A model generated the notes under the pieces. The model was given only the letters and a program-made list of their open reading frames with translations, did no database searches and had not been told where the DNA came from. Both the position numbers and the translations under genes were made by a program. From Aplysia californica (Eukaryota), in contig NW_004797730.1 in NCBI RefSeq assembly GCF_000002075.1, forward strand, positions 187,902 through 251,901: a stretch of DNA of 64,000 bases, in the 5' to 3' direction. Below, piece by piece: positions 1 to 64,000 of this stretch; positions within the stretch are counted from its first letter, which is position 1, and each line of letters starts with the position of its first letter.

Positions 1-99
1 ACAAATGACAAATTCTACGCAATTCAAAAAACAAAATGGTACATAAATAATTGATATGATGTTCCATTGACAATTTTGAATCAAAATACACTCCCAGAT

Positions 100-490
100 T
101 TTTTGCTTGATTAGTAAAATAGAGTTTTTTCGTTTTAAGTACAAATATGAACAATGTCTACAGGGATATGGCTTTTCTTTGGGTTACATAAAAGAATTTC
201 AGTTTTATTTTCATTAAGCTGGAGCTTATTATCAACCATCCACGTTTTGACGTCATTAACGCACAGACCCATGGTAGTAAGCAAGGTTTTAACATCTGAT
301 GGTGAAACAGATTTATATAACTATGTATCGTCTGCGTACATGTATATAATTCAAATTGTGCTTTCTGATCACAGCTCCAAGCGGCTGTGTATAAAACGTA
401 TACAAGATTGGACCCAATACTGAAATTTGAGGCACTCCAAAGTCTAGCTTAAAAATTGACGAAAGAGAGTCGTGCACAACCACATATTGT
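100..490 (-). mobile_element. Degenerate LINE (L2/CR1-type) reverse transcriptase fragment
   Basis: Minus-strand translation gives GVPQ-SVLGPILYTFYTQPLGAVIRKH and, in another frame, YADDT*LY. These are the RT motifs GVPQGSVLGP and YADD, disrupted by a frameshift and a stop. Confidence 0.8.
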
Positions 491-1599
491 ACCAACTGAG
501 CTAACGGTGCGCCCCTGACCGTATTCCACAGATCAAAAGCACATGACAATATGTATCATCAAATGCCAAAATGTACCGGGTTCCCACTGTAACTGTATAC
601 GACACATGTCATGTATGGAGTAATTAATTAGCATTCGCTGTTTTGACTAGTCACACGACTGCTTCTACAAAATCAAACTTTTTCATAAATATGGACTAGT
701 TAATGTGATGCGCGTCCGCATAATCTGAATATACGCATCACTCTGGTGCAAAAAGTCTAGAGTAAAGAGGCCAGTGTCTCCAATGAAAATGTATTTCGTT
801 CTCCTAAAACTACAGCTACAACATAATCGATCAATGAAGACTGGGGATTCCAATTTTGATAAACGTTTGTACTTTATTGTCTACCTTGGTTTTCCGTGCT
901 ACGTTTTACATAGAGAGATAGAATGCACATCACTAGAACTGATGACGAAATACACGACATAAATGGTGGATAAAGCGCTTCCGCTTAAAAGAATTCAAAT
1001 TGGTTGATGCTTCCATTATTACAGGGCGAGTTCTTCATCTTCTCGGGCAAAACATTGCGAATATTATACTCTTGTGTCGATGTCTATCTTGTAAGTTATA
1101 GAAAAGCCACTTTCCATTTAAATTGTCTACTCTTGTCTGTCTCAGAATTTCTCTGGGCATGGCTGTGCTTGGTACTTCATAATCCATATCGTTTCGCAGA
1201 GACTTTGGCGTACACCTCTTCCTCATTTATTGTGGGTGCACTTCCATGCTTTGAAGGTGGTAGCTGTTAGTAGACTAGGGTAAATAAGCACGGTGAAGCC
1301 ATATTTGACTACACTGGGCAACAAAATTGATCTTTTTTTCTGCGGCATGAAGTTTCAGACTTCATATACAGTAATTAGAGGTCGCTGAAACCAAAAATGG
1401 CATCCGTATACGTCAAGTGTTTTTCTCTGTGGCGTAACCACTGTTTTTGCGGTATACAATATCGAATTAGCTGTAATAATAATAAATGGCAACTTTATTC
1501 AGAGTAAGAAACGGCTCCACTCCCCCGAAAATACAGGCATCAAAATCCATGCTTTTTTCATAATAATATTAGGAATGGGTACAACATTATGAATGAGTA

Positions 1600-2300
1600 A
1601 TTTACTTTACTTTTTCATCCCCATGTTGCCGTTAAGCTTCGAGGGGAGGTGCAGTTTTCTGTGGTAGGCCAGCTCCGCAGCTCTTTCAATTGTGATATTT
1701 TGTTTTCTCAGGGTTTCATTGGCACCCTCGATCCACCTTTTGCGTGGCATTCCTCTTACTTTATAGCCTGAGTGCTTGGTGTTGTAGGCTCTCGAGGCTG
1801 GTTGGCCAGGTGACATACGTAAAACCATTTTATTTTTTGTTTTTCTATATAATGCAGGCAGGACTAAATGCCGATAGCTGCTCTTACTTCTTCATTTCTC
1901 TGCCTGTATCGTCTTGTGTTGTTAAGGGTTTTGCTGGAGATTTCATTTCGCATGCGGTGATTTTGCTTTCATTGATTTTATTTAGTGTCCAGTTCTGGCA
2001 CTGGTAGCATAATGTTGATATGAATATTAATGTGATAAGCTGTCTCTTTGTGTCCATGGAGATGTTTGGGTGAGAATTAGTATATGTACTTAATTTGAAA
2101 GCGATGTATTCGAGACAGAAACTTTCTTTTGCGGAATTGACACACACTTCAGACTTGTCTTCGAGCTGTCTTAGAAAATGCTCCACCCAATCGGATCGTA
2201 GTCAGATACGTCCAATGCACGGAACAAACCTGGTATGTCATGACAGAAGACAACGTCCTTGTCTGTTGCAAAGTACTGTGGTAGTTCCTCTTCTGTACTG
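1600..2300 (-). mobile_element. RTE-type LINE remnant upstream of GPCR copy 1
   Basis: Minus-strand peptides resembling an RTE ORF C-terminus (GMPRKRWIE; QNWTLNKINESKITACEMK; EVCVNSAKESF). Other parts of the same element lie at 6380-7350 in the duplicated unit. Confidence 0.65.
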
Positions 2301-2792
2301 TGATAACGCTATCGTTACATCGTTTTTTAAACAGTTTTTTCTTCTTTCGGCCTTGAAGCTAAAAATTCTGATAAACCGTTATCAAATAACTAAATTCTAG
2401 TTAACTAAAACTAAAACAATTGGGATTTGAAGTCGATTTGTGTGAAAATTGTGCTTTCCGCCCTTATGCTTCTACACTACTTTTACAAAATCTCTAAACT
2501 CTGTTACTACGACGAAAAGCAGTCTCTACAGACAATCTAATACTATTGCATAATTTTTGGGGTTATTCTTTTGAAAAGATTGAAGGTTAAAACGAATAAT
2601 GGTTTAGATTTCATATTTTTTGCAGGACACATATGAAGAAATAGATCTAGATCTAGATGTGTTTAATTACGTCTATGCACAGAAACGTACACAGATACCG
2701 CGGTCTTGATCTGAGAATTTAACAAGTTCTGTTTTCTCTTTCCACCTAGGTGCAACAGACGGTGACAGATCCTTGCTTGTTTTCAAGTCTTC

Positions 2793-4157
2793 ATGATGAA
2801 ATCTTTAACAAGTTTTACACACGAGGTGCCTCATCCAGAAAATGTTGTGTGGGCGCCTCCCGCATACGATGAGCAGCACCATTTGTTTTTTTCGCACGGG
2901 ACCGTCTTGATTGGTATCGTCGGGTCGTTGATCATTACTGTGGCAGTGGTAGGGAATGTTCTTGTCTGCTTGGCAATTTTCACAGAGCCTATTCTCTCCC
3001 ACAGCAAAAGCAACTTTTTTATCGTGTCCCTGGCAGTTGCTGACCTACTGCTCGCTCTCCTGGTCATGACGTTTGCTTTAGTCAACGACCTGTACGGTTA
3101 CTGGTTGTTTGGAGAAACCTTCTGCTTCATCTGGATGTCTGCAGACGTCATGTGCGAAACTGCGTCCATCTTCAGTATCTGTGTCATTAGTTACGATCGC
3201 CTGATGCAAGTGCAGAAGCCACTACATTATGAGGAGTTCATGACTACTACTCGGGCTCTTTTGATTATTGCTTGTTTGTGGATTTGTTCATTTGTCGTGT
3301 CTTTTGTACCAATATTTCTGGAGTGGCATGAGCTCTCTGTGGAAGAAATCAAGGCCATTTTCAAGGATAACAAAGCAGAAAAGGGAAAAGCCCTCGAAGC
3401 ACACACTTTTTCGTCTGCGCATAACCAAACGTTGGGAGTTAACAAAAAGTCGAACAGAAAACCGGAGTGCCTTTTTGATGTACATTTCACCTATTCGGTC
3501 ATCTATTCCTTTATTTGTTTCTACATCCCGTGCACCTTAATGCTGACAAATTACTTACGCCTGTTCTTAATTGCCAAAACGCACCAGGCCCGGATCCGGA
3601 GCCTCCAAATGACCATCCCTCCACAGCTTAGAGGTCAAGGGGCGAGCTCCTACCGGAACCAGGGAACACAAGGCAGTAAAGCAGCCCGGACTCTCACGAT
3701 CATCACAGGAACTTTCCTGGCGTGCTGGTTGCCTTTCTTTATCATCAACCCAATTGCCGCAGCAGATGAACACCTCATCCCACTGGAATGTTTCATGGTG
3801 ACCATTTGGCTCGGTTATTTCAATTCCTGCGTCAATCCTATCATCTATGGGACGTCCAACTCCAAATTCCGAGCAGCTTTCAAACGACTTTTGCGCTGTC
3901 GTTCAGTAAAGTCAGTTGTAGGCAGCATCTCTCCTGTTTCCCCGGCGTATCGGGCATTTTCGTGGATACGTCCCAGCCGCTTAGACCTGTCCTCAAGTGA
4001 ACACCCTAGTGACGCCTGTGATACAGGACGCGGTAAAAATAGTAAGGGAGGTGATTACGCCACTACTGACCCTACAAAGCCCGATGTCAGCGTCAGCGAA
4101 GAGATAATTTATGCTGGGACTAAGGTGTTCGAAAGCGATACAGCCTTCTCCTCATAA
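2793..4157 (+). CDS. Class A aminergic GPCR, 5-HTB1-like / invertebrate D1 (Dop1)-derived, copy 1 (454 aa, intronless CDS)
   Basis: Intact ORF with 7 hydrophobic segments and GN (TM1), SLAVADLL (TM2), D3.32 in WMSADVMC, DRL, W4.50, FYIP (TM5), CWLPFF (TM6) and WLGYFNS-NPIIY (TM7). Very close to the recalled Aplysia 5-HTB1 sequence. Confidence 0.96.
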   Translation: MMKSLTSFTHEVPHPENVVWAPPAYDEQHHLFFSHGTVLIGIVGSLIITVAVVGNVLVCLAIFTEPILSHSKSNFFIVSLAVADLLLALLVMTFALVNDLYGYWLFGETFCFIWMSADVMCETASIFSICVISYDRLMQVQKPLHYEEFMTTTRALLIIACLWICSFVVSFVPIFLEWHELSVEEIKAIFKDNKAEKGKALEAHTFSSAHNQTLGVNKKSNRKPECLFDVHFTYSVIYSFICFYIPCTLMLTNYLRLFLIAKTHQARIRSLQMTIPPQLRGQGASSYRNQGTQGSKAARTLTIITGTFLACWLPFFIINPIAAADEHLIPLECFMVTIWLGYFNSCVNPIIYGTSNSKFRAAFKRLLRCRSVKSVVGSISPVSPAYRAFSWIRPSRLDLSSSEHPSDACDTGRGKNSKGGDYATTDPTKPDVSVSEEIIYAGTKVFESDTAFSS

Positions 4158-4197
4158 AGCCATTTCTTTTGAAGTAAGCCTGGTCTGTGAAGTATTA

Positions 4198-4551
4198 TTT
4201 GTTTTGATACGTGTTTTACGGCACCCGCAATTGCATACGCTCATGGGAGTGCTTGGGCCATATTAAACATTTTCAGTTTGGTAGGAATTTTGAATTTTTG
4301 CCCGGGTGGTGACCGAAGCCTCCTCGTGTCGATTTTAAGACCACCAAGGGATCTCTAACGTGTGCAACTTGTACATTGGACCTCAATCATTTTTCGCCCT
4401 TATCCGAGAAGGCAAGGTGTTAGATCTTTACCTACCAGAAGATCAGGGGTGTGGCTGAAAGACAGCAGTAAGAAGGAGCAAAGGAGTAGCAATAGAAGGA
4501 GAGCAGAAATAGTCAGGAGCATAGACGAGTGGATAAATTGGAGAGGGAGGG
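4198..4551 (-). mobile_element. tRNA-derived SINE (Nin/Deu-domain type), 3' part, cut by an assembly gap
   Basis: Homologous to the full-length copy at 15663-16184; starts ~40 bp after the GPCR stop codon. Confidence 0.8.
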
Positions 4552-4663
4552 NNNNNNNNNNNNNNNNNNNNNNNNNNNNNNNNNNNNNNNNNNNNNNNNN
4601 NNNNNNNNNNNNNNNNNNNNNNNNNNNNNNNNNNNNNNNNNNNNNNNNNNNCACACACACACA

Positions 4664-4705
<42 letters not shown>

Positions 4706-6379
4706 TACAAACGCGCATACACNNNNNNNNNNNNNNNNNNNNNNNNNNNNNNNNNNNNNNNNNNNNNNNNNNNNNNNNNNNNNNNNNNNNNNNNNNNNNN
4801 NNNNNNNNNNNNNNNNNNNNNNNNNNNNNNNNNNNNNNNNNNNNNNNNNNNNNNNNNNNNNNNNNNNNNNNNNNNNNNNNNNNNNNNNNNNTGAACCAGG
4901 CACACACCCATGCCTCGTTGCAATTCACCATTACTATAGTGTGTCCTACCTAACTGTGCCACATTGGTAGCTTTCACCTCTCCGTGAAGGAAAATATGAC
5001 TGGCTCCGACTCTATTCAGATTGAGTATGTTTAACGCCCCTTTCTCCAGTGTAGGGTTTTGTAAGAGGTGGGACCTGCAAATCTAACATCCGTATTCTTT
5101 AGGATCGAGCCAAATGGGTACTGATCCTTAAAACACCCGCAAATCAATACGGCTCAGAGTTTCCCTTCGGGGGAATCAAACAAGGGCCATACGTTTTGTG
5201 TTCCGGCATAATACTAACTGAGGTAACGGAGCGCCCCTGACCATATCCCACGGATCAAAAGCACATGACAATATGTATCATCAAATGCCAAAATGCACTG
5301 GGTTCCCACTGTAACTGTATACGACACATGTCATGTATGGGGTAATTAATTAGCTTTCGATGTTTTGACTAGTCACATGACTGCTTCTACAAAATCAAAC
5401 TTTTTCATAAATATGTACTAGTGTGGTGCATGTCCGCATAATCTGAATATACGCATCACTCTGGTGCAAAAAGTCTAGAGTAAAGAGGCCAGTGTCTCCA
5501 ATGAAAATGCATGTCGTTCTCCTAAAACTACAACTACAGCATAATCGATCAATGAAGACTGAGGATTCTAATTTTGATAAACGTTTGTACTTTATTGTCT
5601 ACCTTGGTTTTCCGTGCTACGTTTTACATAGAGAGATAGAATGCACATCACTAGAACTGATGACGAAATACACGACATAAATGGTGGATGAAGGGCTTCC
5701 GCTCAAAAGAATTCAAATTGGTGGGTGTTTACATTATTACTGGGCAAGTTCTTCATCTAATCTGAAAAAACATTGAGAATATTATAATCTTGTCTCGATG
5801 TCTATCTTGTAAGTTATAGAAACGCCACATTTCATTTTAAATGTCTACTCTTGTCTGTGTCAGAATTTCTCTGGGCATGGCTGTGCTTGGTACTTCATAA
5901 TTCTTATCGTTTCGCAGAGAAGTTGGGCGTACATCTCTTCCTAATCTTCAGTGGGTGTACTTCCATGCTTTGTGGGTGGTAGCTGTTAGTTAGTAGACCG
6001 GGGGTAAATAAGCACGGTGAAGCCACATTTCACTAAAAACACTGGACAGCAAAATTGAGCTTTTTTCTGGGGCATGGAGTTTCAGACTTCATGTACAGTA
6101 ATTAGAGGTCGATGAAACAAAAAATGACATCCGTTTTGCTTTATCACGTCAAGTGTTTTTCTCTGTGTCATAACCCCTGTTTTGAGGTACACAATATTGA
6201 ATTAGCTGTAATAATAATAATAATAATAAACGCCAACTTTGTTCAGAGCAAACCGCTCCTCTGTCCCGAAAAATCTGAGGCGTCAAAATCAAAGTTTTTT
6301 TTTCATGTTATGTATAAATAGTGTCAGTCCTCTGTTTCACTATAGCAATGGGTACAACATTATGAATTAGTGTTTTTAA

Positions 6380-7350
6380 GTCGAAACCGATCTATTCATG
6401 ACAGAAACTTTCTTTTGCAGGATTGTCCAGAGTGTTTTTCATCTTGACAGTCTCTTTAAATGCTTCAACAGAAATGTACCATCGTGTTGATGTCTCAAAG
6501 GCCTTGAGGAAACTCTTTTTCATAATCGCAAAGTCTTTTTGAAATTTTTCACTTCGCTCATTACTGACATCACCAAAGTTTTGAGGAGAATCACGTTCTA
6601 CATTACTTAATGTAATAAATAACTATCCTCGATGCAAGTGTTACAGTCCAAACGATGAAAGTTTTGTAACAAATTTTGACTATGTTCTTGGTATTTTCTG
6701 CAGCTCTTTCGCCCCCCCCCCCAAATGTCCACCAAGAATCTGTGACCAGCTTTCTGATTTGGAAGGCATCGAAAAAACACCAACAACAACCCACAAGCCC
6801 TTTTTTTCTCGTAATAAAACTGAGATTAGGAAAAGTTGTAAGACATACTTGAAACAGTCTCCACTCAAAGTCCAGGGCTTTCCCGAATTGTTTCGTCAAG
6901 CATAATTGGATATGAAAGGGAGGAAAGACGATTTTTGGATCAACACAAGTGGTTCATTGACGACATTCCTCTCTCCAACAGCTAGAGCTGTCTTTACTTG
7001 TCAAATCTTTTGTTTCTAGAGTTTTTCCTTCACAGGCACCTATTGGTTAAGAAAGAATTTGACTATTTACTAATCAACACGAATCTTTTAGTCGTGGTTC
7101 CTATGTTCATGTCACTTCAGCATTATTGTTATGTGCCTGTATTCTTATTTAAGCAGAGCCGAGTAACCAATAGGAACGGACCCAAATGAATATCCAATAT
7201 AGCTTAGCACACGCTTCAGACTTCTCTTCGAGCTCTCCAAGAAAATGCTCGACTCAATCGGGTCGTAATCAGATACGTCCAATGTACGGAACAAACCTGG
7301 TATGTCGTGACAGAAGACAACGTCCTTGTCTGTTGCAAAGTACTGTGGTA
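6380..7350 (-). mobile_element. RTE-type LINE remnant upstream of GPCR copy 2
   Basis: Its ends match the 2095-2300 segment of the copy 1 remnant. The interior looks like decayed coding sequence with multiple stops. Confidence 0.55.
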
Positions 7351-8142
7351 GATCCTCTTCTGTACTGTGATAACGCTATCGTTACATCGTTTTTTGAACA
7401 TTTTTTTTTCTTTTGGCCTTGAAGCAAAAAAATTTGATAAACCGTTATCAAATAACCCAATTCTGGCTAACTAAAACAATTGGGATTTGAAGTCAATTTG
7501 ATTGAAAATTGTGCTTTCCGCCCTTATGCTTCTACACTACTTTTACAAAATCTCTAAACTCTGTTACTACGACAAAAAGCAGTTTTTAAAGACAATCTAA
7601 TACTGTAGCAAGATTTTTTAAAGAAACTGAAGGCTAAAATGGATAATGGTTTAGATAGATTATACCATTTTTGCTAGACACACACAAAGATATAGATCTA
7701 GATGTGTTTAATTACGTTTGTAGCTCAGAAACATAGGTTTAATTTAACTATTAGTGATAACCTACTAATTTTGGAGGAAAAGTCACACATTGATTAAAGT
7801 TCAACATGTTGTTCTGATTCAATAAAGTGAAGTACTGAATCAAACTAAAGGCTATTCTGTTTGACAATTCCTGAATTTTGTCATATTGACATAAAACCTA
7901 CCACTTTTACATATAGCAAATACTTGACGTGATACACAAAAGCTAATGCCTTGAGCCGCAACATTTGTGTTGATCAATGAAATAGTTTGAAGGTAACGAA
8001 GAAATTCAAAAGAGGTAGCAATTTTAACGGATAACCGTTACCATATACCCCTACTGCACTCAAACGCCTGACAAGTGACGTTGACTATGTTACAATCTCC
8101 TGTTACCAGTTCATAATGACATTAGTTTGAATCACAATAATT

Positions 8143-8580
8143 TGTGAGGCAGCGTGGTAGAATCAGGCACTCGTCAATTTTTGGGCGTGTAGAGTTATTG
8201 GTGTCATCTTAAAGCTAGTTCACTCTTCTTTATTTGAATGAAAAAATATCTATTTATCTTGAATACAAGTCAAGATATTTGCGAATGAAGAAGGTGGAGG
8301 TCACCTGTTTTCAGAGGTAAAATTAGTGAGAAAATTGCCGCCAAAGATTAGTTATTTCCTTAGCTTAAAGAGTCCGTGGTAACTGAAAATTTACATTTTT
8401 TGTTCCATCAACCAACGTTTTTAAAGACAAAACCACACAGAAGTGAGTTCTTGAATGGATATGGAAGGTGTTGAGCCAAAAAACAAAAATTTGATAAAAA
8501 TTCTCAAACTTGGGGAACAATGCAAGTTTCTTCACTTTGATTTTTTTGACAAGAGTCTGATTCCACCACGCTGCCTCACA
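8143..8580. mobile_element. MITE family A (438 bp)
   Basis: ~35-bp TIRs TGTGAGGCAGCGTGGT(G/A)GAATCAGGC(T/A)CTCGTCAA ... TTGAC(G/A)AGAG(C/T)CTGATTCCACCACGCTGCCTCACA; flanked TT/TT; non-coding. Confidence 0.93.
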
Positions 8581-8778
8581 TTTGTTTCCCTCCAGTGTCC
8601 GTGATCTTATGACATGTATAGCTGTATAAACTTCGAACATAAAAAATTTACAAGTACAAGATTGAAACTTACACAGAAACCGCAGTCTTGATCTGAGAAT
8701 TTCACAAGTTTTATTTTCTCTTTCCGTTTCCACCTAGGTGCAACAGACGGTGACAGATCCTTGCTTGTTGTCTTCACG

Positions 8779-9260
8779 ATGAAATCTTTAAAAAGTTCCA
8801 CACACGACGTGCCTCATCCAGAAAATGTTGTGTGGGCGCCTCCCGCATACGATGAACAGCACCACTTGTTTTTTTCGCACGGAACCGTCTTGATTGGTAT
8901 CGTCGGGTCGTTGATCATTACTGTGGCAGTGGTAGGAAATGTTCTTGTGTGCTTGGCAATTTTCACAGAGCCTATTCTCTCCCACAGCAAAAGCAACTTT
9001 TTTATCGTGTCCCTGGCAGTTGCCGACTTACTGCTCGCNNNNNNNNNNNNNNNNNNNNNNNNNNNNNNNNNNNNNNNNNNNNNNNNNNNNNNNNNNNNNN
9101 NNNNNNNNNNNNNNNNNNNNNNNNNNNNNNNNNNNNNNAAAATAGTAAGGGAGGTGATTGCGCCACAGCTGACCCTACAAAGCCCGATGTCAGCGTCAGC
9201 GAAGAGATAATTTACGCTGGGACTAAGGTGTTTGACAGCGATACAGCCTTCTCCTCATAA
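8779..9260 (+). CDS. 5HTB1: Aminergic GPCR copy 2, probably the Aplysia 5-HTB1 locus; middle ~1 kb missing in the gap 9039-9138
   Basis: N-terminus MKSLKSSTHDVPHPE... through TM2 before the gap, and C-terminus NSKGGDCATADPTKPDVSVSEEIIYAGTKVFDSDTAFSS* after it. Both ends match the 5-HTB1 termini as I recall them (not database-verified). Confidence 0.8.
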
Positions 9261-9298
9261 AGCCATTCCTTCTGAAGTAAGCCTGTTCTGAAAATTAT

Positions 9299-9749
9299 TG
9301 TTTGTTTGAATAAGTGTTTTACGGCACCCGCAATTGCATAAGCTCATAGGAGTGCTTGGGCCATATTAAACATTGTCAGTTTGCTAGAAATTTTGAATTT
9401 TTGCCCGAGTGGTGACCGAAGCCTCCTCGTGTTAGATGTTACCTACCACAAGATCAGGGGTGTGGCTGAAAGACAGCAGTAAGAAGGAGCCTAGAAGTAC
9501 CGTTAGCAATAGAAAGACTGCAGAAAGAGTCAGGAGCCTAGAGGAGTAGATAAATAGGAATGGGGGTGGGTGGGGGGGGGAAGTGTAGACGAAAGAATAC
9601 GGCAGAATATGGTTAGAGAGCCGGAAAGGATGGGGAAGGAGAACATTTAGGAGAAGAAAATTTTCCGTCCCTGAGTGATAGGTAATTTTGAACAAGGGAC
9701 GTATTGAATGAGAGTCGAACACAGTAACCCCTTGACCAGAAGAGACCCG
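9299..9749 (-). mobile_element. tRNA-derived SINE, internally deleted, in the 3' flank of copy 2
   Basis: Homologous to 15663-16184; same insertion site as the SINE behind copy 1. Confidence 0.8.
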
Positions 9750-10100
9750 ACTATGAATTAGTAGACTAAAGAAAACGATAAAATAAGAGCGACATAAGGC
9801 ACATGTTCACCCAGGTCAGCAGTCACTAAACAGCGCACGATGTTGGTAAATTATGTACAAACAACAATAGGTAGACCGGGAAAATCAACAGTTGGATGAT
9901 GCATTACGTTTGGAGCTTCTTTGATACCCCCCCCAAAACCCCCCCCCCCAGAAAANNNNNNNNNNNNNNNNNNNNNNNNNNNNNNNNNNNNNNNNNNNNN
10001 NNNNNNNNNNNNNNNNNNNNNNNNNNNNNNNNNNNNNNNNNNNNNNNNNNNNNNNNNNNNNNNNNNNNNNNNNNNNNNNNNNNNNNNNNNNNNNNNNNNN

Positions 10101-10863
10101 TGCTGACAAATTACTTACGCCTGTTCTTAATTGCCAAAACGCACCAAGTCCGGATCCGGAGCCTCCAAATGATCAACCCTCCACAGCTTAGAGGTCAAGG
10201 CGCGAGCTTCTACCGGAACCAGGGAACACAAGGCAGTAAAGCAGCCCGGACTCTCACGATCATCACAGGAACTTTCCTGGCGTGCTGGTTGCCTTTCTTT
10301 ATCATCAACCCAATTGCCGCAGTAGATGAACACCTNNNNNNNNNNNNNNNNNNNNNNNNNNNNNNNNNNNNNNNNNNNNNNNNNNNNNNNNNNNNNNNNN
10401 NNNNNNNNNNNNNNNNNNNNNNNNNNNNNNNNNNNCTTTCTTTATCATCAACCCAATTGCCGCAGTAGATGAACACCTCATCCCACTGGAATGTTTCATG
10501 GTGACCATTTGGCTCCGCTATTTTAACTCTTGCGCCAATGCTATCATCTATTGGGTATTCAACTCCAAATTTCGAGCTGCTTTCAAAAGACTTTTGCACT
10601 TGTATTCAGTAAAGGGAATTGTCAGCAGACTGTCGTTTTGCGCCTCGATTTATCGGGCATTTTCGTGGATACGGCCCAGCCACTTAGTCCTTTCTCTAAG
10701 CGTACACCCTAGTTATGTCTGTGATACAGGACATGATACAAATAGTAAGGAAGATGATTACGTCACAGTTGAACTTACAAAGCCCGATGTCAGCTTCGGC
10801 TTAGAAGAGGTAATTATGATATATTATGCTTGCACAAAGTTTTTCGAAAGCGATACAGTATAG
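10101..10863 (+). pseudogene. GPCR copy 2b: 3'-half fragments (end of TM5 to C-tail) with degenerate TM7; probable pseudogene or mis-assembled copy
   Basis: 10101-10335 encodes LTNYLRLFLIAKTHQVRI...CWLPFFIINPIAAVDEH. 10436-10863 encodes TM7 as WLRYFNSCANAIIYWVF, so WLGY became WLRY and NPxxY became NAxxY. No 5' half is visible and there are gaps at 9956-10100 and 10336-10435. Confidence 0.7.
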
Positions 10864-10999
10864 ATCTAATCTCGAAGACACCATTCCTTTATAGGGGAGC
10901 CTTGTTTATGAACTAGTAGACTGAAGAAAAGGTCAACATATATCAGAATCAAATCCAATTCAGCAATTACTAAACAGCGTATGATGTCGATAAACTATG

Positions 11000-11165
11000 A
11001 CAATGACAATGTTTATTAATCTCGAAGGGAGAAATTATTTTGTCTTGGTCGTTTGCAATGGCAGTAGATGCTACTAACTTCAGGTGCACTCACGCATACG
11101 CACAACACAACAGGACATTAGTAAATGCATGTCTCACGTGCTGAAACACGCGCTCCGTAAAACTA

Positions 11166-11219
<54 letters not shown>

Positions 11220-11780
11220 CCCTCTCTCTCTCAGTTTTATTTGCAGCATTGTGTGTTCAGTAACCTCTGTGCAGTTGGTACGAATGAATTTCTATATCTG
11301 TCTGTTCTTGCTCCTTTGGAAATGTATCGTTTACTGCGGGGTCGATAATTGAAAATTCTGATCTCAGTCGGTGGCTATGGTCACTTACCGTTATTTCCGC
11401 TTTTTAAAAAACTTTTGTTCTGTGCAGATATTCAAAGTTACTTAGGTCTCTACCAGTTGTTCCTGATGCCTTTCTGATCAATTTATTTATTTTTATGATG
11501 TGCTGTCTTTCCAAATGAGCAAAAAACCATAACCTAAAGGCGATACATAATGTCTGGAGCTTCTTTGATACCCCCCCCCCCTCCTTTTTTTCCTGAGACA
11601 CAAAAATAAAGAAAATAGAAACCATATTGGTGTGACTTCTTTTTGATTGCCTCTGGTGAAGCCTACTTCTAAACGTATTTACATGGGACGGGAATAGCTC
11701 AGTTGATAGCAAGAGGACCTACGGTGTGGATATAGCACAGATGCCTCTACCTACCTCGTCTACCGGTGAACTTCTTTTAA
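11000..11780 (-). mobile_element. Rex1/Babar-like LINE 3' fragment with internal (CT)n microsatellite (11170-11232)
   Basis: Minus-strand peptide YISKGARTDRYRNSFVPTAQRLLN resembles the Rex1-type ORF2 C-terminus. It is followed by a 3' UTR ending in AATAAA and a short repeat tail. Confidence 0.6.
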
Positions 11781-13765
11781 CAATGAGCCAGTGTTTGCGG
11801 CAGAAGATATTTGGAGACGTCTCCAGAGAGCACAAAGGAACTATTCGGAGATGTACTCCCGCACACTAGTGACACAGATGCACTGCTTTGGGGGTCAAAC
11901 TGCGTATTGTTTACCGAAGATCAGACACATATGTATCTAAAACTGTCGCAAATCAATTATTTTCTGGAACATTTCAAACCTAACTGCAAAACATCAAATT
12001 ATGTGTAAAACCTGGACGGGGGGAAACCACCCCCCCTCCCTCCCCCAGATTTTTAAAACTTGGTCCAGAGGCACTTAAACTTTACTTAAAGCATTTTGAT
12101 TGGACAATGTCTTCCAATAGATATTGTGTGAGTTTGCATTTTTATTCTCGCCTCACCAGTTAAAACAAACAGTTTGCACGTGACCATGTTAAGTGTCCGG
12201 AATGCTGTGAAAGTAACTCTGCATTTACAAATCAGGAGATCCCACCTGCTGGTCGAATCTCAGGTACCACACCCAAGAGTTGTTTCATGGCCGCGGCGAA
12301 TTTCTAGAAATTACAATAACGGTTCTTTTGTATGCTTGACAAGCCTACTTTTCTTAAAGTGACTTCCCCTTAGGCCAAAGAAACTATAATTTCTTTTATT
12401 GTTCAACACCGCGATGATGGTAGTTGTTTTCGGCACGTGTCATTTCGAGTTTCTTCAACTTGGTTTTTGATTTGTTTTAGGGGGGGGGGGGGGGGGTGTT
12501 TTGAAGCTATCTTGCGCCTTGCTGATATGGTAATATTTTTTTTAACGGTAATAGCACAAGTGTAGAGAACCCAACCTCCATAACTATACGTTTTGTTCAT
12601 ACTTTAAATATATTATAGGCGGAATCATTTTCAACGGAAAAACATGTGTTGTCCTGCTGAAGTTATGGCAAGTCCGTCGTCTGACCTAGAGCGGCCAGGC
12701 ATGACCGAGATGACGTCAATGCTCAATAGTTGTAACCTGAAAGTGGCTCATAGCGAGACAATTTCAAAGGGCGAATTTGGCATACTGAGTTGTCAACATT
12801 TAGAGTCATTTTGATTACTACTGGACCCATAAAAGTTAAGAACACATCTAGCTATATTTAAGAAGATTTACCCGACTAAACCTCCTCCCCCCCCCGGCAA
12901 CTTCTCAGTCATCTCTGAAGTACGTTTTCGCTCCTTAGTGATATACATGTATTCCTTCTCTCCATGAACTCTATGTTATTAGCTGATGTTCCTGAACTTT
13001 ATTTTCTGTATGTCATTGCTCAGAACAGCATTTCCTGTTTGTTTGTTTATTTCTTTGTTTGTTTGTTTGTATTTTTGGCTTTTAATTTTAGAGAAGCTCG
13101 CCAACATGGTGGCGGTCCTTTCGTGGAGGGGAAAAGATACGACAGAACAACACAGACAGAAACATCGTAAATGAACAGATGGACTTTCTACCTGAAAACT
13201 AATTTTTCAATCCCTGTGAACAAAACGCTAAATTATTATTATACAAATTACGCTATAGAAATTTAGATCTTATCGAGACAGACCCCTCTTTTTAGGAGTA
13301 TTTGTGATATAAAAAAAAATCTTGACTATACCAAATTTGGCGAAAGATCATCATGAAAAAGAACTTGACAGAAGGCGAAGTAAATACAAAAAGAAAGATA
13401 CCATCTCTGCATCTTGTTGTGTGTGAAGAAGACTCTAGAATGTCATGTTGAAAATGCTTTAACTTTAACTTAAGTGTGTAACTAGTGTAAAGCAGTAGCT
13501 TTACTCGTAGTATCTGTTGAGTTTTTGTTCGGAGAGCGTTTTAATATTTCTAAGGGCAAATACTTTGAACACATTAAAAAAATCGTCAGTTCCATCCTGA
13601 CTTACTTTTTTACTTTTCACTGTTTCCGCCCTGACTCGAATCGGAACACGTCTGCTGGGACATTTTAGTAACCCATTTTCAGCACTTTTCAAGAACCCCC
13701 GAGCAGATGTTGAGTTCCTGCGTGCTGTCGGCATCGCTGACCGTTTAAGACGCCACAGCGCCATA

Positions 13766-13890
13766 AGAGAGAGAGAGAGAGAGAGAGAGANNNNNNNNNN
13801 NNNNNNNNNNNNNNNNNNNNNNNNNNNNNNNNNNNNNNNNNNNNNNNNNNNNNNNNNNNNNNNNNNNNNNNNNNNNNNNNNNNNNNNNNN

Positions 13891-13941
<51 letters not shown>
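13766..13941. repeat. (GA)n microsatellite spanning an assembly gap
   Basis: Direct observation. Confidence 0.95.
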
Positions 13942-13943
<2 letters not shown>

Positions 13944-13944
13944 C

Positions 13945-14480
13945 TTTTCGAAGAGAGATGCAATCGTCGCCCATGAGCCTGGCTTGTTTTTGTTCAGTTC
14001 GTCTCGTCGTTCCTGTGGAGGGTTTCTGTGGCTCCGCCGGTCCATCTTGTTTTTTGTTTTTTTATAATCCTTTTGCCCTGAAACCATCAAATTGGATGTT
14101 GTAAGCCTTGGAGTTGGAGGGGAGCTGTTGTGACCCCATTTTCATTTCTTGTACAAACCAACTGATTTGTTGTTTTTTGGAGTATTTCATGTTCGATTCG
14201 ACACCCACTTGATGTCCGATGTCTTCGTGTCTCTTTCTGCCTCTTTTCTTGATGTTTAACGTTTTTCAACTTTTTCTAAAACGTTTCATTTCGTATGCTG
14301 TTATTTTACTTTGCTGTGCTTTGTAGAGGTTTGACTGTGGTGGCAGAGAGTTGGTAGGAAGATTAATCTGATTCTGATGAGTTATTTCTTTGTCTCAACT
14401 GAGATGTTTGGAGACAAAGAAAGAACTCAGATGTGGGGAAACAAAGAGACACCTCTTTAGTTTAAGTCAAAGTCTGAAAT
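13945..14480 (-). mobile_element. RTE-type LINE 3' fragment
   Basis: Decayed RTE C-terminal peptide. Shares similarity with 1700-2090, e.g. ctttgtctcaactgagatgtttgg vs ctttgtgtccatggagatgtttgg. Confidence 0.55.
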
Positions 14481-14506
14481 TTCAAGCCTAACAAACATAA
14501 CAAATA

Positions 14507-14944
14507 TGTGAGGTAGCGTGGTGGAATCAGGCTCTCGTCAAAATAATCAAAGTGACGAAATTTGCATTTTTCCGCAAGTTTGTGAATTTTTATCAAATTT
14601 TAGTTTTTTGGCCCAACACCTTTTATGCCCATTAAAGAACTAATTTCTGTGTGGATTTTTCTGAAAAATGTTGATTAAAGGCACAAAAAAAGTAAATTTT
14701 CAGTTACCACAGACTCTTAAGCTAAGGAAAAAAACTCATCTTTGGCGGCCATTTTCTAACTAATTTTACCTCTGAAAACAGGTGACTCCCACCTCCTTCT
14801 TTTGCAAATATCTCGACTTGTATTCAAGATTAATGGATATTTTTTTCATCCGAATAAAGACAAGTGAACAAGCTTTAGGATGATTTCAATAACCCTACAT
14901 GCCCAAAAATTGACGAGAGCCTGATTCCACCACGCTGCCTCACA
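14507..14944. mobile_element. MITE family A
   Basis: Same TIRs, 438 bp, flanked TA/TA, opposite orientation to the 8143 copy. Confidence 0.93.
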
Positions 14945-14980
14945 TATGGCGTTAACAACACTCTGAGGAAAGGGATCAAA

Positions 14981-15227
14981 TGTGAGGCAAGCTGACAAAA
15001 TGAGTTACTTCTCAGAATCCATAAATGGAGCTATTTGTCAAAAAAGACGCTGACTAGTGTCAAATTTGTAGATTTTTATGGACGTCATATTCTTTAAGTA
15101 TAACATGCTCTTTAATATTTCGTACTTATAAATTATACAACTTTCACCCATAAGTATAAGTGTGTTGTATCTATTTCCCATAGGGTTCAAATCCGAGAAG
15201 TAACTCATTTTGTCAGCACGCTTCACA
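14981..15227. mobile_element. MITE family B (~245 bp)
   Basis: TIRs TGTGAGGCAAGCTGACAAAATGAGTTACTTCTC ... GAGAAGTAACTCATTTTGTCAGCACGCTTCACA; flanked AA/AA; second copy at 63432-63671. Confidence 0.88.
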
Positions 15228-15662
15228 AATCATAATGTCCCTAGTCTTCATTTTTTGCCCCTCTTTGCTCTGAAAGACTTTTCCAGTTTGTTTTGCTTGT
15301 TTGAATTTGGGAGGCATGCATTAACATGAAAACGTGAGGGACAAAAAAGTTAAAATGAAACAGCAAAGAAAATAATGATAATCAAATAACAGTCCAACAG
15401 AAATAAAATTGTGAGTCTACATGCTCTCTTGAAAGTGAAACCCTCTCGATTTCCACTGTGTGACTGCTCTTGTTTTCCCAATGGAGGGGCTCCTAGAAAG
15501 GTCTGTTGAGAGTCGGAGGTCATGCCTTGTTGAAATGTCTTCAGTGTGTGACTCACCATATTCCCCCATCGTTGTTTTAAAAAAAAGGGGGGGGGGGGAG
15601 GGTTGTTTATAATTACGAAAACGTTTTGGTAGGTCTAGTTACCAGTGACCAATTGAATACCT

Positions 15663-16184
15663 TTTGTTTTTGTAAGTGTTTTACGGCGCTCGCAACTGCA
15701 TAAGGTCATATGAGCGCGCGGGACACACTAAACTTTTTCAGTTGGTAGGAAATTTTGAATTTTGCCCGGGTGGCGGCCGAAGCCTACTCTTATCGATTTT
15801 AGACCTCCAAGGGATCTTTAACGTGCACAACTTGCACACGGGACCTCCAGATTTTTCGCCCTTGTCCGAGAAGGCTAGGTGTAGATCTTTCCTACCAGAA
15901 GATCAGGGGTGTGGCTGAAAGACAGCAGTAAGAAGAAGCCAATGAGTAGCAGTAGAAAGGCTGCAGAAAGAATCAGGAGCCCAGAGGAGGGGGCAAAGGA
16001 GGTGAAGGGGTGGGGGGCAGAAAGAAGAGACGAAAGCAGACGACAGAACATTGCTAGAGAGTAGGAAAGGAGGTGAAAGGAGACCAATTTAGAGAAGAAA
16101 ATATTTTGGTCGCTACCCGGATTCGAACCCGGGACCTTTGAATGAGAGGCCAACACCTTAACCTCTAGGCCACGAGAGCCCCCC
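15663..16184 (-). mobile_element. Full-length tRNA-derived SINE (Nin/Deu-domain type) with 11-bp TSD
   Basis: 5' head has Pol III A box TGGCCTAGAGG and B box GGTTCGAATCC. The central GCACGTTAAAGATCCC...TAAGAGTAGG...CCCGGGCAAAATT block resembles the Deu/Nin domain as I recall it. The 3' end is a LINE-like stem-loop tail. TSD ATTGAATACCT at 15652-15662 and 16185-16195. Confidence 0.9.
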
Positions 16185-17688
16185 ATTGAATACCTATAAG
16201 AAGGAATTTCAGTTCCGCTTTAGAATTAAAACTCTTGGCCTAGACTTATTAGCTACCAAGACTGTTTTATCTACTAAATCGGATAAATTACGGGCACCAT
16301 TATACGCCTAATAAAAAAGGTGTAAAGCAATGAGTGCTCTCAATAAAAACGCATTTTCTTCAACAACACAACCGAGAAGGTTACTCTTGGTCAATGAAAA
16401 TTAGGTACTTCATTCTTACACAGCCCCCCCCCCCCTCCGAACCAGGGCAGTGTTACTGACTGAAGTTGTCTTTAGGTAATTTCAAAAGGGGGGATACAAT
16501 GTATAAACAATAACATGTTCTTACGCTCAGTAGAATTGTAAATGGGCTGATTTATGTCATGCTCATACGGTGCCGGAACATCATTGGGGGAACTGCTGCT
16601 TTTTTCCCCCTCATCCTTAATATCGTCATTTCCCCTCTACTTCTTTTGCATGTTTGTCACTCTCTTCTGAACTGCTACTTCCGGGGTGCCTTGATAGTCG
16701 AAGCAGACTTTGTGCTGTTGAGGCTAGAGAGGTGAGCAGAGTAGATCTAAGCCTGATTCCCCGTTCGAACTTCTCTGTTGACATCCACCCCTTGGCGCTC
16801 ACATTACCTTATTCAGTTGCGACCGCCGTAAAACTTTACTAAAACTATATTATTCTTACACCGTGTTTGTTAAAAGCCTATATTGTTTCCTTTTTTTTCT
16901 CGTGCTTCGCTTTAATTGATTTTAGAGAATGGTATGCAATAGACCAAAATGATGACGAAGTGCACGACATAGGCCAAAATGGTGGACAAAGGACTTCCGC
17001 TCAGAAGAATTCAAACAAATGGATGCTAACATTATTGTTGTGAGCTCTTCATTTTCTAATACGAAACGTTTTGAATATACTCTTGTTCCGGTGTTTGTTT
17101 TGTGAGTATTAGTTATAGTAACCCCACATTCCTTTTATAATTTTCTACTCTTGCCTGTCTTAGAATTTCTTTGGCATGGCAGTGGTTGGTCGTGAAAAGC
17201 TTTAGAGTTTCGCAGAGAGAGAGAGAGGTTTGGTGCACATCTCTTCCTCATCTTGAGTCGGTTATCTCCGATGCTTTCTACGGGGTAGCTGTTAGTTTAT
17301 AGACTAGGGTGAATCACAGTAAAGCCACATTTCACCAAAAAATCGGTAAGGCTAATGGAGACGTTGAAAAGAGATAGAATTGGATAACTGTTACCATGTT
17401 TTTAACCCGTACTGCGCTCAAAATCCTCAGAAATGAAGTTTACTAAGTTACAATATTTCGTCTATTACCAGCCCAAAATGGATTACGACTGAATCACAGT
17501 TTGTTCCCCGTTTGTGCCCATGATTTTATGACATAAAAGCTTTACCTTTTCAAGTACAAGATAGGAAAGAACACAGATGCGGCGGTCTTGATCTGAGATT
17601 TTCATAATTCTATTTTCTCTTTCCACCCAGGAGAAGAGAGCTGTGCAAATGACGGTGACTGATCTTTGCTAATTTTCAAGTCTTCACT

Positions 17689-19062
17689 ATGGAATCTTTG
17701 ACCACATTAACACACGAGGTGCCTCATCCAGAAAATGTTGTGTGGGCTCCTCCTGCATACGATGAACAGCACCACTTGTTTTTTTCGCACGGGCCCGTCT
17801 TGATTGGTATCGTCGGGTCGTTGATCATTACTGTGGCAATGGTAGGAAATGTTCTTGTGTGCTTGGCAATTTTCACAGAGCCTATTCTCTCCCACAGCAG
17901 AAGCAACTTTTTTATCGTGTCCCTGGCAGTTGCCGACTTACTGCTCGCTCTCCTGGTCATGACGTTTGCCTTAGTCAACGACCTGTACGGTTACTGGTTG
18001 TTTGGAGAAACCGTCTGCTTCATCTGGATGTCTGCAGACGTGATGTGCGAAACTGCGTCCATCTTCAGTATCTGTGCCATTAGCTACGATCGCTTGAAGC
18101 AAGTACAGAAGCCACTTCATTATGAGGAGTTCATGACTACTACTCGGGCTCTTTTGATAATTGCTTGTTTGTGGATTTGTTCATTTGTCGGGTCTTTTGT
18201 ACCAATATTTCTGGAATGGCATGAGCGATCAGTGGAAGAAATCAAAGCCAATTTCAAAGGTAGCGGTTCGGACAAAGACCGAGTCAAGAAAAAAGCTGCT
18301 GAAGCACAGACGTTTTCGCCCACTTCAAATCAAAGTTCGGGAGCCGTGCAAAAACTGAACACAAAACCCGAGTGTCTTTTCGATGTACACTTCACCTGCT
18401 CGGTTATCTATTCCTTTATTTGTTTTTATATCCCGTGCACAATAATGCTCACGAACTACTTCCGCCTGTTTTTAATTGCCCGTAAACATCGGCACCGGAT
18501 AAACAGCATCAAACCCCAAGTGAATGGCGGTGTACAACAGCCCAGAAGTCAAAGGACTAGCTTCAACCGGAAATGTGGAGTGCGTGGCAGTAAAGCAGCC
18601 CGGACTCTCACGATCATCACAGGAACTTTCCTGGCGTGCTGGCTGCCCTTCTTCATCATCAACCCAATTGCTGCAATAGATGAGCACCTCATCCCATTGG
18701 AATATTTCATGGTGACCATATGGCTTGGCTATTTCAATTCTTGCGTCAATCCCATCATTTATGGGACTTCCAACTCTAAATTCCGAGCTGCTTTCAAACG
18801 CCTTCTCGGTTGTCGTTCTGTTAGGGGAAATGTTCGCGGCTTCTCCCCCCGCAGATCTATTTATAGGGCGTTCTCGTGGATACAGCCCAGCCGCTTAGAC
18901 TTCACGCCAAGTCGACGCTGTAGTAGGACGGTTAGCTGTAGTTTCCACTCAGATACACGAGAGGTGGACAAGAACAGCGATGGAGGCAATAGTGTCAAAG
19001 CTGAACCCTCAAAGTCCGAGGTCATCATAACTGAACAGGAATCCTCATATAACTCCTCCTAA
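17689..19062 (+). CDS. Aminergic GPCR copy 3 (457 aa, intronless CDS)
   Basis: Intact ORF with the same 7TM motifs as copy 1; distinct ECL2, ICL3 and C-tail. Confidence 0.95.
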   Translation: MESLTTLTHEVPHPENVVWAPPAYDEQHHLFFSHGPVLIGIVGSLIITVAMVGNVLVCLAIFTEPILSHSRSNFFIVSLAVADLLLALLVMTFALVNDLYGYWLFGETVCFIWMSADVMCETASIFSICAISYDRLKQVQKPLHYEEFMTTTRALLIIACLWICSFVGSFVPIFLEWHERSVEEIKANFKGSGSDKDRVKKKAAEAQTFSPTSNQSSGAVQKLNTKPECLFDVHFTCSVIYSFICFYIPCTIMLTNYFRLFLIARKHRHRINSIKPQVNGGVQQPRSQRTSFNRKCGVRGSKAARTLTIITGTFLACWLPFFIINPIAAIDEHLIPLEYFMVTIWLGYFNSCVNPIIYGTSNSKFRAAFKRLLGCRSVRGNVRGFSPRRSIYRAFSWIQPSRLDFTPSRRCSRTVSCSFHSDTREVDKNSDGGNSVKAEPSKSEVIITEQESSYNSS

Positions 19063-19246
19063 AATGAGTCTATGAAACAGTAGAATATGGAAAATGGATA
19101 GAAAAGTGACAACACTGGATTTAGTTTCGTCCAACAGCAGTGATTGAACAATAGATGTTGCTCGATACTGTGCAAAAAACACCAACCTTATGAATAGAAT
19201 CACAATATAAGGTTTGTGACACATAATAACAACATTTTTAAAGATA

Positions 19247-20761
19247 TACTCGCCGGCAAAAGTAATGCGAAGTCGCATGACACAAGAAGAGGAGAGTAAA
19301 TTGAAGCAATATTTGTATTAAGAGAAACAGGTTTGAGGTGTCTCAGTTTGCACAAAACATTGCTTGAGAGTTGGGGGTTTGCTTAGGGGCAGATTTTGTT
19401 ATTCGGCATCAATGACCTTGACCTTGGGGCTTTAGTTCCAGTCAGTATCCAGTATGGCCCCCATTAGCGTTGATGACACCAGTGCCTCGGGGGGTACATA
19501 GAGTGGACCAAGCGATTGATTTGGCAGTCGGGGACCTGCACCCGCTCCTGAAAAATAGCAGCACCCAGTAGTACAGCTGTCCGGGGTCTGGGCTGGAGTT
19601 GATTGAGACGCCTCTGAAGGATCCCAAAGGTGTTCTATTGGGTTCACATCTGGTGATCGGGGTTGGTTAGGCATGGTGGGCATGTTGTTTTGTACCAGGA
19701 ACTGCTGGGTAGCACGTGCTGTATGAGGCCGGGCATATCCTGCTGAAAGAGATGGTTTTGATGTCGCTGGAAAAATGGAGCAACATGGGGCTGCAGGACT
19801 TGATTGATGTAGCCCTGCGCCGTCATTCCGTTGTCACATCCAGGTCCTAAATGTTGGAATATTATGGAACCCAGTCTTTGACTGATACCGATTGCGCCCC
19901 ATATCATCACGCTTTGACCTCACCCACGGGTCTCTCTCCCAGATGTTCTCGTCAGAGTAGCGTTGTCCGGAGAGGGCCAAATTCGGACCCGTCTATTGTC
20001 AGAATCGATGCAGAAGCGACTCTCGTCACTGAAGATCACACAATGCCACTGTCGATGAGGCCAGTTAACGGGGTTCTGAGCCCACTGGAGACAAGCTCGT
20101 CGATGATGGACGTTCAGGGATGCTCTCTGCTCCGGACCACGACAATGCAGCCCCTGGCCACAAGTCGGCGGCGTATGGTGCGGTCACTCACGACTCTATC
20201 GTGCGTTCCTATGGTGTTCTGGGCTGTCTCGGAGGCAGACAACCGTGGATCTCGGCGATGCTGACGCACGACGAAGCGGTCTTAGGCAGCTGTTGTCAGC
20301 TGAGGTCTTCTGCTTCTTTGGAGATCTCTCGTGGAGTTGGTTGCCTGGAATCTGTTTTACGGGCGGTAGATAGTGCTGCTGCTGGCATGCACTCGTAGGA
20401 CTGTAGTCACTTGCTGAGGGCTCGTGCCGGCTTGCAGACATCCAATAGCTCTTTCTCGATTTTCCCGTACCAAAAACTCTCTGGTCGTACTTTGTAACAC
20501 TCAATCCCAGACCAATTTAACATGTGAGCAAGAATTCACGACTCAATTCACGTTTTAATTGCATACCACTGAGAGGGTTACTTTGTTGTATTGTTTGATG
20601 CATAATGAGCGGCCAATGAGCATGTTGTGTTTTTTAAATGGAGCCAATCCAATAACAAGAACACATTGCGAATAGAGACAAATGAAAACAACTCACGAAA
20701 ATACTCAGTTTTGTTTTCTACACATGGTGTTACTTTTTCGCGTTATTTATGCGGGTCAGTA
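19247..20761 (-). mobile_element. Tc1-family DNA transposon, near full length, transposase decayed
   Basis: Imperfect TIRs TACTCGCCGGCAAAAGTAATGCGAA / TACTGACCCGCATAAATAACGCGAA with TA flanks. Minus-strand peptides WHCVIFSDESRFC, MIWGAI, LFQQD and SPDVNPIEHLWD cover the DDE triad but lie in different frames. Confidence 0.9.
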
Positions 20762-21304
20762 TATAATAATATTATTAAATGTCCCCTACACGAATGTTTG
20801 ATTTAAAAAAGCAACAAAAAACAAACAAACAACCAAACAACAAAGCAAACAAGAAAAAAAAAATAGGGTAAAAAGAAGAATACAACAAAAGACAATGCTC
20901 ACAGTGAGCAGACCTTGAAATAAAACCTTAATACATTTCTGTTTGCAGGGTAACAACACCGTTTTAAGATAAACAAGTCGAATAGTGACTCCTCTCTTCC
21001 CCCCCCCCCCAAAAAAAAAAAAATCTGTTAAAAATAGCAGGAAACCAAATGAATAAAAATGGAAATAAAAGTCTGTACCCGACTTAATTTTTTCATAACG
21101 ATTTCTCAGTTACAACTGTTGCACGTATACGTTGCTCCTCTGCGTTCGTTACAACATTCTAATACATCGGCATCGTCCCTGATCTTTTCTCTCCTTTTTG
21201 TTCAGAACGATCTTTCCCTCTTGTATACTAGTTTGTACTTTTATATTCAGACATGTGCATCACTATTAATTATTACTATGACGATCCGTTTGTGAAGAAG
21301 GAAA

Positions 21305-21482
21305 GTGGGTGGTTGGCGGGTGCTCTGGTGTGGTTTGCTCCTTCTTTCCTATCAAACATCTATCGTCTTTATCTCCCCTCCTTCTTTTTTGTGTTTGTTA
21401 CTCTCTTGTAACGCCTCTAATCTTCGGCACTTATATGACCTTATTGTGTTGCAAGTGCCGTAAAACTCTTACGAAAACTAAA
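21305..21482 (+). mobile_element. Short 5'-truncated LINE 3' UTR fragment with the stem-loop tail shared with the SINE
   Basis: Further copies at 23266-23445 (-), 57621-57780 (-) and 31833-31995 (+). Ends in TATGACC...GCCGTAAAAC plus (ACTAAA)n-like sequence. Confidence 0.7.
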
Positions 21483-21507
21483 AAAGAAGAAGGAAACTTG
21501 AAAACAG

Positions 21508-21618
21508 ACATCATCATCCGGTGCCTTGCCGACTGGCGTAGGCGATCATGGACCTCCACTTCACCCTGTCCTGCGCTACAGCAATGGTGTCTGTTGTTCT
21601 TGCTGCTCCCAACCATGT
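21508..21618 (-). mobile_element. RTE LINE extreme 3' end with (GAT)n tail
   Basis: Near-identical copy at 37019-37129; the minus strand ends ...GGCAAGGCACCGGATGATGATG. Confidence 0.65.
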
Positions 21619-22092
21619 CGTCGTCTTGTCCTGTATTTTTTCCCTCTGTCTGCCTCTGCCTCTGCCTCTGCCTCTGCCTCTCTTTCCAATCTTTGTTTAT
21701 TGAAGTGTTATGATCCATAATGTTCTAGGGAAAGAATACAGCAGTGGTTTTCCCTTGCCTTCTGCTAGATTTGTGTACGGTTTACTCCACTAGCCTTTGT
21801 CCAAAAGGACTAACCCACAAGGCAGTGGCGGCAGGTGGCAGGTTTCGGCGCCTACCTCTCGCCTGACAGTCTCTTTACTGAGCACATGAGGTATTTTATA
21901 GAGACAGGATTGCCACCACCCTGTTCCACCTCGCACTCCAAGACAACAGACACACAGACATAATATCATAAGGTATCAAAAGAAGTAAAGCCCAATTTGC
22001 AACTACCTTCCCCCCCTCCTTTTATTCCCCTTGAATGTCTTGCAAGTTTCGTTGAGTGAGACTGAGATGCACTTTGGGGAAGACAATAAAAT

Positions 22093-22530
22093 TGTGAGGC
22101 AGCGTGGTGGAATCAGGCTCTCGTCAAAATAATCAAAGTGAAGAAACTTGCATTTTTTCGCAGGTTTGTGAATTTTTATCAAAGTTTTGATTTTTGGCTC
22201 AACACCTTTCATGCCCATTAAAGAACTCATTTCTGTGTCGATTTTTTTGCAAAACGTTGATTTAAGGCACAACATAATGTAAATTTTCAGTTACCACGAA
22301 CTCTTAAGCTAAGGAAATAGCTAATCTTTGGTGGCCATTTTCTCACTAATTTTACTTCTGAAAACAGGTGACCCCCACCTCCTTCATTCGAAAATATCTC
22401 AGCGTGTATTCAAGATAAATGGATATTGTTTTCATCCAAATAAAGATAAGTGAACAAGCTTTAAGATGATACCAATAACTCCACATGCCCAAAAATTGAC
22501 GAGAGCCTGATTCCACCACGCTGCCTCACA
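22093..22530. mobile_element. MITE family A
   Basis: Perfect TIRs, 438 bp. Confidence 0.93.
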
Positions 22531-23873
22531 ACTATTGAAAAAGCGAAAACATGTTCAAGAGTAAAAGTACAATAATGTAGTGCAGAGCCCTGATGAAAGC
22601 TCCAGTGTCACTGTAGTATGTTAACACCTTCACCGAACAGATTACTTCCGGAAACGAAGGTTTCTTTCTTTTGACCAGCATCAATAAAACGTATTTCCAA
22701 ATACAAATTTCAATACAGTTCTAGGTCATTTTAATTATAGAGGAACCACATTTTCTATGGTAAGCCCTGCTCCGGGCTCTTATTCGCCCTCTCTACAAGA
22801 AGCCTTTATAGCAGAAGGGTCCTGCCACTTTCTCAGAACGTTCAGTTTATCGCGGAAAAAAAGCTCTCCAGGGTGGGTATTGTCGTCAGCAATTTTTTGC
22901 CCCCAGTGCAAAGAGCAAAGAGAAGTATCGAGTACGCATTAAAATAAAACGAATTTCAAATACACAGATTGTTCAGTTGCTCAGGATAAAATGGAAAACG
23001 GGAGCAACAAGTATTGCCAGAACGTGGCTGTTAGACTTCATACACTTCAAAAGCCAATGTCTACTCAGCTCAAATCGATGACAATATCATGTTACCGATT
23101 TACGTATTTGCAGAAATAAAAAGTGTTGTAATGATGATGTATAGGCCAAAAGCTTTTGAAATCAGGAAAATCATTTTGAAATACGCTCTCTTTGGGTTTT
23201 TTAAAATATTTTCACTTTTTCCTAGATTGAATCCTGGCTCCAAAAAAATAGAAATTAGAGAAGTGTTTAGTTTTAGTAGAGGTTTTACGGCGCTCGCAAC
23301 TGCATAAGGTCATATGAGCGCCAGAAGATTAGAGGTGTTACAAGAGAGTAACAAACATAAAAAAGAAGGAGGGGAGATAAGGACGATATATTTTTTTATA
23401 GGAAAGAAGAAGCAAACCACACCAGAGCACCCGCCAACCACCCACTAGAGAAGTGGCCAAACGGAAAAGTAATAGGCCTGGAGAAGAAATATGCCATTCT
23501 TTTATGCCAAGGAGATTATACTAGTTGTTATAGCGTATGTGAAGCAACACAGCAGATGGGTAATGCTTGGATAACTGACTACATGTATACATGTATTATT
23601 TAGCCCTAACGAAAAAGCTTCAGTATGTCACAGTATGTGAGCCAGAGGCCAAACCTGTACAGGTAGCACTAGCTCCTATTTGGTTGGGTTTTTAAAAAAA
23701 GGAAAACGTTCTGGTACTTGTGCTGTAGATAATATGTACGTCAATGAGCGCATGTAAGACAAACTATTAGTTCAGAGCCGAATAAATAGGCCTATTTTGC
23801 TATCCAGACTAGACATCTTGGCTGCTTCTAAAAGATCAAGATCAAATAGTTCACCATGGTATGCTTCTGCCTT

Positions 23874-25105
23874 GGGGGCTCCTCTGGTCTAGAGGTCCGG
23901 TGTTCACCTCTCTTTCAACAGGACCGGGGTTCGAAACCTGACAACGACGGAAAAGTTTCTTCTTTAAAAAGAGATCATTTCACCTTTCCTGCTCTACCGT
24001 CTGTTTTTTTCTCTCCACTTTCTGTCCCCCCCCCCCCCCCGTTTGGCCCCCTCCTCTGGGCTCCTGACTCTTTCTGCTGCCTTTCTACTGCTACTCCTTG
24101 GCTCCCTCCTACTGCTATTTTTCAGTCACACCCCTTATGAGGAGGTGGAGGTGGTAAGTTCTTAAAAGTACCTGTATCTTGAAATAACAATTGATAACAA
24201 GCTTGACTGGCATCTCCACGCTGCCCTTGTGCATAAAAGGTAAATCAAAGAATGATTCTTTTTTTTATGGAAATTAAGAAGTCTTCGTGTCGATAATAAG
24301 ATTAAGACCCTTTTATACCATCCAACGATTGAAAGCGTGCTATTATTTTGTATTTGCTGCTGGGCAGGGAATTGTGGGGTGAAAGATAAAGAAAACTTCG
24401 ATAGAACCATTACGAAAGATCCCTGGATATGATTTTACTAGAATTGATGAAATGTAGAACACCACATGTATAAAAAAAGATAAAAGTATTATAAACGACC
24501 TATCACACCCTTTTTCCACGCAAATTGTAAGAGCACGCAGCGGCAGATATGTTCCTCTGAAACAAAGAACGTTTTTTACCATCTAGCATAGGGCTATTGT
24601 CAGAATAAGCATCAATGTGAAGAATATTGCTCTTTCGAGTATGAATCTCTATAACTCCTAAGGTCTTGTATTTAAATTCCTGCATGTGGTTGAATGATGC
24701 ATCTGGTGTGATATGTGCATTTTGTCAGCTTTACTTCTCTTTTCATATTGAATTTTAATGAGAGTAATATATAATTTAATTATTTAAAAGAATACCTGCT
24801 TGTGTTTTTACGGTCCTCTACAGCCAAAAATAATTTCCGTCTGGGACAATAAAGTATTACACGTATCTTATCTTATCTTGGGATAGGTAAATTCTAACAT
24901 CTTGCCTCTCAGGCTCTTGTTGGAGATCCTGAGAGCCAGTTGTGCAAGTTAAAGTTTCCTTGGTGGTCCTAAATTCGATAGGAGTAGGCTTCGGCTGCCA
25001 CCGGGGCAAAATTCAAAATTAATTCCGACCAAACTGCACTAAATGCTTTGAGTGTTCCCCGCGCTCATGTGACCTCATTATGCAGTTTGGAGCGTCGTAA
25101 AACAC
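23874..25105 (+). mobile_element. tRNA-derived SINE split by a nested Rex1-like LINE 3' fragment (~24160-24880)
   Basis: SINE head and body at 23874-24137 resume at ~24885-25105. The insert translates to KYL...IDNKLDWHLH...LFLWKLRSLRVD...IESVLLFCICCWAGN and ends in AATAAA + (ATCTT)n. Confidence 0.78.
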
Positions 25106-27389
25106 TTAGATTTGTTTTAGTAGATGTTTTACGGCGCTCGCAACTGCATGAGGTTTATACAGTTGCGAGCGCCGTAAAACAAGGTCATATGAGCGCCAAG
25201 GGGTGGATGTCAACAGAGGAGTCGTTACAGAGAATCAGACTTACTCTGCTCACCTCTCCAGCTTCAACAGCACAAAGTCCGCTTCGACTATCACTATATC
25301 AAGGCACCCTGGAAACAGCGGGCTACAATAGTGTGACAAACATACAAAAGAAGTAGAGGAAAATGACAATAGTAAGTATTAGGAAAGAAAAAGCAGCAGC
25401 TCCCTGGTGCAGGTCAGGCACAGTTATGAGCGTGACATTGTTGGATCAGCCCATTTACAATTCCAATTCTACTGATAACGCCCCCTCCCCTTTTGGGAAT
25501 GGCCCTAACGACACTATAGTCANNNNNNNNNNNNNNNNNNNNNNNNNNNNNNNNNNNNNNNNNNNNNNNNNNNNNNNNNNNNNNNNNNNNNNNNNNNNNN
25601 NNNNNNNNNNNNNNNNNNNNNNGGGGTTACTTAGTTGTGCAATAAAGCTGAACAAACGCATTACACTGTAACGAAACAGTATATTATTAAAGTGGGTGAT
25701 TTCCCATAAAAAGTTCATTTCTTCAATAACACAGCCTACCCTAGCTCTACTAGCAGATCTTAAAATGAAGTATGCAACACCGGAAATTACGACAGGCAAT
25801 ACAAACGTTCGAATAAACAACAGCATTGGCTTTTCCATTGCACTGTCTGCCTTACATAATTAATTTTCCTGTGTTACATTTTAACCTGCAATGCAAATGG
25901 AAAATGGCTGAAAGTGATGACGAAGTGCACGGTGCACAAATACATTATGGCTGAAAAAGGAAAAGGGTTTGACTTTCGCTCAGAAGTACAGAAATCTGTG
26001 GGTCTTATATGAATTTTGGTCATGAGAAGCTCTTCGACAACTTAAAAGGCATTCTATGGATGTGGTCTGATCGCATTGTCACCATGTTTACCCTGCATCA
26101 ATAGAGTATTCCTTTTTGTACCCTCTGTTGATGTTTATGTTGTACTGTCTTGGTGCGTGGCTGTGTATGAGGCTGATCCTGAAAACCCATGACGTTTATC
26201 AGAGAAGAAGAGTTTTCAGCAAAGAGTAGACTACATCTCTTCCACATCGAGTGTCTGTGCACTTTGCTGCTTTGTATGTAGTAAAGTTTAGTTCGTGGAT
26301 CACGGTAAGTTCAGTGAAGCCACATTTAACCTAAACAAGATAAGACAGCAGACATTGAAAAGCGATTGAACTGAATAACCTCAGCAGAGTTCATCGTCTA
26401 CTCAAACACTCTCATGCACGACTTTAACCGCAACAATTGCCTAGGAATCAGAAAGATGGACTCAAGTCCAGTTAAAAATGACATATATTATATACTGAAA
26501 CCTTATCCCCCCCCCCCTTTCACACTTTTTTATGAGCAAGATTTTACAACTAGAGATAGGCAAAATGGCGATCGGTGAATGATCGTGACAAAATTGAGTG
26601 GGTCATCTTGCCTGTATCTTGCTTCCAATTACTGTTTACAGTAGTGCGCTTTAAGAAATTGAGTTTACAAATTGCTGTCCTTAATCTGGAATATGAATGC
26701 ATTAGGTAAGCGAACCAATAAATGATAGCTATCTATTAAATGCGGATGTTAAAATCGGGCATCGAATCGGATTTCAGCGTTCTGCCGATGGGGATTCATG
26801 GAATCACCCCGACCCATAGGCCTTCATTTTCAACACATCAGCGCTCCCCTTGTATCTAGATCTAATTGATTACAATGTAGAATCTACACGTGTTATCAAG
26901 TCAGCTTTATGGCCATTTTTTGGTGACACATTATCTTTATTTTGAAAAATTAGATGTCTATTATTACTGTAAAGAATAGTCCTAAAAATAACGGGTTTTT
27001 TGAGTCAGCTGTCCCTGAAAATGGCGTTTTTCATGTTGCAGCTCGATGTCCACAAAACTATAATATTATTCTAGTTAAAATATTCCCAGGTCCTTTGAAT
27101 ATCACCCCGTCGCAAAAAATCTGGTATCGAAATGCAGAGAAAGAAAATGCCTATTAATCTCACGTTTAAATATATGTAAACATTTAGTATTGAGTACGGT
27201 ACCAATTACAACTTCATGAGCTTCTAGAATTTGCCTGCACATGGCTGAAATTATAAAAGTACACAGATACAGTGGCCTTTTCTAAGATTTAAAAAAAAAC
27301 CCAACTACTTGCATTTTCTCTTTACAGATCGGGGAAGAAAGCTGGGAAAAGGACAGTGACTAGTGTTACTCTATATTCAAGTGTCCACG

Positions 27390-28733
27390 ATGGAAACTTC
27401 TGAAAAGAGTGCACATGGATTGCCCCACACAGAAAATGTTGTGTGGGCGCCTCCCGCATACGATGAACAGCACCACTTGTTTTTTTCTCACGGAACCGTC
27501 TTGATTGGTATCGTCGGGTCGTTGATCATTACTGTGGCAGTGGTAGGAAATATTCTTGTGTGCTTGGCAATTTTCACAGAGCCTATTCTCTCCCACAGCA
27601 AAAGCAACTTTTTTATCGTGTCCCTGGCAGTTGCCGACTTACTGCTCGCTCTCCTGGTCATGACGTTTGCTTTAGTCAACGACCTGTACGGTTACTGGTT
27701 GTTTGGAGAAACCGTCTGCTTCATCTGGATGTCTGCAGACGTCATGTGCGAAACAGCGTCCATCTTCAGTATCTGTGTCATTAGTTACGATCGCCTGAAG
27801 CAAGTGCAGAAGCCCCTACTTTACGAGGAATTTATGACTGCCACTCGGGCTCTTTCGATTATTGCTTCATTGTGGATTTGTTCATTTGTCGTGTCTTTTG
27901 TACCAATATTTCTGGAATGGCATGAGCTCTCGGTGGAAGAAATCAAAGCCATTTTCAAGGGTCGCAATCCATACAAAGACACGGTCAAGGAAAATGTCAC
28001 CAATGTACATAAGCCTAATTTTTCTTCTGTACTCAAACAAACTTTGAGAACTGAACAAAAAGTGACCACAAAACCCGAGTGTCTTTTTGACGTGCATTTC
28101 ACCTACTCCGTCGTCTATTCCTTCATTTGTTTCTACATACCGTGCACCTTAATGCTGACAAATTACTTACGCCTCTTTTTAATTGCCCGAAAACATCGGC
28201 ACCGGATCAAGAGCCTCGAGAAGACCAGCCTTCCACAGCCCGGCGATGAAGGGCCACGCTCCCACCGTAAACGCTCATCACAAGGCAGTAAAGCAGCCCG
28301 GACTCTCACGATCATCACAGGAACTTTCATGGCGTGCTGGTTGCCTTTCTTTATCATCAACCCAATTGCCGCAGTAGATGAACACCTCATCCCACTGGAA
28401 TGTTTCATGGTGACCATTTGGCTCGGTTATTTTAATTCTTGCATCAATCCCATTATCTATGGGACGTCCAACTCCAAATTCCGAGCAGCTTTCAAACGAC
28501 TTCTGCGCTGTCGTTCTGTAAGGGAAAACGTTGGAAACGTCACCCGCAATAGTTCGGTGTACAGGGCGTTCTCATGGATACGACCCAGCCTCATAGAGGA
28601 AGGCTTAACACAAGGCCAATGCTGTAGCAGTAGTCGTCGCGCCTTTGACAAAGGACAAGATCAAACCAGCGTTGGGGTTGATTACGTCATAGATGATTTC
28701 CCAGCACCCCAGGCCATCATCGCAGAACTTTGA
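27390..28733 (+). CDS. Aminergic GPCR copy 4 (447 aa, intronless CDS)
   Basis: Intact ORF. The ATG at 27390 is homologous to the starts of the other copies (the ORF-track start at 27363 is a GTG). All 7TM motifs present. Confidence 0.95.
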   Translation: METSEKSAHGLPHTENVVWAPPAYDEQHHLFFSHGTVLIGIVGSLIITVAVVGNILVCLAIFTEPILSHSKSNFFIVSLAVADLLLALLVMTFALVNDLYGYWLFGETVCFIWMSADVMCETASIFSICVISYDRLKQVQKPLLYEEFMTATRALSIIASLWICSFVVSFVPIFLEWHELSVEEIKAIFKGRNPYKDTVKENVTNVHKPNFSSVLKQTLRTEQKVTTKPECLFDVHFTYSVVYSFICFYIPCTLMLTNYLRLFLIARKHRHRIKSLEKTSLPQPGDEGPRSHRKRSSQGSKAARTLTIITGTFMACWLPFFIINPIAAVDEHLIPLECFMVTIWLGYFNSCINPIIYGTSNSKFRAAFKRLLRCRSVRENVGNVTRNSSVYRAFSWIRPSLIEEGLTQGQCCSSSRRAFDKGQDQTSVGVDYVIDDFPAPQAIIAEL

Positions 28734-30141
28734 AGCCGCATCAGCACCATGACGTTGGAAAGCAATGACGTTCTCTTCGGTTATTTCCCATTTCAGAAAA
28801 TTGTATCGTCGAAAGCGTAGATATGAAAAAAAACCCATTGTAGAGCAGAGAAAAGAATGACGGCATTGGAATACATTATGTAGTTCCTTCTCATACAACA
28901 AATCCCTTAATTTAAGCGAACATGGGTTCGTAAATGTTGACGAAATACATGTATCAGCCAGATGTGAAGAATCGTAACGGTCAGGTGCAATAGATCAGGC
29001 GTTTTTTTGATGACATGCGTTTTTTTAGACATGTCGATTAATGACATGATGTATTGGCCAAAGTTGTTTGAAAAACAGAATTCTCATAAGTTCTTTTCAA
29101 ACATTCCTCGCGTTTTGTTTCATATGGAAACTGAAAGGGGACAGCTCCCTCGATATCACGAGGTACTATAGGCCTACGTACGTGCTGAAGGCCCTAAAGA
29201 TCGAATCCACAACTTGATGTTCTTGAGTTCGGGTTGTTTGGGGAAGTTTGTCTTTTTAGGGTAGCTTTGATCTCATAACATATCAAACTCTAGCTTGTAG
29301 AACTTTTTGAGTTTGAAATAATCGCAAGCTTAATGCTATGTAGATTTAGCTCCATTTTGCCAGCTTTCTTTCTTGTGAACGTATGGCATAGATACAATGT
29401 ATCTAATATACGTGAAAACTGAACCTGAAATTGTGCAGAACACGAGCATTAATCGGAATCGTAATAACTTTGGGCTCAAACTCAAAACTCAAAGGAAAGA
29501 TTTTTCAACAGCCTTGAAAGCTGTAACAAAAATGTGAAGAGCCGGAAATTTGAGATAGTTCAAGGATATATAAATAATATATGTGTGTGTCTATTATAAT
29601 ACATATACACATGTATATAAATCATGTAAACCTCTTTTTATCAGAAGACAAAAATAAAGTCTTCCCGGTCACTTCTCTTTTATCACAGTTGCATGTGTAG
29701 TGTGTGCTCCCCAGTGGCTGTTACAGCATTCCAAGACATCTATGATGTCTATGAAATACGTCTCTTATATTTTATAACTCGTTGTTCAGGACGGTACTTT
29801 AATGCTTTTTTTGTTCATTTGCTAGTTTGTTTTATTTATATTTGAATTTAAGAGAGGGCATCAACTTGATGACGATCCTTTCAAGGAGGGCAACTTTCAA
29901 TTGACAAACGAAATAAAAAGCTTTTATCAGCACCAGCTGAGACATATGATTTTATTCATACATATCAAAACCGACATAGCTTTTCTAAAAGCAAAGTGAA
30001 CATCTTGTGGAGTGCAACCTTTGCACCAAACCAAAGATTTCAATGTTCATAGCTTTTATACTGAGAGAATCAACGTGCACAACACTAGGAAGATTTCTCT
30101 TCGTCGAGTTGATGCTTTGTTGGACCCTAACCTAGCCTCAA

Positions 30142-30326
30142 TAGCCTGTCCCCGTGATTTTATGCACCCCCCTTAATTTAGCATAATGTGATCATTTTTT
30201 TGCTTAATTTCTGATTATTTCCCGTTGTAATTTTTTGTTAAAATTAACAGAATCGCATAATTTCACATTTTTGGGCCCAGTTTGCATAATTTCAGTTTTC
30301 TTGCATAAAACAACGGGGTCAGAATA
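30142..30326. mobile_element. Small MITE-like element (~185 bp)
   Basis: Imperfect ~24-bp TIRs TAGCCTGTCCCCGTGATTTTATGCA ... TGCATAAAACAACGGGGTCAGAATA. Confidence 0.55.
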
Positions 30327-32146
30327 GCGCCTGTATAAGAATGTCAACTATTGAGCATGGCAGGGTCCTTGGCGCTCTCGACATCTTTGTCATCGCCATA
30401 AATCAAAGGGGAAACACAAAAAAAGACAGGAATAAAAAAAACAACAACAATAAAAACAACCCAAAACAGCGATACCAACTACAGGGAGAAGCTGACTATC
30501 AGAAGAGAGAGGAAACATAATCTGAACACCCCAACCACAACATTCCAGTGTCCCCACTGCAACAGACATTGCACATCCAGGATCGGATTGCACAGCAACA
30601 TGCGTGTCCACAGATGTGCTGCAGGATTTCATCGTCATCTTCGGCAACGAAGGACTACCTACAAACATACTTAAGAGGTTGTTGTTGTTGTTGTTATCGA
30701 TCCAGCAACAGCTGGGCTCTCGCCCTTCAGTCCAATGACATGTAGGGATAAGTGCAGGTTTGCTGCAGTTGCTGTAATGTTCCATAGGGTGTGTTGTCAA
30801 TGTTAGGTCTCGGAGGGAGAAGGGTATATACTTAAGACAAGATAGACAAATACAAAGAGAAGATTTTATTGATCTCCACAAAGAAAAACTTGCTGCGGCA
30901 TGGTAAATACATACACACACTCGTCAACACACACACACTGTAATACACATACACACACAAACATCCTCTCCCTCTTTCTCTCACATAAACAAACACACAA
31001 ATGCATAGATTTACATACACAGATGTACACATAATAATAGTTATTGGATAGACATACAAAATATTGATGACGATATCAACATTTTTTTATACCCGTTGAT
31101 CCTTGCTTTAAAAAAAAAATGTATTTCTAACATGTTCGATATTCCAAATACAAGGATTGTTTGGTGCCAGCTACAAAGGCCTAAATGTAAGAAACTTTCA
31201 ATTCTCCATTGACTTGATTCAGTCTGCAAATCATAAGAATGTTCATTATTTTCAGGATAGCAATAATAATAAATATAAATAACATTTGTACAGCACTGAG
31301 CACAGATTCCGGCTCACCAGCGAGCTCCATGCCCCTTAACTGATAGCATTCTGAAACAATCTCAGAAACAGGACCAACTCTATTATGGAACAGAATCATA
31401 CAGCATCTTCGTCTGTCTCACTTAAATAAAGAATATGTGAATTGATACTGTCTAACAATATTTTGGTGTTTTATTTTATAGTACACAATGTTTTTCATAC
31501 GGTCCTTGACCATCAAAGATTTATTTATAGAGGCATCAGCTATTCATGTCCAGGTGCAGTTTTAGCCTCTTTTTCCTGTCTGTGGATTAATATTCTTTTT
31601 TCCAATTTATTGGTTCCGCTTCCATGTACCCCGTATCCATGGTTTTCATACGGTATAAAAAGGAAACAATACACTCTCACAAGTGTGCAGCTTTCATAGA
31701 GATAAAAATCCCCCCCCCACCAAAACAAATTTTCCCACTGTACAACCTGTCAATGTGGAGATGAGAAAAAACACTCAACTCATACCAGCCAACAGCAACA
31801 TGTATCCGAGTACATGCAGCAGGAAGATTATTGGTGGGTGGATGGTGGGTGCTCTGTTGAGATTTGCTTTTTCTTTCCTAGCAAATATCTATTACCCTTA
31901 TTTCTCCTCCTTCTTTTCGTGCTCATTACTCTCTTATAACACCTCTAATCCTCGGAACTTATATGACCAAATTGCACTGCAAGTGCTGTAAAAAGCTTCC
32001 TAAAACAATTTCCAATATGAAAAGATACCCACCTGAAGACAACCTTAAAAATCTCAACATTTAAAACAGTTAAATAAAGTTACCAGGAGAAAATCTAATA
32101 ATCAAATTGTTATCACATATATCCAAGGCTAACATCTGTGACAGGA

Positions 32147-32317
32147 TCATTTTTTGTATTTTTCAACACCAGGTAACACATTGGTGTCATCAGGAACATG
32201 TTCAAGGATGAGACTGGAGCCATTGTAGACAAGGTTGTCAGTGTTGTCCATTACTTCTGCCACACTGCTGCTGACGGGCATCAGGCAACCCGTGTCTGCA
32301 TGAAACAGTCGTAATTT
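32147..32317 (-). CDS. ZFAND1: ZFAND1 exon 8 (end of ubiquitin-like domain, stop)
   Basis: ttttacag acceptor; KLRLFHADTG...LVYNGSSLILEHV...KK*. Confidence 0.94.
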   Translation of the reverse strand, partial: KLRLFHADTGCLMPVSSSVAEVMDNTDNLVYNGSSLILEHVPDDTNVLPGVEKYKK

Positions 32318-35300
32318 CTGTAAAAAGAAAGAAAACAAATTTTTAAAAAGTATATTTGATTTTTGTTTGTTAACCCTCTTTCATTTGGGTTTAAGGTTCT
32401 GCTTTTTAGTGGATCGCAACTTGAGTGGTGTTTTTGGGGGTACAGTAGAATCATCTTATTATGAGAGGGAGGGGACTAGTGCGAAGAATTCATGATAGCA
32501 GGATTCACGTTATAAGAGATTCAGTAATAAATTCAAGGAAAATAATAAAATAGGCCTAATCTATGAGTTTGGTGGTCTGTTTATTTCTTTTTGTTATCTC
32601 GCCTGATGATGCCAGATATGTTGTCCCCACCCCACCACACAACACCCTGTGGTGCGTTCCGTCTGCTTGCGCACATGGGGTACACACCACACTCTGCCCA
32701 CATCACACATTCGCTTCATCCATCACAGCACTGTGACCTCTCCATCCCCGCATCGGAGAAGTGAGAGGCATGGTAAGCCTAGATAATCTAGACTAGGCTA
32801 GCCTATCACACAATCTGTTCTGCTTGCCTGCACATGCCACACCCTCCCCACTCAACTCATTCGCTCCTTCCTTCATTGTTGGCACACGAGGGCTATCCCA
32901 TTCTGTTTCGCTAGATCACCAAAAAGTTTTTCCTCAGGCAAGGTTTTACATGTATTGACCAACCAGAAGCGCAGTGCACAGCAGCAATATTCCTCTATAA
33001 CTGACTCGAATGTTTGTCTGACTGCGCTGTAGCAATATTTTATTTACAAAAGATAAAGAAGAAAAAAACCTCAGGGGTTTTAAAATAGTGTCTCTATCAC
33101 ATATTTCTCGTTCTTTCTGGATTTGTTAAAACCGGACTCTTGAACCAATTATGTCAACCCCAAGATCTACACCTGGTCTTATGCAACGTTTACTTTCTAT
33201 TTTCCCCCATCTCCTAGTTCTCTGTTTGACACAAAACAAATTGCCAATATTAGACTGAATTATAGCCGTTTTAAGGTAACACCCGTAACCACCTAAAACT
33301 GGTAGGGTGCGAAAAATTGTGGAACAATTTGCACACTAAAAGAGTTAAGGACAAAAACGGTGCTCATCAGTCTAAAGTCATGATGCTGGGTCTCCTCTAT
33401 GCCAATGTAAGCTTATAGGTACTTGCTTCTGTCCTAGCCTCAACCACAATACTTTTCTGAATAGTTTAGTGATAACTTCGTCATCTTTTCTCATAGGTTT
33501 TTCCTACCCATGTTCCCAGCACATACCTAGTATTCTACGATAGGCAGAAATAAACTGAGAGCCTGCTTACATGCAGAACATCTTGAAAAAAAAACTTGCA
33601 GTTGGAATTCAAAGAAGAGAAGGCCTACCCAGGTTGGCTGTAAGGGAAATTTTGTAAAACTAATCCTGACCCAAAAGTGAACAATCAACAACAGGTGACT
33701 TTCTGAAATGGCATATATGGGTGCAATAACTCTTTATCTCTGGCAAGGCTCACGGTCGGAACTGCTGTGCCAGTAAGCTGCTGGCAGTGGTTGGTCACGT
33801 TCTTTTACGACGACTTTTGACGCTGAAAACAGGTCTCTTTACTGGGAGTTCCTTCAAAAGATGAAGAACTATCACAATAGGTTCTGATCAGATGACCTAT
33901 TTAGTGACATATTTGAGACTCCAAAGATTTTGTACAAAAGAGGGCCCAGGCATAATGGGTTTACCTACCCCCCTTGGAGATAAAGAGTTAACATATTCAC
34001 TGCAAAGATTTTATTACCCTTTACGATATGGATTAATTAGCTTGGGCTGGATTTGATGTTAATGCGCATTTTTCAGTTGCATCTACTTTGTAGATGAAGA
34101 AATTGTATTTACACCACTGTGAAAAACTGCAAAAGTCAAATCATTACCTTATCAGAGCCAGCATTGTTTGTGTTGGTAATGTTCAACTTGTCAGCAATTT
34201 TGTCAATGACACGGCCAACTGTCCAGCACTGTGAGAGAAGGAGAGAAAAAAAAGGCTTATATCCATGAAGTGAATCTATCTCATAAATTACAAATTCATT
34301 TTACAGAGATAGTCTTAGTATGAAAACAAAGATGATTAACCTCATTACACTAGTATTCATTTAGACCAATATGTGTGGCGGCGTGGTGGAATCAGGCTCT
34401 CGTCAAAATAATCAAAATAAAGATACTTGCATTTTTCCGCAGGTTTGTGAATTTTTATCAAATTTTTGTTTTTTGGCTCATCACCTTTCATGCCCATTAA
34501 AGAACTCATTTCTGTGTGGATTTTTTCTGAAAAACGTTAATTAAAGGCATAAAAAATGTAAATCTTCAGTTACCACGGACTCTTAAGCTAAGGAAATAAC
34601 TAATCTTTGGCGGTCATTTTCTCACTAATTTTACCTCTGAAAACAGGTGACCCTCATCTCTTTCTTTTGCAAATATCTCTACTTGTATTCAAGAAAAATG
34701 GATATTTTTTGCATACAAATAAAGACAAGTGAACAAGCTTTAAGATGATACTAATAACTCTACATGCCCAAAAATTGACGAGAGCCTGATTCCACCACGC
34801 TGCCTCACATATGATGCCAAAGACGAATGAAGAACACGATGATATTTTAGCGCCGACTTGGTTGTTTGTGTGGTTACTTGGAACATAAAACAAAGGTTTA
34901 TAACACTACTAACCTTCTGTCTGCCTGCGCCTACAACAGGAGTTAGCCAAACCTGTTTCTCTCTGTGCTGTGATCCTTTCCTCAGCTTTGGGGCCCCGAT
35001 GCGTTGGAATCTCACACGTTACACAAATAAACCGAGGCTCTAACTAGCCTTTTCTCCACCCGAAATCTCAGCAGGCCTCGTCTGCCTTGCTACAGCTCTT
35101 CCCTCTAAAGTCTCACCTGAAGTAACCCAGACTGCTTTTGTAAACTTGCAAACAATACAACTGAACAGAGACTCACACTTTACTCACTCTCACACTTGCA
35201 GCAAACAATACAATAGGCTTGGCCTAACCCCCTGCCACAACCAAAAACAACAAAATAGATCAGTTTGTTGATAAAATATCAGCTGCCGCTGCATTGGACA

Positions 35301-38300
35301 GATTGTTGTCTTGAGCAGCGCTGCTTTCAATACCAAGCCGTGAGAATCGTTTTTATAAAAAGATGAAGAATGACTATATCACCTTTACTGCAAAAAAATT
35401 CCAGTAGCTTCCAAGATCAGCTAGAATCATAATCATGACTATAGTCGTGATAACCTCCGAGGAACAGTCGCAGCATTGCGACAATAGTCCCGATAACCTT
35501 GCGATGAGTTAAGAATGTATGTATGCACATGTATTTAGTGTTAAGATGAGGGTATTGTTAAGAGCCCAGAGCTCCATTACATGAAAATGAGAGCTATAGA
35601 AACTATTTGTAATGTTATTATTATTAATATTATTTAAAAATTCAAGGGGAAAGTGAAAAGTGGTTGTTTGTACAGGTGGCAGCCAGAGCAATTCTGACTA
35701 TATATGCATATATATGGACTCTAACCTTTGAGAAGAACATCGGCACTGATGGTTTGCTCGATGACTTTGGTAGAACAATGTTGAAGAAGATCCGCTCTGA
35801 TTGTGGAATGCCCTGATCACCCACTGCCACACCCTTCATCTTCATCAGCTTCACTTTTGCTGCCAACTGAATTGACTTCGGGTTGGTGAATCGTGGTTGT
35901 GACAGTGGTTTGTTAGCTCTTTGTTCTGTGGAAAAAAGTTTTTAATTTGACAAAGTCTGAGTTTGAGTTTGAGCTTGAGTAAAGCGAAGCACAGTACCGC
36001 AATAATGGTCATTTAGCACTGGGATAAAGCATGCCGGACGTGGATCATTAGCAGAGGTGCGATTATTCATTTTTGGCCCAGTTACTAAACAGTTGTAGAC
36101 ATAAATCTACATTATGAGTTGAGCATAGATATGAGAAAACAGACATCTGGTAGGTCAGGTAAAAACTAGCCTTAGTAGAAGGCCCTACAGTAGAGTGACT
36201 TACGTAAATGCTATAAACATGTTAGGAGCTAAACTGTTCTGTATCGAAAAAGTTGAAAGTGGGAAAAATAGAGAGGATTTTGTGGTGGATATGGCATTGA
36301 TAAAGCACTTTTAAGTTATTGTTCTGGTTCACATCAACCCCCTAATTATTGGCAAGTCCAACACACTACTGTAAAGGGGATATATGCAAAGGGAAGCAAC
36401 CGCTCATGTAAACAAGCACTTTTGGTAACCATTGCTTTAGTTTCTTAATACAGGGACACATTTAGAACAGATGTCCCTATTGTTATCAATTAAAAATGTT
36501 CATATTATTCACATCTCTCTTTCAACAAAGACTTGGTTTCAGTGTGCTTGAAGGTGCAACCCAATGACTTTGTTGGATGTGAGCATCATCTGAGCAGCCA
36601 GGTGTTTGCTGAACTTTTACTAAGTTGCATTTCATTTCTTAGCCTCACCAAGTATGTTCTGTACATGCTGACTGGTTTTAGATACTTCCGGCTTTTTCTC
36701 TGGTAACTTCACGCACTTGTGGTCTTCTTGCACACGATGGCTGTAACGAATCAGTAAAACGTGTAGCACATCGGTTTTCAGTTTCACATAAAGTGAGAGA
36801 ATCTTCCAAGGCATATAAAACACTAAAAGCAATAATCAAAAATAGTATGTATGAAGGTAATATATACTTTGCATGGGTAATTGTATGTTGGTTAGTTTGG
36901 TTGTGATACTTTGTCCTGGGATTATCGTTGGGAATCTTTATCATCTTATAAAAGACCCCCCCCCCCCGTTGCCAAAAAGCCTTGTGGTTCTAAATGAAGA
37001 ACTGCTCAGGGGAAAAATAATCATCATCATCCGGTGCCTTGCCGACTGGCGTGGGCTATCATGGACCTCCACTTCCATCTGTCTTTCGATGCAGCAATGG
37101 TGTCTGTTGTTCTTGCTGCTCCCAGCCATATAATACTAAAATATAATACCCAAAATAATACTGATGCTTTGTATGTCGGAAGGAAAAGCATATCCGTATA
37201 ACTGTCAGAAGCAGGGGCTGTTGTGTTCACCTCTCACTCAATAGGTCCGTGGTTCAAAACCTGACAGCGACGGAAAAATATCAATCTCTAAACTCTTCTC
37301 CTTTTACCTCCTTTCCTGTTCTCTAGACATATGTTCTGTCATCTGCTTTATCTTTGCTTGACCTTGTCTTTGTATGAGTGGAAGATATACCAGTATAAAT
37401 AACTATGACACCCTGCACAAGCTAGGAGTAAAAAAAAATTTTGCATGTTGTGTTATTGAATGGACTTCAAGGTCACAGATAAAAGTAAAGAGAGAATGAT
37501 GTCTGAAGTAATTCTATTTTAACTTAATACTAGGCTGCAGTAAGGGATATGAAAACAAAAGTCTCTCAAAGAAAAAAAATACACCAAATCAAATGCAACA
37601 GCAAGAATTTACAAAAGCAAAGACGTAAATAATTCACACTTACTTTAAACAAAAGTTAAGCATGCAATGATTGCACAGAATTGGAGTCAACTCTCTTTTA
37701 CTACAGCCATCTATGCAGCAAGAATAGGACTTCTCTCCTGAGTATTCTGCTGGTAATGAAGTGCTCACCTGAGGAAAAAATGTGAAATAAGTAAAAAGAC
37801 GTTCCTAAATATAGTGTTCAGTCTGTATGTAATTTTGTAACAGCTCAGCCTGTAAAATGAATTGTAGCAGGAATTTTCAAGAAACATGGAGGAAAATGAT
37901 AAATGAGAAATGAAAAGGATAAAGGAAAGAACTATAATGCTAGAGAGCAGACTTAGAAACAACCAGGCTAAGAGGCGCCAACGACGAAAGGAAAACAGCG
38001 GAAATACAGAGCTTCAATCTACGTCACTGACATGCAAGCACTGAGGCAAAATCTGCGCTTCAAACATAGGAAGAATTAGCCATGAAAGAAGCTGCACGAA
38101 GACAACCTTGAGACCATTTGAAGCTAAATTGACCGTTTGCATAGACGAAAAGAGTCATATACATATCGTAGGAATTTTGTATAGTAAAATGGGGCAATTC
38201 CACACAATACTTTTTAATTGGATTGTGAGACAAGTGTTATAAGAAGCTACTTTATATAGAAAGAGGACACATCCTCCACAACAGTTTTACTTTGGGTCTG

Positions 38301-41300
38301 ATAAGTTAGGAAACAAAACATAATATGAATTCTACGATATCACCATCCCCATACTTCCATTTTTCAACTTAATTAAAAGTTTAACATTGAGGGGCAATTC
38401 CACACCTACATGAGCACACTTGCCAACATGAAAATAAAAAGACAGACATGCAAGAAATTAAAACTGAATTGAAAAACAAAACATGGTAGACAGAAGCAAA
38501 TGTTTAAAGCTGAAAGTCAAACAGATTTCTGTTGGTTCTAAGGGCTGCAAGTGGGGGAGGGGAATTACCCCGGGNNNNNNNNNNNNNNNNNNNNNNNNNN
38601 NNNNNNNNNNNNNNNNNNNNNNNNNNNNNNNNNNNNNNNNNNNNNNNNNNNNNNNNNNNNNNNNNNNNNNNNNNTTGAGGCGTCAGTTTTCTTGATGGAC
38701 TCGTAATCATGAGGTGGCAGGTTCGGGGGTTCGAGCCGCCGGCCCGACGCTGTATTCTTAGGGAAAGGCTCTTTACACGCATGTTCCTCACTTCACCCAG
38801 GTGGGAACGGTTGCCCGGCCGTATACAGCGAAAACTATTGTAATAAGTTAGTGTTATAGCGCCTTTACAATGGCAGTTTGCATTTTATACTCCCGGGTAG
38901 TTGAGATTGTATCAGGATGCTATCAGGTCTGCTGGGGTAGTACATTGTAATACAGATTGTCAAGTGCATAGGGCAGGGCTTGCTGTTGGGCGGGAATTAG
39001 CGCTATGCATTTGCTGTTTGTTATAAGTTATTATTATTACTATTATAATAATTACATGTATTACTCATATTTTGGCGCTCATATAACCTTATGAAGTTGC
39101 CAGCGCCGTAAAACCTCTACTAAAACTAAAACTCGTATTTGCAAAATCATCGTTTTGATGTTTACAAAGGTAAAAATGCTTAGAAAGATCAAACGGCGTA
39201 CGTCTCGGTTTTGTGTGTGTGTGGGGGGGGGGGGGTAATTTTCTTTCAACAGACAAACAGAACCGTGAACCTCCTACTGGGTAAAGAATGCGTTGTATTC
39301 CCCCAAAATCAAAGGAGTCATCATGCGCGCGAGCGCGGTGCCGATTAATAAAAGAACAGTGAGTCCAGACAGAGGATATAAAGGGTTGACTGGAGGTCAT
39401 GACTCCGCTGTCTGGTGACCGAGTTCTCGATACAACACCAACACAACCTGTCACTTAAAGGTACATCGACGGAAAAATTACTGCGTAATAGCGAAGGTGA
39501 GGGGGGATATCAACTGTTACTACTGACAAGCAAACTTTGCTAGTTTGTCTGAGTAACGAGAAGCTCATCGACACAATAACGGTCATTTAATGCTGGAGAA
39601 AAGTAAGACAGACAGACAGACACAAGAGAGGGAAAGCAAAGAAGTAGGACCCTAGTACCGGTGACGCCCTCCAACCACCCGCAGCGCCATAAGCCCGCAC
39701 ACACTACTAGGATTCACTATCATCACTAGTTTGTCGGTCCTTTGCTGATGCAACAATCTCATAGGTTGTACGCAGTTTCTGTGCTTGTTACTGTAACCTC
39801 TTTGGCTTGTTGGCATACATTATCCCTCGTGGATTTGTGGCTGCACAGATGTCGCTGGTATTACGGCTGAAATCAGTGCTGCCCACATAGCTAATGTGGT
39901 GCCAGTCCACATGGCGGTCTACCTGCCTGGTTGACTTCGGTCTACATAATAATATGCCGTGTCAATTGAATACGGTTTAGTTTAGTTTTAGTACGTGACA
40001 GTTTTACGGCACTTGCAGCACAATAAGGTCACATAAGTCACTCCACAGCACCAACCAAACAACTACTGTGAAGTTTTAAATTAAATGGACAAGGAATGAG
40101 ATATGGGGATAGAGTTAAGATGCAGACACTAAGAGACAAGATTCGTCTGTTCGATTTAAGAGAAGCACATCTACACAGAAATTGTCCTTATTTAGGGCTG
40201 GGAAAAAGGAAGACAAGCAGACAGAAACAACAGAGGGAAAGTAAAGAAGAAAGACCTACCAGTACCACCCTCCAACCATCCCCAAGAGACAGAGCCAGCA
40301 CAGCTTTAAAATATCAAACTGTATTTAAAAAAGTACCACAGTTGGTAGAGACCGAATGCCTTCCTCAACCACAAATGAAATGTCAATAACAGTTCAGACC
40401 CATTATCCTTCGGCAACCTTTGTTTGCGTGGTTGCAAACAAGTACTATTGCCTATCTATAATAGCCTAGCATGGGCTCAAGTTTCATCACAAAAACAGCG
40501 CACACGTGCTGGGCATTATGAGGACCTTGAACTCCACAAACAGGGGGTGATTCATGGAATGTCAGACATTTGGCTGGTTCCCAATTATTTAAAAAATGTG
40601 TTTATTAAATTATGTTTTGATTTGGCAAGAACAGGATTCATTAAGAGATGTAACTTTCTTATTCTAACAACAGGTGCAAAGTTTCTTAAAATGATAATCT
40701 TCTGACAAGCAGTCTTGTTCCCAAAAGAGTATTAAATTTGCTGTATAGTACACTCGCCTTCAAGAGAAAGCTCCTGCTATCAAAAAAGCTGAAATGGCAT
40801 TGAAAGCCAAACAGTCAAATCACATCCTATAGGAGAACTGTCAAGTCAAGGCAATACAATATAAAATAAAAATTTCCCTCCTAATAAAGTAACATCAAGC
40901 ATAACAGCATTAAATATGACTGAGAAGACCAAAGAAATAAAATGACAAAACAAAAGAAAGAAAGAAAAGAAGAAAAATTAAGGGAAGAAAAGAAAAAAAA
41001 GAAAGAGGAAAAAGTTAGGGGGGGGAAATTACATCCATCTCATCCCCCCCCCGCATAATTCCCCCCCCCCCCCCTTCCTTTTTATACCTCAATATCTGAC
41101 AGTAAGATGCACTGAAAAATAAGAAAGAGAACAAAAGTCCATAAAGAGTACCAACAGTGATAAACAGCTTTTGACTGGTCAGACATTAAAGATTTAAAAA
41201 TGACCGTTACATAAACCTATCTAATCAAAAGTACACTTCATAAAGTCAAAAGTTTTATAGCATTTCAATTTCTAAAAAATATACACATATCTTTCAACCC

Positions 41301-43877
41301 TTTATTGTCTAAAGGTTTCCATTTCATCATAAAATTATTCACACAGGTAAAAGGCACAGAACAAAGATAAACTGGTCATACCATAAGCAATAGGTCAAGA
41401 TAATAAAATATCTTAACATCACAGAAAGGTGACCTTCTTTATTTACTTACAGCAGTGCACATGTGACTCTCTCTTGATCTGTGTTCCAAACTGAAGAAAG
41501 AATTAAAAAGTAAGGTAAGGTAAGGTAAGGTAAGGCAAGGTAAGGTAAGGTAAGGTAAGGTAAGGTAAGGTAAGGTAAGGTAAGGTAAGGTAAGGTAAGG
41601 TACTTTATTGTGGGAGAATTTCTATGGCTGATCATGTATAAAATGCATCTGATTGAATCTGCCGTTTTATGTTTATCTCAAACCACATGCAGGAATTTAT
41701 TGCAGTGATTATGGATATAATATATTTTACGCATAAGATAGAAAATTAATAGCAAAATACATTAACATTCATTTTGAAAGCAACAGATGGTAGAAAACTT
41801 TTGTAATACCTTTCTTTGTTGGTTTTTGGCGGTTATTATCTGGTTTACTTTGTGAATGATTGAATTATGTAAAAAAGCACATTGTGGCATCAGCATCGTT
41901 TCCTGAAAATGAAAATAACTCCACACACAAATTTTAAAACATAGCTCTAATAAATTCTTCTTTACATCATCTTTACTGGGCAGGTCAAGGAGTCTACTTT
42001 CATTCTGAGCTGAAAATTGGACTTCCTTGTCTAGCACAGAAATTAGGAGATGCTATTATGGCATAATACTCAAAAAATCCCCCAAATCCATACATCTTTA
42101 TCTGATAATTATTTTTTATAACGACTGTCACTTACCAAAATGTCAATCCGCATCCATCACACTCAAATGGCAAGAAATCTAAAAATGCAAAATATAAAAG
42201 AGAAATCAAACACATTTTTTCAGTCTAGAAATCAAACACATTTTTCATTTGAACAACATTTTATTATCACAGTATAGACTCATATTGTAGGCCTACAAAT
42301 TTGAAATCATAACTCCCAAGTTATTAAAAAAGGTGAACCACATGCAAGAATGAATTATCACTGGAGATAAGCTGTGGCAGTTCTTGCGAAAAGAGAGCTA
42401 CAGGACCCTATTACTACTTGTTTCAAATCTGTTTAATCAACTTTGTTGTAAGGGGATTCAACAGTAAAGTTCATACAAACAGTTGGGATATTTTCCTCAA
42501 GCTAATTCCTACCTAAGCTTCTGAAAAAAAGTGCGATGTGGAAGAAAGGATCAGGGGGTAGACGAAGGGCCCGGCATTCTTTTTAAATTTAGAAACAAAG
42601 GATTGCTGGCAAGAGATGAATGCTAGAATTGATGACCAAGTGAAATGTCTGCAACCATACTTTGAAATTAAAAGCTTTTACTGAACAATGACATGTTATA
42701 ACATGGTTGCTGCTATCCCTGTATTAGTACTGGAGAAATAGAATAAGGTTGAGAGTATCATGTGTGGATGTCTGACAGTGACCTCTCACTCTGTGTTAAA
42801 TAAGGCAAACTCACAGTACTTTAATTTACAGTCAAAACTGTGTAAAACGGCCACCCATTGTCAAGGAGAAAAGTGGCCGTATAAGACAGGTAGCCGTCTT
42901 CGGCAGGACTGATCAAGATGAAGATAACAAAACATTCCTTTCTGAGGTCCCAACAAAAGGTAACCGCATTGTTGTTGTTGTTGTTATTGTTGTTGTTATT
43001 GCTGTTGTTATTGTTGTTGTTGTTTTCGCTGGGTTTTTTTCTCTTTTGTGCAAAGGTGACAATAAAACGAAATGTGTTAGACAAGGACGACCGAGTGCTA
43101 TGGTAAAACAAACACATGGGTCGCAAGTTCAAGTTGACGTCCATTGTTGTTACTTTGTTACATTACAGACTGGCTAAACAGTGATCACTCTCATATGATT
43201 TGTGTACGAGTTCTGGGCGGCACTTACGGGTTATGAGGGATCACACTCTTACCTTATCACAACAGCTGAAAATTTGTTACTTTTATATTATTGGTCAACA
43301 GTTGGAGGGGTCAACTCGACATGATCATTTGGAGGGAACAACATTGTATCCTCCACAAGAACTCTTGATCTAGGGGCCTATTTCTTTTCCAGTTTCTTTT
43401 CTAGACCTAGATCTAGATCTAGAAATCTAGAAAATCTAGATCTAGTAGTAAAAAAAAGGAAGTGGCTATCCTCACCCAGGGTGAGAACAAAAATGCGATC
43501 GATCTCTTCACCCTGGGTGAGACTTGCCAGTGTCGATTCTCACCCGGTGTGAAACAAGACCTGTTTTTCCTAATTTCGGAGTACTGTCTATCGGTGTGGA
43601 TGATCAAATTGACAAAAGCAAAAAAAACCAACGACGCTATAGCACGCTAATTTGACAGTCTACAATGATGCTATGGCTATTTCACTTTTCGGACAGTATC
43701 ATAGGCTAGAGATCTAGATCTAGAATCTAGATCTAGATCTAGATCTAGATCTAGATCTAGATCTAATCTAGATTCTAGATCAACAAAGGGAAAACAAAGC
43801 CAATTTAAAACAAAATTATTACCCAGCTGGTTACAAGAAGAAAATCCACAGTTTTTGCCTATATGAGGTAGCTCCAT
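32147..43877 (-). CDS. ZFAND1: AN1-type zinc finger protein 1; spliced, 8 coding exons, 807 nt = 268 aa + stop
   Basis: Exons 43823-43877, 42136-42178, 41451-41490, 37644-37768, 36649-36740, 35726-35925, 34148-34228 and 32147-32317 join in frame across GT-AG introns. Product: [44 protein letters not shown]... second AN1 finger (CCIDGC..LCNHCMLNFCLNHRVQEDHKC) ... AAKVKLMKMK...GDQGIPQSERIFF...PMFFSKCWTVGRVID...KKLRLFH...LVYNGSSLILE. This matches ZFAND1 motif by motif. Confidence 0.96.
34148..34228 (-). CDS. ZFAND1: ZFAND1 exon 7
   Basis: tcacag acceptor, gtaatg donor; CWTVGRVIDKIADKLNITNTNNAGSDK. Confidence 0.94.
34372..34809. mobile_element. MITE family A, in ZFAND1 intron 6
   Basis: TIRs, 438 bp, TA/TA flanks. 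Confidence 0.93.
35726..35925 (-). CDS. ZFAND1: ZFAND1 exon 6
   Basis: ccacag acceptor, gttaga donor; AAKVKLMKMKGVAVGDQGIPQSERIFFNIVLP...PMFFSK. Confidence 0.94.
36649..36740 (-). CDS. ZFAND1: ZFAND1 exon 5
   Basis: ttacag acceptor, gtgagg donor; HRVQEDHKCVKLPEKKPEVSKTSQHVQNIL. Confidence 0.93.
37644..37768 (-). CDS. ZFAND1: ZFAND1 exon 4 (start of second AN1 finger)
   Basis: cctcag acceptor, gtaagt donor; VSTSLPAEYSGEKSYSCCIDGCSKRELTPILCNHCMLNFCL. Confidence 0.94.
38675..39055 (+). mobile_element. Second tRNA-derived SINE family (CORE-like), in ZFAND1 intron 3
   Basis: B-box-like GGTTCGAGCC, CORE-like TTCTTAGGGAAAGGCTCTTTAC...CACCCAGGTG, and L2-like tail GCGCTAT...(TTA)n. The 5' end abuts a gap. 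Confidence 0.6.
41451..41490 (-). CDS. ZFAND1: ZFAND1 exon 3 ([13 protein letters not shown])
   Basis: ttcag acceptor, gtaagt donor. Confidence 0.95.
41510..41602. repeat. (GTAAG)n / (CTTAC)n pentamer microsatellite, probably a LINE tail
   Basis: About 18 units. On the minus strand it is directly preceded by CAATAAAGTA. Confidence 0.95.
42136..42178 (-). CDS. ZFAND1: ZFAND1 exon 2 ([15 protein letters not shown])
   Basis: tttag acceptor, gtaagt donor; AN1 motif. Confidence 0.95.
42969..43023. repeat. (TTG)n microsatellite
   Basis: Direct observation. Confidence 0.9.
43706..43781. repeat. (TAGATC)n self-complementary hexamer repeat in ZFAND1 intron 1
   Basis: About 12 units; further runs at ~43400-43446 and 43922-43936. 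Confidence 0.92.
43823..43877 (-). CDS. ZFAND1: ZFAND1 coding exon 1 ([18 protein letters not shown])
   Basis: ATG at 43877; donor GTAAT; phase 1. Confidence 0.92.
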
Positions 43878-44602
43878 CACTGGTAAGACACAGAACTTGT
43901 TTAATTGTGGGTAAATCAAAAAGATCTAGATCTAGAACTAGCATCAATCGATTTGAGACAACGTTGTTACTCTGTTACTGTATGAATCACTACTAAAATG
44001 AAAGTAATGCCTCTTTGCTTTATCACTACCGAACGAAATGGTTCTCTACAGCTTTATGGTAGTTCACCAGTCTGTAAATGAACAGATACACGTAAAAAAG
44101 TACATTCGCCGATTGCATTACAAATTCTATTATAATGATTTCACCCGTCCTTTTTTTTGGAATATAGGCCCTATTATGTCTGCCCTCGTCCTGTCACATA
44201 TTTTTTGCAATAGTACCGGTAGCTTAGTGTACCCCTCTATCTCCTTTCTAAGTGCCCGAGGAATTGATTTTGTGTCTGCTGACATATGGAGCTATGTCAT
44301 GCCTGAGGACCAGCATGAGACAAAAATAATGTAATGCTATTCTTTAAAAACAGAAATGTTCAAACATGTATGTCCCTGTGCTTCTCGCGAGAAGGTATTT
44401 TTTCTTGAGGGGGGGGGGGGTGAATTTTGTTGTGGATTACCATAATATTTGTTCTAATTTTATTCCAGGGGTCTAGTAATAGGCTACTGTTATTTAGGTG
44501 CAGTGCAATTAATAATGATGCCTCATTTAAGAAATTCTGCTTGAAGAATTTGAGACTAAATCGTGTCTGTGAAACATTGGAGAAACATCATTATTTCTAA
44601 AA

Positions 44603-45013
44603 CGTCACGACACGGTGAAATCAGCCCCTCATCAGTTTTGGGATGTAAGGATCGAGTTATTGGTATCATCTTAAATTAAGAAGATAGTCAATTAAATGTC
44701 TTCAGCGAGCAAAGGAAGGGGATCGCCTGGTGTCAGAGGTAGAAACAGCGAGAAAATGGCCACCAAAGATTGGTGACTTTTTCCAAAGCTTGAGTGTCCT
44801 TGGAAACTGTAGGGCCTAATAATTAAATTATAATTTGTGTGCCTTTGATCAACCCGTTTTAGAAAAATACATTAAATAATGCGTTTTTTGAATAGACACT
44901 AAAGATGTTGAGCTTTAAAAAAAATCTTTAAAAATAGCCCAATGGAGGGAAAAAGGTTGATTTCTTATATTTCATTATTTTGACGAGAGCCTGATTCCAC
45001 TATGATGCCACAC
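44603..45013. mobile_element. Diverged, older MITE family A copy
   Basis: Collinear similarity to family A. Right TIR recognisable; left end of the GTCACGACACGG subtype. Confidence 0.75.
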
Positions 45014-47794
45014 TTATTCATCACCAGTAATCAAAGTATTATACTACGGCATGGAGCTCTGAGTTTTACATGAGAAACAATGTTAGAAGGTAAACTTATT
45101 ATTTGAAATATCACTTCAGTCTTTTTTTTTTACATTGTTGTATTCACTTTTCCCCCCTTCTTTAGATACTCTTGTAAACAATAGCCAGGCCGTTTGCCTT
45201 CAAAGTGCAAGCCCCTTCCATACGATCCCTGATATTGGTCACTGAATATAGCTAACGGTAATTTTAAGCAACAGTCACCCATATGGTCGCTTTTACGCAC
45301 ATGTGGGCTATCCCGAAAAATGCCGTTTTGAGAAAATTGAAGGTAAAGTTTTTGGACCCTTGTTCAGTATCTTTAAAAGACTTGGAGACTTTTCTCTACA
45401 AGCAAACAAATATAGGCTTACACACCAATGAAACCAAACTTCTCCTATAGGTAGGGCAATGCCCACTTTTGGTGTAGGTCAAAATTTCTGGAAACCCCAA
45501 AAAATCTGAGTTAGCGCGCTTGTCTTTAAATTAAAAGCGACCATAATAATATAATCCCTGATATTGGTAACTAAATACAGCGTATCGCACTCCATGCAAC
45601 AAAGTTACCCAATATATTGATGCCTTTAAAATGGGAAATAACTATTGTAGTACATAATGTTTAACGGTTATTACGTTCCCTCAGTGGTTCTATGACCAAA
45701 ATACTGGGACTGAACCTGTAAATTACAAATAGTATCTTTTTGACATCGAAGAGGAAGATGGGACCGGCGAAATATTACGAGGCTCAAGGCACAGGACATG
45801 TTAGTTCCTTTATTCACATTCACGGGCAGAATGGAGCCACCCCCACCACCTCCTTATTTAAATTACATCGATCGACGGAGGTGTAAAACAGCTACAATTA
45901 ATTATTATGAGCAGATCACCCAGATATATAATATATTTCTTATTAAGTTGAAAGTGATTATAAGACGCACACTGCTTTCAGTTTCTGTAAATGATTAATT
46001 AATTGCTACCACAGTAAGTACTGTAGTATATTGCTTGAAATTTATATTCGACTTACTCAAATTATCGTTTTAATTATATGTACTGAACGGAGTACATGCA
46101 CTTTTTTCTTGCACAGTGATATCCTTTTTACAGCAGCCTTGAGTGTGCAACTCCCCTCTTATTGTCCAATTGAATGTGTGACTCCTCCCCTCCCCCTTCT
46201 CGCTGTCTCCCTGAATGTAAACACCCCCCCTCTCTCTCTGTCTCACTGAATGTGACCCCAGCCCTCTCACTGTCTCCCTGAATGTGGTAGCTCCTTGCAA
46301 TCTCGTTGTCTCAATACAAAGTGTTTTGTTCACCATGGTTACTTTAGGAAGGTTTGAGTGGGNNNNNNNNNNNNNNNNNNNNNNNNNNNNNNNNNNNNNN
46401 NNNNNNNNNNNNNNNNNNNNNNNNNNNNNNNNNNNNNNNNNNNNNNNNNNNNNNNNNNNNNNNNNNNNNNNNNNNNNNNNNNNNNNNNNNNNNNNNNNNN
46501 NNNNNNNNNNNNNNNNNNNNNNNNNNNNNNNNNNNNNNNNNNNNNNNNNNNNNNNNNNNNNNNNNNNNNNNNNNNNNNNNNNNNNNNACCTTGTGGCTGC
46601 AAGGAGGAAGATTTATGAGTCACTTGAGAATACCGCTCTGCGTCCTGTGTAAACATGCTTTGATAATGTGATCCTGGGGGCAAAGATGATATACTACGCT
46701 GGCCCAGGTGGTTGAAAACTTGGCCAACTCATTTACGCTAAAATTTGATATTGAAGGGTGTAACTGGTAAGTCACTTTTTTTAGAATGCCGATGTCCACT
46801 TTCTCAGAACAAAACAACCGATGTTGTGACGACATGTCTCAAACCTTTTATTAAGTTTCCAACGGATATCTGACATTCTGTCCAAATGGACACAAAGCTT
46901 ATGGGCTCGGGAGTAACAATGAACCCCATTCCTATGGCCAGGAAGGGCAAACCGTCTATTAGAACTTTCAATTCAAGTCTGGCTTTTGTTGTTATGTACA
47001 CTGTCATCTACATGTTGCCTTCTCTTGATGCTGTTTCTCTCGCTTACATTCTCTTGCCCCGTTCTATGAACGGGTTGATGTACTTGTGCTATGAAATAGT
47101 TGTAAGAGAGCCTGAAGAAGCTAAAATGCCAACAACACAAAATCCATAATTTTGAGCCGAATTGGGACTTTTGGTGTGTAGCCCCCACCCACCCCCCTTA
47201 ATTATTTGTTTGTTTACTCCTTCTTTTCTTTACTTTGCATATTCCCCCCTCTCCTATCTTTTCGTTCACTAGTTTATTAATTTGTTTCTTTTTCCCCAGA
47301 CCCACTCATCCATTTACCCATCTATTCACCACCATTCCATCTTTTCTACACCCAATACACATTATTTTCTTTTTCTATCTTCTAACATTCGCACCCATCG
47401 ATCAACAGCTATGTGTGTTTATTAATATCCATTTGTTCCCACAACTCACTTTGGCAGTAAGTTTAGTCTTCCCCAGGTCGAGGAGCAATAATAATATTAT
47501 GTCTATTCTCACTTCCCCAGCAATCAGTCTTGTCCAGCTTTTACCCCGTTGCTAGATTCAAGCTAAACACTTACTGTCAAAGTGAAGAAACATTCACCCA
47601 GGCATAAAATCAGCATTAGTCAGAATTGATTTTTTTCCATGATTTAGACAGAACAAATTATTACAGGGACTGATTTTCCATTCGCTGCCGCGAAAATCCT
47701 TTAATGAGTCTCCTTTCTCTGTGAGCTGCTCTTACTGACTACCAGCAGAAGCGAAAGTAAACAATGTACACGGAATTTCATTTTGTAACCTTTT

Positions 47795-47797
<3 letters not shown>

Positions 47798-47872
<75 letters not shown>
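47798..47872. repeat. (TA)n microsatellite
   Basis: Direct observation. Confidence 0.95.
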
Positions 47873-47875
<3 letters not shown>

Positions 47876-48212
47876 AATAGGTAGAATTAATTTTAAAAAG
47901 TCATTTCTAACAAAGTGATCAGGTTTTTTATTTTGTGAAATTCGGTAGCAGGGCTAAGGGGTCAATAGTGAATACGGTATCTACAGTGTGGGTGGCACTT
48001 GAGCGTTATGCAACATGCTTGGCGTGTGTGGAAATCCGAAATTTCAGAAGGACCGAGTTTCAAACGTCTGTGAGCGATTCCTGAAGCTTTCTGCATGGCA
48101 AAAACGAGAGTAGAAGAATGCACCTCTGGCTACGAACTGTACTCACTTGTCTGCCTACATAAGCCGCCGTTTCAACAATATTTTACGTACAGGTATTACC
48201 GCGCCAAGCAAC

Positions 48213-48482
48213 ATGCTACCACGACAAAAGTTGAACGACTTCGACAGGACCCGGGCAATTGCCTGGCTGCAGGATGGAGTTGGCGCACGCGAAGTGTCAC
48301 GCAGACTTCAGGTATCACACTCCACCATCATACGGCTGAGGCAGCGGTTCGCGGTGACAGGAAGAGTCCAGGAGTGGCATTGCACGGGTCGTCCCAAGAA
48401 AACGACAGCAAGAAAGGATCGCTACATCCAGCACCAAGCCATACATCAGCGGACTAGCTTTGTCAGCGTCATCAGACCTTGA
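48213..48482 (+). mobile_element. Tc1 transposase N-terminal (paired-like HTH) fragment of an internally deleted element
   Basis: MLPRQKLNDFDRTRAIAWLQDGVGAREVSRRLQVSHSTIIRLRQRFAVTGRV...TGRPKKTTARKDRYI: a typical Tc1 DNA-binding region with GRP motif; no catalytic domain follows. Confidence 0.82.
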
Positions 48483-49290
48483 CTGCCTTGCCATGAATGG
48501 TGGGCACGCACCCTTCTGACAATTCCACTGACATTCACGAACTTAAACTGGTCGTTGTCTTTGATATTGCTGAGAATTTTTGAAATCCTTTCTTTGGGGA
48601 TTTTCGAATTTGAGGGTGGGTCCCTTTTGAGCGTTGGGAATTACGCATTTCGGTTTTGATTGTGATGGAATTTCTTTTTTTTTCATCTATGGATTAATGA
48701 TATAATGTTTGTCAAAGAATGAATAATCTGCTTTGCTGGTTTTTAAAAAATATTTTACTTGCACTTGCAAGTGGTCCTTAGCTTTTTGAGAAGACTNNNN
48801 NNNNNNNNNNNNNNNNNNNNNNNNNNNNNNNNNNNNNNNNNNNNNNNNNNNNNNNNNNNNNNNNNNNNNNNNNNNNNNNNNNNNNNNNNNNNNNNNNNNN
48901 NNNNNNNNNNNNNNNNNNNNNNNNNNNNNNNNNNNNNNNNNNNNNNNNNNNNNNNNNNNNNNNNNNNNNNNNNNNNNNNNNNNNNNNNNNNNNNNNNNNN
49001 NNNNNNNNNNNNNNNNNNNNNNNNNNNNNNNNNNNNNNNNNNNNNNNNNNNNNNNNNNNNNNNNNNNNNNNNNNNNNNNNNNNNNNNNNNNNNNNNNNNN
49101 NNNNNNNNNNNNNNNNNNNNNNNNTGGTATGGTCAGCTGAAATTAAAAAAAAATGAATTATAAAAAACAAAAACAAAACAAAACTGGGAAAAAGAAAAAC
49201 AACAACAAGAAAGAACCCAATGACACTAGAAAATGGCATACGCAGAAAGCAGTGCAGTAACACGTCGATCTCTTGGAATTGGAATATATA

Positions 49291-49727
49291 TGTAAGGAAG
49301 CGAGGTGGAATCAGGCTCTCGTCAATTTTTGGGCACATACAGTTATTGGTATCATCTTAAAGCTTGCTCAGTGGTCTTTATTTGGATGAAAAAAATATCC
49401 GTTTATCTTAAATACAAGTCGAGATATTTGAGAATGAAGGAGGTGGGGGTCACCTGTTTTCAGAGGTAAAATTAGTGAGAAAATGGCCGCCAAGGATTAA
49501 TTATTTCCTTAGCTTAAGAGTTCGTGGTAACTGAAAATTTACATCTTTTGTGTCTTTAATCAACGTTTTTCAGAAAAACCCACACAGAAATGAGTTCTTT
49601 AATGGGCATAAAAGGTGTTGAGCCCAAAAACAAAAATCTGATAAAAATCCACAAACCTGTGGAAAAATGCAAGTTTCTTCACTTTGATGATTTTGACGAG
49701 AGCCTGATTCCACCACGCTGCCTCACG
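49291..49727. mobile_element. MITE family A
   Basis: TIRs, TA/TA flanks. Confidence 0.92.
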
Positions 49728-50014
49728 TATATATATCTCTCCTTGCACTGTACCCTGAGGTTAGCCTGAGGGTTCCAGGTTCAGCCTCTGCGAAATCCGT
49801 AAATTTAACCAAAAAATTGATAAAAGTCACCTTGTCTCTCTGACACATGCTTACTCTGATCACAAAAAGGACGGTTATAAGAGTACCTGTCACCTTCAAA
49901 ATAATTGCTTTATTAATTTTAAACAAGAACAATGACCGAATAAATCACTACCCAGCCAGACATCATAATACTTTCTACTGTAACAGTCAGAAGAAAGCGT
50001 GAACCGACATAATA

Positions 50015-50459
50015 TGTGAGGCATCGTGGTGCAATCAGGCTCTCGTCAATTGTTGGGCTTGTTGGGCATGTATAGTTATTGTATAATTTTAAAGCTTGTT
50101 CACTTGCCTTTTTGGGGATTAAAAAAATATCCATTTGTCTTGAATACAAGTCGAGATATTTGCGAATGAAGGAGGTAGGGGTCACCTGTTTTCAGAGGTA
50201 AAATTAGTGAGAAAATGGCCGCCAAAGATTAGTTATTTCCTTAGCTTAAAAGTTCGTGGTAACTGAAAATTTACATCTTTTGTGTCTTTAATCAACGTTT
50301 TTCAGAAAAATCCACACAGAAATGAGTTATTTAATGGGCATGAAAGGTGTTGAGCCCAAAAACAAAAATCTGATAAAAATTCACAAACCTGCGGAAAAAT
50401 GCAAGTTTCTTCACTTTGATTATTTTGACGAGAGCCTGATTCCACCACGCTGCCTCACA
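50015..50459. mobile_element. MITE family A
   Basis: TIRs; small internal duplication (ttgttgggc x2). Confidence 0.92.
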
Positions 50460-50822
50460 GATACAGACAATGTTAACAATGTTAACCGTGTTTCGAACTT
50501 GCAGATTAAGAAATCAAAGACCGTTTAACAAGCAGATCTCTGTTAATGAGGCTGATATATAGATTTAACGGTACAATGAACGATTTACTTACTAAGATTG
50601 TTACGCCGACCAGCAAGCTCTGCGAGCTAAGAAGTTATTGTGTCTAGCTGTTCTGGTAAAAGTCTGCTTGAGTCATCCTTAAAAGTGTCTCTTTTGCCCA
50701 TGAAGTTAAAGTCATTCGCATGTTTTATTGCATCGTAAGTTCTAGAAGGAGGGATTAAGTTGACTTTTATCATTTCATCTTTTGTTCGGGGTGATGGACT
50801 ATCAGACATGTAAACAAATGCG

Positions 50823-51110
50823 TGGTCACGACACGTCATAATCAGATGCTCTTCAGTTTTGGGATATATGGAACTATTGTGGTATTATTTTAAAGGTAGT
50901 TCATTTGCCTTGATTTTGACGAAAAAATTACCTATCTATCATGAATAAAAGTAGAAATATTTGCGAGTGAAAGAAGTGGGGTCACCTGATGTCAGAGGCA
51001 AAAACAGCAAGAATACGGCTGTCATAGATTGTTGACTTCAAAACTTGAGTGTCCCTGGAAACTGCAAATTTACAGTTTGTGTGCTTTAGATCAACCCTTT
51101 AAAAACGTTA
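50823..51110. mobile_element. Partial, old MITE family A copy
   Basis: Collinear similarity (ggggtcacctg, ttgagtgtccctggaaactg); right end missing. Confidence 0.6.
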
Positions 51111-53587
51111 AAAATGTCGAGTTTGAAAAAAAATTCTTTAAACCATTGGCCGATGGGTGGAGAATTGTTGAATTCTTCTATTACNNNNNNNNNNNNNNNN
51201 NNNNNNNNNNNNNNNNNNNNNNNNNNNNNNNNNNNNNNNNNNNNNNNNNNNNNNNNNNNNNNNNNNNNNNNNNNNNNNNNNNNNNNNNNNNNNNNNNNNN
51301 NNNNNNNNNNNNNNNNNNNNNNNNNNNNNNNNNNNNNNNNNNNNNNNNNNTGCAACAAGAAAAGCTCTGACATAATTATAATGTAGAAATATCTAGTTCA
51401 GAGTTCCCGTTACATATCTAAGAAATAATATTTTTCAAAAGCCACCCCCCTCCTCCAATCTTAAAACCTTCAAACCCTTTAAAAAAAACAACAGCAACAC
51501 CACCACCACCACACCACNNNNNNNNNNNNNNNNNNNNNNNNNNNNNNNNNNNNNNNNNNNNNNNNNNNNNNNNNNNNNNNNNNNNNNNNNNNNNNNNNNN
51601 NNNNNNNNNNNNNNNNNNNNNNNNNNNNNNNNNNNNNNNNNNNNNNNNNNNNNNNNNNNNNNNNNNNNNNNNNNNNNNNNNNNNNNNNNNNNNNNNNNNN
51701 NNNNNNNNNNNNNNNNNNNNNNNNNNNNNNNNNNNNNNNNNNNNNNNNNNNNNNNNNNNNNNNNNNNNNNNNNNNNNNNNNNNNNNNNNNNNNNNNNNNN
51801 NNNNNNNNNNNNNNNNNNNNNNNNNNNNNNNNNNNNNNNNNNNNNNNNNNNNNNNNNNNNNNNNNNNNNNNNNNNNNNNNNNNNNNNNNNNNNNNNNNNN
51901 NNNNNNNNNNNNNNNNNNNNNNNNNNNNNNNNNNNNNNNNNNNNNNNNNNNNNNNNNNNNNNNNNNNNNNNNNNNNNNNNNNNNNNNNNNNNNNNNNNNN
52001 NNNNNNNNNNNNNNNNNNNNNNNNNNNNNNNNNNNNNNNNNNNNNNNNNNNNNNNNNNNNNNNNNNNNNNNNNNNNNNNNNNNNNNNNNNNNNNNNNNNN
52101 NNNNNNNNNNNNNNNNNNNNNNNNNNNNNNNNNNNNNNNNNNNNNNNNNNNNNNNNNNNNNNNNNNNNNNNNNNNNNNNNNNNATTCCCCCCTTAAAAAA
52201 AACAACAACCAAAAATCCCCAAAAGATAACAAGAAAAAAGCCTTATGAGAAAACTTGATACGATGTGATAGCCTTTAACCCTGTAAAACAAGAGCTTCAT
52301 TTTTTATTTGTGTGAAGAAAAGCGATGTTTCACGTAGGTGTGCACACTGATACCAAAATGAATCCCAGCACTGTTACTTCAAGCAACCGTTTTGGTTCCA
52401 TTTTTGGACCGTCTTGGAGTGGAGGCTGTATCTGTGTGGGTGTGCGCCATTGGGAGGTTGTGGAATTTTTCTTTGTTTTTTTTATGGGGGGTGGGGGGTG
52501 TGGGGTGTGGGTGGAGGGCAGTGTCTTGAAGAAAAGCAAACCAGATCCAATTTACTGATGGGCTTTGCCACTAGGGTATATGCTACGTCGCTTCTCGTCT
52601 GACTGGAACCAAGGGAGCTAATCTTGTAAAAAGGAAACCTTTTACTTCCTGCTTGTTGGGTGAAAAAAAAGCCCTCCAAAAAAACCCCAACCCAACGCAA
52701 CCCAACCCAATAAGTTGGCACAGTGTCTGAAGAATGCTGACGGCTTCCATAATGAAAAAAGATAGTAATTAGTACCGTTGTCAAAGTATGACTTCTTTCA
52801 AAACGTTCAACTCAGTGCCCAAATTAACCTTCGTCCCTTCTCCTCTGACCATCTGCTTGGGTCTAGTTCCCGTTATAGTATTATGTTATTTGGAGAAAGT
52901 GGCTAGATGGATGAACTAGACAGCCAAGTTAATGCCCGCCTCACTTCCCTGGGCTGAGGGTGTTTGGCGGGTTTCAAGAGTGGTTAGGAATCGATGGGAG
53001 GGGGCCAGATTTCTACAGCAGGGGAAAGTGGAACCCGTTGTTGCCTTTCGACAATAAGAAAAGCGTTTGAGGAAGGGCCGCAAATCAATGCGACGAAATG
53101 AAAGCTAGGAGATGGAACCGACAGATGGTTACTCAAAGGGCGGGAAAAATAAACCTTCAACACTTTGAGGGATCTACAAATTAATTAGATGGAAAGCCCA
53201 TATGGATAGAAGGTCAAGAAAAGAAAAGAGGTCCATCAAGGGTAACAACTTTTTGTCCCTTTTGATACGGTAACTGAAAGTCTACGTTTGTCTGTTTTCT
53301 AAATATTGCCGAGGATAAAAAAAATATGGTTAGCTATGACTGTGAACCCATTTGAACGTATGTATAATATATGTAAATNNNNNNNNNNNNNNNNNNNNNN
53401 NNNNNNNNNNNNNNNNNNNNNNNNNNNNNNNNNNNNNNNNNNNNNNNNNNNNNNNNNNNNNNNNNNNNNNNNNNNNNNNNNNNNNNNNNNNNNNNNNNNN
53501 NNNNNNNNNNNNNNNNNNNNNNNNNNNNNNNNNNNNNNNNNNNNNNNNNNNNNNNNNNNNNNNNNNNNNNNNNNNNNNNNNNNNNNN

Positions 53588-53620
<33 letters not shown>

Positions 53621-54562
53621 ATATATGTAACAAACCATAATAATATGTGACAAAAACAATGAATGAAAGATGTCAGATGACAATGGCTATCTTTTTAAAG
53701 GAAACGGTCTTTTTTAAATTGTCTTTTTAAAACAACACCCCAAACAAACAAGCAAATAAGCAAACACAAAAATAAACAAACTAGCACATAAACAACAAAA
53801 ACAAATCCAGAACAAACAAAGCAAATTCTACTAAAGGGATAACAACAACAAAAAGAACAATCACAAAATGACAATAACAAAAAACAACAACAACGAAAAC
53901 AAAAACAAAAAAACCCAGAATAGACAATCTTATTTAAAACTCACTTGATCTAATATGCTACTTGCTTTATTTCGTGAGTCATAGTACAAATTTAAATCTT
54001 TTTAGCTTTTAAGTGCAGAAAAAAGACACAAAAAAGGGATAAAAGTACCAACCAACAGGGTTCATCAACAGCTCGTCTTTCTCTTTTCTGAAGAAGTGCC
54101 ATAGGAAACAATCTTATCATAATCATCATGAAGCATGCGGCTCGTTCGGATCACTGGTTATTATTAGGTGAAGGCAAAGAATGAAAGCTAAAACCAACTT
54201 GTGTTTGATTTTGACTTAAGAGAAGCACATCGACACAATAACGGTCTTATAGTACATGTACAGAGAAGAAGCAAGACATAAACAGAAACAACAGAGGGAA
54301 AGAAAAGAAGTCGGGCCTACCTGTGATTCCCTCCAGCCTCCCATAATATCAACCCAATAGCCTATAAATACACCCCCCCCCCTCTACAAAAAATAAATTT
54401 CTCCCAAAACTAACAAAGAAACAAACAAACAAATAAACAAATGAACAAATTAACCCCAAAACCAAACCAAACCGAACAAACAAACAACAACACAAGAATA
54501 AAAAATTTGGTCAGTCTATAAAATCATGTCAGTAAATGAATAATAAGAAATCACAACGATAT

Positions 54563-54787
54563 TTAAGTCCCCCCCCCCACATGTGCACATATACACATAT
54601 TTATACACAAATAATAAATAAAGCCTACAAGGGCAAACTCTAAGTCCCCCCCCCTCCCCCACATATACACATATTTATACACAAATAATAAATAAAGCCT
54701 ACAAGGGCAAACTCTAAGTCCCCCCCTCCCCCACATATACACATATTTATACACAAATGATAAATAAAGCCTACAAGGGCAAACTCT
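54563..54787. repeat. Minisatellite, 3 x ~72-77 bp
   Basis: Unit TAAGTC(C)n..CACATATACACATATTTATACACAAATAATAAATAAAGCCTACAAGGGCAAACTC repeated three times. Confidence 0.93.
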
Positions 54788-56556
54788 ATTGGTCACACGA
54801 AAAGATTAATTGAGGACTAGTGTCTTTCTTTTACTTGTTCACAGGGACTGCGTCGTTTCGTTTCCCCGAAAAACAGTTGAAAAATGCTATCAGTGCGTGT
54901 TTACAGCCGAGTTTGCTGCAAGTGGTACTGATGAACGAAATGGAAGAAGCTAAACAAATGATCAAGACTAGAGCAAAAATAGAAATTGGGGCTAAAAAGG
55001 AGAAGACGGTTTCGTTGAGGACATACATTTTGACAGACATTGTGCCCTTGAGAAAAAAACGAAAGTTGGATCGCGTAATAACATGTGCACTCAGTCTTTT
55101 TTCGCGTTTTCCTTTCTATGTTTGACAAAACTATTCAGAGACGTGATATGATGAACCCATTGCGTTTAGATACCTGGAGTGCAATGAATGTGGAGAAAAG
55201 ATCATCAATGGCGCTCATTAGTCGAGACTAAAAGACTCTTCGATGTGGTGAATGATGTCTAGAAAATATCAAAGAATGGCTGAGAAGCTTTAATGAATGT
55301 TCCTTGATTTCTCATGGAAGCGAAAAACATGGAAAGCCGACGAAAGCTGAGAGATTGGGCTGTTCTCATTACTGACTATCCATAGAACAAATAAGTCACT
55401 CATTGCTCATAAGGAAGATAATCATCGAAATAATGATTCTTGCTCAGAGCAGAGGAGAATTAATAGCTGGAAAAAATTCTGGAATCTTAGATTTTCAAGA
55501 AGATGCCTTTCATAAATTGTTTGTAATCTTAGAGAAAAACACACTTTATTTGTTGCCCTTATTTAAAAAAAATCTTGGAGAGCTCAACACTATGCCACTG
55601 TTAAAAGAACTCGCTCACCCGAAGGCAAAACGATCCCCCCCCCTCCTCAGATCCATAATACGGGTTGTCCTTTGATTCAACTGTTCCCTACCCGAGGAAA
55701 TACTCTGACAAAAAAACAAACAAACAACAACACACAACAAACAAACGAACAAACAAAAGCACGAAAGAACGACCGAACGAACAAACAAAGTGCGAAAAAG
55801 CAAAACATAACTACCCCCCCCCCTCAATAAAAGATAATAATTTCATATTAAAAAACCAAAAAAACAACCAAAAACTCCAGAAACATTCTAGTGTGTATAA
55901 ATAAAGAAAACAGTTTTACTTTTAACAGTTTTTGTTCGATGGCTTAGCTCGGGAACTAGATTCTATTCTATCTGGCCTTTTTGCGAGAAAGTCTTTTGAT
56001 TGCCATGTTTAGTTCGTACTCCCCCCCTCCTCCTCCCCCCCTCCCCAACCTGATACCCCATTAAGATGCCTAATCAAAGCAGATGGCATTACTAAGTCTT
56101 GTACTGGATAAAGCATTATATAAATTATATATAAGTATATGTATATTCATCTATATAATATATAATGTACATATGAAAATATTCTTTCACATTTCTTTCT
56201 CTTAGTGGAAAAGTTCTCAAGACCTGTCAGTGAATTCTCCCCTCGGGAATTTTTTAATATTTCATCGAATGAACCATCAGTGGAGACTCCCGATGCTGGA
56301 GGGGTTGGGAATACCCCACGCTGGTACAAGCTCCAGTCCTCTTGTCATTGGAAACGACGACCCAGGCCACCTCTCTGCGAAGGATCGACTTCGGATGGAA
56401 CCTTTCGACAGTTCTATTTCCGTCACTGGAATTTTCAGTGGCAAGACCAAGGCAAATATATCGACAAAACAGGAGAGCTCTTGTCAGCCCCGGGAAGCGA
56501 GGACACCCGAGGGGCCAAAGTATGGCGGGACCTTCAGGGGGAGATCCATATGAGAG

Positions 56557-57019
56557 TGTGAGGCATCGTGGGGAAATCAGGCGCTCGTCAAAATTATGAA
56601 ATCGAAGATATCAGCATTTTTTCGCAGGTTGGGCAATTTTATCGAATTTTAGTGTTTTTGGGGTGTTTTTTTCTTCTTTTTTTTTGGCTCAACGCCCTTC
56701 ACGCCCATTTAAGGACACATATCGGTGTGGTATTTACTGAAAAACGCTGATCAAATGGGCAACAAATGTACAATTGCAGTTTCCAAAGACGCTCAAGCTT
56801 TGGAAGTCACCAAACTTTGGCAGCCATTTTCTCGCTACTATTACCCCTGACACCAGGCGACCCCCACCTCCTTCAATCGCAAACATCTCGACTTCTATTC
56901 AACATAGTTAGATATCCCCCCCCCCAAAAAAAAAGCGAATGAACAGGTTTTAAGATGATACCACTAACCCCATAAGCCCGAAAAAAGACGAGCGCCTGAT
57001 TCCACCGTGTCGTGACACA
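56557..57019. mobile_element. Diverged MITE family A copy (older subfamily)
   Basis: Collinear with family A; degenerate TIRs. Confidence 0.8.
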
Positions 57020-59360
57020 TATACACCACACGACTCCAGGACGAAACCCCCCCCCCACACACACACCTTTTCCACGTTGCAGTCGGTTCTGGTTTACTCC
57101 TGTCGTTTTGATGATGTTTCGGTATCGTTTCTAGTTCAAGGTTCTTTCAAGTAACCGCTACACCTTTCACTTATACTGTTTTTGCCATTGGTTTCCATGT
57201 TTGTTTGTTTGTTGGTATTTTTTTTTTGGGGGGGGGGGTATTTTGATCTCTCTTTATCCAATTTTCAATGTAAAAGTTAAAAAAAAATATTCGTCAATTC
57301 CAGTGTCTTCTCAAGGCAGAGGATTCAATTTGGAATTAAAGATTTTTACAATAATCATGTTTCATATCGGTGTTATTTATTTCTGTTTCGCATCGTTTCG
57401 TCTGCTATTGTATTTTCCGCCGAAACATCGATTGTCGTTCAAAGGACCACACCAGATTGCCAGTTCACACCCAGGCGCTCTCTGCCATTTCGCTGGCAGC
57501 ATTGGGCACCCAGGTCCTATCTCTGGGGACGCTGTGTTCTGTTCTTAATTATTCCTATCAACTATATTGGAAGTAATTACTGTTCAACCAAACTCTCTGA
57601 TCTGTTCTGTCATTCAATGGCTACTCAGAATAGAGCAACTGCATAAGGTCATATGAGCGCCGGAAGATTAGAGGCGTTACAAGAGAGTAACAAACACAAA
57701 AAAGAGGAATGGGAGATAAGGACGATAGATGTTTCATAGGAAAGAAGAAGCAAACCACACCAGAGCACCCGCCACCCACCCACACATGTTGCTTTGCACA
57801 TCCATCGACTAATGATATATCCTTTAGAAGGCCGGCTGTTTTGACTTTCGACCACGAAGAGCCAAATGTACTATCCGGGCGGAGAGACGGAATACCCCAT
57901 AAAAGAGACTTCCTCATGTGAGAATCGAGCTCTAGGCCTTTGCTTGGAAGGGCAAAAGGCCTAACCATTGCACAGAGNNNNNNNNNNNNNNNNNNNNNNN
58001 NNNNNNNNNNNNNNNNNNNNNNNNNNNNNNNNNNNNNNNNNNNNNNNNNNNNNNNNNNNNNNNNNNNNNNNNNNNNNNNNNNNNNNNNNNNNNNNNNNNN
58101 NNNNNNNNNNNNNNNNNNNNNNNNNNNNNNNNNNNNNNNNNNNNNNNNNNNNNNNNNNNNNNNNNNNNNNNNNNNNNNNNTTTTCCAGTATGGCAATGAG
58201 CGAACCAGCAAGATCCCCCCCACCCCCCACCCACCTGGGGTCCAGTCTGTCATTCAATGTGTTCAAAGTGCCTCTCCATAGATCTACATTATTTAAAAGC
58301 CAAAAAATTTTGTTTAAAAAATGGAGTTACTACAAAATGGCCCTAAGCTTTGGAACAGTAAGCTATCTCTTAGCTGAGATGACATTTTCAAGGAAAGACG
58401 AGTAAAATACATTGGAATTCACCATCTTCTAGTAGCTTCTTTGATTTATCGTTGCCTACGTCTTTTCTGAATGTGTATATTTTAAAAAAGTTCTTTTCCA
58501 CTGCGCTAAACTCACTAAACGGCCTTGCCAGTGTATTTTTCTCCACTCAAAAGAAATAACTCAGACTTCAGTTTGTAATCTGAGTGACGTACCACTGCTG
58601 CTGACCCTCGGTGCACTGTTTCCTGGCATGCCGATAATACATTTAATCTCTTCTATAATTAATAAAAAGGCTGGGGGTACCCTTTAAACTCCATTTCAAA
58701 GGGACGTTTTCTAATGACCCTTTTCACTCCAACATCGCCCGGGTACTCAGCTGGCTGTCAGTGCAAGCCGTTACTTCTGGCTGCTGTGAGTGGGTGGTCG
58801 AATAAGACCATCGCTTCGGCGGTAAGAGCCTTTACCCCCTGATCTGATTTACGGATTTGCCAGTCCACACGTTGTTATTTCCCACGGTCGTTTTAAACCG
58901 GACACCATGTTGTGTTCTTACCGAGACGTTCATTGGTGTTTTGGACTAGTTTTTCATTTGACTGCAATCACAGAAGTTGACTGGAAATGGTAAAATATAG
59001 TCCATTCCCGATATTTCCCATCAGTTCGAAGCAATGTCCTTCTTAACGGTCTAAATCAATCTAAATCGGGTTATTGAGGCTAGTAGTTGGACAACCTTGA
59101 TAAAGGAGGAGAGTCGTGTTAGAGGGAGTCATGTTACCAACGACCTTTTCAGGGAGGGCACTCGTCAGCCGGGAGAGGAGATTAGTCCAGCAAAGCCCCC
59201 TCATAAGCTGAGACCCCTCAGCTTTACGCAGAAAGACACAACATCATATCTCACCCCAACCTCCATTTAAGCCAATGTCGATAAAACTTCTTCAAGGCAA
59301 GTGGGAACTCTTTACACCGTCAGGGGGTGCTTCTACTTCTATCAGAGGAGCGCACACATA

Positions 59361-59796
59361 TGTGAGGCAGCGTGGTGGAATCAGGCTCTCGCCAAAATAA
59401 TCAAAGTGAAGAAACTTGCATTTTCCCGCAGGTTTGTGAATTTTAATGAAATTTTGTTTTTTGGTCTCACCACCTCTCATACCCATTAAAGAACTCATTT
59501 TTGAGGGATTTTTCTGAAAAACGTTGCTTAAAGGCACCCAAAAATGTAAATTTTCAGCTACCGCGGACTCTCAAGCTAAAGAAATAACTAATCTTTGGGC
59601 GGTCATTTCTCCCTAATTTTACCTCTGAAAACTGGTGACCCCCATCCCTTTCATTCGCAAATATTTCAACTTGTATTTAAGATAAATGGATATTTTTTCA
59701 TCCAAATAAAGACAAGTGAACAAGCTTTAAGATGATACCAATAACTCAACATGCCAAAAAATCGACGAGAGCCTGATTCCACCACGCTGCCTCACA
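59361..59796. mobile_element. MITE family A
   Basis: TIRs, TA/TA flanks. Confidence 0.93.
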
Positions 59797-60257
59797 TATT
59801 GCAATACTGCTCTTACCCGCGTGGTCATATTATCGAAAACATATTGAATGAAGTCTCAAATCTAATGCGCACCCCCCCCCCCCAACAAAAACAACAACCA
59901 AAAAACAACAAATAATTATGTCTTTCGAAGATTTGAAATTGTCTTCCTAGTAACCGATCATTCGATCGAATTCCTAACACTTTTAGAAATAAAAACTGGT
60001 TTCTAGAACTTGCCATGTTCGCGGGCACACGCGCAGTATTATAAGTAGTGTCCTTCTCTACATTTACATTTACTCCGTGGTGACAGATCGTTCTTGAAAT
60101 AGCATCTACTTTTATCATTAAAATCTTGAATATTTCGAAAAAGTCCCCCCCCCCCACACTTTTCCCCTACCAAGCCGAGTTCTTTATGTCTTTGGATTCA
60201 AGGTATCACGCTCTTCAAAATATGCTATATCAAAATTACAGATGAAACGAATTAATT

Positions 60258-60695
60258 TGTGAGGCAGCGTGGTGGAATCAGGCTCTTGTCAAAATAATCA
60301 AAGTTAAGAAACTTGCATTTTGCCGCAGGTTTGTGAACTTTAATAAAATTTTTGTTTTTTGACTCAACACCTTTCATGCCCATTAAAGAACTCATTTCTG
60401 TGTGGATTTTTCTGAAAAACGCTGATTAAAGGCACAGAAAATGAAAAAAATTTCAGTTACCACGGACTCTTAAGCTAAGGAAATAACTTATCTTTGGCGG
60501 CCATTTTCTCATTAATTTTACCTCTGAAAACAGGCGACCCCCACCTCCTTCATTCGCAAATATCTCGACTTGTATTCAAGATAAATGGATGTTTTTTCAT
60601 CCAAATAAAGACAAGTGAACAAGCTTTAAGATGATACCAATAACTCTACACGCCCAAAAATTGACGAGAGCCTGATTCCACCACGCTGCCTCACA
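60258..60695. mobile_element. MITE family A
   Basis: TIRs, TT/TT flanks. Confidence 0.93.
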
Positions 60696-61079
60696 TTTGT
60701 TCGAGCCACACAGTCACAACCTACCACCCACATCACATACTCAGTAACCCTCGTCCCCTCCCCCGCATATATCATTACAGTAGACAACTGTTGCAGCCTT
60801 CCCACGTCAAAGTCGGTCTACGTGCCAAGATTAGGCAAATGTATTGAGAAAGTAGGTGTTCGCCAATTTAACTGCTAATCAGAGTGGTAATTAATCAAGC
60901 TTAACTTTGAACTGAACCGAAGTTTTCTGACTTGACCCGATAAGGGTAACACAGATTTGGAGCATGCTGTTAGGCATGCTTTTTTAAACCATCAATATAT
61001 TTTCTGGGAACTGCATGCACGTAAAAGAAACTAGAAATTAGTTTTTCAGGCTGTGCTATTGCATATTTAAGGAGTTTTT

Positions 61080-61543
61080 CATCCAACCTTCATGAAATTT
61101 TCACAAAATAAAGAGAAGATGTAATACTAAACATTTGTCTGTTGAATTTTTGATATATGGAATAGTTTTTGTTAGTGGTGTCTGGAGTGTGGATTTTCAC
61201 GGGTTTTTTGAAACTTGAATGCTACCTCAGGAAAAAATTCCCTAAAAATTTACTAATTCGTTTAGGAAAAAAACAACAGATACATTTTCGATATAGTGTT
61301 GTTAGCGCGCGTGCAAAAAGACCCAATCAATTTCCATTGGTAATAAGTGTGGTATTCAATACGTAAGACATGTCAACCAAATCCAATATGGCCGCCGTAT
61401 CCATGGAAACGAAACTGTTTTTCAAATTTGATTGCGGATTTTAAGACTCCTTACTATGCTTGTTATATGTGTGAAATTTGATAAAATTTGGTCAAGTAAT
61501 CAGCGAGATAGCCTTCAGGTGTAGCCCCCCTCCCCCACCTTAA
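61080..61543. mobile_element. Non-autonomous DNA transposon end, Kolobok-like (abuts TTAA); second copy at ~62915-63388
   Basis: Two collinear ~460-bp copies, both ending GAGATAGCCTTCAGGTGTA...(C)n...TTAA. The superfamily assignment is inference. Confidence 0.6.
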
Positions 61544-61689
61544 AAAGAAACAAACCTATAAAGGACAAATCAATAGAGTGCGTTGAAGCAATAATGAACC
61601 GTAAAAAGGTCAGTGTCGTATTTGTCGACTTACTACGTAACAGTGCTGGCAAAAACGGTTGGCGCACCTATCTTACTAGTGTCCTTTCC

Positions 61690-62400
61690 ACTAAAGCCAG
61701 GACTGATGCTGAAGTTGCTTTCAGGATAAGCAAACCTAGCTCTGCATTGGTAGACTGAAAAATGGAGTTTAGAATGTCTCTGGAATCAATGTGAACAGTC
61801 AAAACTCAGCGTGCTGTTGCATTACAAATCCTTTTATAAGGAGCTGAGTCCTGGACAGTGTACAAACCATGCACCGACGAATAAGCTCAACAGGTTTCAT
61901 CTCTCCTGTCTGAGAAGAATACCGGGTACTCACTGGAAGGATTACGTCCCAGACACTGAAGTTCGGGAGAAAGAGGAAGTCGGTAGCGTCTTCTGTCACT
62001 AGAAGAAATCTTAGCTTAGATGGGCGGGGCACTTGGTCCCAATGTCAAACACACTGCTCCCAAAAGTGTTTGCCTTTCAGAATTTATTTGTGGAAGGTGG
62101 AACACTGGTAAATCCTCCCCCCTCCCTAAAAAAACAGTTAAAAAATCCCAAAGAAAAACACAAAAAACAACAGATCACACACATATACACACACAAAAAA
62201 AGCAACCCTAAACTAAAATCACATTTAAAGACACTTTGAAGACTTCTCTGAAAGACTGCTCCACTGATGTTTTGACCAATCATAGTGGCTCAAAGTCTTG
62301 GCATGTGGCAGCAAAGCTTGTGAGTAAAACGGATTCTGTAAAGCAGCGGCAATCAGGGAAGCAAGAAAATCAATAATACAGTCAAATCCTGACATTGATA
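61690..62400 (+). mobile_element. RTE/BovB-like LINE ORF C-terminal remnant
   Basis: Peptides DAEVAFRISKPSSA, LNRFHLSCLRRIPGTHWKDYVPDTEV and LRWAGHLV, with stops and frameshifts. Confidence 0.8.
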
Positions 62401-63431
62401 CTGACTCAACAGACCACAGTGCTCCGTTTGTAGAAACTAGTGCTGGGCGGCTAGGTTCCCGATTATTAAAAGATTGGAATCGTAGGAATCTACTCCGAAC
62501 CCAATTACTTACTTTTTAATGATGTGATTTCTTCCGGTGATTACTTGGTTAGCTCTGAACATCTTCAGGATTTAGGATAACCTTGATTTCGGAACACAAC
62601 GAAGCGTCAACTTTTACTTTTCAAAAAATAAATTCTAAAAAAGAGAAGATTTTCATGATTAAAGTAAGTGTTGACCGTTGGTTTACGTAAAATGGAGTCG
62701 GAACTTTTCTTCCGTAGCATTAATCATGGGAATCGGTTCCGGAATCGATTCTTCGTCCAACTCTAGTAGAAACAACCTTCTAAAAAGCGCTTTAGGCCCC
62801 GCGTCCAATGCGCTTTTTCGTCACTTGCAGGCCAAGCTCACATGCAAATGAGCTTGTTTTTGTCAGTCACTTTTCTCAAAACGCGATTTTTCTCATTACT
62901 GTTTTGAATGACTCGACCAATTTTCATGAAATTTTCACAGAATGAAGAGAAGATATAATACCAAAAAATCTGTTTGTTTAATTTTTGATATATGGAATAC
63001 ATTGTATCTGTGGTGTGAATTTTCACGGAATTTTTGCAAACTAAAATACTACCTCAGGAAAAAATTCATTAAAAATCTTCTAATTCGTTTAAGAAAAAAT
63101 CAAAAGAATTTTTTAAAATCTTTTGTTTGCTAACATGTTTAACAAAAAAACAACAACAACAAAAAAACCCCCAATCTATTTCCATGTGGTGTTCATTACG
63201 TAAGACATGTCAACAAAATCCAATATGGACGCTGTATCCACGGAAAAGCAATTTTTTTTCTCTTAAATTTGATTGCAGATTTTAATAATCATGACTATGC
63301 TTGTTATACTAGCATAATATGTGGAATTTGGTAAAATGTAGTCCACTAATAAGCGAGATAGCCTTCAGGTGTACCCCCCCCCCTTTAAGGTCACAAGCGA
63401 AGCTATACTAAGGTTTCTCCAACTCACCATA

Positions 63432-63671
63432 TGTGAGGCGTGCTGACAAAATGAGTTACTTCTCACAATCCACAAATGGAGATATTGACCAAAAATTGAC
63501 ACTTGGGTCATATTTCTAGGTTTTTTTTATTGATGCAATATTCATAAAGTAGTAAATGCCTTTTGCTATTTCATACTTACAAATGATAAAAACTGCACCT
63601 CTAAGCATGATGTATCTATTTCCATAGAGCCCTAATCCGAGAAGTAACTCATTTAGTCGGCACACTCCACA
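63432..63671. mobile_element. MITE family B
   Basis: TIRs matching the 14981-15227 copy. Confidence 0.85.
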
Positions 63672-63829
63672 TTAATATTAATGTTAAGGCAGATAAACAG
63701 ACGACTTTAAAACTAGGAAAGGTCCTACTATCTGCGGCGAGCTGTGGCGTTTGCGATCATTACAAGTTGCTAGCTACTCTTTCTTTTACATTGCTCTTTT
63801 TACCCCCTCCCCCCAGGGTTGCTAACAAA

Positions 63830-64000
63830 GTCTATACAGGAAAGATCTACACCAAGGCCTTCTCGGACAAGGGAGAAAAATCTCGGAGGTCCCGCGTGCA
63901 GGTTGCCCACGTTAAAGAACCCTTGGTGGTCCAAATTCGATAAAAGTATGCTTCAGCTGCAACCCGGGCAAAATTCAAAATTTCCTACCAACTGAAAATG
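63830..64000 (+). mobile_element. tRNA-derived SINE (Nin/Deu type), 3' portion, runs off the window
   Basis: Homologous to 15750-15900 in reverse complement. Confidence 0.8.

Follow-up and report, generated by a model that had tools for sequence, protein, structure and literature searches.

B receptors of Aplysia californica: a tandem, dopamine D1-derived receptor array with a shared, altered amine pocket

The B-receptor cluster of Aplysia californica is best explained as a neofunctionalised orphan amine receptor that exists in tissue or signalling variants, a reading to which a probability of roughly 0.7 is assigned. The window, i.e., the whole 64-kb stretch of DNA analysed, carries a genuine tandem array of same-strand receptor genes, with intact open reading frames (ORFs) at 2793, 17689 and 27390 that all match PF00001. 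As the initial annotation had suspected, the array extends leftward beyond the window, where two further copies lie on the same scaffold (C460). The expansion itself is not new because Farah et al. 2016 (PMC5176290) already describes seven duplicated D1-derived "B receptors" in Aplysia; the novelty initially attached to finding more than the two cloned receptors is therefore lost.

Organization of the array

Scaffold C460 holds seven same-strand loci over ~40 kb, comprising four intact copies, two copies cut by gaps and one decayed fragment; one additional B-receptor pseudogene resides on C1008, outside this array. The copies to the left of the window are an intact gene (C460:182560-183921) and a gene whose 5' end falls inside a gap (C460:176458-177347). 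No tRNA genes were found within the 64-kb window, the relevant features of which are as follows.

490-2689, strand not assigned: upstream DNA co-duplicated with that of copy 2
2730-2795, + strand: 46-nt leader of copy 1, preceded by a pyrimidine tract with an AG acceptor-like site, predicted from consensus
2793/2796-4157, + strand: copy 1, intact receptor ORF, 453 aa counted from the second ATG, 94.7% identical to 5-HTB1
4158-4180, + strand: donor-like GTAAG, 16 nt past the stop, predicted from consensus and conserved in copies 1, 2 and B6 (as GTAAA)
8779-9038, + strand: copy 2, codons 1-86 of 5-HTB1 (Q16950) as its 5' portion, ending at an assembly gap
9139-9260, + strand: copy 2, 3' piece (5-HTB1 residues 415-453 and stop)
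10101-10335, + strand: TM5-ICL3-TM6 fragment between two gaps, 97% identical to copy 1 in nucleotides, 4/77 aa differing from 5-HTB1
10436-10863, + strand: copy 3, 3' part, TM7 damaged (G7.42R, NPxxY read as NAIIY)
17689-19062, + strand: copy 4, intact ORF, 457 aa
27390-28733, + strand: copy 5, intact ORF, 447 aa
28734-29585, + strand: likely 3' UTR of copy 5, covered by continuous low-depth contigs in run X7, whose RNA origin is a guess

Identities of 70-95% to Q16950/Q16951, together with the published loci, place these genes in the B-receptor (5-HTB) family. With ECL2, ICL3 and C-tail sequences of their own, the copies at 17689 and 27390 share 74-75% identity with 5-HTB1 and 70% with 5-HTB2. 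Copy 2 is UniProt Q16950 (5-HTB1, 5HTB1_APLCA) at both termini, with agreement at 85/86 N-terminal and 39/39 C-terminal amino acids; both of these initial assignments hold. The 925-aa RefSeq double receptor XP_005105304.2, which joins B6 and copy 1, was treated as a gene-model fusion because each of the two is a complete ORF with its own start and stop.

The gaps were judged from their flanking letters, and the N stretches were left unfilled. The 100 N at 9039-9138 occupy the place of ~980 nt of expected coding sequence; the gap length is therefore wrong and the frame across it is unreadable. Non-coding DNA borders the gap at 9956-10100 on the left and TM5 on the right, so the assembly lacks the 5' half of copy 3. 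On both sides of the gap at 10336-10435 the same 43 letters occur, but continuity of copy 3 across this gap is only plausible, as the 43-mer is also exact in the copy at 27390. The 10101-10335 segment could belong to copy 3, as its left part, or have been misplaced from another copy. A misplaced middle of copy 2 is not favoured, given its four differences from 5-HTB1 in 77 residues compared with 1/125 at the copy 2 termini. Copy 3 (10436-10863), which lacks the NPxxY motif, is probably a pseudogene. A receptor sequence is indeed present near 10101 as initially annotated, but not as a full copy, only as a fragment with a damaged TM7.

Homologous upstream DNA precedes four copies, as described before, but amounts to only ~75 nt for the 27390 copy. 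Block 490-1558 matches 5212-6301 with 88% identity, and block 2141-2689, an old interspersed repeat, matches 7208-7735 with 85% identity. The acceptor-like site before copy 1 recurs in copy 2 at 8737/8738. The genes can be called intronless only as regards their coding sequence, because three copies have such a site 41-46 nt upstream of the ATG. A single contig suggests that B6 may give rise to a back-spliced RNA.

The loci of Farah et al. 2016 (PMC5176290) can be placed by coordinates and primers: B3, B5 and B4 are the copies at 2793, 17689 and 27390, respectively, B6 is C460:182560, the paper's B1 is C460:176458 and B7 is the orphan on C1008. Both the offsets of the paper's S5 Table and three copy-diagnostic primers map inside the ORFs. 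The published names clash with those of UniProt because the locus that the paper names "B1" has 97% identity to Q16951 (5-HTB2, 5HTB2_APLCA). Exact matches to the published B3 reverse primer occur in B6 and in the 10101 fragment as well. The additions made here are small, namely the identity of the 8779 copy with 5-HTB1, an unlisted decayed copy at 10101-10863 and the B6 back-splice hint.

According to that paper, most B receptors were detected by RT-PCR in CNS cDNA and B4 (27390) was cloned from cDNA. Separately, 5-HTB1 has been reported from the reproductive system. Run X7 yielded no contigs over 26404-27309, upstream of copy 5, and in the polyA RNA-seq runs X16 and X17 reads from B copies were practically absent, a result of little weight given that the tissues are coded. 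Read mapping was confined to a gap-free stretch of 4.5 kb.

Descent, binding pocket and selection

The proposed lineage-restricted tandem expansion from a dopamine D1 receptor is borne out by the phylogeny, in which the B clade is nested within the heterobranch D1 clade with 100/100 support in a tree that held no TAAR row. The nearest relatives are mollusc Dop1 receptors, with the Aplysia proteins NP_001191631.1 and XP_005100402.1 at 41-46% identity. The B family descends from D1/Dop1 and not from 5-HT receptors. Its stem branch is long (1.7-2.5 changes per site). Comparison of the Aplysia D1 gene itself with an earlier heterobranch duplication as the source gave an AU p value of 0.205, which favours neither. 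Neither of two protein collections contained an orthologue from another species, and neither contained one at 51%-69% identity. A 241-nt contig from the coded "organism B" is 98-99% identical to the B family without matching any single copy.

The receptors possess the class A aminergic features 7tm_1, D3.32, W7.40 and Y7.43, with DRL replacing DRY. With pocket numbering assigned by alignment rather than from a structure, 34/37 pocket and motif positions are identical in the six full-length receptors, the other three being single changes of the 4.56, 5.38 and 6.58 type. All B copies keep D3.32, S5.43, W6.48, F6.51, F6.52, N6.55, W7.40 and Y7.43. The catechol serines are incomplete, every copy having Y5.42, S5.43 and C5.46, and E3.36 introduces a second acid that is new in the pocket.

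The dN/dS ratios are 0.04 in TM5, 0.08 in TM6-H8 and 0.19 in TM1-4, and reach 0.47 in ECL2, 0.83 in ICL3 and 0.57 in the C-tail. Four-fold silent sites vary at 10/57 positions in TM1-4 versus 8/13 in TM5 (Fisher p = 0.003). Gene conversion homogenises TM1-4 and probably TM6-7, TM5 is held by purifying selection, which also maintains the shared pocket, and divergence is confined to ECL2, ICL3 and the C-tail. Gene conversion without selection could, however, preserve the TM2-3 pocket residues.

Ligand and alternative explanations

The data show that a heterobranch Dop1/D1-like copy went through rapid change on a single long branch, during which its pocket was remodelled (S3.36E, S5.42Y, S5.46C, T7.39I), and that units of 5-10 kb were later duplicated in tandem, with conversion and selection acting as above while ECL2, ICL3 and the C-tail drifted. 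In the preferred reading, all intact copies would bind one small cationic amine, probably neither dopamine nor serotonin; dopamine is disfavoured because the catechol serines are lost. The most plausible ligand would have another basic or polar group directed at E3.36, for which a histamine-, agmatine- or polyamine-like compound is a guess. Signalling is probably through Gs, as in the D1 parent. Differences among the copies would lie chiefly in expression site (CNS versus reproductive tract) and in coupling or desensitisation through ICL3 and the C-tail.

It is highly improbable that the array is mostly an assembly artefact of alleles or haplotigs set in tandem. The region does have six gaps (three intergenic, adjoining CT/AG microsatellites), the gap within copy 2 is much shorter than it should be, and copy 3 is fragmented. 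On C245, two D1b copies are 99.5% identical over 3.7 kb and adjoin 100-N gaps, so such artefactual duplication may occur in this assembly. However, divergence among the intact array copies amounts to 12-36% at synonymous sites and to 12-15% in the neutral flanks, compared with just ~0.3-3.5% between a second sample and the assembly at copy 5; this divergence refutes a haplotig origin for the intact copies. Copy-specific primers also amplified cDNA, and B4 was cloned, in Farah et al. 2016 (PMC5176290). An artefact is thus applicable at most to the 10101-10335 fragment. The receptors might instead still serve a monoamine (5-HT, dopamine or octopamine) via cAMP, with the copies mainly adding dosage, which we regard as unlikely. 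Retention of D3.32, S5.43, F6.51, F6.52, N6.55 and Y7.43 is consistent with this, but no B copy retains S5.42 or S5.46, which are serine in almost every D1-like row, and 5-HT receptors are not the ancestors of the family. In PMC5176290, B2 and B4 gave no 5-HT response, although the readout was PKC translocation only (n=3), which does not cover a cAMP response to 5-HT or dopamine; the original serotonin result is ascribed there to endogenous receptors of the host cell line.

More doubtful still is the chemosensory reading first proposed, in which the paralogues of a TAAR-like family, built independently from a dopamine receptor, would each detect their own waterborne amine or pheromone. The genes do form a lineage-restricted tandem cluster with single, uninterrupted coding exons, pseudogenes included; ECL2, which lines the pocket entry, has just 14/46 invariant columns; and the second pocket acid recalls the diamine-sensing TAARs, which use a TM5 aspartate. 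Yet the pocket is nearly invariant rather than diversified among paralogues, and the ECL2 dN/dS carries no sign of positive selection. The family is also small (7-8 loci, compared with 547 lineage-specific class A sequences counted in Aplysia; PMC11886862), RT-PCR places most members in the CNS (PMC5176290), and 5-HTB1 was reported from the reproductive system; the chemosensory proposal is poorly supported. A broader formulation is also doubtful, that a dopamine receptor of the sea-hare lineage gave rise independently either to TAAR-like amine or pheromone sensing or to receptors for a transmitter that has no known GPCR in molluscs (a di-cation resembling histamine or a polyamine and engaging D3.32 and E3.36).

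Significance and relation to known receptors

Although the expansion has been known since 2016 (PMC5176290), the B receptors are orphans that databases still label as 5-HT receptors. Deorphanisation can start from the fixed E3.36/Y5.42/C5.46 pocket, and ambiguities in names and primers are put right by the copy map. Should the ligand prove to be new, this would be a clear case of changed amine receptor specificity in a classic neuroscience model.

The array copies are the same genes as B1-B7 of Farah et al. 2016 (PMC5176290), whose table is without the gap-split copy 8779 (Q16950) and the 10101-10863 fragments. In the sections consulted, that paper analyses neither the pocket nor gene conversion. 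The B receptors share with Dop1/D1-like receptors the TM2, TM6 and TM7 pocket residues and an uninterrupted coding sequence. They differ in S3.36E, S5.42Y, S5.46C, T7.39I and the change of DRY to DRL, in the long stem branch, and in forming a tandem array on a different scaffold. TAARs are likewise amine-receptor derivatives, with clustered single-coding-exon genes, pseudogenes and a retained D3.32. In contrast to the Dop1-derived B receptors, whose nearest relatives are mollusc Dop1 in the tree without a TAAR row, TAARs derive from a 5-HT4-like ancestor, and the B pocket, unlike theirs, is not diversified.

Organization of the B-receptor array

The B receptors, a D1-derived orphan GPCR family of Aplysia, occupy seven consecutive genomic loci and probably arose by gene duplication, according to Farah et al. 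(2016, PMC5176290); the expansion is thus already known. The initial annotation had proposed a tandem array of at least five paralogues that might continue to the left. Both points hold: the window (C460:187902-251901) contains three complete copies and pieces of two more, all on the + strand, and a whole-genome search located two further copies leftward on the same scaffold (C460), as well as one on scaffold C1008.

B-receptor loci (window positions unless a scaffold is named)
C460:176458-177347, left of the window: B1 of Farah et al., 5' third inside a gap
C460:182560-183921, left of the window: B6, intact
2793-4157, +: copy 1, complete class A GPCR ORF, B3
8779-9260, +: copy 2, in pieces, 5-HTB1 gene
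10101-10863, +: copy 3, class A GPCR pieces
17689-19062, +: copy 4, complete class A GPCR ORF, B5
27390-28733, +: copy 5, complete class A GPCR ORF, B4
C1008: B7, frameshifted truncated copy, pseudogene

The C460 array spans about 40 kb and comprises seven loci, of which four are complete in the assembly. The contig offsets tabulated by Farah et al., counted from gap edges, fall within these copies, and the primers match B-receptor copies exactly. The B3 reverse primer has exact matches in the 10101 fragment and B6 as well, and the sequence at their B1 locus shows 97% identity to 5-HTB2 of UniProt (Q16951). Copy 2 is identified as the 5-HTB1 gene because its two termini are nearly identical to Q16950 (85/86 and 39/39 residues). 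The gap at 9039-9138 lies between codon 86 and residue 415 of 5-HTB1, where about 980 coding letters are expected versus 100 N, so its length is a mere placeholder and the frame across it is meaningless. To the left of the gap at 9956-10100 lies non-coding DNA, to its right mid-TM5. Both sides of the gap at 10336-10435 share 43 identical letters that also occur exactly in copy 5; hence the join is not proven. The right piece of copy 3, with G7.42R and a broken NPxxY, is probably a pseudogene. The remaining gaps in the window are intergenic.

Synonymous-site divergence among the intact copies is 12-36%, and another sample differs from copy 5 by just about 0.3-3.5%. Upstream blocks common to copies 1 and 2 are 85-88% identical and carry an old repeat at the same place, and a later MITE insertion is present in copy 2 only. 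The array copies are paralogues rather than alleles, and the tandem duplication is real.

The 925-residue RefSeq 'uncharacterized protein' XP_005105304.2 (P0121) fuses two complete neighbouring receptors, B6 and 2793-4157, in what looks like a gene-model error; protein P0001 likewise merges copy 1 with the 10101 fragment. The window also carries eight copies (87-91% identity) of a 444-nt MITE family, bounded by terminal inverted repeats of 35-38 nt, besides older copies near 44712 and 56557.

Other repeats in the window
8140-8581, 14504-14947, 22093-22530, 34369-34812: MITE copies 1-4
49288-49730, 50012-50462, 59358-59799, 60255-60696: MITE copies 5-8
48147-48482, +: helix-turn-helix fragment (HTH_38, HTH_23) like the N-terminus of a Tc1/mariner transposase
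54586-54788: tandem repeat, 72-nt unit, 2.8 copies, 97% matches

Descent from Dop1/D1-like receptors

The best matches outside the family are all mollusc Dop1/D1-like receptors (41-46% identity), and in the two protein collections searched no other species' protein is close to the B family. In a mixture-model tree the B clade is nested among the heterobranch D1 receptors (100/100), and its stem measures 1.7-2.5 changes per site. This nesting bears out the suggestion that the expansion was built from a dopamine receptor. Farah et al. name the Aplysia D1 receptor as probable ancestor (PMC5176290); the family may stem from that gene itself or from an earlier heterobranch duplication (AU p = 0.205).

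The D1-like parent has also multiplied, at C245:75903-83229 and 121432-122781 (L036-L038). Two copies there have identical coding sequence, are 99.5% identical over 3.7 kb and adjoin 100-N gaps, and are possibly an assembly duplicate; an inverted paralogue, the cloned ApD1, shares its first 58 residues with this pair, and a partial extra D1-like N-terminus is present. Scaffold C81 encodes an uninterrupted 417-residue GPCR (L041:4863-6116, minus strand) with Glu at 3.32, nearest to heterobranch D1 receptors (33%); a search for its orthologue found none. We regard it as a second, far more diverged D1 derivative, whose grouping with the B clade may reflect long-branch attraction. Proteins P0068, P0071, P0074 and P0042 include three extra Dop1-like genes of Littorina saxatilis, on 55.5 Mb contigs, and a divergent one of Elysia crispata with C5.42 and G5.46. 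Dop1 duplication may be recurrent in gastropods.

Transcription of the array

Several B copies are transcribed, as established mainly by Farah et al., who detected B2-B6 in CNS cDNA. The two divergent copies, whose lack of transcription would have told against the initial annotation, both yielded cDNA amplicons, and a B4 clone was obtained (PMC5176290). Two polyA runs lacking tissue labels contain essentially no B-family reads. Run X7, tentatively taken to be RNA, has contigs that cover the C-tail peculiar to copy 5 and extend 850 nt past the stop, none over 26404-27309 upstream of copy 5, and others that match B6 and copy 1 without a single difference.

A 580-nt contig of this one run, its letters unseen, leads from TM7 into an N-terminal piece that agrees with B6 throughout (0/171 mismatches). 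If the first piece begins at the contig's first letter, 351 letters separate the pieces, which equals the remaining B6 coding sequence, 16 nt to a donor-like site, a 46-nt leader and 40 nt. As a lead only, a back-spliced circular RNA of the whole B6 coding exon is possible, with a candidate donor 16 nt past the stop and acceptor 46 nt before the ATG (L035:3514-4937, or C460:182514-183937); splicing between neighbouring copies also fits, again as a lead. Run X8 ('organism B') yielded a 241-nt B-family contig at 27553-27790 with 3-6 differences from every assembled copy, a hint of the family in a second taxon or population.

Conserved pocket and variable loops

Across the six full-length B receptors, 34/37 pocket and motif positions are identical, and D3.32, W6.48, F6.51, F6.52, N6.55, W7.40 and Y7.43 are kept. 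E3.36, Y5.42 and C5.46 occur in all six and in 0/46 other alignment rows. The catechol ring is bound by S5.42 and S5.46; since both are replaced, dopamine is unlikely to be the ligand. Lying one turn under D3.32, E3.36 suggests a ligand with a second basic or polar group. Farah et al. attribute the original 5-HT data to the cell line's endogenous receptors, and 5-HT caused no PKC Apl II translocation via B2 or B4 (PMC5176290).

The dN/dS ratio is 0.04 in TM5, 0.08 in TM6-H8 and 0.19 in TM1-4, and reaches 0.47 in ECL2, 0.83 in ICL3 and 0.57 in the C-tail, loop values that depend on an uncertain alignment. Variable silent four-fold sites number 10/57 in TM1-4 versus 8/13 in TM5 (p = 0.003) despite equal protein conservation, which points to gene conversion in TM1-4. 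As silent sites vary in TM5, its pocket residues are kept by selection rather than conversion.

These data show that a D1-descended receptor was duplicated in tandem, that a new pocket became fixed and that gene conversion acted among the copies. We propose that the copies share one non-catechol amine as ligand, couple to Gs and split roles by tissue and by cytoplasmic regions, a combination to which we assign a probability of about 0.7. The TAAR-like amine-sensing system suggested initially could draw on the variability of ECL2 among copies, but a repertoire of chemosensors should show variation in the pocket, the very part that is nearly invariant here, and we consider that reading improbable. 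The B family, unlike such a repertoire, varies the loops governing coupling and desensitisation rather than the pocket.

What the first reader, a model, noticed from the sequence alone, without database searches (positions are those of the whole stretch)
3144..3518. Remodelled binding pocket: second acidic residue E3.36 and loss of catechol serines (Y5.42, C5.46)
Seen in all three intact copies: TM3 reads D3.32-V-M-C-E3.36-T (GAA at 3156-3158), where aminergic receptors normally have C or S. TM5 reads xSV(I/V)YSFICFYIP, giving Y5.42, S5.43 and C5.46 in place of the S/S/S triad that binds catechol hydroxyls in D1 receptors. W6.48, F6.51, F6.52, N6.55 and Y7.43 are retained, and DRY is DRL. Established: a second acidic pocket residue marks receptors for di-cationic amines (D5.42 in H2 and diamine TAARs, E5.46 in H3/H4). 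Inference: the native ligand may be neither dopamine nor 5-HT but a diamine, histamine-like or polyamine-type molecule.
Basis: partly seen in the sequence, partly recalled or inferred. Interest (0 to 1): 0.82.

Follow-up and report, generated by a model that had tools for sequence, protein, structure and literature searches.

The report
Sea-hare orphan amine receptor, remodelled pocket
These are the known but still orphan 'B receptors' of the sea hare Aplysia, copies of a dopamine-receptor gene once mistaken for serotonin receptors, and their binding pocket has residues seen in no relative we could find, which suggests a ligand other than dopamine and says which mutations to test.

Summary
Observation confirmed. 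D3.32, E3.36 (3156-3158), Y5.42, S5.43, C5.46 and DRL are present in the three intact copies. E3.36, Y5.42 and C5.46 each occur in 0 of 252 aminergic relatives. The locus is known: it is the Aplysia californica B-receptor cluster (Swiss-Prot 5HTB1/5HTB2; AplB3/B5/B4 of PMC5176290). That paper calls them D1-derived, attributes the 1995 serotonin data to endogenous receptors, and found no 5-HT response for B2 or B4. No orthologue was found outside this species. (1) TM1-4 is homogenised by gene conversion, so three E3.36 copies are not independent evidence; TM5 is under real purifying selection. (2) Position 3.36 lies one turn below D3.32, and in a solved relative it binds the same amine, whereas known di-cation receptors use a remote TM5 acid. 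(3) The pocket is not significantly more changed than the rest of the core (p=0.18). Best reading: an orphan receptor for a non-catechol amine, with both acids on one cationic group (0.5). The diamine/histamine reading stays possible (0.2). The scan's earlier notes concern only this same DNA.

The parts
2793..4157 (+). Copy 1: intact single-exon class A GPCR, 454 aa = AplB3 of Farah et al. 2016; 94.7% identical to Q16950 (5HTB1_APLCA), 78.7% to Q16951, 42% to Aplysia Dop1
   Evidence: S5 Table coordinates 2842-4102 in the contig that begins at window base 1
3144..3146 (+). D3.32, the conserved amine-binding aspartate (D in 251/252 relatives)
3156..3158 (+). E3.36 (GAA); S/C/T/V/A in all 252 relatives; TCT or AGT in the Aplysia Dop1 genes
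3195..3203 (+). DRL in place of DRY (L3.51 in 3/252 relatives; NRL in Q16951)
3495..3518 (+). TM5 pocket face: S5.39 (Ala in Dop1), Y5.42, S5.43, C5.46; TM5 under purifying selection between paralogues
3726..3818 (+). TM6/TM7 pocket: W6.48, F6.51, F6.52, N6.55 and Y7.43 retained; I7.39 replaces Dop1 Thr
8779..9260 (+). Gap-interrupted copy (N at 9039-9138, not filled). Its readable N- and C-terminal parts match Q16950 at 98.7% and 100%, so it is probably the true 5HTB1 locus. TM3 and TM5 are not readable here.
10103..10860 (+). Two further fragments between gaps (10103-10335, 10438-10860). The second has R7.42, A for P7.50 and a diverged tail, so it is probably a decaying copy.
17689..19062 (+). 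Copy 2: intact, 457 aa = AplB5; E3.36 at 18049-18051; C5.38 instead of Y
27390..28733 (+). Copy 3: intact, 447 aa from the ATG = AplB4, the copy cloned and found unresponsive to 5-HT in Sf9 cells; E3.36 at 27750-27752

Best explanation
The cluster encodes functional, orphan class A GPCRs. They arose in the Aplysia lineage from an intronless invertebrate Dop1 (D1-like) gene, went through a burst of change, and were then amplified in tandem. They still bind a cationic amine through D3.32 and Y7.43, with the aromatic cage (W6.48, F6.51, F6.52) intact. The catechol sub-site is gone: S5.42 became a bulky Tyr that is inferred to fill the space of the ring hydroxyls, and S5.46 became Cys. E3.36 replaces the serine that normally helps to hold the ligand's amine. 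The most likely role of E3.36 is as a second anchor, with D3.32, for one cationic group (ammonium, or a delocalised guanidinium or imidazolium) at the floor of a shortened pocket. The ligand is thus a non-catechol amine, probably smaller or differently oriented than dopamine. Shown: residues, rarity, ancestry, copy number, selection on TM5. Published: CNS expression by RT-PCR, no 5-HT response in one assay. Inferred: side-chain geometry, ligand class, G-protein coupling.
For: Closest relatives are molluscan Dop1 at 41-46%, in the database and in the genome. The B clade has 100/100 support and a stem of 1.3-1.45 substitutions per site. Core dN/dS between paralogues is about 0.1 and TM5 dN/dS 0.03-0.12, so the genes are functional and Y5.42/S5.43/C5.46 are kept across dS 0.6-2.0. 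D3.32, W6.48, F6.51, F6.52, N6.55 and Y7.43 are retained. S3.36 hydrogen-bonds the agonist's own amine in the octopamine beta2 receptor (PMC12696353). In an ideal-helix rotamer model, 49% of Asp(i)/Glu(i+4) pairs put oxygens within 5.6 A, close enough to share one NH3+. S5.42/S5.46 bind the dopamine hydroxyls. B2 and B4 gave no 5-HT response.
Against: No ligand has been measured. The Sf9 test read out PKC translocation only (a Gq-type readout) and used only 5-HT, so a Gs-coupled 5-HT or dopamine response is not excluded. The helix model is idealised and also allows wide spacing (51% of pairs over 5.6 A). Pocket changes are not enriched over the rest of the core (5/20 against 9/71, p=0.18), so some may have been fixed under relaxed constraint.
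Confidence: 0.5

Rival explanations
1. Di-cation receptor: D3.32 and E3.36 each hold one charged nitrogen of a short diamine, histamine or agmatine lying along TM3, a convergent alternative to the D3.32/D5.42 motif.
For: Second pocket acids do mark di-cation receptors (PMC4695389). Carboxyl-carbon spacing in the helix model spans 4.4-10.2 A, which brackets the N-N distance of putrescine (6.3 A) and cadaverine (7.5 A). Polyamine TAARs use several different second sites (PMC8546428, PMC12476453).
Against: Every precedent read places the second acid away from D3.32 (5.42, 5.46, 6.58, 7.36), none at 3.36. Here 5.42, 5.46 and 6.58 are Tyr, Cys and Ala. Position 3.36 normally serves the first amine. 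H2-like proteins with D5.42/T5.46/Y6.51 turned up as a separate group among the hits (P0173, P0206, P0214, P0222), and the B receptors share none of those residues. Histamine is a transmitter across gastropods (own knowledge), while these receptors were found only in Aplysia.
Confidence: 0.2
2. They remain receptors for a classical monoamine (5-HT or dopamine, perhaps tyramine) with altered pharmacology. E3.36 and N6.55 would supply the polar contacts lost from TM5, and signalling would run through a G protein not read out by the PKC assay.
For: N6.55 and S5.43 are kept. Serotonin receptors also lack the full serine triad (own knowledge). Swiss-Prot still names them 5-HT receptors. The negative test covered one ligand and one pathway.
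Against: The original 5-HT data were explained by endogenous receptors (PMC5176290). Aplysia keeps intact Dop1 genes with the canonical pocket (three loci on C245). Tyr at 5.42 is unseen in 252 relatives.
Confidence: 0.15
3. The pocket is partly self-occupied (E3.36 bonded to Y5.42 or W6.48), and the receptors act without a small amine ligand, as constitutively active or modulatory GPCRs, or bind a non-amine ligand.
For: Activation-related positions also changed on the B stem: DRL/NRL, D6.30 to G, G6.38 to T, and three residues at 3.41-3.43. Divergence is general rather than pocket-focused (p=0.18).
Against: D3.32, Y7.43 and the aromatic cage are invariant in all readable intact copies, which is expected if an amine is still bound.
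Confidence: 0.15

Closest known systems
Aplysia 'B receptors' Ap5-HTB1/Ap5-HTB2 (Q16950, Q16951; AplB1-B7 of Farah et al. 2016, PMC5176290)
   Same: This is that cluster: copy 1 = AplB3, copy 2 = AplB5, copy 3 = AplB4. Q16950 and Q16951 carry the same E3.36, Y5.42, S5.43 and C5.46.
   Different: Nothing in identity. The pocket residues are not discussed in the passages I read (Li 1995 and Nagakura 2010 were not available to me).
Invertebrate Dop1 / D1-like dopamine receptors (Aplysia Q29XY7)
   Same: Nearest relatives (41-46%), intronless; share D3.32, S5.43, W6.48, F6.51, F6.52, N6.55, Y7.43 and the TM6 end FFIINPI.
   Different: S3.36 to E, A5.39 to S, S5.42 to Y, S5.46 to C, T7.39 to I, DRY to DRL, D6.30 to G; long stem branch; tandem expansion.
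Di-cation receptors: zebrafish TAAR13/14, histamine H2 (D5.42), H3/H4 (E5.46), lamprey TAAR365/TAAR348 (E7.36, E6.58)
   Same: Two acidic side chains face the orthosteric pocket. The TAARs are also a tandemly expanded lineage derived from a neurotransmitter receptor.
   Different: There the second acid is remote, on TM5, 6 or 7; here it is i+4 on TM3. There is no phylogenetic link, and B receptors have F6.51, not Y6.51.

Membership tests
Class A (rhodopsin-like) aminergic GPCR | 7tm_1 fold with D3.32, W6.48, Y7.43 and NPxxY | tested here: met
   Pfam 7tm_1 at 1e-57; residues; model with seven helices, best Foldseek hits beta1AR, beta2AR and D1R
Aplysia B receptors (Ap5-HTB1/B2 family) | Sequence identity and locus match to Q16950/Q16951 and to the published AplB loci | tested here: met
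   70-95% identity; published primers and coordinates map to the three copies
Dop1/D1-like dopamine receptors (by descent) | Nearest relatives and tree placement are Dop1-type | tested here: inconclusive
   Nearest by score in the database and the genome. Grouped with heterobranch Dop1 under LG+C20 (SH-aLRT 100, quick tree). Unresolved under LG+G4, where sister-to-ApDop1 has p-AU 0.03 and a position outside all Dop1/D1 is not rejected (p 0.38).
Dop1/D1-like dopamine receptors (by function) | S5.42/S5.43/S5.46 catechol triad and S3.36 | tested here: not met
   Y/S/C and E
Dop1/D1-like dopamine receptors (by function) | Dopamine-evoked cAMP rise | not testable with these tools
   No dopamine assay of B receptors found in the papers read
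Serotonin receptors | Activation by 5-HT | not testable with these tools
   Published negative for B2 and B4 in one Gq-type assay; the 1995 positive result was attributed to endogenous receptors (PMC5176290)
Di-cation receptors with the D3.32 + TM5 acid motif | Asp5.42 or Glu5.46 | tested here: not met
   Y5.42 and C5.46; motif defined in PMC4695389
Polyamine TAAR-like binding | Y6.51 plus E7.36 or E6.58 | tested here: not met
   F6.51, A6.58 and M7.36; motifs from PMC8546428 and PMC12476453

The most novel reading that the evidence does not exclude
The B receptors are a sea-hare-specific family of di-cation (diamine, agmatine or histamine) receptors that evolved from a dopamine receptor through a D3.32/E3.36 two-acid motif on one helix, a solution not found in the papers read here, and serve a reproductive or chemical-signalling role.
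Probability: 0.2. Interest if true: 0.75.

Novelty: new variant of a known kind. Interest (0 to 1): 0.45.

Why it matters
The B receptors were among the first Aplysia 'serotonin receptors' cloned and are still annotated that way, but the literature read here leaves them without a ligand. The pocket gives a structural reason why neither dopamine nor 5-HT need work, and it names the residues (E3.36, Y5.42, C5.46, I7.39) and the ligand classes to test. If a new ligand is found, this would be a clean case of a neurotransmitter receptor being repurposed, with the parent Dop1 still in the same genome as a control, and it would add a new pocket type to aminergic pharmacology. The reach is limited: one species so far, and the genes, their number and their D1 origin are published.

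Tried and rejected
Tissue expression therefore rests on the literature only.
2) Li 1995, and guessed PMC ids for Barbas 2003 and Lee 2009, and Angers 1998 were not held; Nagakura 2010 was not looked up by id. Their content is cited only through PMC5176290 and PMC10136630.
3) Literature searches for E3.36 or Y5.42 in aminergic receptors gave nothing usable.
4) Misnumbering of TM3 or TM5: rejected (gap-free alignments, unbroken helices).
5) Sequencing error or pseudogene artefact: rejected; the same residues are in independent cDNA-derived Q16950/Q16951 and core dN/dS is about 0.1.
6) 'Three copies are three independent conservations of E3.36': rejected because of gene conversion in TM1-4.
7) Pocket-focused adaptive remodelling: not shown (p=0.18).
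8) Exact sister group: not resolved, model-dependent.
9) N stretches were left unfilled; only readable flanks were compared.

Full report
1. Observation. The finding lies in a 454-aa single-exon ORF at 2793-4157 (+), a 7tm_1 GPCR. With R3.50, P5.50, P6.50 and P7.50 as anchors, the pocket reads D3.32 (3144), E3.36 (GAA, 3156-3158), S5.39, Y5.42 (3504), S5.43, C5.46 (3516), W6.48, F6.51, F6.52, N6.55, I7.39 and Y7.43, with DRL at 3195-3203. The TM3 and TM5 alignments to human D1 and alpha1A have no gaps. The AlphaFold model of copy 3 has continuous TM3 (106-140) and TM5 (237-279) helices, and its best structural matches are beta-adrenergic and D1 receptors. The numbering therefore holds. The copies at 17689-19062 and 27390-28733 have the same residues. 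Among 252 non-B aminergic relatives from two searches, position 3.36 is S 137, C 102, T 7, V 5, A 1 and never acidic; 5.42 is never Tyr; 5.46 is never Cys.

2. Identity. The window is Aplysia californica DNA. Copy 1 clusters with Swiss-Prot Q16950 (5HTB1_APLCA, 94.7%) and is 78.7% identical to Q16951 (5HTB2). Both cDNA-derived proteins carry E3.36, Y5.42, S5.43 and C5.46, so the residues are not an assembly error. The genome search shows a tandem array on one scaffold: a Q16951-like locus and another intact copy just upstream of the window, copy 1, gap-interrupted pieces at 8779-10860, copies 2 and 3, and a frameshifted copy on another scaffold. Farah et al. 2016 (PMC5176290) already describe seven 'Aplysia-specific B receptors'. 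They state that the 1995 serotonin data were later explained by endogenous receptors of the host cells, that the receptors probably derive from the Aplysia D1 receptor, that most are expressed in the CNS, and that B2 and B4 did not translocate PKC Apl II in response to 10 uM 5-HT. Their primers and coordinates make copy 1 = AplB3, copy 2 = AplB5 and copy 3 = AplB4. The B3 primers also fit the B6 copy, so expression of copy 1 itself is not proven. The readable ends of the gapped copy at 8779-9260 match Q16950 better than copy 1 does; the gaps were left unfilled. A review gives the reproductive system for B1 and the nervous system for B2 (PMC10136630).

3. Distribution and ancestry. The word search and the exhaustive profile search of 1.84 billion representatives found no B-type protein outside A. 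californica: scores fall from 943 and 454 bits (B) to 328 (a sacoglossan Dop1). Other sea hares may simply be missing from those libraries. The B proteins form one clade (100/100) on a very long stem (1.3-1.45 substitutions per site against 0.01-0.2 at the tips). Under a mixture model they join heterobranch Dop1. Under LG+G4 their position is unresolved; sister-to-ApDop1 is weakly rejected (p 0.03) and a position outside all Dop1/D1 is not rejected (p 0.38). Canonical Dop1 genes with S3.36 and the full serine triad persist at three loci on another scaffold, so the B genes were free to change.

4. How much does conservation among copies mean? Across the core, dN/dS between paralogues is about 0.1, so these are maintained genes. 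But silent divergence is uneven: dS is 0.13-0.17 in TM1-4 against 0.6-1.5 in TM5 and about 1 in the C-tail. Synonymous differences are 8-10% of codons in TM1-4 against 26-47% in TM5 (Fisher p 0.001, 0.006, 3e-6). TM1-4 has been homogenised, most simply by gene conversion, so E3.36 in three copies counts as little more than one observation, plus Q16951. TM5 is the better evidence: Y5.42, S5.43 and C5.46 are invariant across dS 0.6-2.0 with dN/dS 0.03-0.12. Of positions at least 90% conserved in invertebrate Dop1, 5 of 20 pocket and 9 of 71 non-pocket positions changed on the B stem (p=0.18). The pocket changes are S3.36E, A5.39S, S5.42Y, S5.46C and T7.39I; others include D6.30G, G6.38T and 3.41-3.43. 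The pocket is changed at key sites, but not shown to be changed more than the rest.

5. Mechanism. In D1 structures the dopamine hydroxyls bind S5.42, S5.43, N6.55 and S5.46, and in the octopamine beta2 receptor S5.42A or S5.46A nearly abolishes octopamine potency. Replacing S5.42 with Tyr and S5.46 with Cys should therefore remove high-potency catechol or phenol agonism (inference). The amine end is intact. Position 3.36 is different. It is i+4 from D3.32 on the same face, and in the octopamine beta2 structure S3.36 hydrogen-bonds the agonist's own amine. In an ideal-helix rotamer model the C-alpha atoms are 6.3 A apart; 49% of Asp/Glu rotamer pairs can share one ammonium, 32% leave 5.6-8 A and 19% more. 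The extended N-N distances are 5.0 A (diaminopropane), 6.3 A (putrescine) and 7.5 A (cadaverine). Geometry thus neither needs nor excludes a short di-cation. I rank: one cationic group held by both acids in a shortened, non-catechol pocket 0.5; true di-cation ligand 0.2; classical monoamine through an untested pathway 0.15; ligand-free or non-amine 0.15.

6. Comparison with what is known. The genes are members of a described family (B receptors). They fail the sequence test for dopamine-type function and for the known di-cation motifs. The pocket itself was not discussed in the passages I could read, and a text search for E3.36 or Y5.42 in aminergic receptors gave nothing usable; Li 1995 and Nagakura 2010 were not available, so prior mention cannot be excluded.

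8. Verdict. A real and rare pocket in a known orphan receptor cluster. It makes a small but old open question directly testable, while the specific diamine claim has modest support. New variant of a known kind; interest 0.45.

Noticed in passing
L012 (G000:C81:355109-356104, - strand): Another intronless, highly diverged D1-like GPCR in the same genome (about 417 aa, 31% to copy 1) with E instead of D at 3.32, R at 3.28 and no TM5 serine triad; a second remodelled orphan.
   Followed up: partly
L006, L007, L008 (G000:C245:76065-122619): Three Dop1 loci on one scaffold: two identical in the matched protein region 6 kb apart (possibly an assembly duplicate) and one inverted copy; the two protein types are about 77% identical. 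RefSeq names one '5-hydroxytryptamine receptor 2-like' although its pocket is canonical Dop1.
   Followed up: partly
window 2793-4157 and L002: RefSeq model XP_005105304.2 (925 aa) fuses the upstream copy and copy 1 into one protein; probably an annotation artefact.
   Followed up: partly
L021:8461-9345 (G000:C460:176454-177344): The genomic locus matching Q16951 at 97% has R instead of G at 7.42 and P for T in TM5, and both the 'B1' and 'B2' primer pairs of Farah et al. map to it, so B1/B2 naming differs between sources.
   Followed up: partly
window 10438-10860: Diverged 3' fragment with R7.42 and NAIIY for NPIIY; likely a decaying copy.
   Followed up: partly
L009 (G000:C1008:133897-134391, - strand): AplB7: frameshifted 5' part and a stop in ECL2, but still E3.36; a pseudogene on another scaffold.
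   Followed up: partly
window 490-1485 and 5212-6220; 14502-14944, 8135-8586 and 22089-22537: Non-coding repeats of 0.45-1 kb (87-90% identical, some inverted) between the gene copies; remnants of the duplication units or a transposon.
   Followed up: no
P0071, P0074, P0068 (Littorina saxatilis), P0042 (Elysia crispata): Other gastropods also carry extra, fast-evolving Dop1 paralogues with partly eroded pockets (A5.42, I6.55; C5.42, G5.46), so Dop1 duplication with pocket drift recurs.
   Followed up: no

What the first reader, a model, noticed from the sequence alone, without database searches (positions are those of the whole stretch)
17689..28733. Gene-conversion mosaic: homogenised TM cores with divergent ECL2, ICL3 and C-tails
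Seen: from ENVVW through TM3, copies 1, 3 and 4 are almost identical in DNA including silent sites (about 9 differences in ~280 bp between copies 1 and 4 by my count). Their ECL2, ICL3, C-tails and flanks are barely alignable. Affinity also switches along the gene. Copy 4 shares ETVC and IARKHRHRI with copy 3. Across TM6-TM7 it is nearly base-identical to copy 1 (about 2 differences over ~150 bp), whereas copy 3 has many silent changes there. Purifying selection alone would not conserve silent sites. Inference: concerted evolution keeps one shared pocket while G-protein/arrestin-contacting and ligand-entry loops diversify, giving one input and several signalling outputs.
Basis: partly seen in the sequence, partly recalled or inferred. 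Interest (0 to 1): 0.8.

Follow-up and report, generated by a model that had tools for sequence, protein, structure and literature searches.

The report
Partly homogenised sea-slug receptor gene array
A known cluster of orphan dopamine-receptor-like genes in the sea slug Aplysia keeps copying pieces of its membrane-spanning regions from one gene to another while the loops and tails drift apart; this is real, but it is a familiar kind of evolution and does not show that the copies signal differently.

Summary
The genes are the Aplysia californica 'B receptors' (5-HTB1/B2 family, D1-derived, ligand unknown): copy 1 = AplB3, copy 3 = AplB5, copy 4 = AplB4. Silent divergence is patchy even among protein-conserved helices: dS about 0.16 in TM1-TM4, 0-0.16 in TM6, 0.6-1.3 in TM5. 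The clearest switch is the 5-HTB1 piece (copy 2): copy-1-like in its 5' flank, 2/216 from copy 4 in TM1-TM2 (P=6.5e-6). Contigs from two animals show the shared tracts at multi-copy depth, so this is no assembly artefact. The gap at 25523 is intergenic. Recurrent non-allelic gene conversion is well supported (about 0.88). The functional inference is not: pocket and core G-protein-facing residues are nearly invariant, the most homogenised tract is the G-protein-facing half of TM6, TM5 is not converted, and loop dN/dS is 0.5-0.7 (relaxed). Likeliest: one ligand, one G protein, with differences in expression and desensitisation. No orthologues from other species were found, so the decisive cross-species test is missing. 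The same pattern is known from CCR2/CCR5 and TLR1/6. The scan had not noted this mosaic elsewhere.

The parts
2793..4157 (+). Copy 1 = AplB3, intronless-CDS class A GPCR, 454 aa
   Evidence: contig offset 2842-4102 in PMC5176290 S5 Table
8779..9038 (+). Copy 2, 5' piece = N-terminus to mid-TM2 of 5-HTB1; 5' flank copy-1-like, TM1-TM2 copy-4-like (clearest conversion breakpoint, near codon 14)
   Evidence: 1 aa difference in 86 from Q16950; 11/151 v 66/140 in flank, 7/216 v 2/216 in TM1-2; P=6.5e-6
9139..9260 (+). 3' piece matching the 5-HTB1 C-terminus, separated from the 5' piece by an assembly gap (not filled)
   Evidence: 39/39 aa identical to the Q16950 C-terminus; 92.5% to copy 1 tail and flank
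10101..10335 (+). Gap-bounded fragment TM5 end-ICL3-TM6, 97% identical to copy 1
10436..10863 (+). Degenerate 3' half of a further copy (WLRY and NAIIY in TM7); its first 43 nt repeat the end of the preceding fragment
17689..19062 (+). Copy 3 = AplB5, 457 aa; converted in TM1-TM4 and the first half of TM6, largely escaped in TM5 and TM7-H8
17731..18222 (+). Copy 3 homogenised island ENVVW-TM4 (dS 0.16-0.18 to copies 1 and 4; TM1-TM2 1 silent difference in 52 sites to copy 4)
18223..18585 (+). Copy 3 unconverted block ECL2-TM5-ICL3 (TM5 dS 0.9-1.3)
18586..18642 (+). First 57 nt of TM6, identical in copies 1, 3, B6, the B2 half and the 10101 fragment; one non-silent difference in copy 4
25523..25622 (.). 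Assembly gap, intergenic; no ORF crosses it; not filled
27390..28733 (+). Copy 4 = AplB4, 447 aa from ATG 27390; cloned full length from nervous-system cDNA in 2016
27432..27923 (+). Copy 4 homogenised island ENVVW-TM4
   Evidence: shared multi-copy contigs
27924..28283 (+). Copy 4 unconverted block ECL2-TM5-ICL3; single-copy depth; 6 of 7 listed allelic differences are non-synonymous
28284..28517 (+). Copy 4 homogenised island TM6-TM7-H8 (TM6 0/20 silent differences to copy 1, B6 and the B2 half)
28518..28733 (+). Copy 4 divergent C-tail (dS about 0.9, dN/dS about 0.6)

Best explanation
An old tandem array of at least seven D1-derived orphan aminergic GPCR genes undergoes recurrent non-allelic gene conversion confined to islands of high identity. 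Shown: the copies are old (dS 0.6-1.3 in TM5, loops and tails), two islands (ENVVW-TM4, about 490 bp; TM6-H8, about 235 bp) are far younger, affinities switch at island edges, and the tracts are real DNA. Inferred: purifying selection keeps the helices alike, so they stay able to pair and exchange DNA and silent sites are swept along. N-terminus, ECL2, mid-ICL3 and tail drift under relaxed constraint, gather indels and become barriers. TM5, a 120-bp island between two such barriers, is too short to convert often. Inferred function: the intact copies (B3-B6) bind the same amine in a D3.32/E3.36 pocket that lacks the catechol serines, couple to the same G protein (most likely Gs, as their D1/5-HT4/beta-adrenergic kin do), and differ in where they are expressed, in glycosylation and in phosphorylation-dependent desensitisation. 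Conversion alone about 0.88; the whole account including passive loop drift 0.65.
For: Silent heterogeneity within protein-conserved helices. Internal control: in TM1-2, B1 v B3 silent divergence (7/52) is not below their non-coding divergence (7/109), so these sites are free to change, yet B1 v B4 is 1/51 against 48/98 (P=2e-10). The TM1-2 tree is rejected on the 5' segment (AU P=0.006), and the TM6-H8 tree on the middle and tail segments (P=0.005, 0.026). B3 v B6: 0/67 silent differences over TM2-TM4 against dS 0.27 in loops and tail. Two animals give multi-copy-depth contigs over the islands and single-copy contigs over the loops. Loop dN/dS 0.47-0.74 pooled. 33 of 35 pocket-lining and 28 of 35 G-protein-facing positions are invariant in the four intact copies. 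About 200 bp as the efficient-pairing length comes from yeast (PMC3924818); purifying selection sustaining conversion is described in PMC3924837.
Against: No orthologous array from another species was found, so the hallmark 'paralogues closer than orthologues' is untested. The reverse AU tests do not reject (P=0.07, 0.40), because the islands hold few informative sites. The most uniform tract, the first 57 nt of TM6, lies at an island edge, which island length alone does not predict. An RNA contig from a differently labelled organism differs from copy 4 at only 3/238 nt in TM2-TM3; if that is a distant species, it points to constraint. dN/dS below 1 cannot exclude selection on a few loop sites. 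Ligand and G protein are unmeasured.
Confidence: 0.65

Rival explanations
1. Conversion as above, but the ECL2-TM5-ICL3 block and the tails are kept different by selection (a 'peak of divergence'), giving paired-receptor-like copies with one ligand and different outputs or kinetics.
For: The unconverted block is one contiguous 360-bp peak that includes silent sites, as selection against conversion would give (PMC3924837). Positions 5.66-5.69, 34.52 and 6.28-6.29 vary; ICL3 length is 19-34 aa; tail Ser/Thr counts are 11-22; ECL2 sequons differ. ICL3 dN/dS reaches 0.7-0.9. Precedent: 'merohomogenization' of paired leukocyte receptors (PMC3210942).
Against: No region has dN/dS above 1. Core G-protein contacts are invariant and lie in the most converted tract. 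Loop alleles are 6:1 non-synonymous, close to the neutral 3.4:1, at about the density of the non-coding flank. B2 and B4 behaved alike (no response to 5-HT) in the one published assay (PMC5176290).
Confidence: 0.2
2. No conversion: silent sites in TM1-4 and TM6 are slowed by nucleotide-level constraint (RNA structure, antisense frame, exonic regulatory element) or by locally low mutation rate.
For: 57 nt of TM6 are invariant across six copies (17 degenerate codons, P=0.0045). The other-organism contig is nearly identical in TM2-TM3.
Against: The same silent sites vary freely between B1 and B3. Constraint shrinks all branches and cannot switch affinities. No unusual fold (z -0.2 to +1.7). GC3 is 0.52-0.59 and CpG is present in both kinds of segment. 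Antisense open stretches also cover regions where copy 3 has many silent changes. It remains open only for the TM6 57-mer.
Confidence: 0.08
3. Unequal crossing-over and recent duplication made chimeric genes once, without recurrent conversion.
For: The array shows birth and death: a frameshifted copy (B7), a degenerate 3' half, and young pairs (B1/B3 flanks 92% identical).
Against: Both flanks of the converted islands keep the same affinity (B1 sides with B3 at the 5' and at the 3' end), which needs two exchanges per island. Different pairs share different tracts of 50-135 bp.
Confidence: 0.04
4. Assembly artefact: reads of different paralogues were mixed into consensus tracts.
For: Draft assembly; the copy-2 region is broken into four pieces at the shared tracts. 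No long read spans a gene.
Against: In a run probably from the source sample and in an independent 2022 animal, copy-4-specific contigs run 30 nt into the shared tracts. A 133-bp TM1-TM2 contig with 1 difference has about 4 times single-copy depth, and a TM6 contig about 6.7 times. The only divergent TM1-TM2 contig among the pieces listed is the B7 pseudogene (107 shorter pieces were not shown).
Confidence: 0.03

Closest known systems
Aplysia B receptors (5-HTB1 Q16950, 5-HTB2 Q16951; AplB1-B7 of Farah et al. 2016, PMC5176290)
   Same: These are the genes: contig offsets and primers match B3, B5 and B4; copy-2 pieces match Q16950. Described as seven tandem, D1-derived receptors, five expressed in CNS; B2 and B4 did not respond to 5-HT in a PKC-translocation assay.
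   Different: The paper passages read do not mention gene conversion or mosaic structure, and library searches found no paper that does (subscription journals not covered). The paper's 'AplB1' contig corresponds by position to the half gene that matches Q16951.
CCR2/CCR5 gene conversion (PMC8877049 and references in it)
   Same: Neighbouring class A GPCR paralogues with tracts over TM1-TM4 or TM5-TM7 homogenised and the N-terminus excluded.
   Different: There two genes, shown across many mammal species; here seven or more genes, one species, an aminergic orphan family.
Mosaic concerted evolution of TLR1/TLR6, EMR2/CD97, BMP8A/B (PMC2720389)
   Same: Some segments evolve in concert and others diverge; converted segments have low dN/dS.
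   Different: Those cases meet the cross-species test; this one could not be tested.
Merohomogenization of paired opposing leukocyte receptors (PMC3210942)
   Different: Here the signalling face (TM6, ICL2 core, H8) is homogenised or invariant, and no opposite outputs are known.

Membership tests
Class A aminergic GPCR | 7tm_1 domain with D3.32, DRY-like, CWxP and NPxxY motifs | tested here: met
   PF00001 195-199 bits; D3.32, D3.49-R3.50, W6.48, P7.50-Y7.53 present
Aplysia B (5-HTB) receptors | Same loci and primers as AplB3, B4, B5; near identity to Q16950/Q16951 | tested here: met
Aplysia B (5-HTB) receptors | Derived from the D1-like receptor | tested here: inconclusive
   Best non-family hits are molluscan D1-like proteins at 42-46%; PDB hits do not separate D1 from 5-HT4; no tree was built; stated in PMC5176290
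Catecholamine (D1-type) receptor | Serines at 5.42 and 5.46, small residue at 3.36 | tested here: not met
   Y5.42, C5.46 and E3.36 in all intact copies
Serotonin receptor | Activation by 5-HT | not testable with these tools
   Published evidence is negative or explained by endogenous receptors (PMC5176290)
Mosaic concerted evolution by gene conversion | Silent divergence heterogeneous along the gene beyond chance | tested here: met
Mosaic concerted evolution by gene conversion | Affinities or trees differ between segments | tested here: met
   Fisher P=6.5e-6 and AU P=0.005-0.026 in one direction; reverse AU not significant
Mosaic concerted evolution by gene conversion | Paralogues more alike than orthologues of another species in the tracts | tested here: inconclusive
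   No orthologue found; two short contigs from an unnamed second organism cannot be placed
Mosaic concerted evolution by gene conversion | Tracts exist in real DNA | tested here: met
   Multi-copy-depth contigs in two animals; no long reads
Mosaic concerted evolution by gene conversion | Raised GC in converted tracts | tested here: not met
   GC3 0.52-0.54 in TM1-4 against 0.49-0.56 in TM5; an optional signature
Paired receptors (merohomogenization) | Signalling determinants differ between partners | tested here: not met
   28/35 G-protein-facing positions invariant; variation only at 34.52, 5.66, 5.67, 5.69, 5.75, 6.28, 6.29
Paired receptors (merohomogenization) | Shared ligand and different measured outputs | not testable with these tools
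   Ligand unknown

The most novel reading that the evidence does not exclude
The array is a paired-receptor-like set of aminergic GPCRs for an unidentified non-catechol amine (D3.32 plus E3.36), in which conversion is selected to keep pocket and G-protein face in step while selection blocks conversion over ECL2-TM5-ICL3 and the tail to keep different ligand kinetics and arrestin/GRK handling; the invariant TM6 57-mer marks a recombination hotspot or a DNA/RNA element.
Probability: 0.15. Interest if true: 0.7.

Novelty: new member of a known kind. Interest (0 to 1): 0.4.

Why it matters
The B receptors were the first 'serotonin receptors' cloned from a central model of learning and are still orphans. 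If conversion keeps them alike, one ligand found for one copy probably serves all; knock-down, probes and antibodies aimed at the helices will hit five to seven genes; and trees or dates from whole coding sequences mislead. The array is also a compact test of whether unconverted loops are passive barriers or selected. The evolutionary mechanism itself is well known.

Tried and rejected
Assembly artefact: tested with contigs from two animals and rejected. RNA structure: no signal. Antisense frame, GC3 and CpG: no explanation. Positive selection in loops: dN/dS below 1 throughout. The copy-4 switch between copies 3 and 1 as main evidence: P=0.07, replaced by the copy-2 piece. Orthologues: two word searches, one full-length and one on a 166-aa middle piece, gave only A. 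californica members; these see only 0.55-1.75 times the query length, so absence is not shown. The big representative search was not run: it merges proteins above 50% identity and would not separate paralogues. The D1-like gene as outgroup for silent sites is saturated. Literature searches found no description of conversion in this family. No gap was filled: the 1995 clones were compared only over stretches sequenced in the assembly, the C1008 fragment was treated as a separate sequence, and letters that a fetched locus showed at a stretch masked in the window were not used. No structure was predicted; residue numbering rests on motifs and the alignment.
Full report
What the locus is. The genome has 927 Mb in 4,332 scaffolds, and its proteins cluster with Aplysia californica entries. 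The window holds three intact class A GPCR reading frames with no intron in the coding part (2793-4157, 17689-19062, 27390-28733) and a broken copy-2 region. Contig offsets and primers in Farah et al. 2016 (PMC5176290) identify them as AplB3, AplB5 and AplB4 of the Aplysia 'B receptor' family. Just upstream lie AplB6 (L002) and a half gene matching 5-HTB2 (L005). A frameshifted copy, AplB7, lies on another scaffold. That paper describes seven D1-derived receptors, five expressed in the CNS; B2 and B4 did not translocate PKC in response to 5-HT, and the original 5-HT data were explained by endogenous receptors.

The gap. 25523-25622 is intergenic. No frame is open across it and its flanks share no 12-mer. 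Each of the two genes sits on its own contig, so their spacing is an estimate, but the comparison does not depend on it. No gap was filled.

The observation. Restricting to same-amino-acid codons in helical segments removes the effect of protein constraint, and the silent differences remain patchy: permutation P = 0.006, 0.001 and 5e-5 for the three pairs. dS is 0.16-0.18 in TM1-TM4, 0-0.16 in TM6, 0.19-0.71 in TM7-H8, 0.59-1.31 in TM5 and 0.70-1.09 in loops plus tail. At fourfold sites 14/77 vary in TM1-4+TM6 and 25/44 elsewhere (P = 2e-5). TM5 is the key control: as conserved in protein as the other helices (dN 0.03-0.06), yet as old as the loops at silent sites. ECL2 and ICL3 align at 30-45% difference, so 'barely alignable' holds only for distal tails and outer flanks.

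Switches of affinity. Among copies 1, 3 and 4 alone the switch is weak (P = 0.07), because copy 3 is simply the odd one out from TM5 on. The copy-2 5' piece (5-HTB1) gives a clean case on one contiguous stretch. In the 5' flank and first 14 codons it differs from copy 1 at 11/151 and from copy 4 at 66/140; in codons 15-86 at 7/216 and 2/216 (P = 6.5e-6). The flank alignment to copy 4 is near saturation, so that figure is approximate. Silent sites there are free to change: B1 v B3 differ at 7/52 of them, no less than in non-coding DNA (7/109), while B1 v B4 differ at 1/51 against 48/98. B3 and B6 share 0/67 silent differences over TM2-TM4 though B3's sister by both flanks is B1. AU tests reject island trees on the flanking segments (P = 0.005-0.026) but not the reverse (0.07, 0.40).

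Artefact test. Laid on 27200-28900, contigs from a 2011 DNA run, probably the source sample, and from an independent 2022 animal give single-copy depth (about 20 and 55) over copy 4's N-terminus, ECL2, ICL3 and tail. Those contigs run 30 nt into the shared tracts and end. A 133-bp TM1-TM2 contig with one difference has depth 223, and a TM6 contig 371, that is about four and six to seven copies. Paralogous TM5 contigs carry 22-24 differences in 130-160 bp at single-copy depth. The only divergent TM1-TM2 contig listed carries B7's frameshifts. The tracts are therefore real. Limits: contigs only, no piece spans a gene, and 107 shorter pieces were not shown.

Other rivals. No unusual RNA fold; GC3 and CpG are alike in both kinds of segment; antisense open stretches overlap regions where copy 3 changes freely. 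Constraint stays possible only for the first 57 nt of TM6, invariant at silent sites in six copies (P = 0.0045). Two RNA runs labelled as another organism gave TM2-TM3 contigs 3/238 and 6/233 from copy 4; the three letters of the first are all variants seen among A. californica paralogues. The label is coded, so a sister species, a mislabel and contamination cannot be told apart. No orthologues were found, so the cross-species hallmark (PMC2720389) is untested.

How it most likely works. Shown: old copies, young islands, breakpoints at island edges. Inferred: selection keeps the helices similar enough to pair, conversion homogenises them, and loops under relaxed constraint (pooled dN/dS 0.47-0.74) gather indels and stop tracts. 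Degree of homogenisation roughly follows island length (490, 235, 120 bp) around the 200 bp quoted for efficient pairing in yeast (PMC3924818); TM6 is the exception. Purifying selection sustaining conversion is described in PMC3924837. Alleles of copy 4 in the second animal are non-synonymous at 6 of 7 listed loop sites, near the neutral ratio and at about the density seen in the 5' flank; this is one pair of alleles.

Function. In the four intact copies 33 of 35 pocket-lining positions are invariant, including D3.32, E3.36, Y5.42, S5.43, C5.46 and N6.55, and so are 28 of 35 G-protein-facing positions, including R3.50, L34.51, A5.65, H5.68, I5.72, K6.32, A6.33, T6.36 and L6.37 (numbering by motifs, roles from general knowledge of aminergic receptor structures). 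The most homogenised tract encodes the cytoplasmic half of TM6. One ligand and one G protein, probably Gs given the nearest solved relatives, with differences in expression and desensitisation, is likelier. Selection on a few loop sites, producing one peak of divergence over ECL2-TM5-ICL3, is not excluded (0.2).

Comparison and verdict. I found no description of it in the B receptors within the open library, and the scan had no such note elsewhere in this genome. Two notes on this window concern the pocket residues and the D1 origin. New member of a known kind; interest 0.4.

Noticed in passing
L006, L007, L008 (scaffold C245): The D1-like parent is also multiplied. L006 and L007 have identical coding sequences 6 kb apart with a gap between (possible false duplication). 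L008 is an inverted paralogue about 40 kb away. Its first 60 codons have 0/39 silent differences to L006, while TM1-ECL1 carry 12 amino-acid against 3 silent changes: the opposite pattern to the B array.
   Followed up: partly
window 8779-10863: 'Copy 2' is four gap-separated pieces of at least two genes; the pieces either side of the 10336-10435 gap overlap by 43 identical bases. A public 533-aa protein (P0002) fuses copy 1 with one piece and is probably a gene-model artefact.
   Followed up: partly
L009:1504-2200 (scaffold C1008): AplB7 is a frameshifted pseudogene, present with the same indels in two animals; it still shares a 63-bp identical tract with copy 1 in TM4.
   Followed up: partly
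L005:1507-2391: The assembly's 5-HTB2 half has Arg at 7.42, as the degenerate copy at 10436 does, where the 1995 clone has Gly; a second difference falls on a paralogue-variable site. Possibly segregating conversion tracts.
   Followed up: partly
window 3672-3728, 18586-18642, 28284-28340: First 57 nt of TM6 invariant at silent sites in six copies; hotspot or nucleotide-level element unresolved. Position 6.30 is Gly in all copies, where the D1-like relative has Asp.
   Followed up: partly
window 8136-8586, 14499-14950, 22085-22540, 34365-34816, 49283-49730, 50008-50462, 59354-59804, 60250-60699: Dispersed repeat of about 445 bp, 85-91% identical, in both orientations; probably a MITE- or SINE-like family.
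   Followed up: no
window 48074-48482: Short frame resembling a Tc1/mariner transposase N-terminus (helix-turn-helix-like; impression from the translation).
   Followed up: no
about 45-60 nt upstream of each ATG: Pyrimidine tract plus AG conserved in the copies, suggesting a 5'-UTR intron; copies 3 and 4 share a 12-nt insertion there.
   Followed up: no
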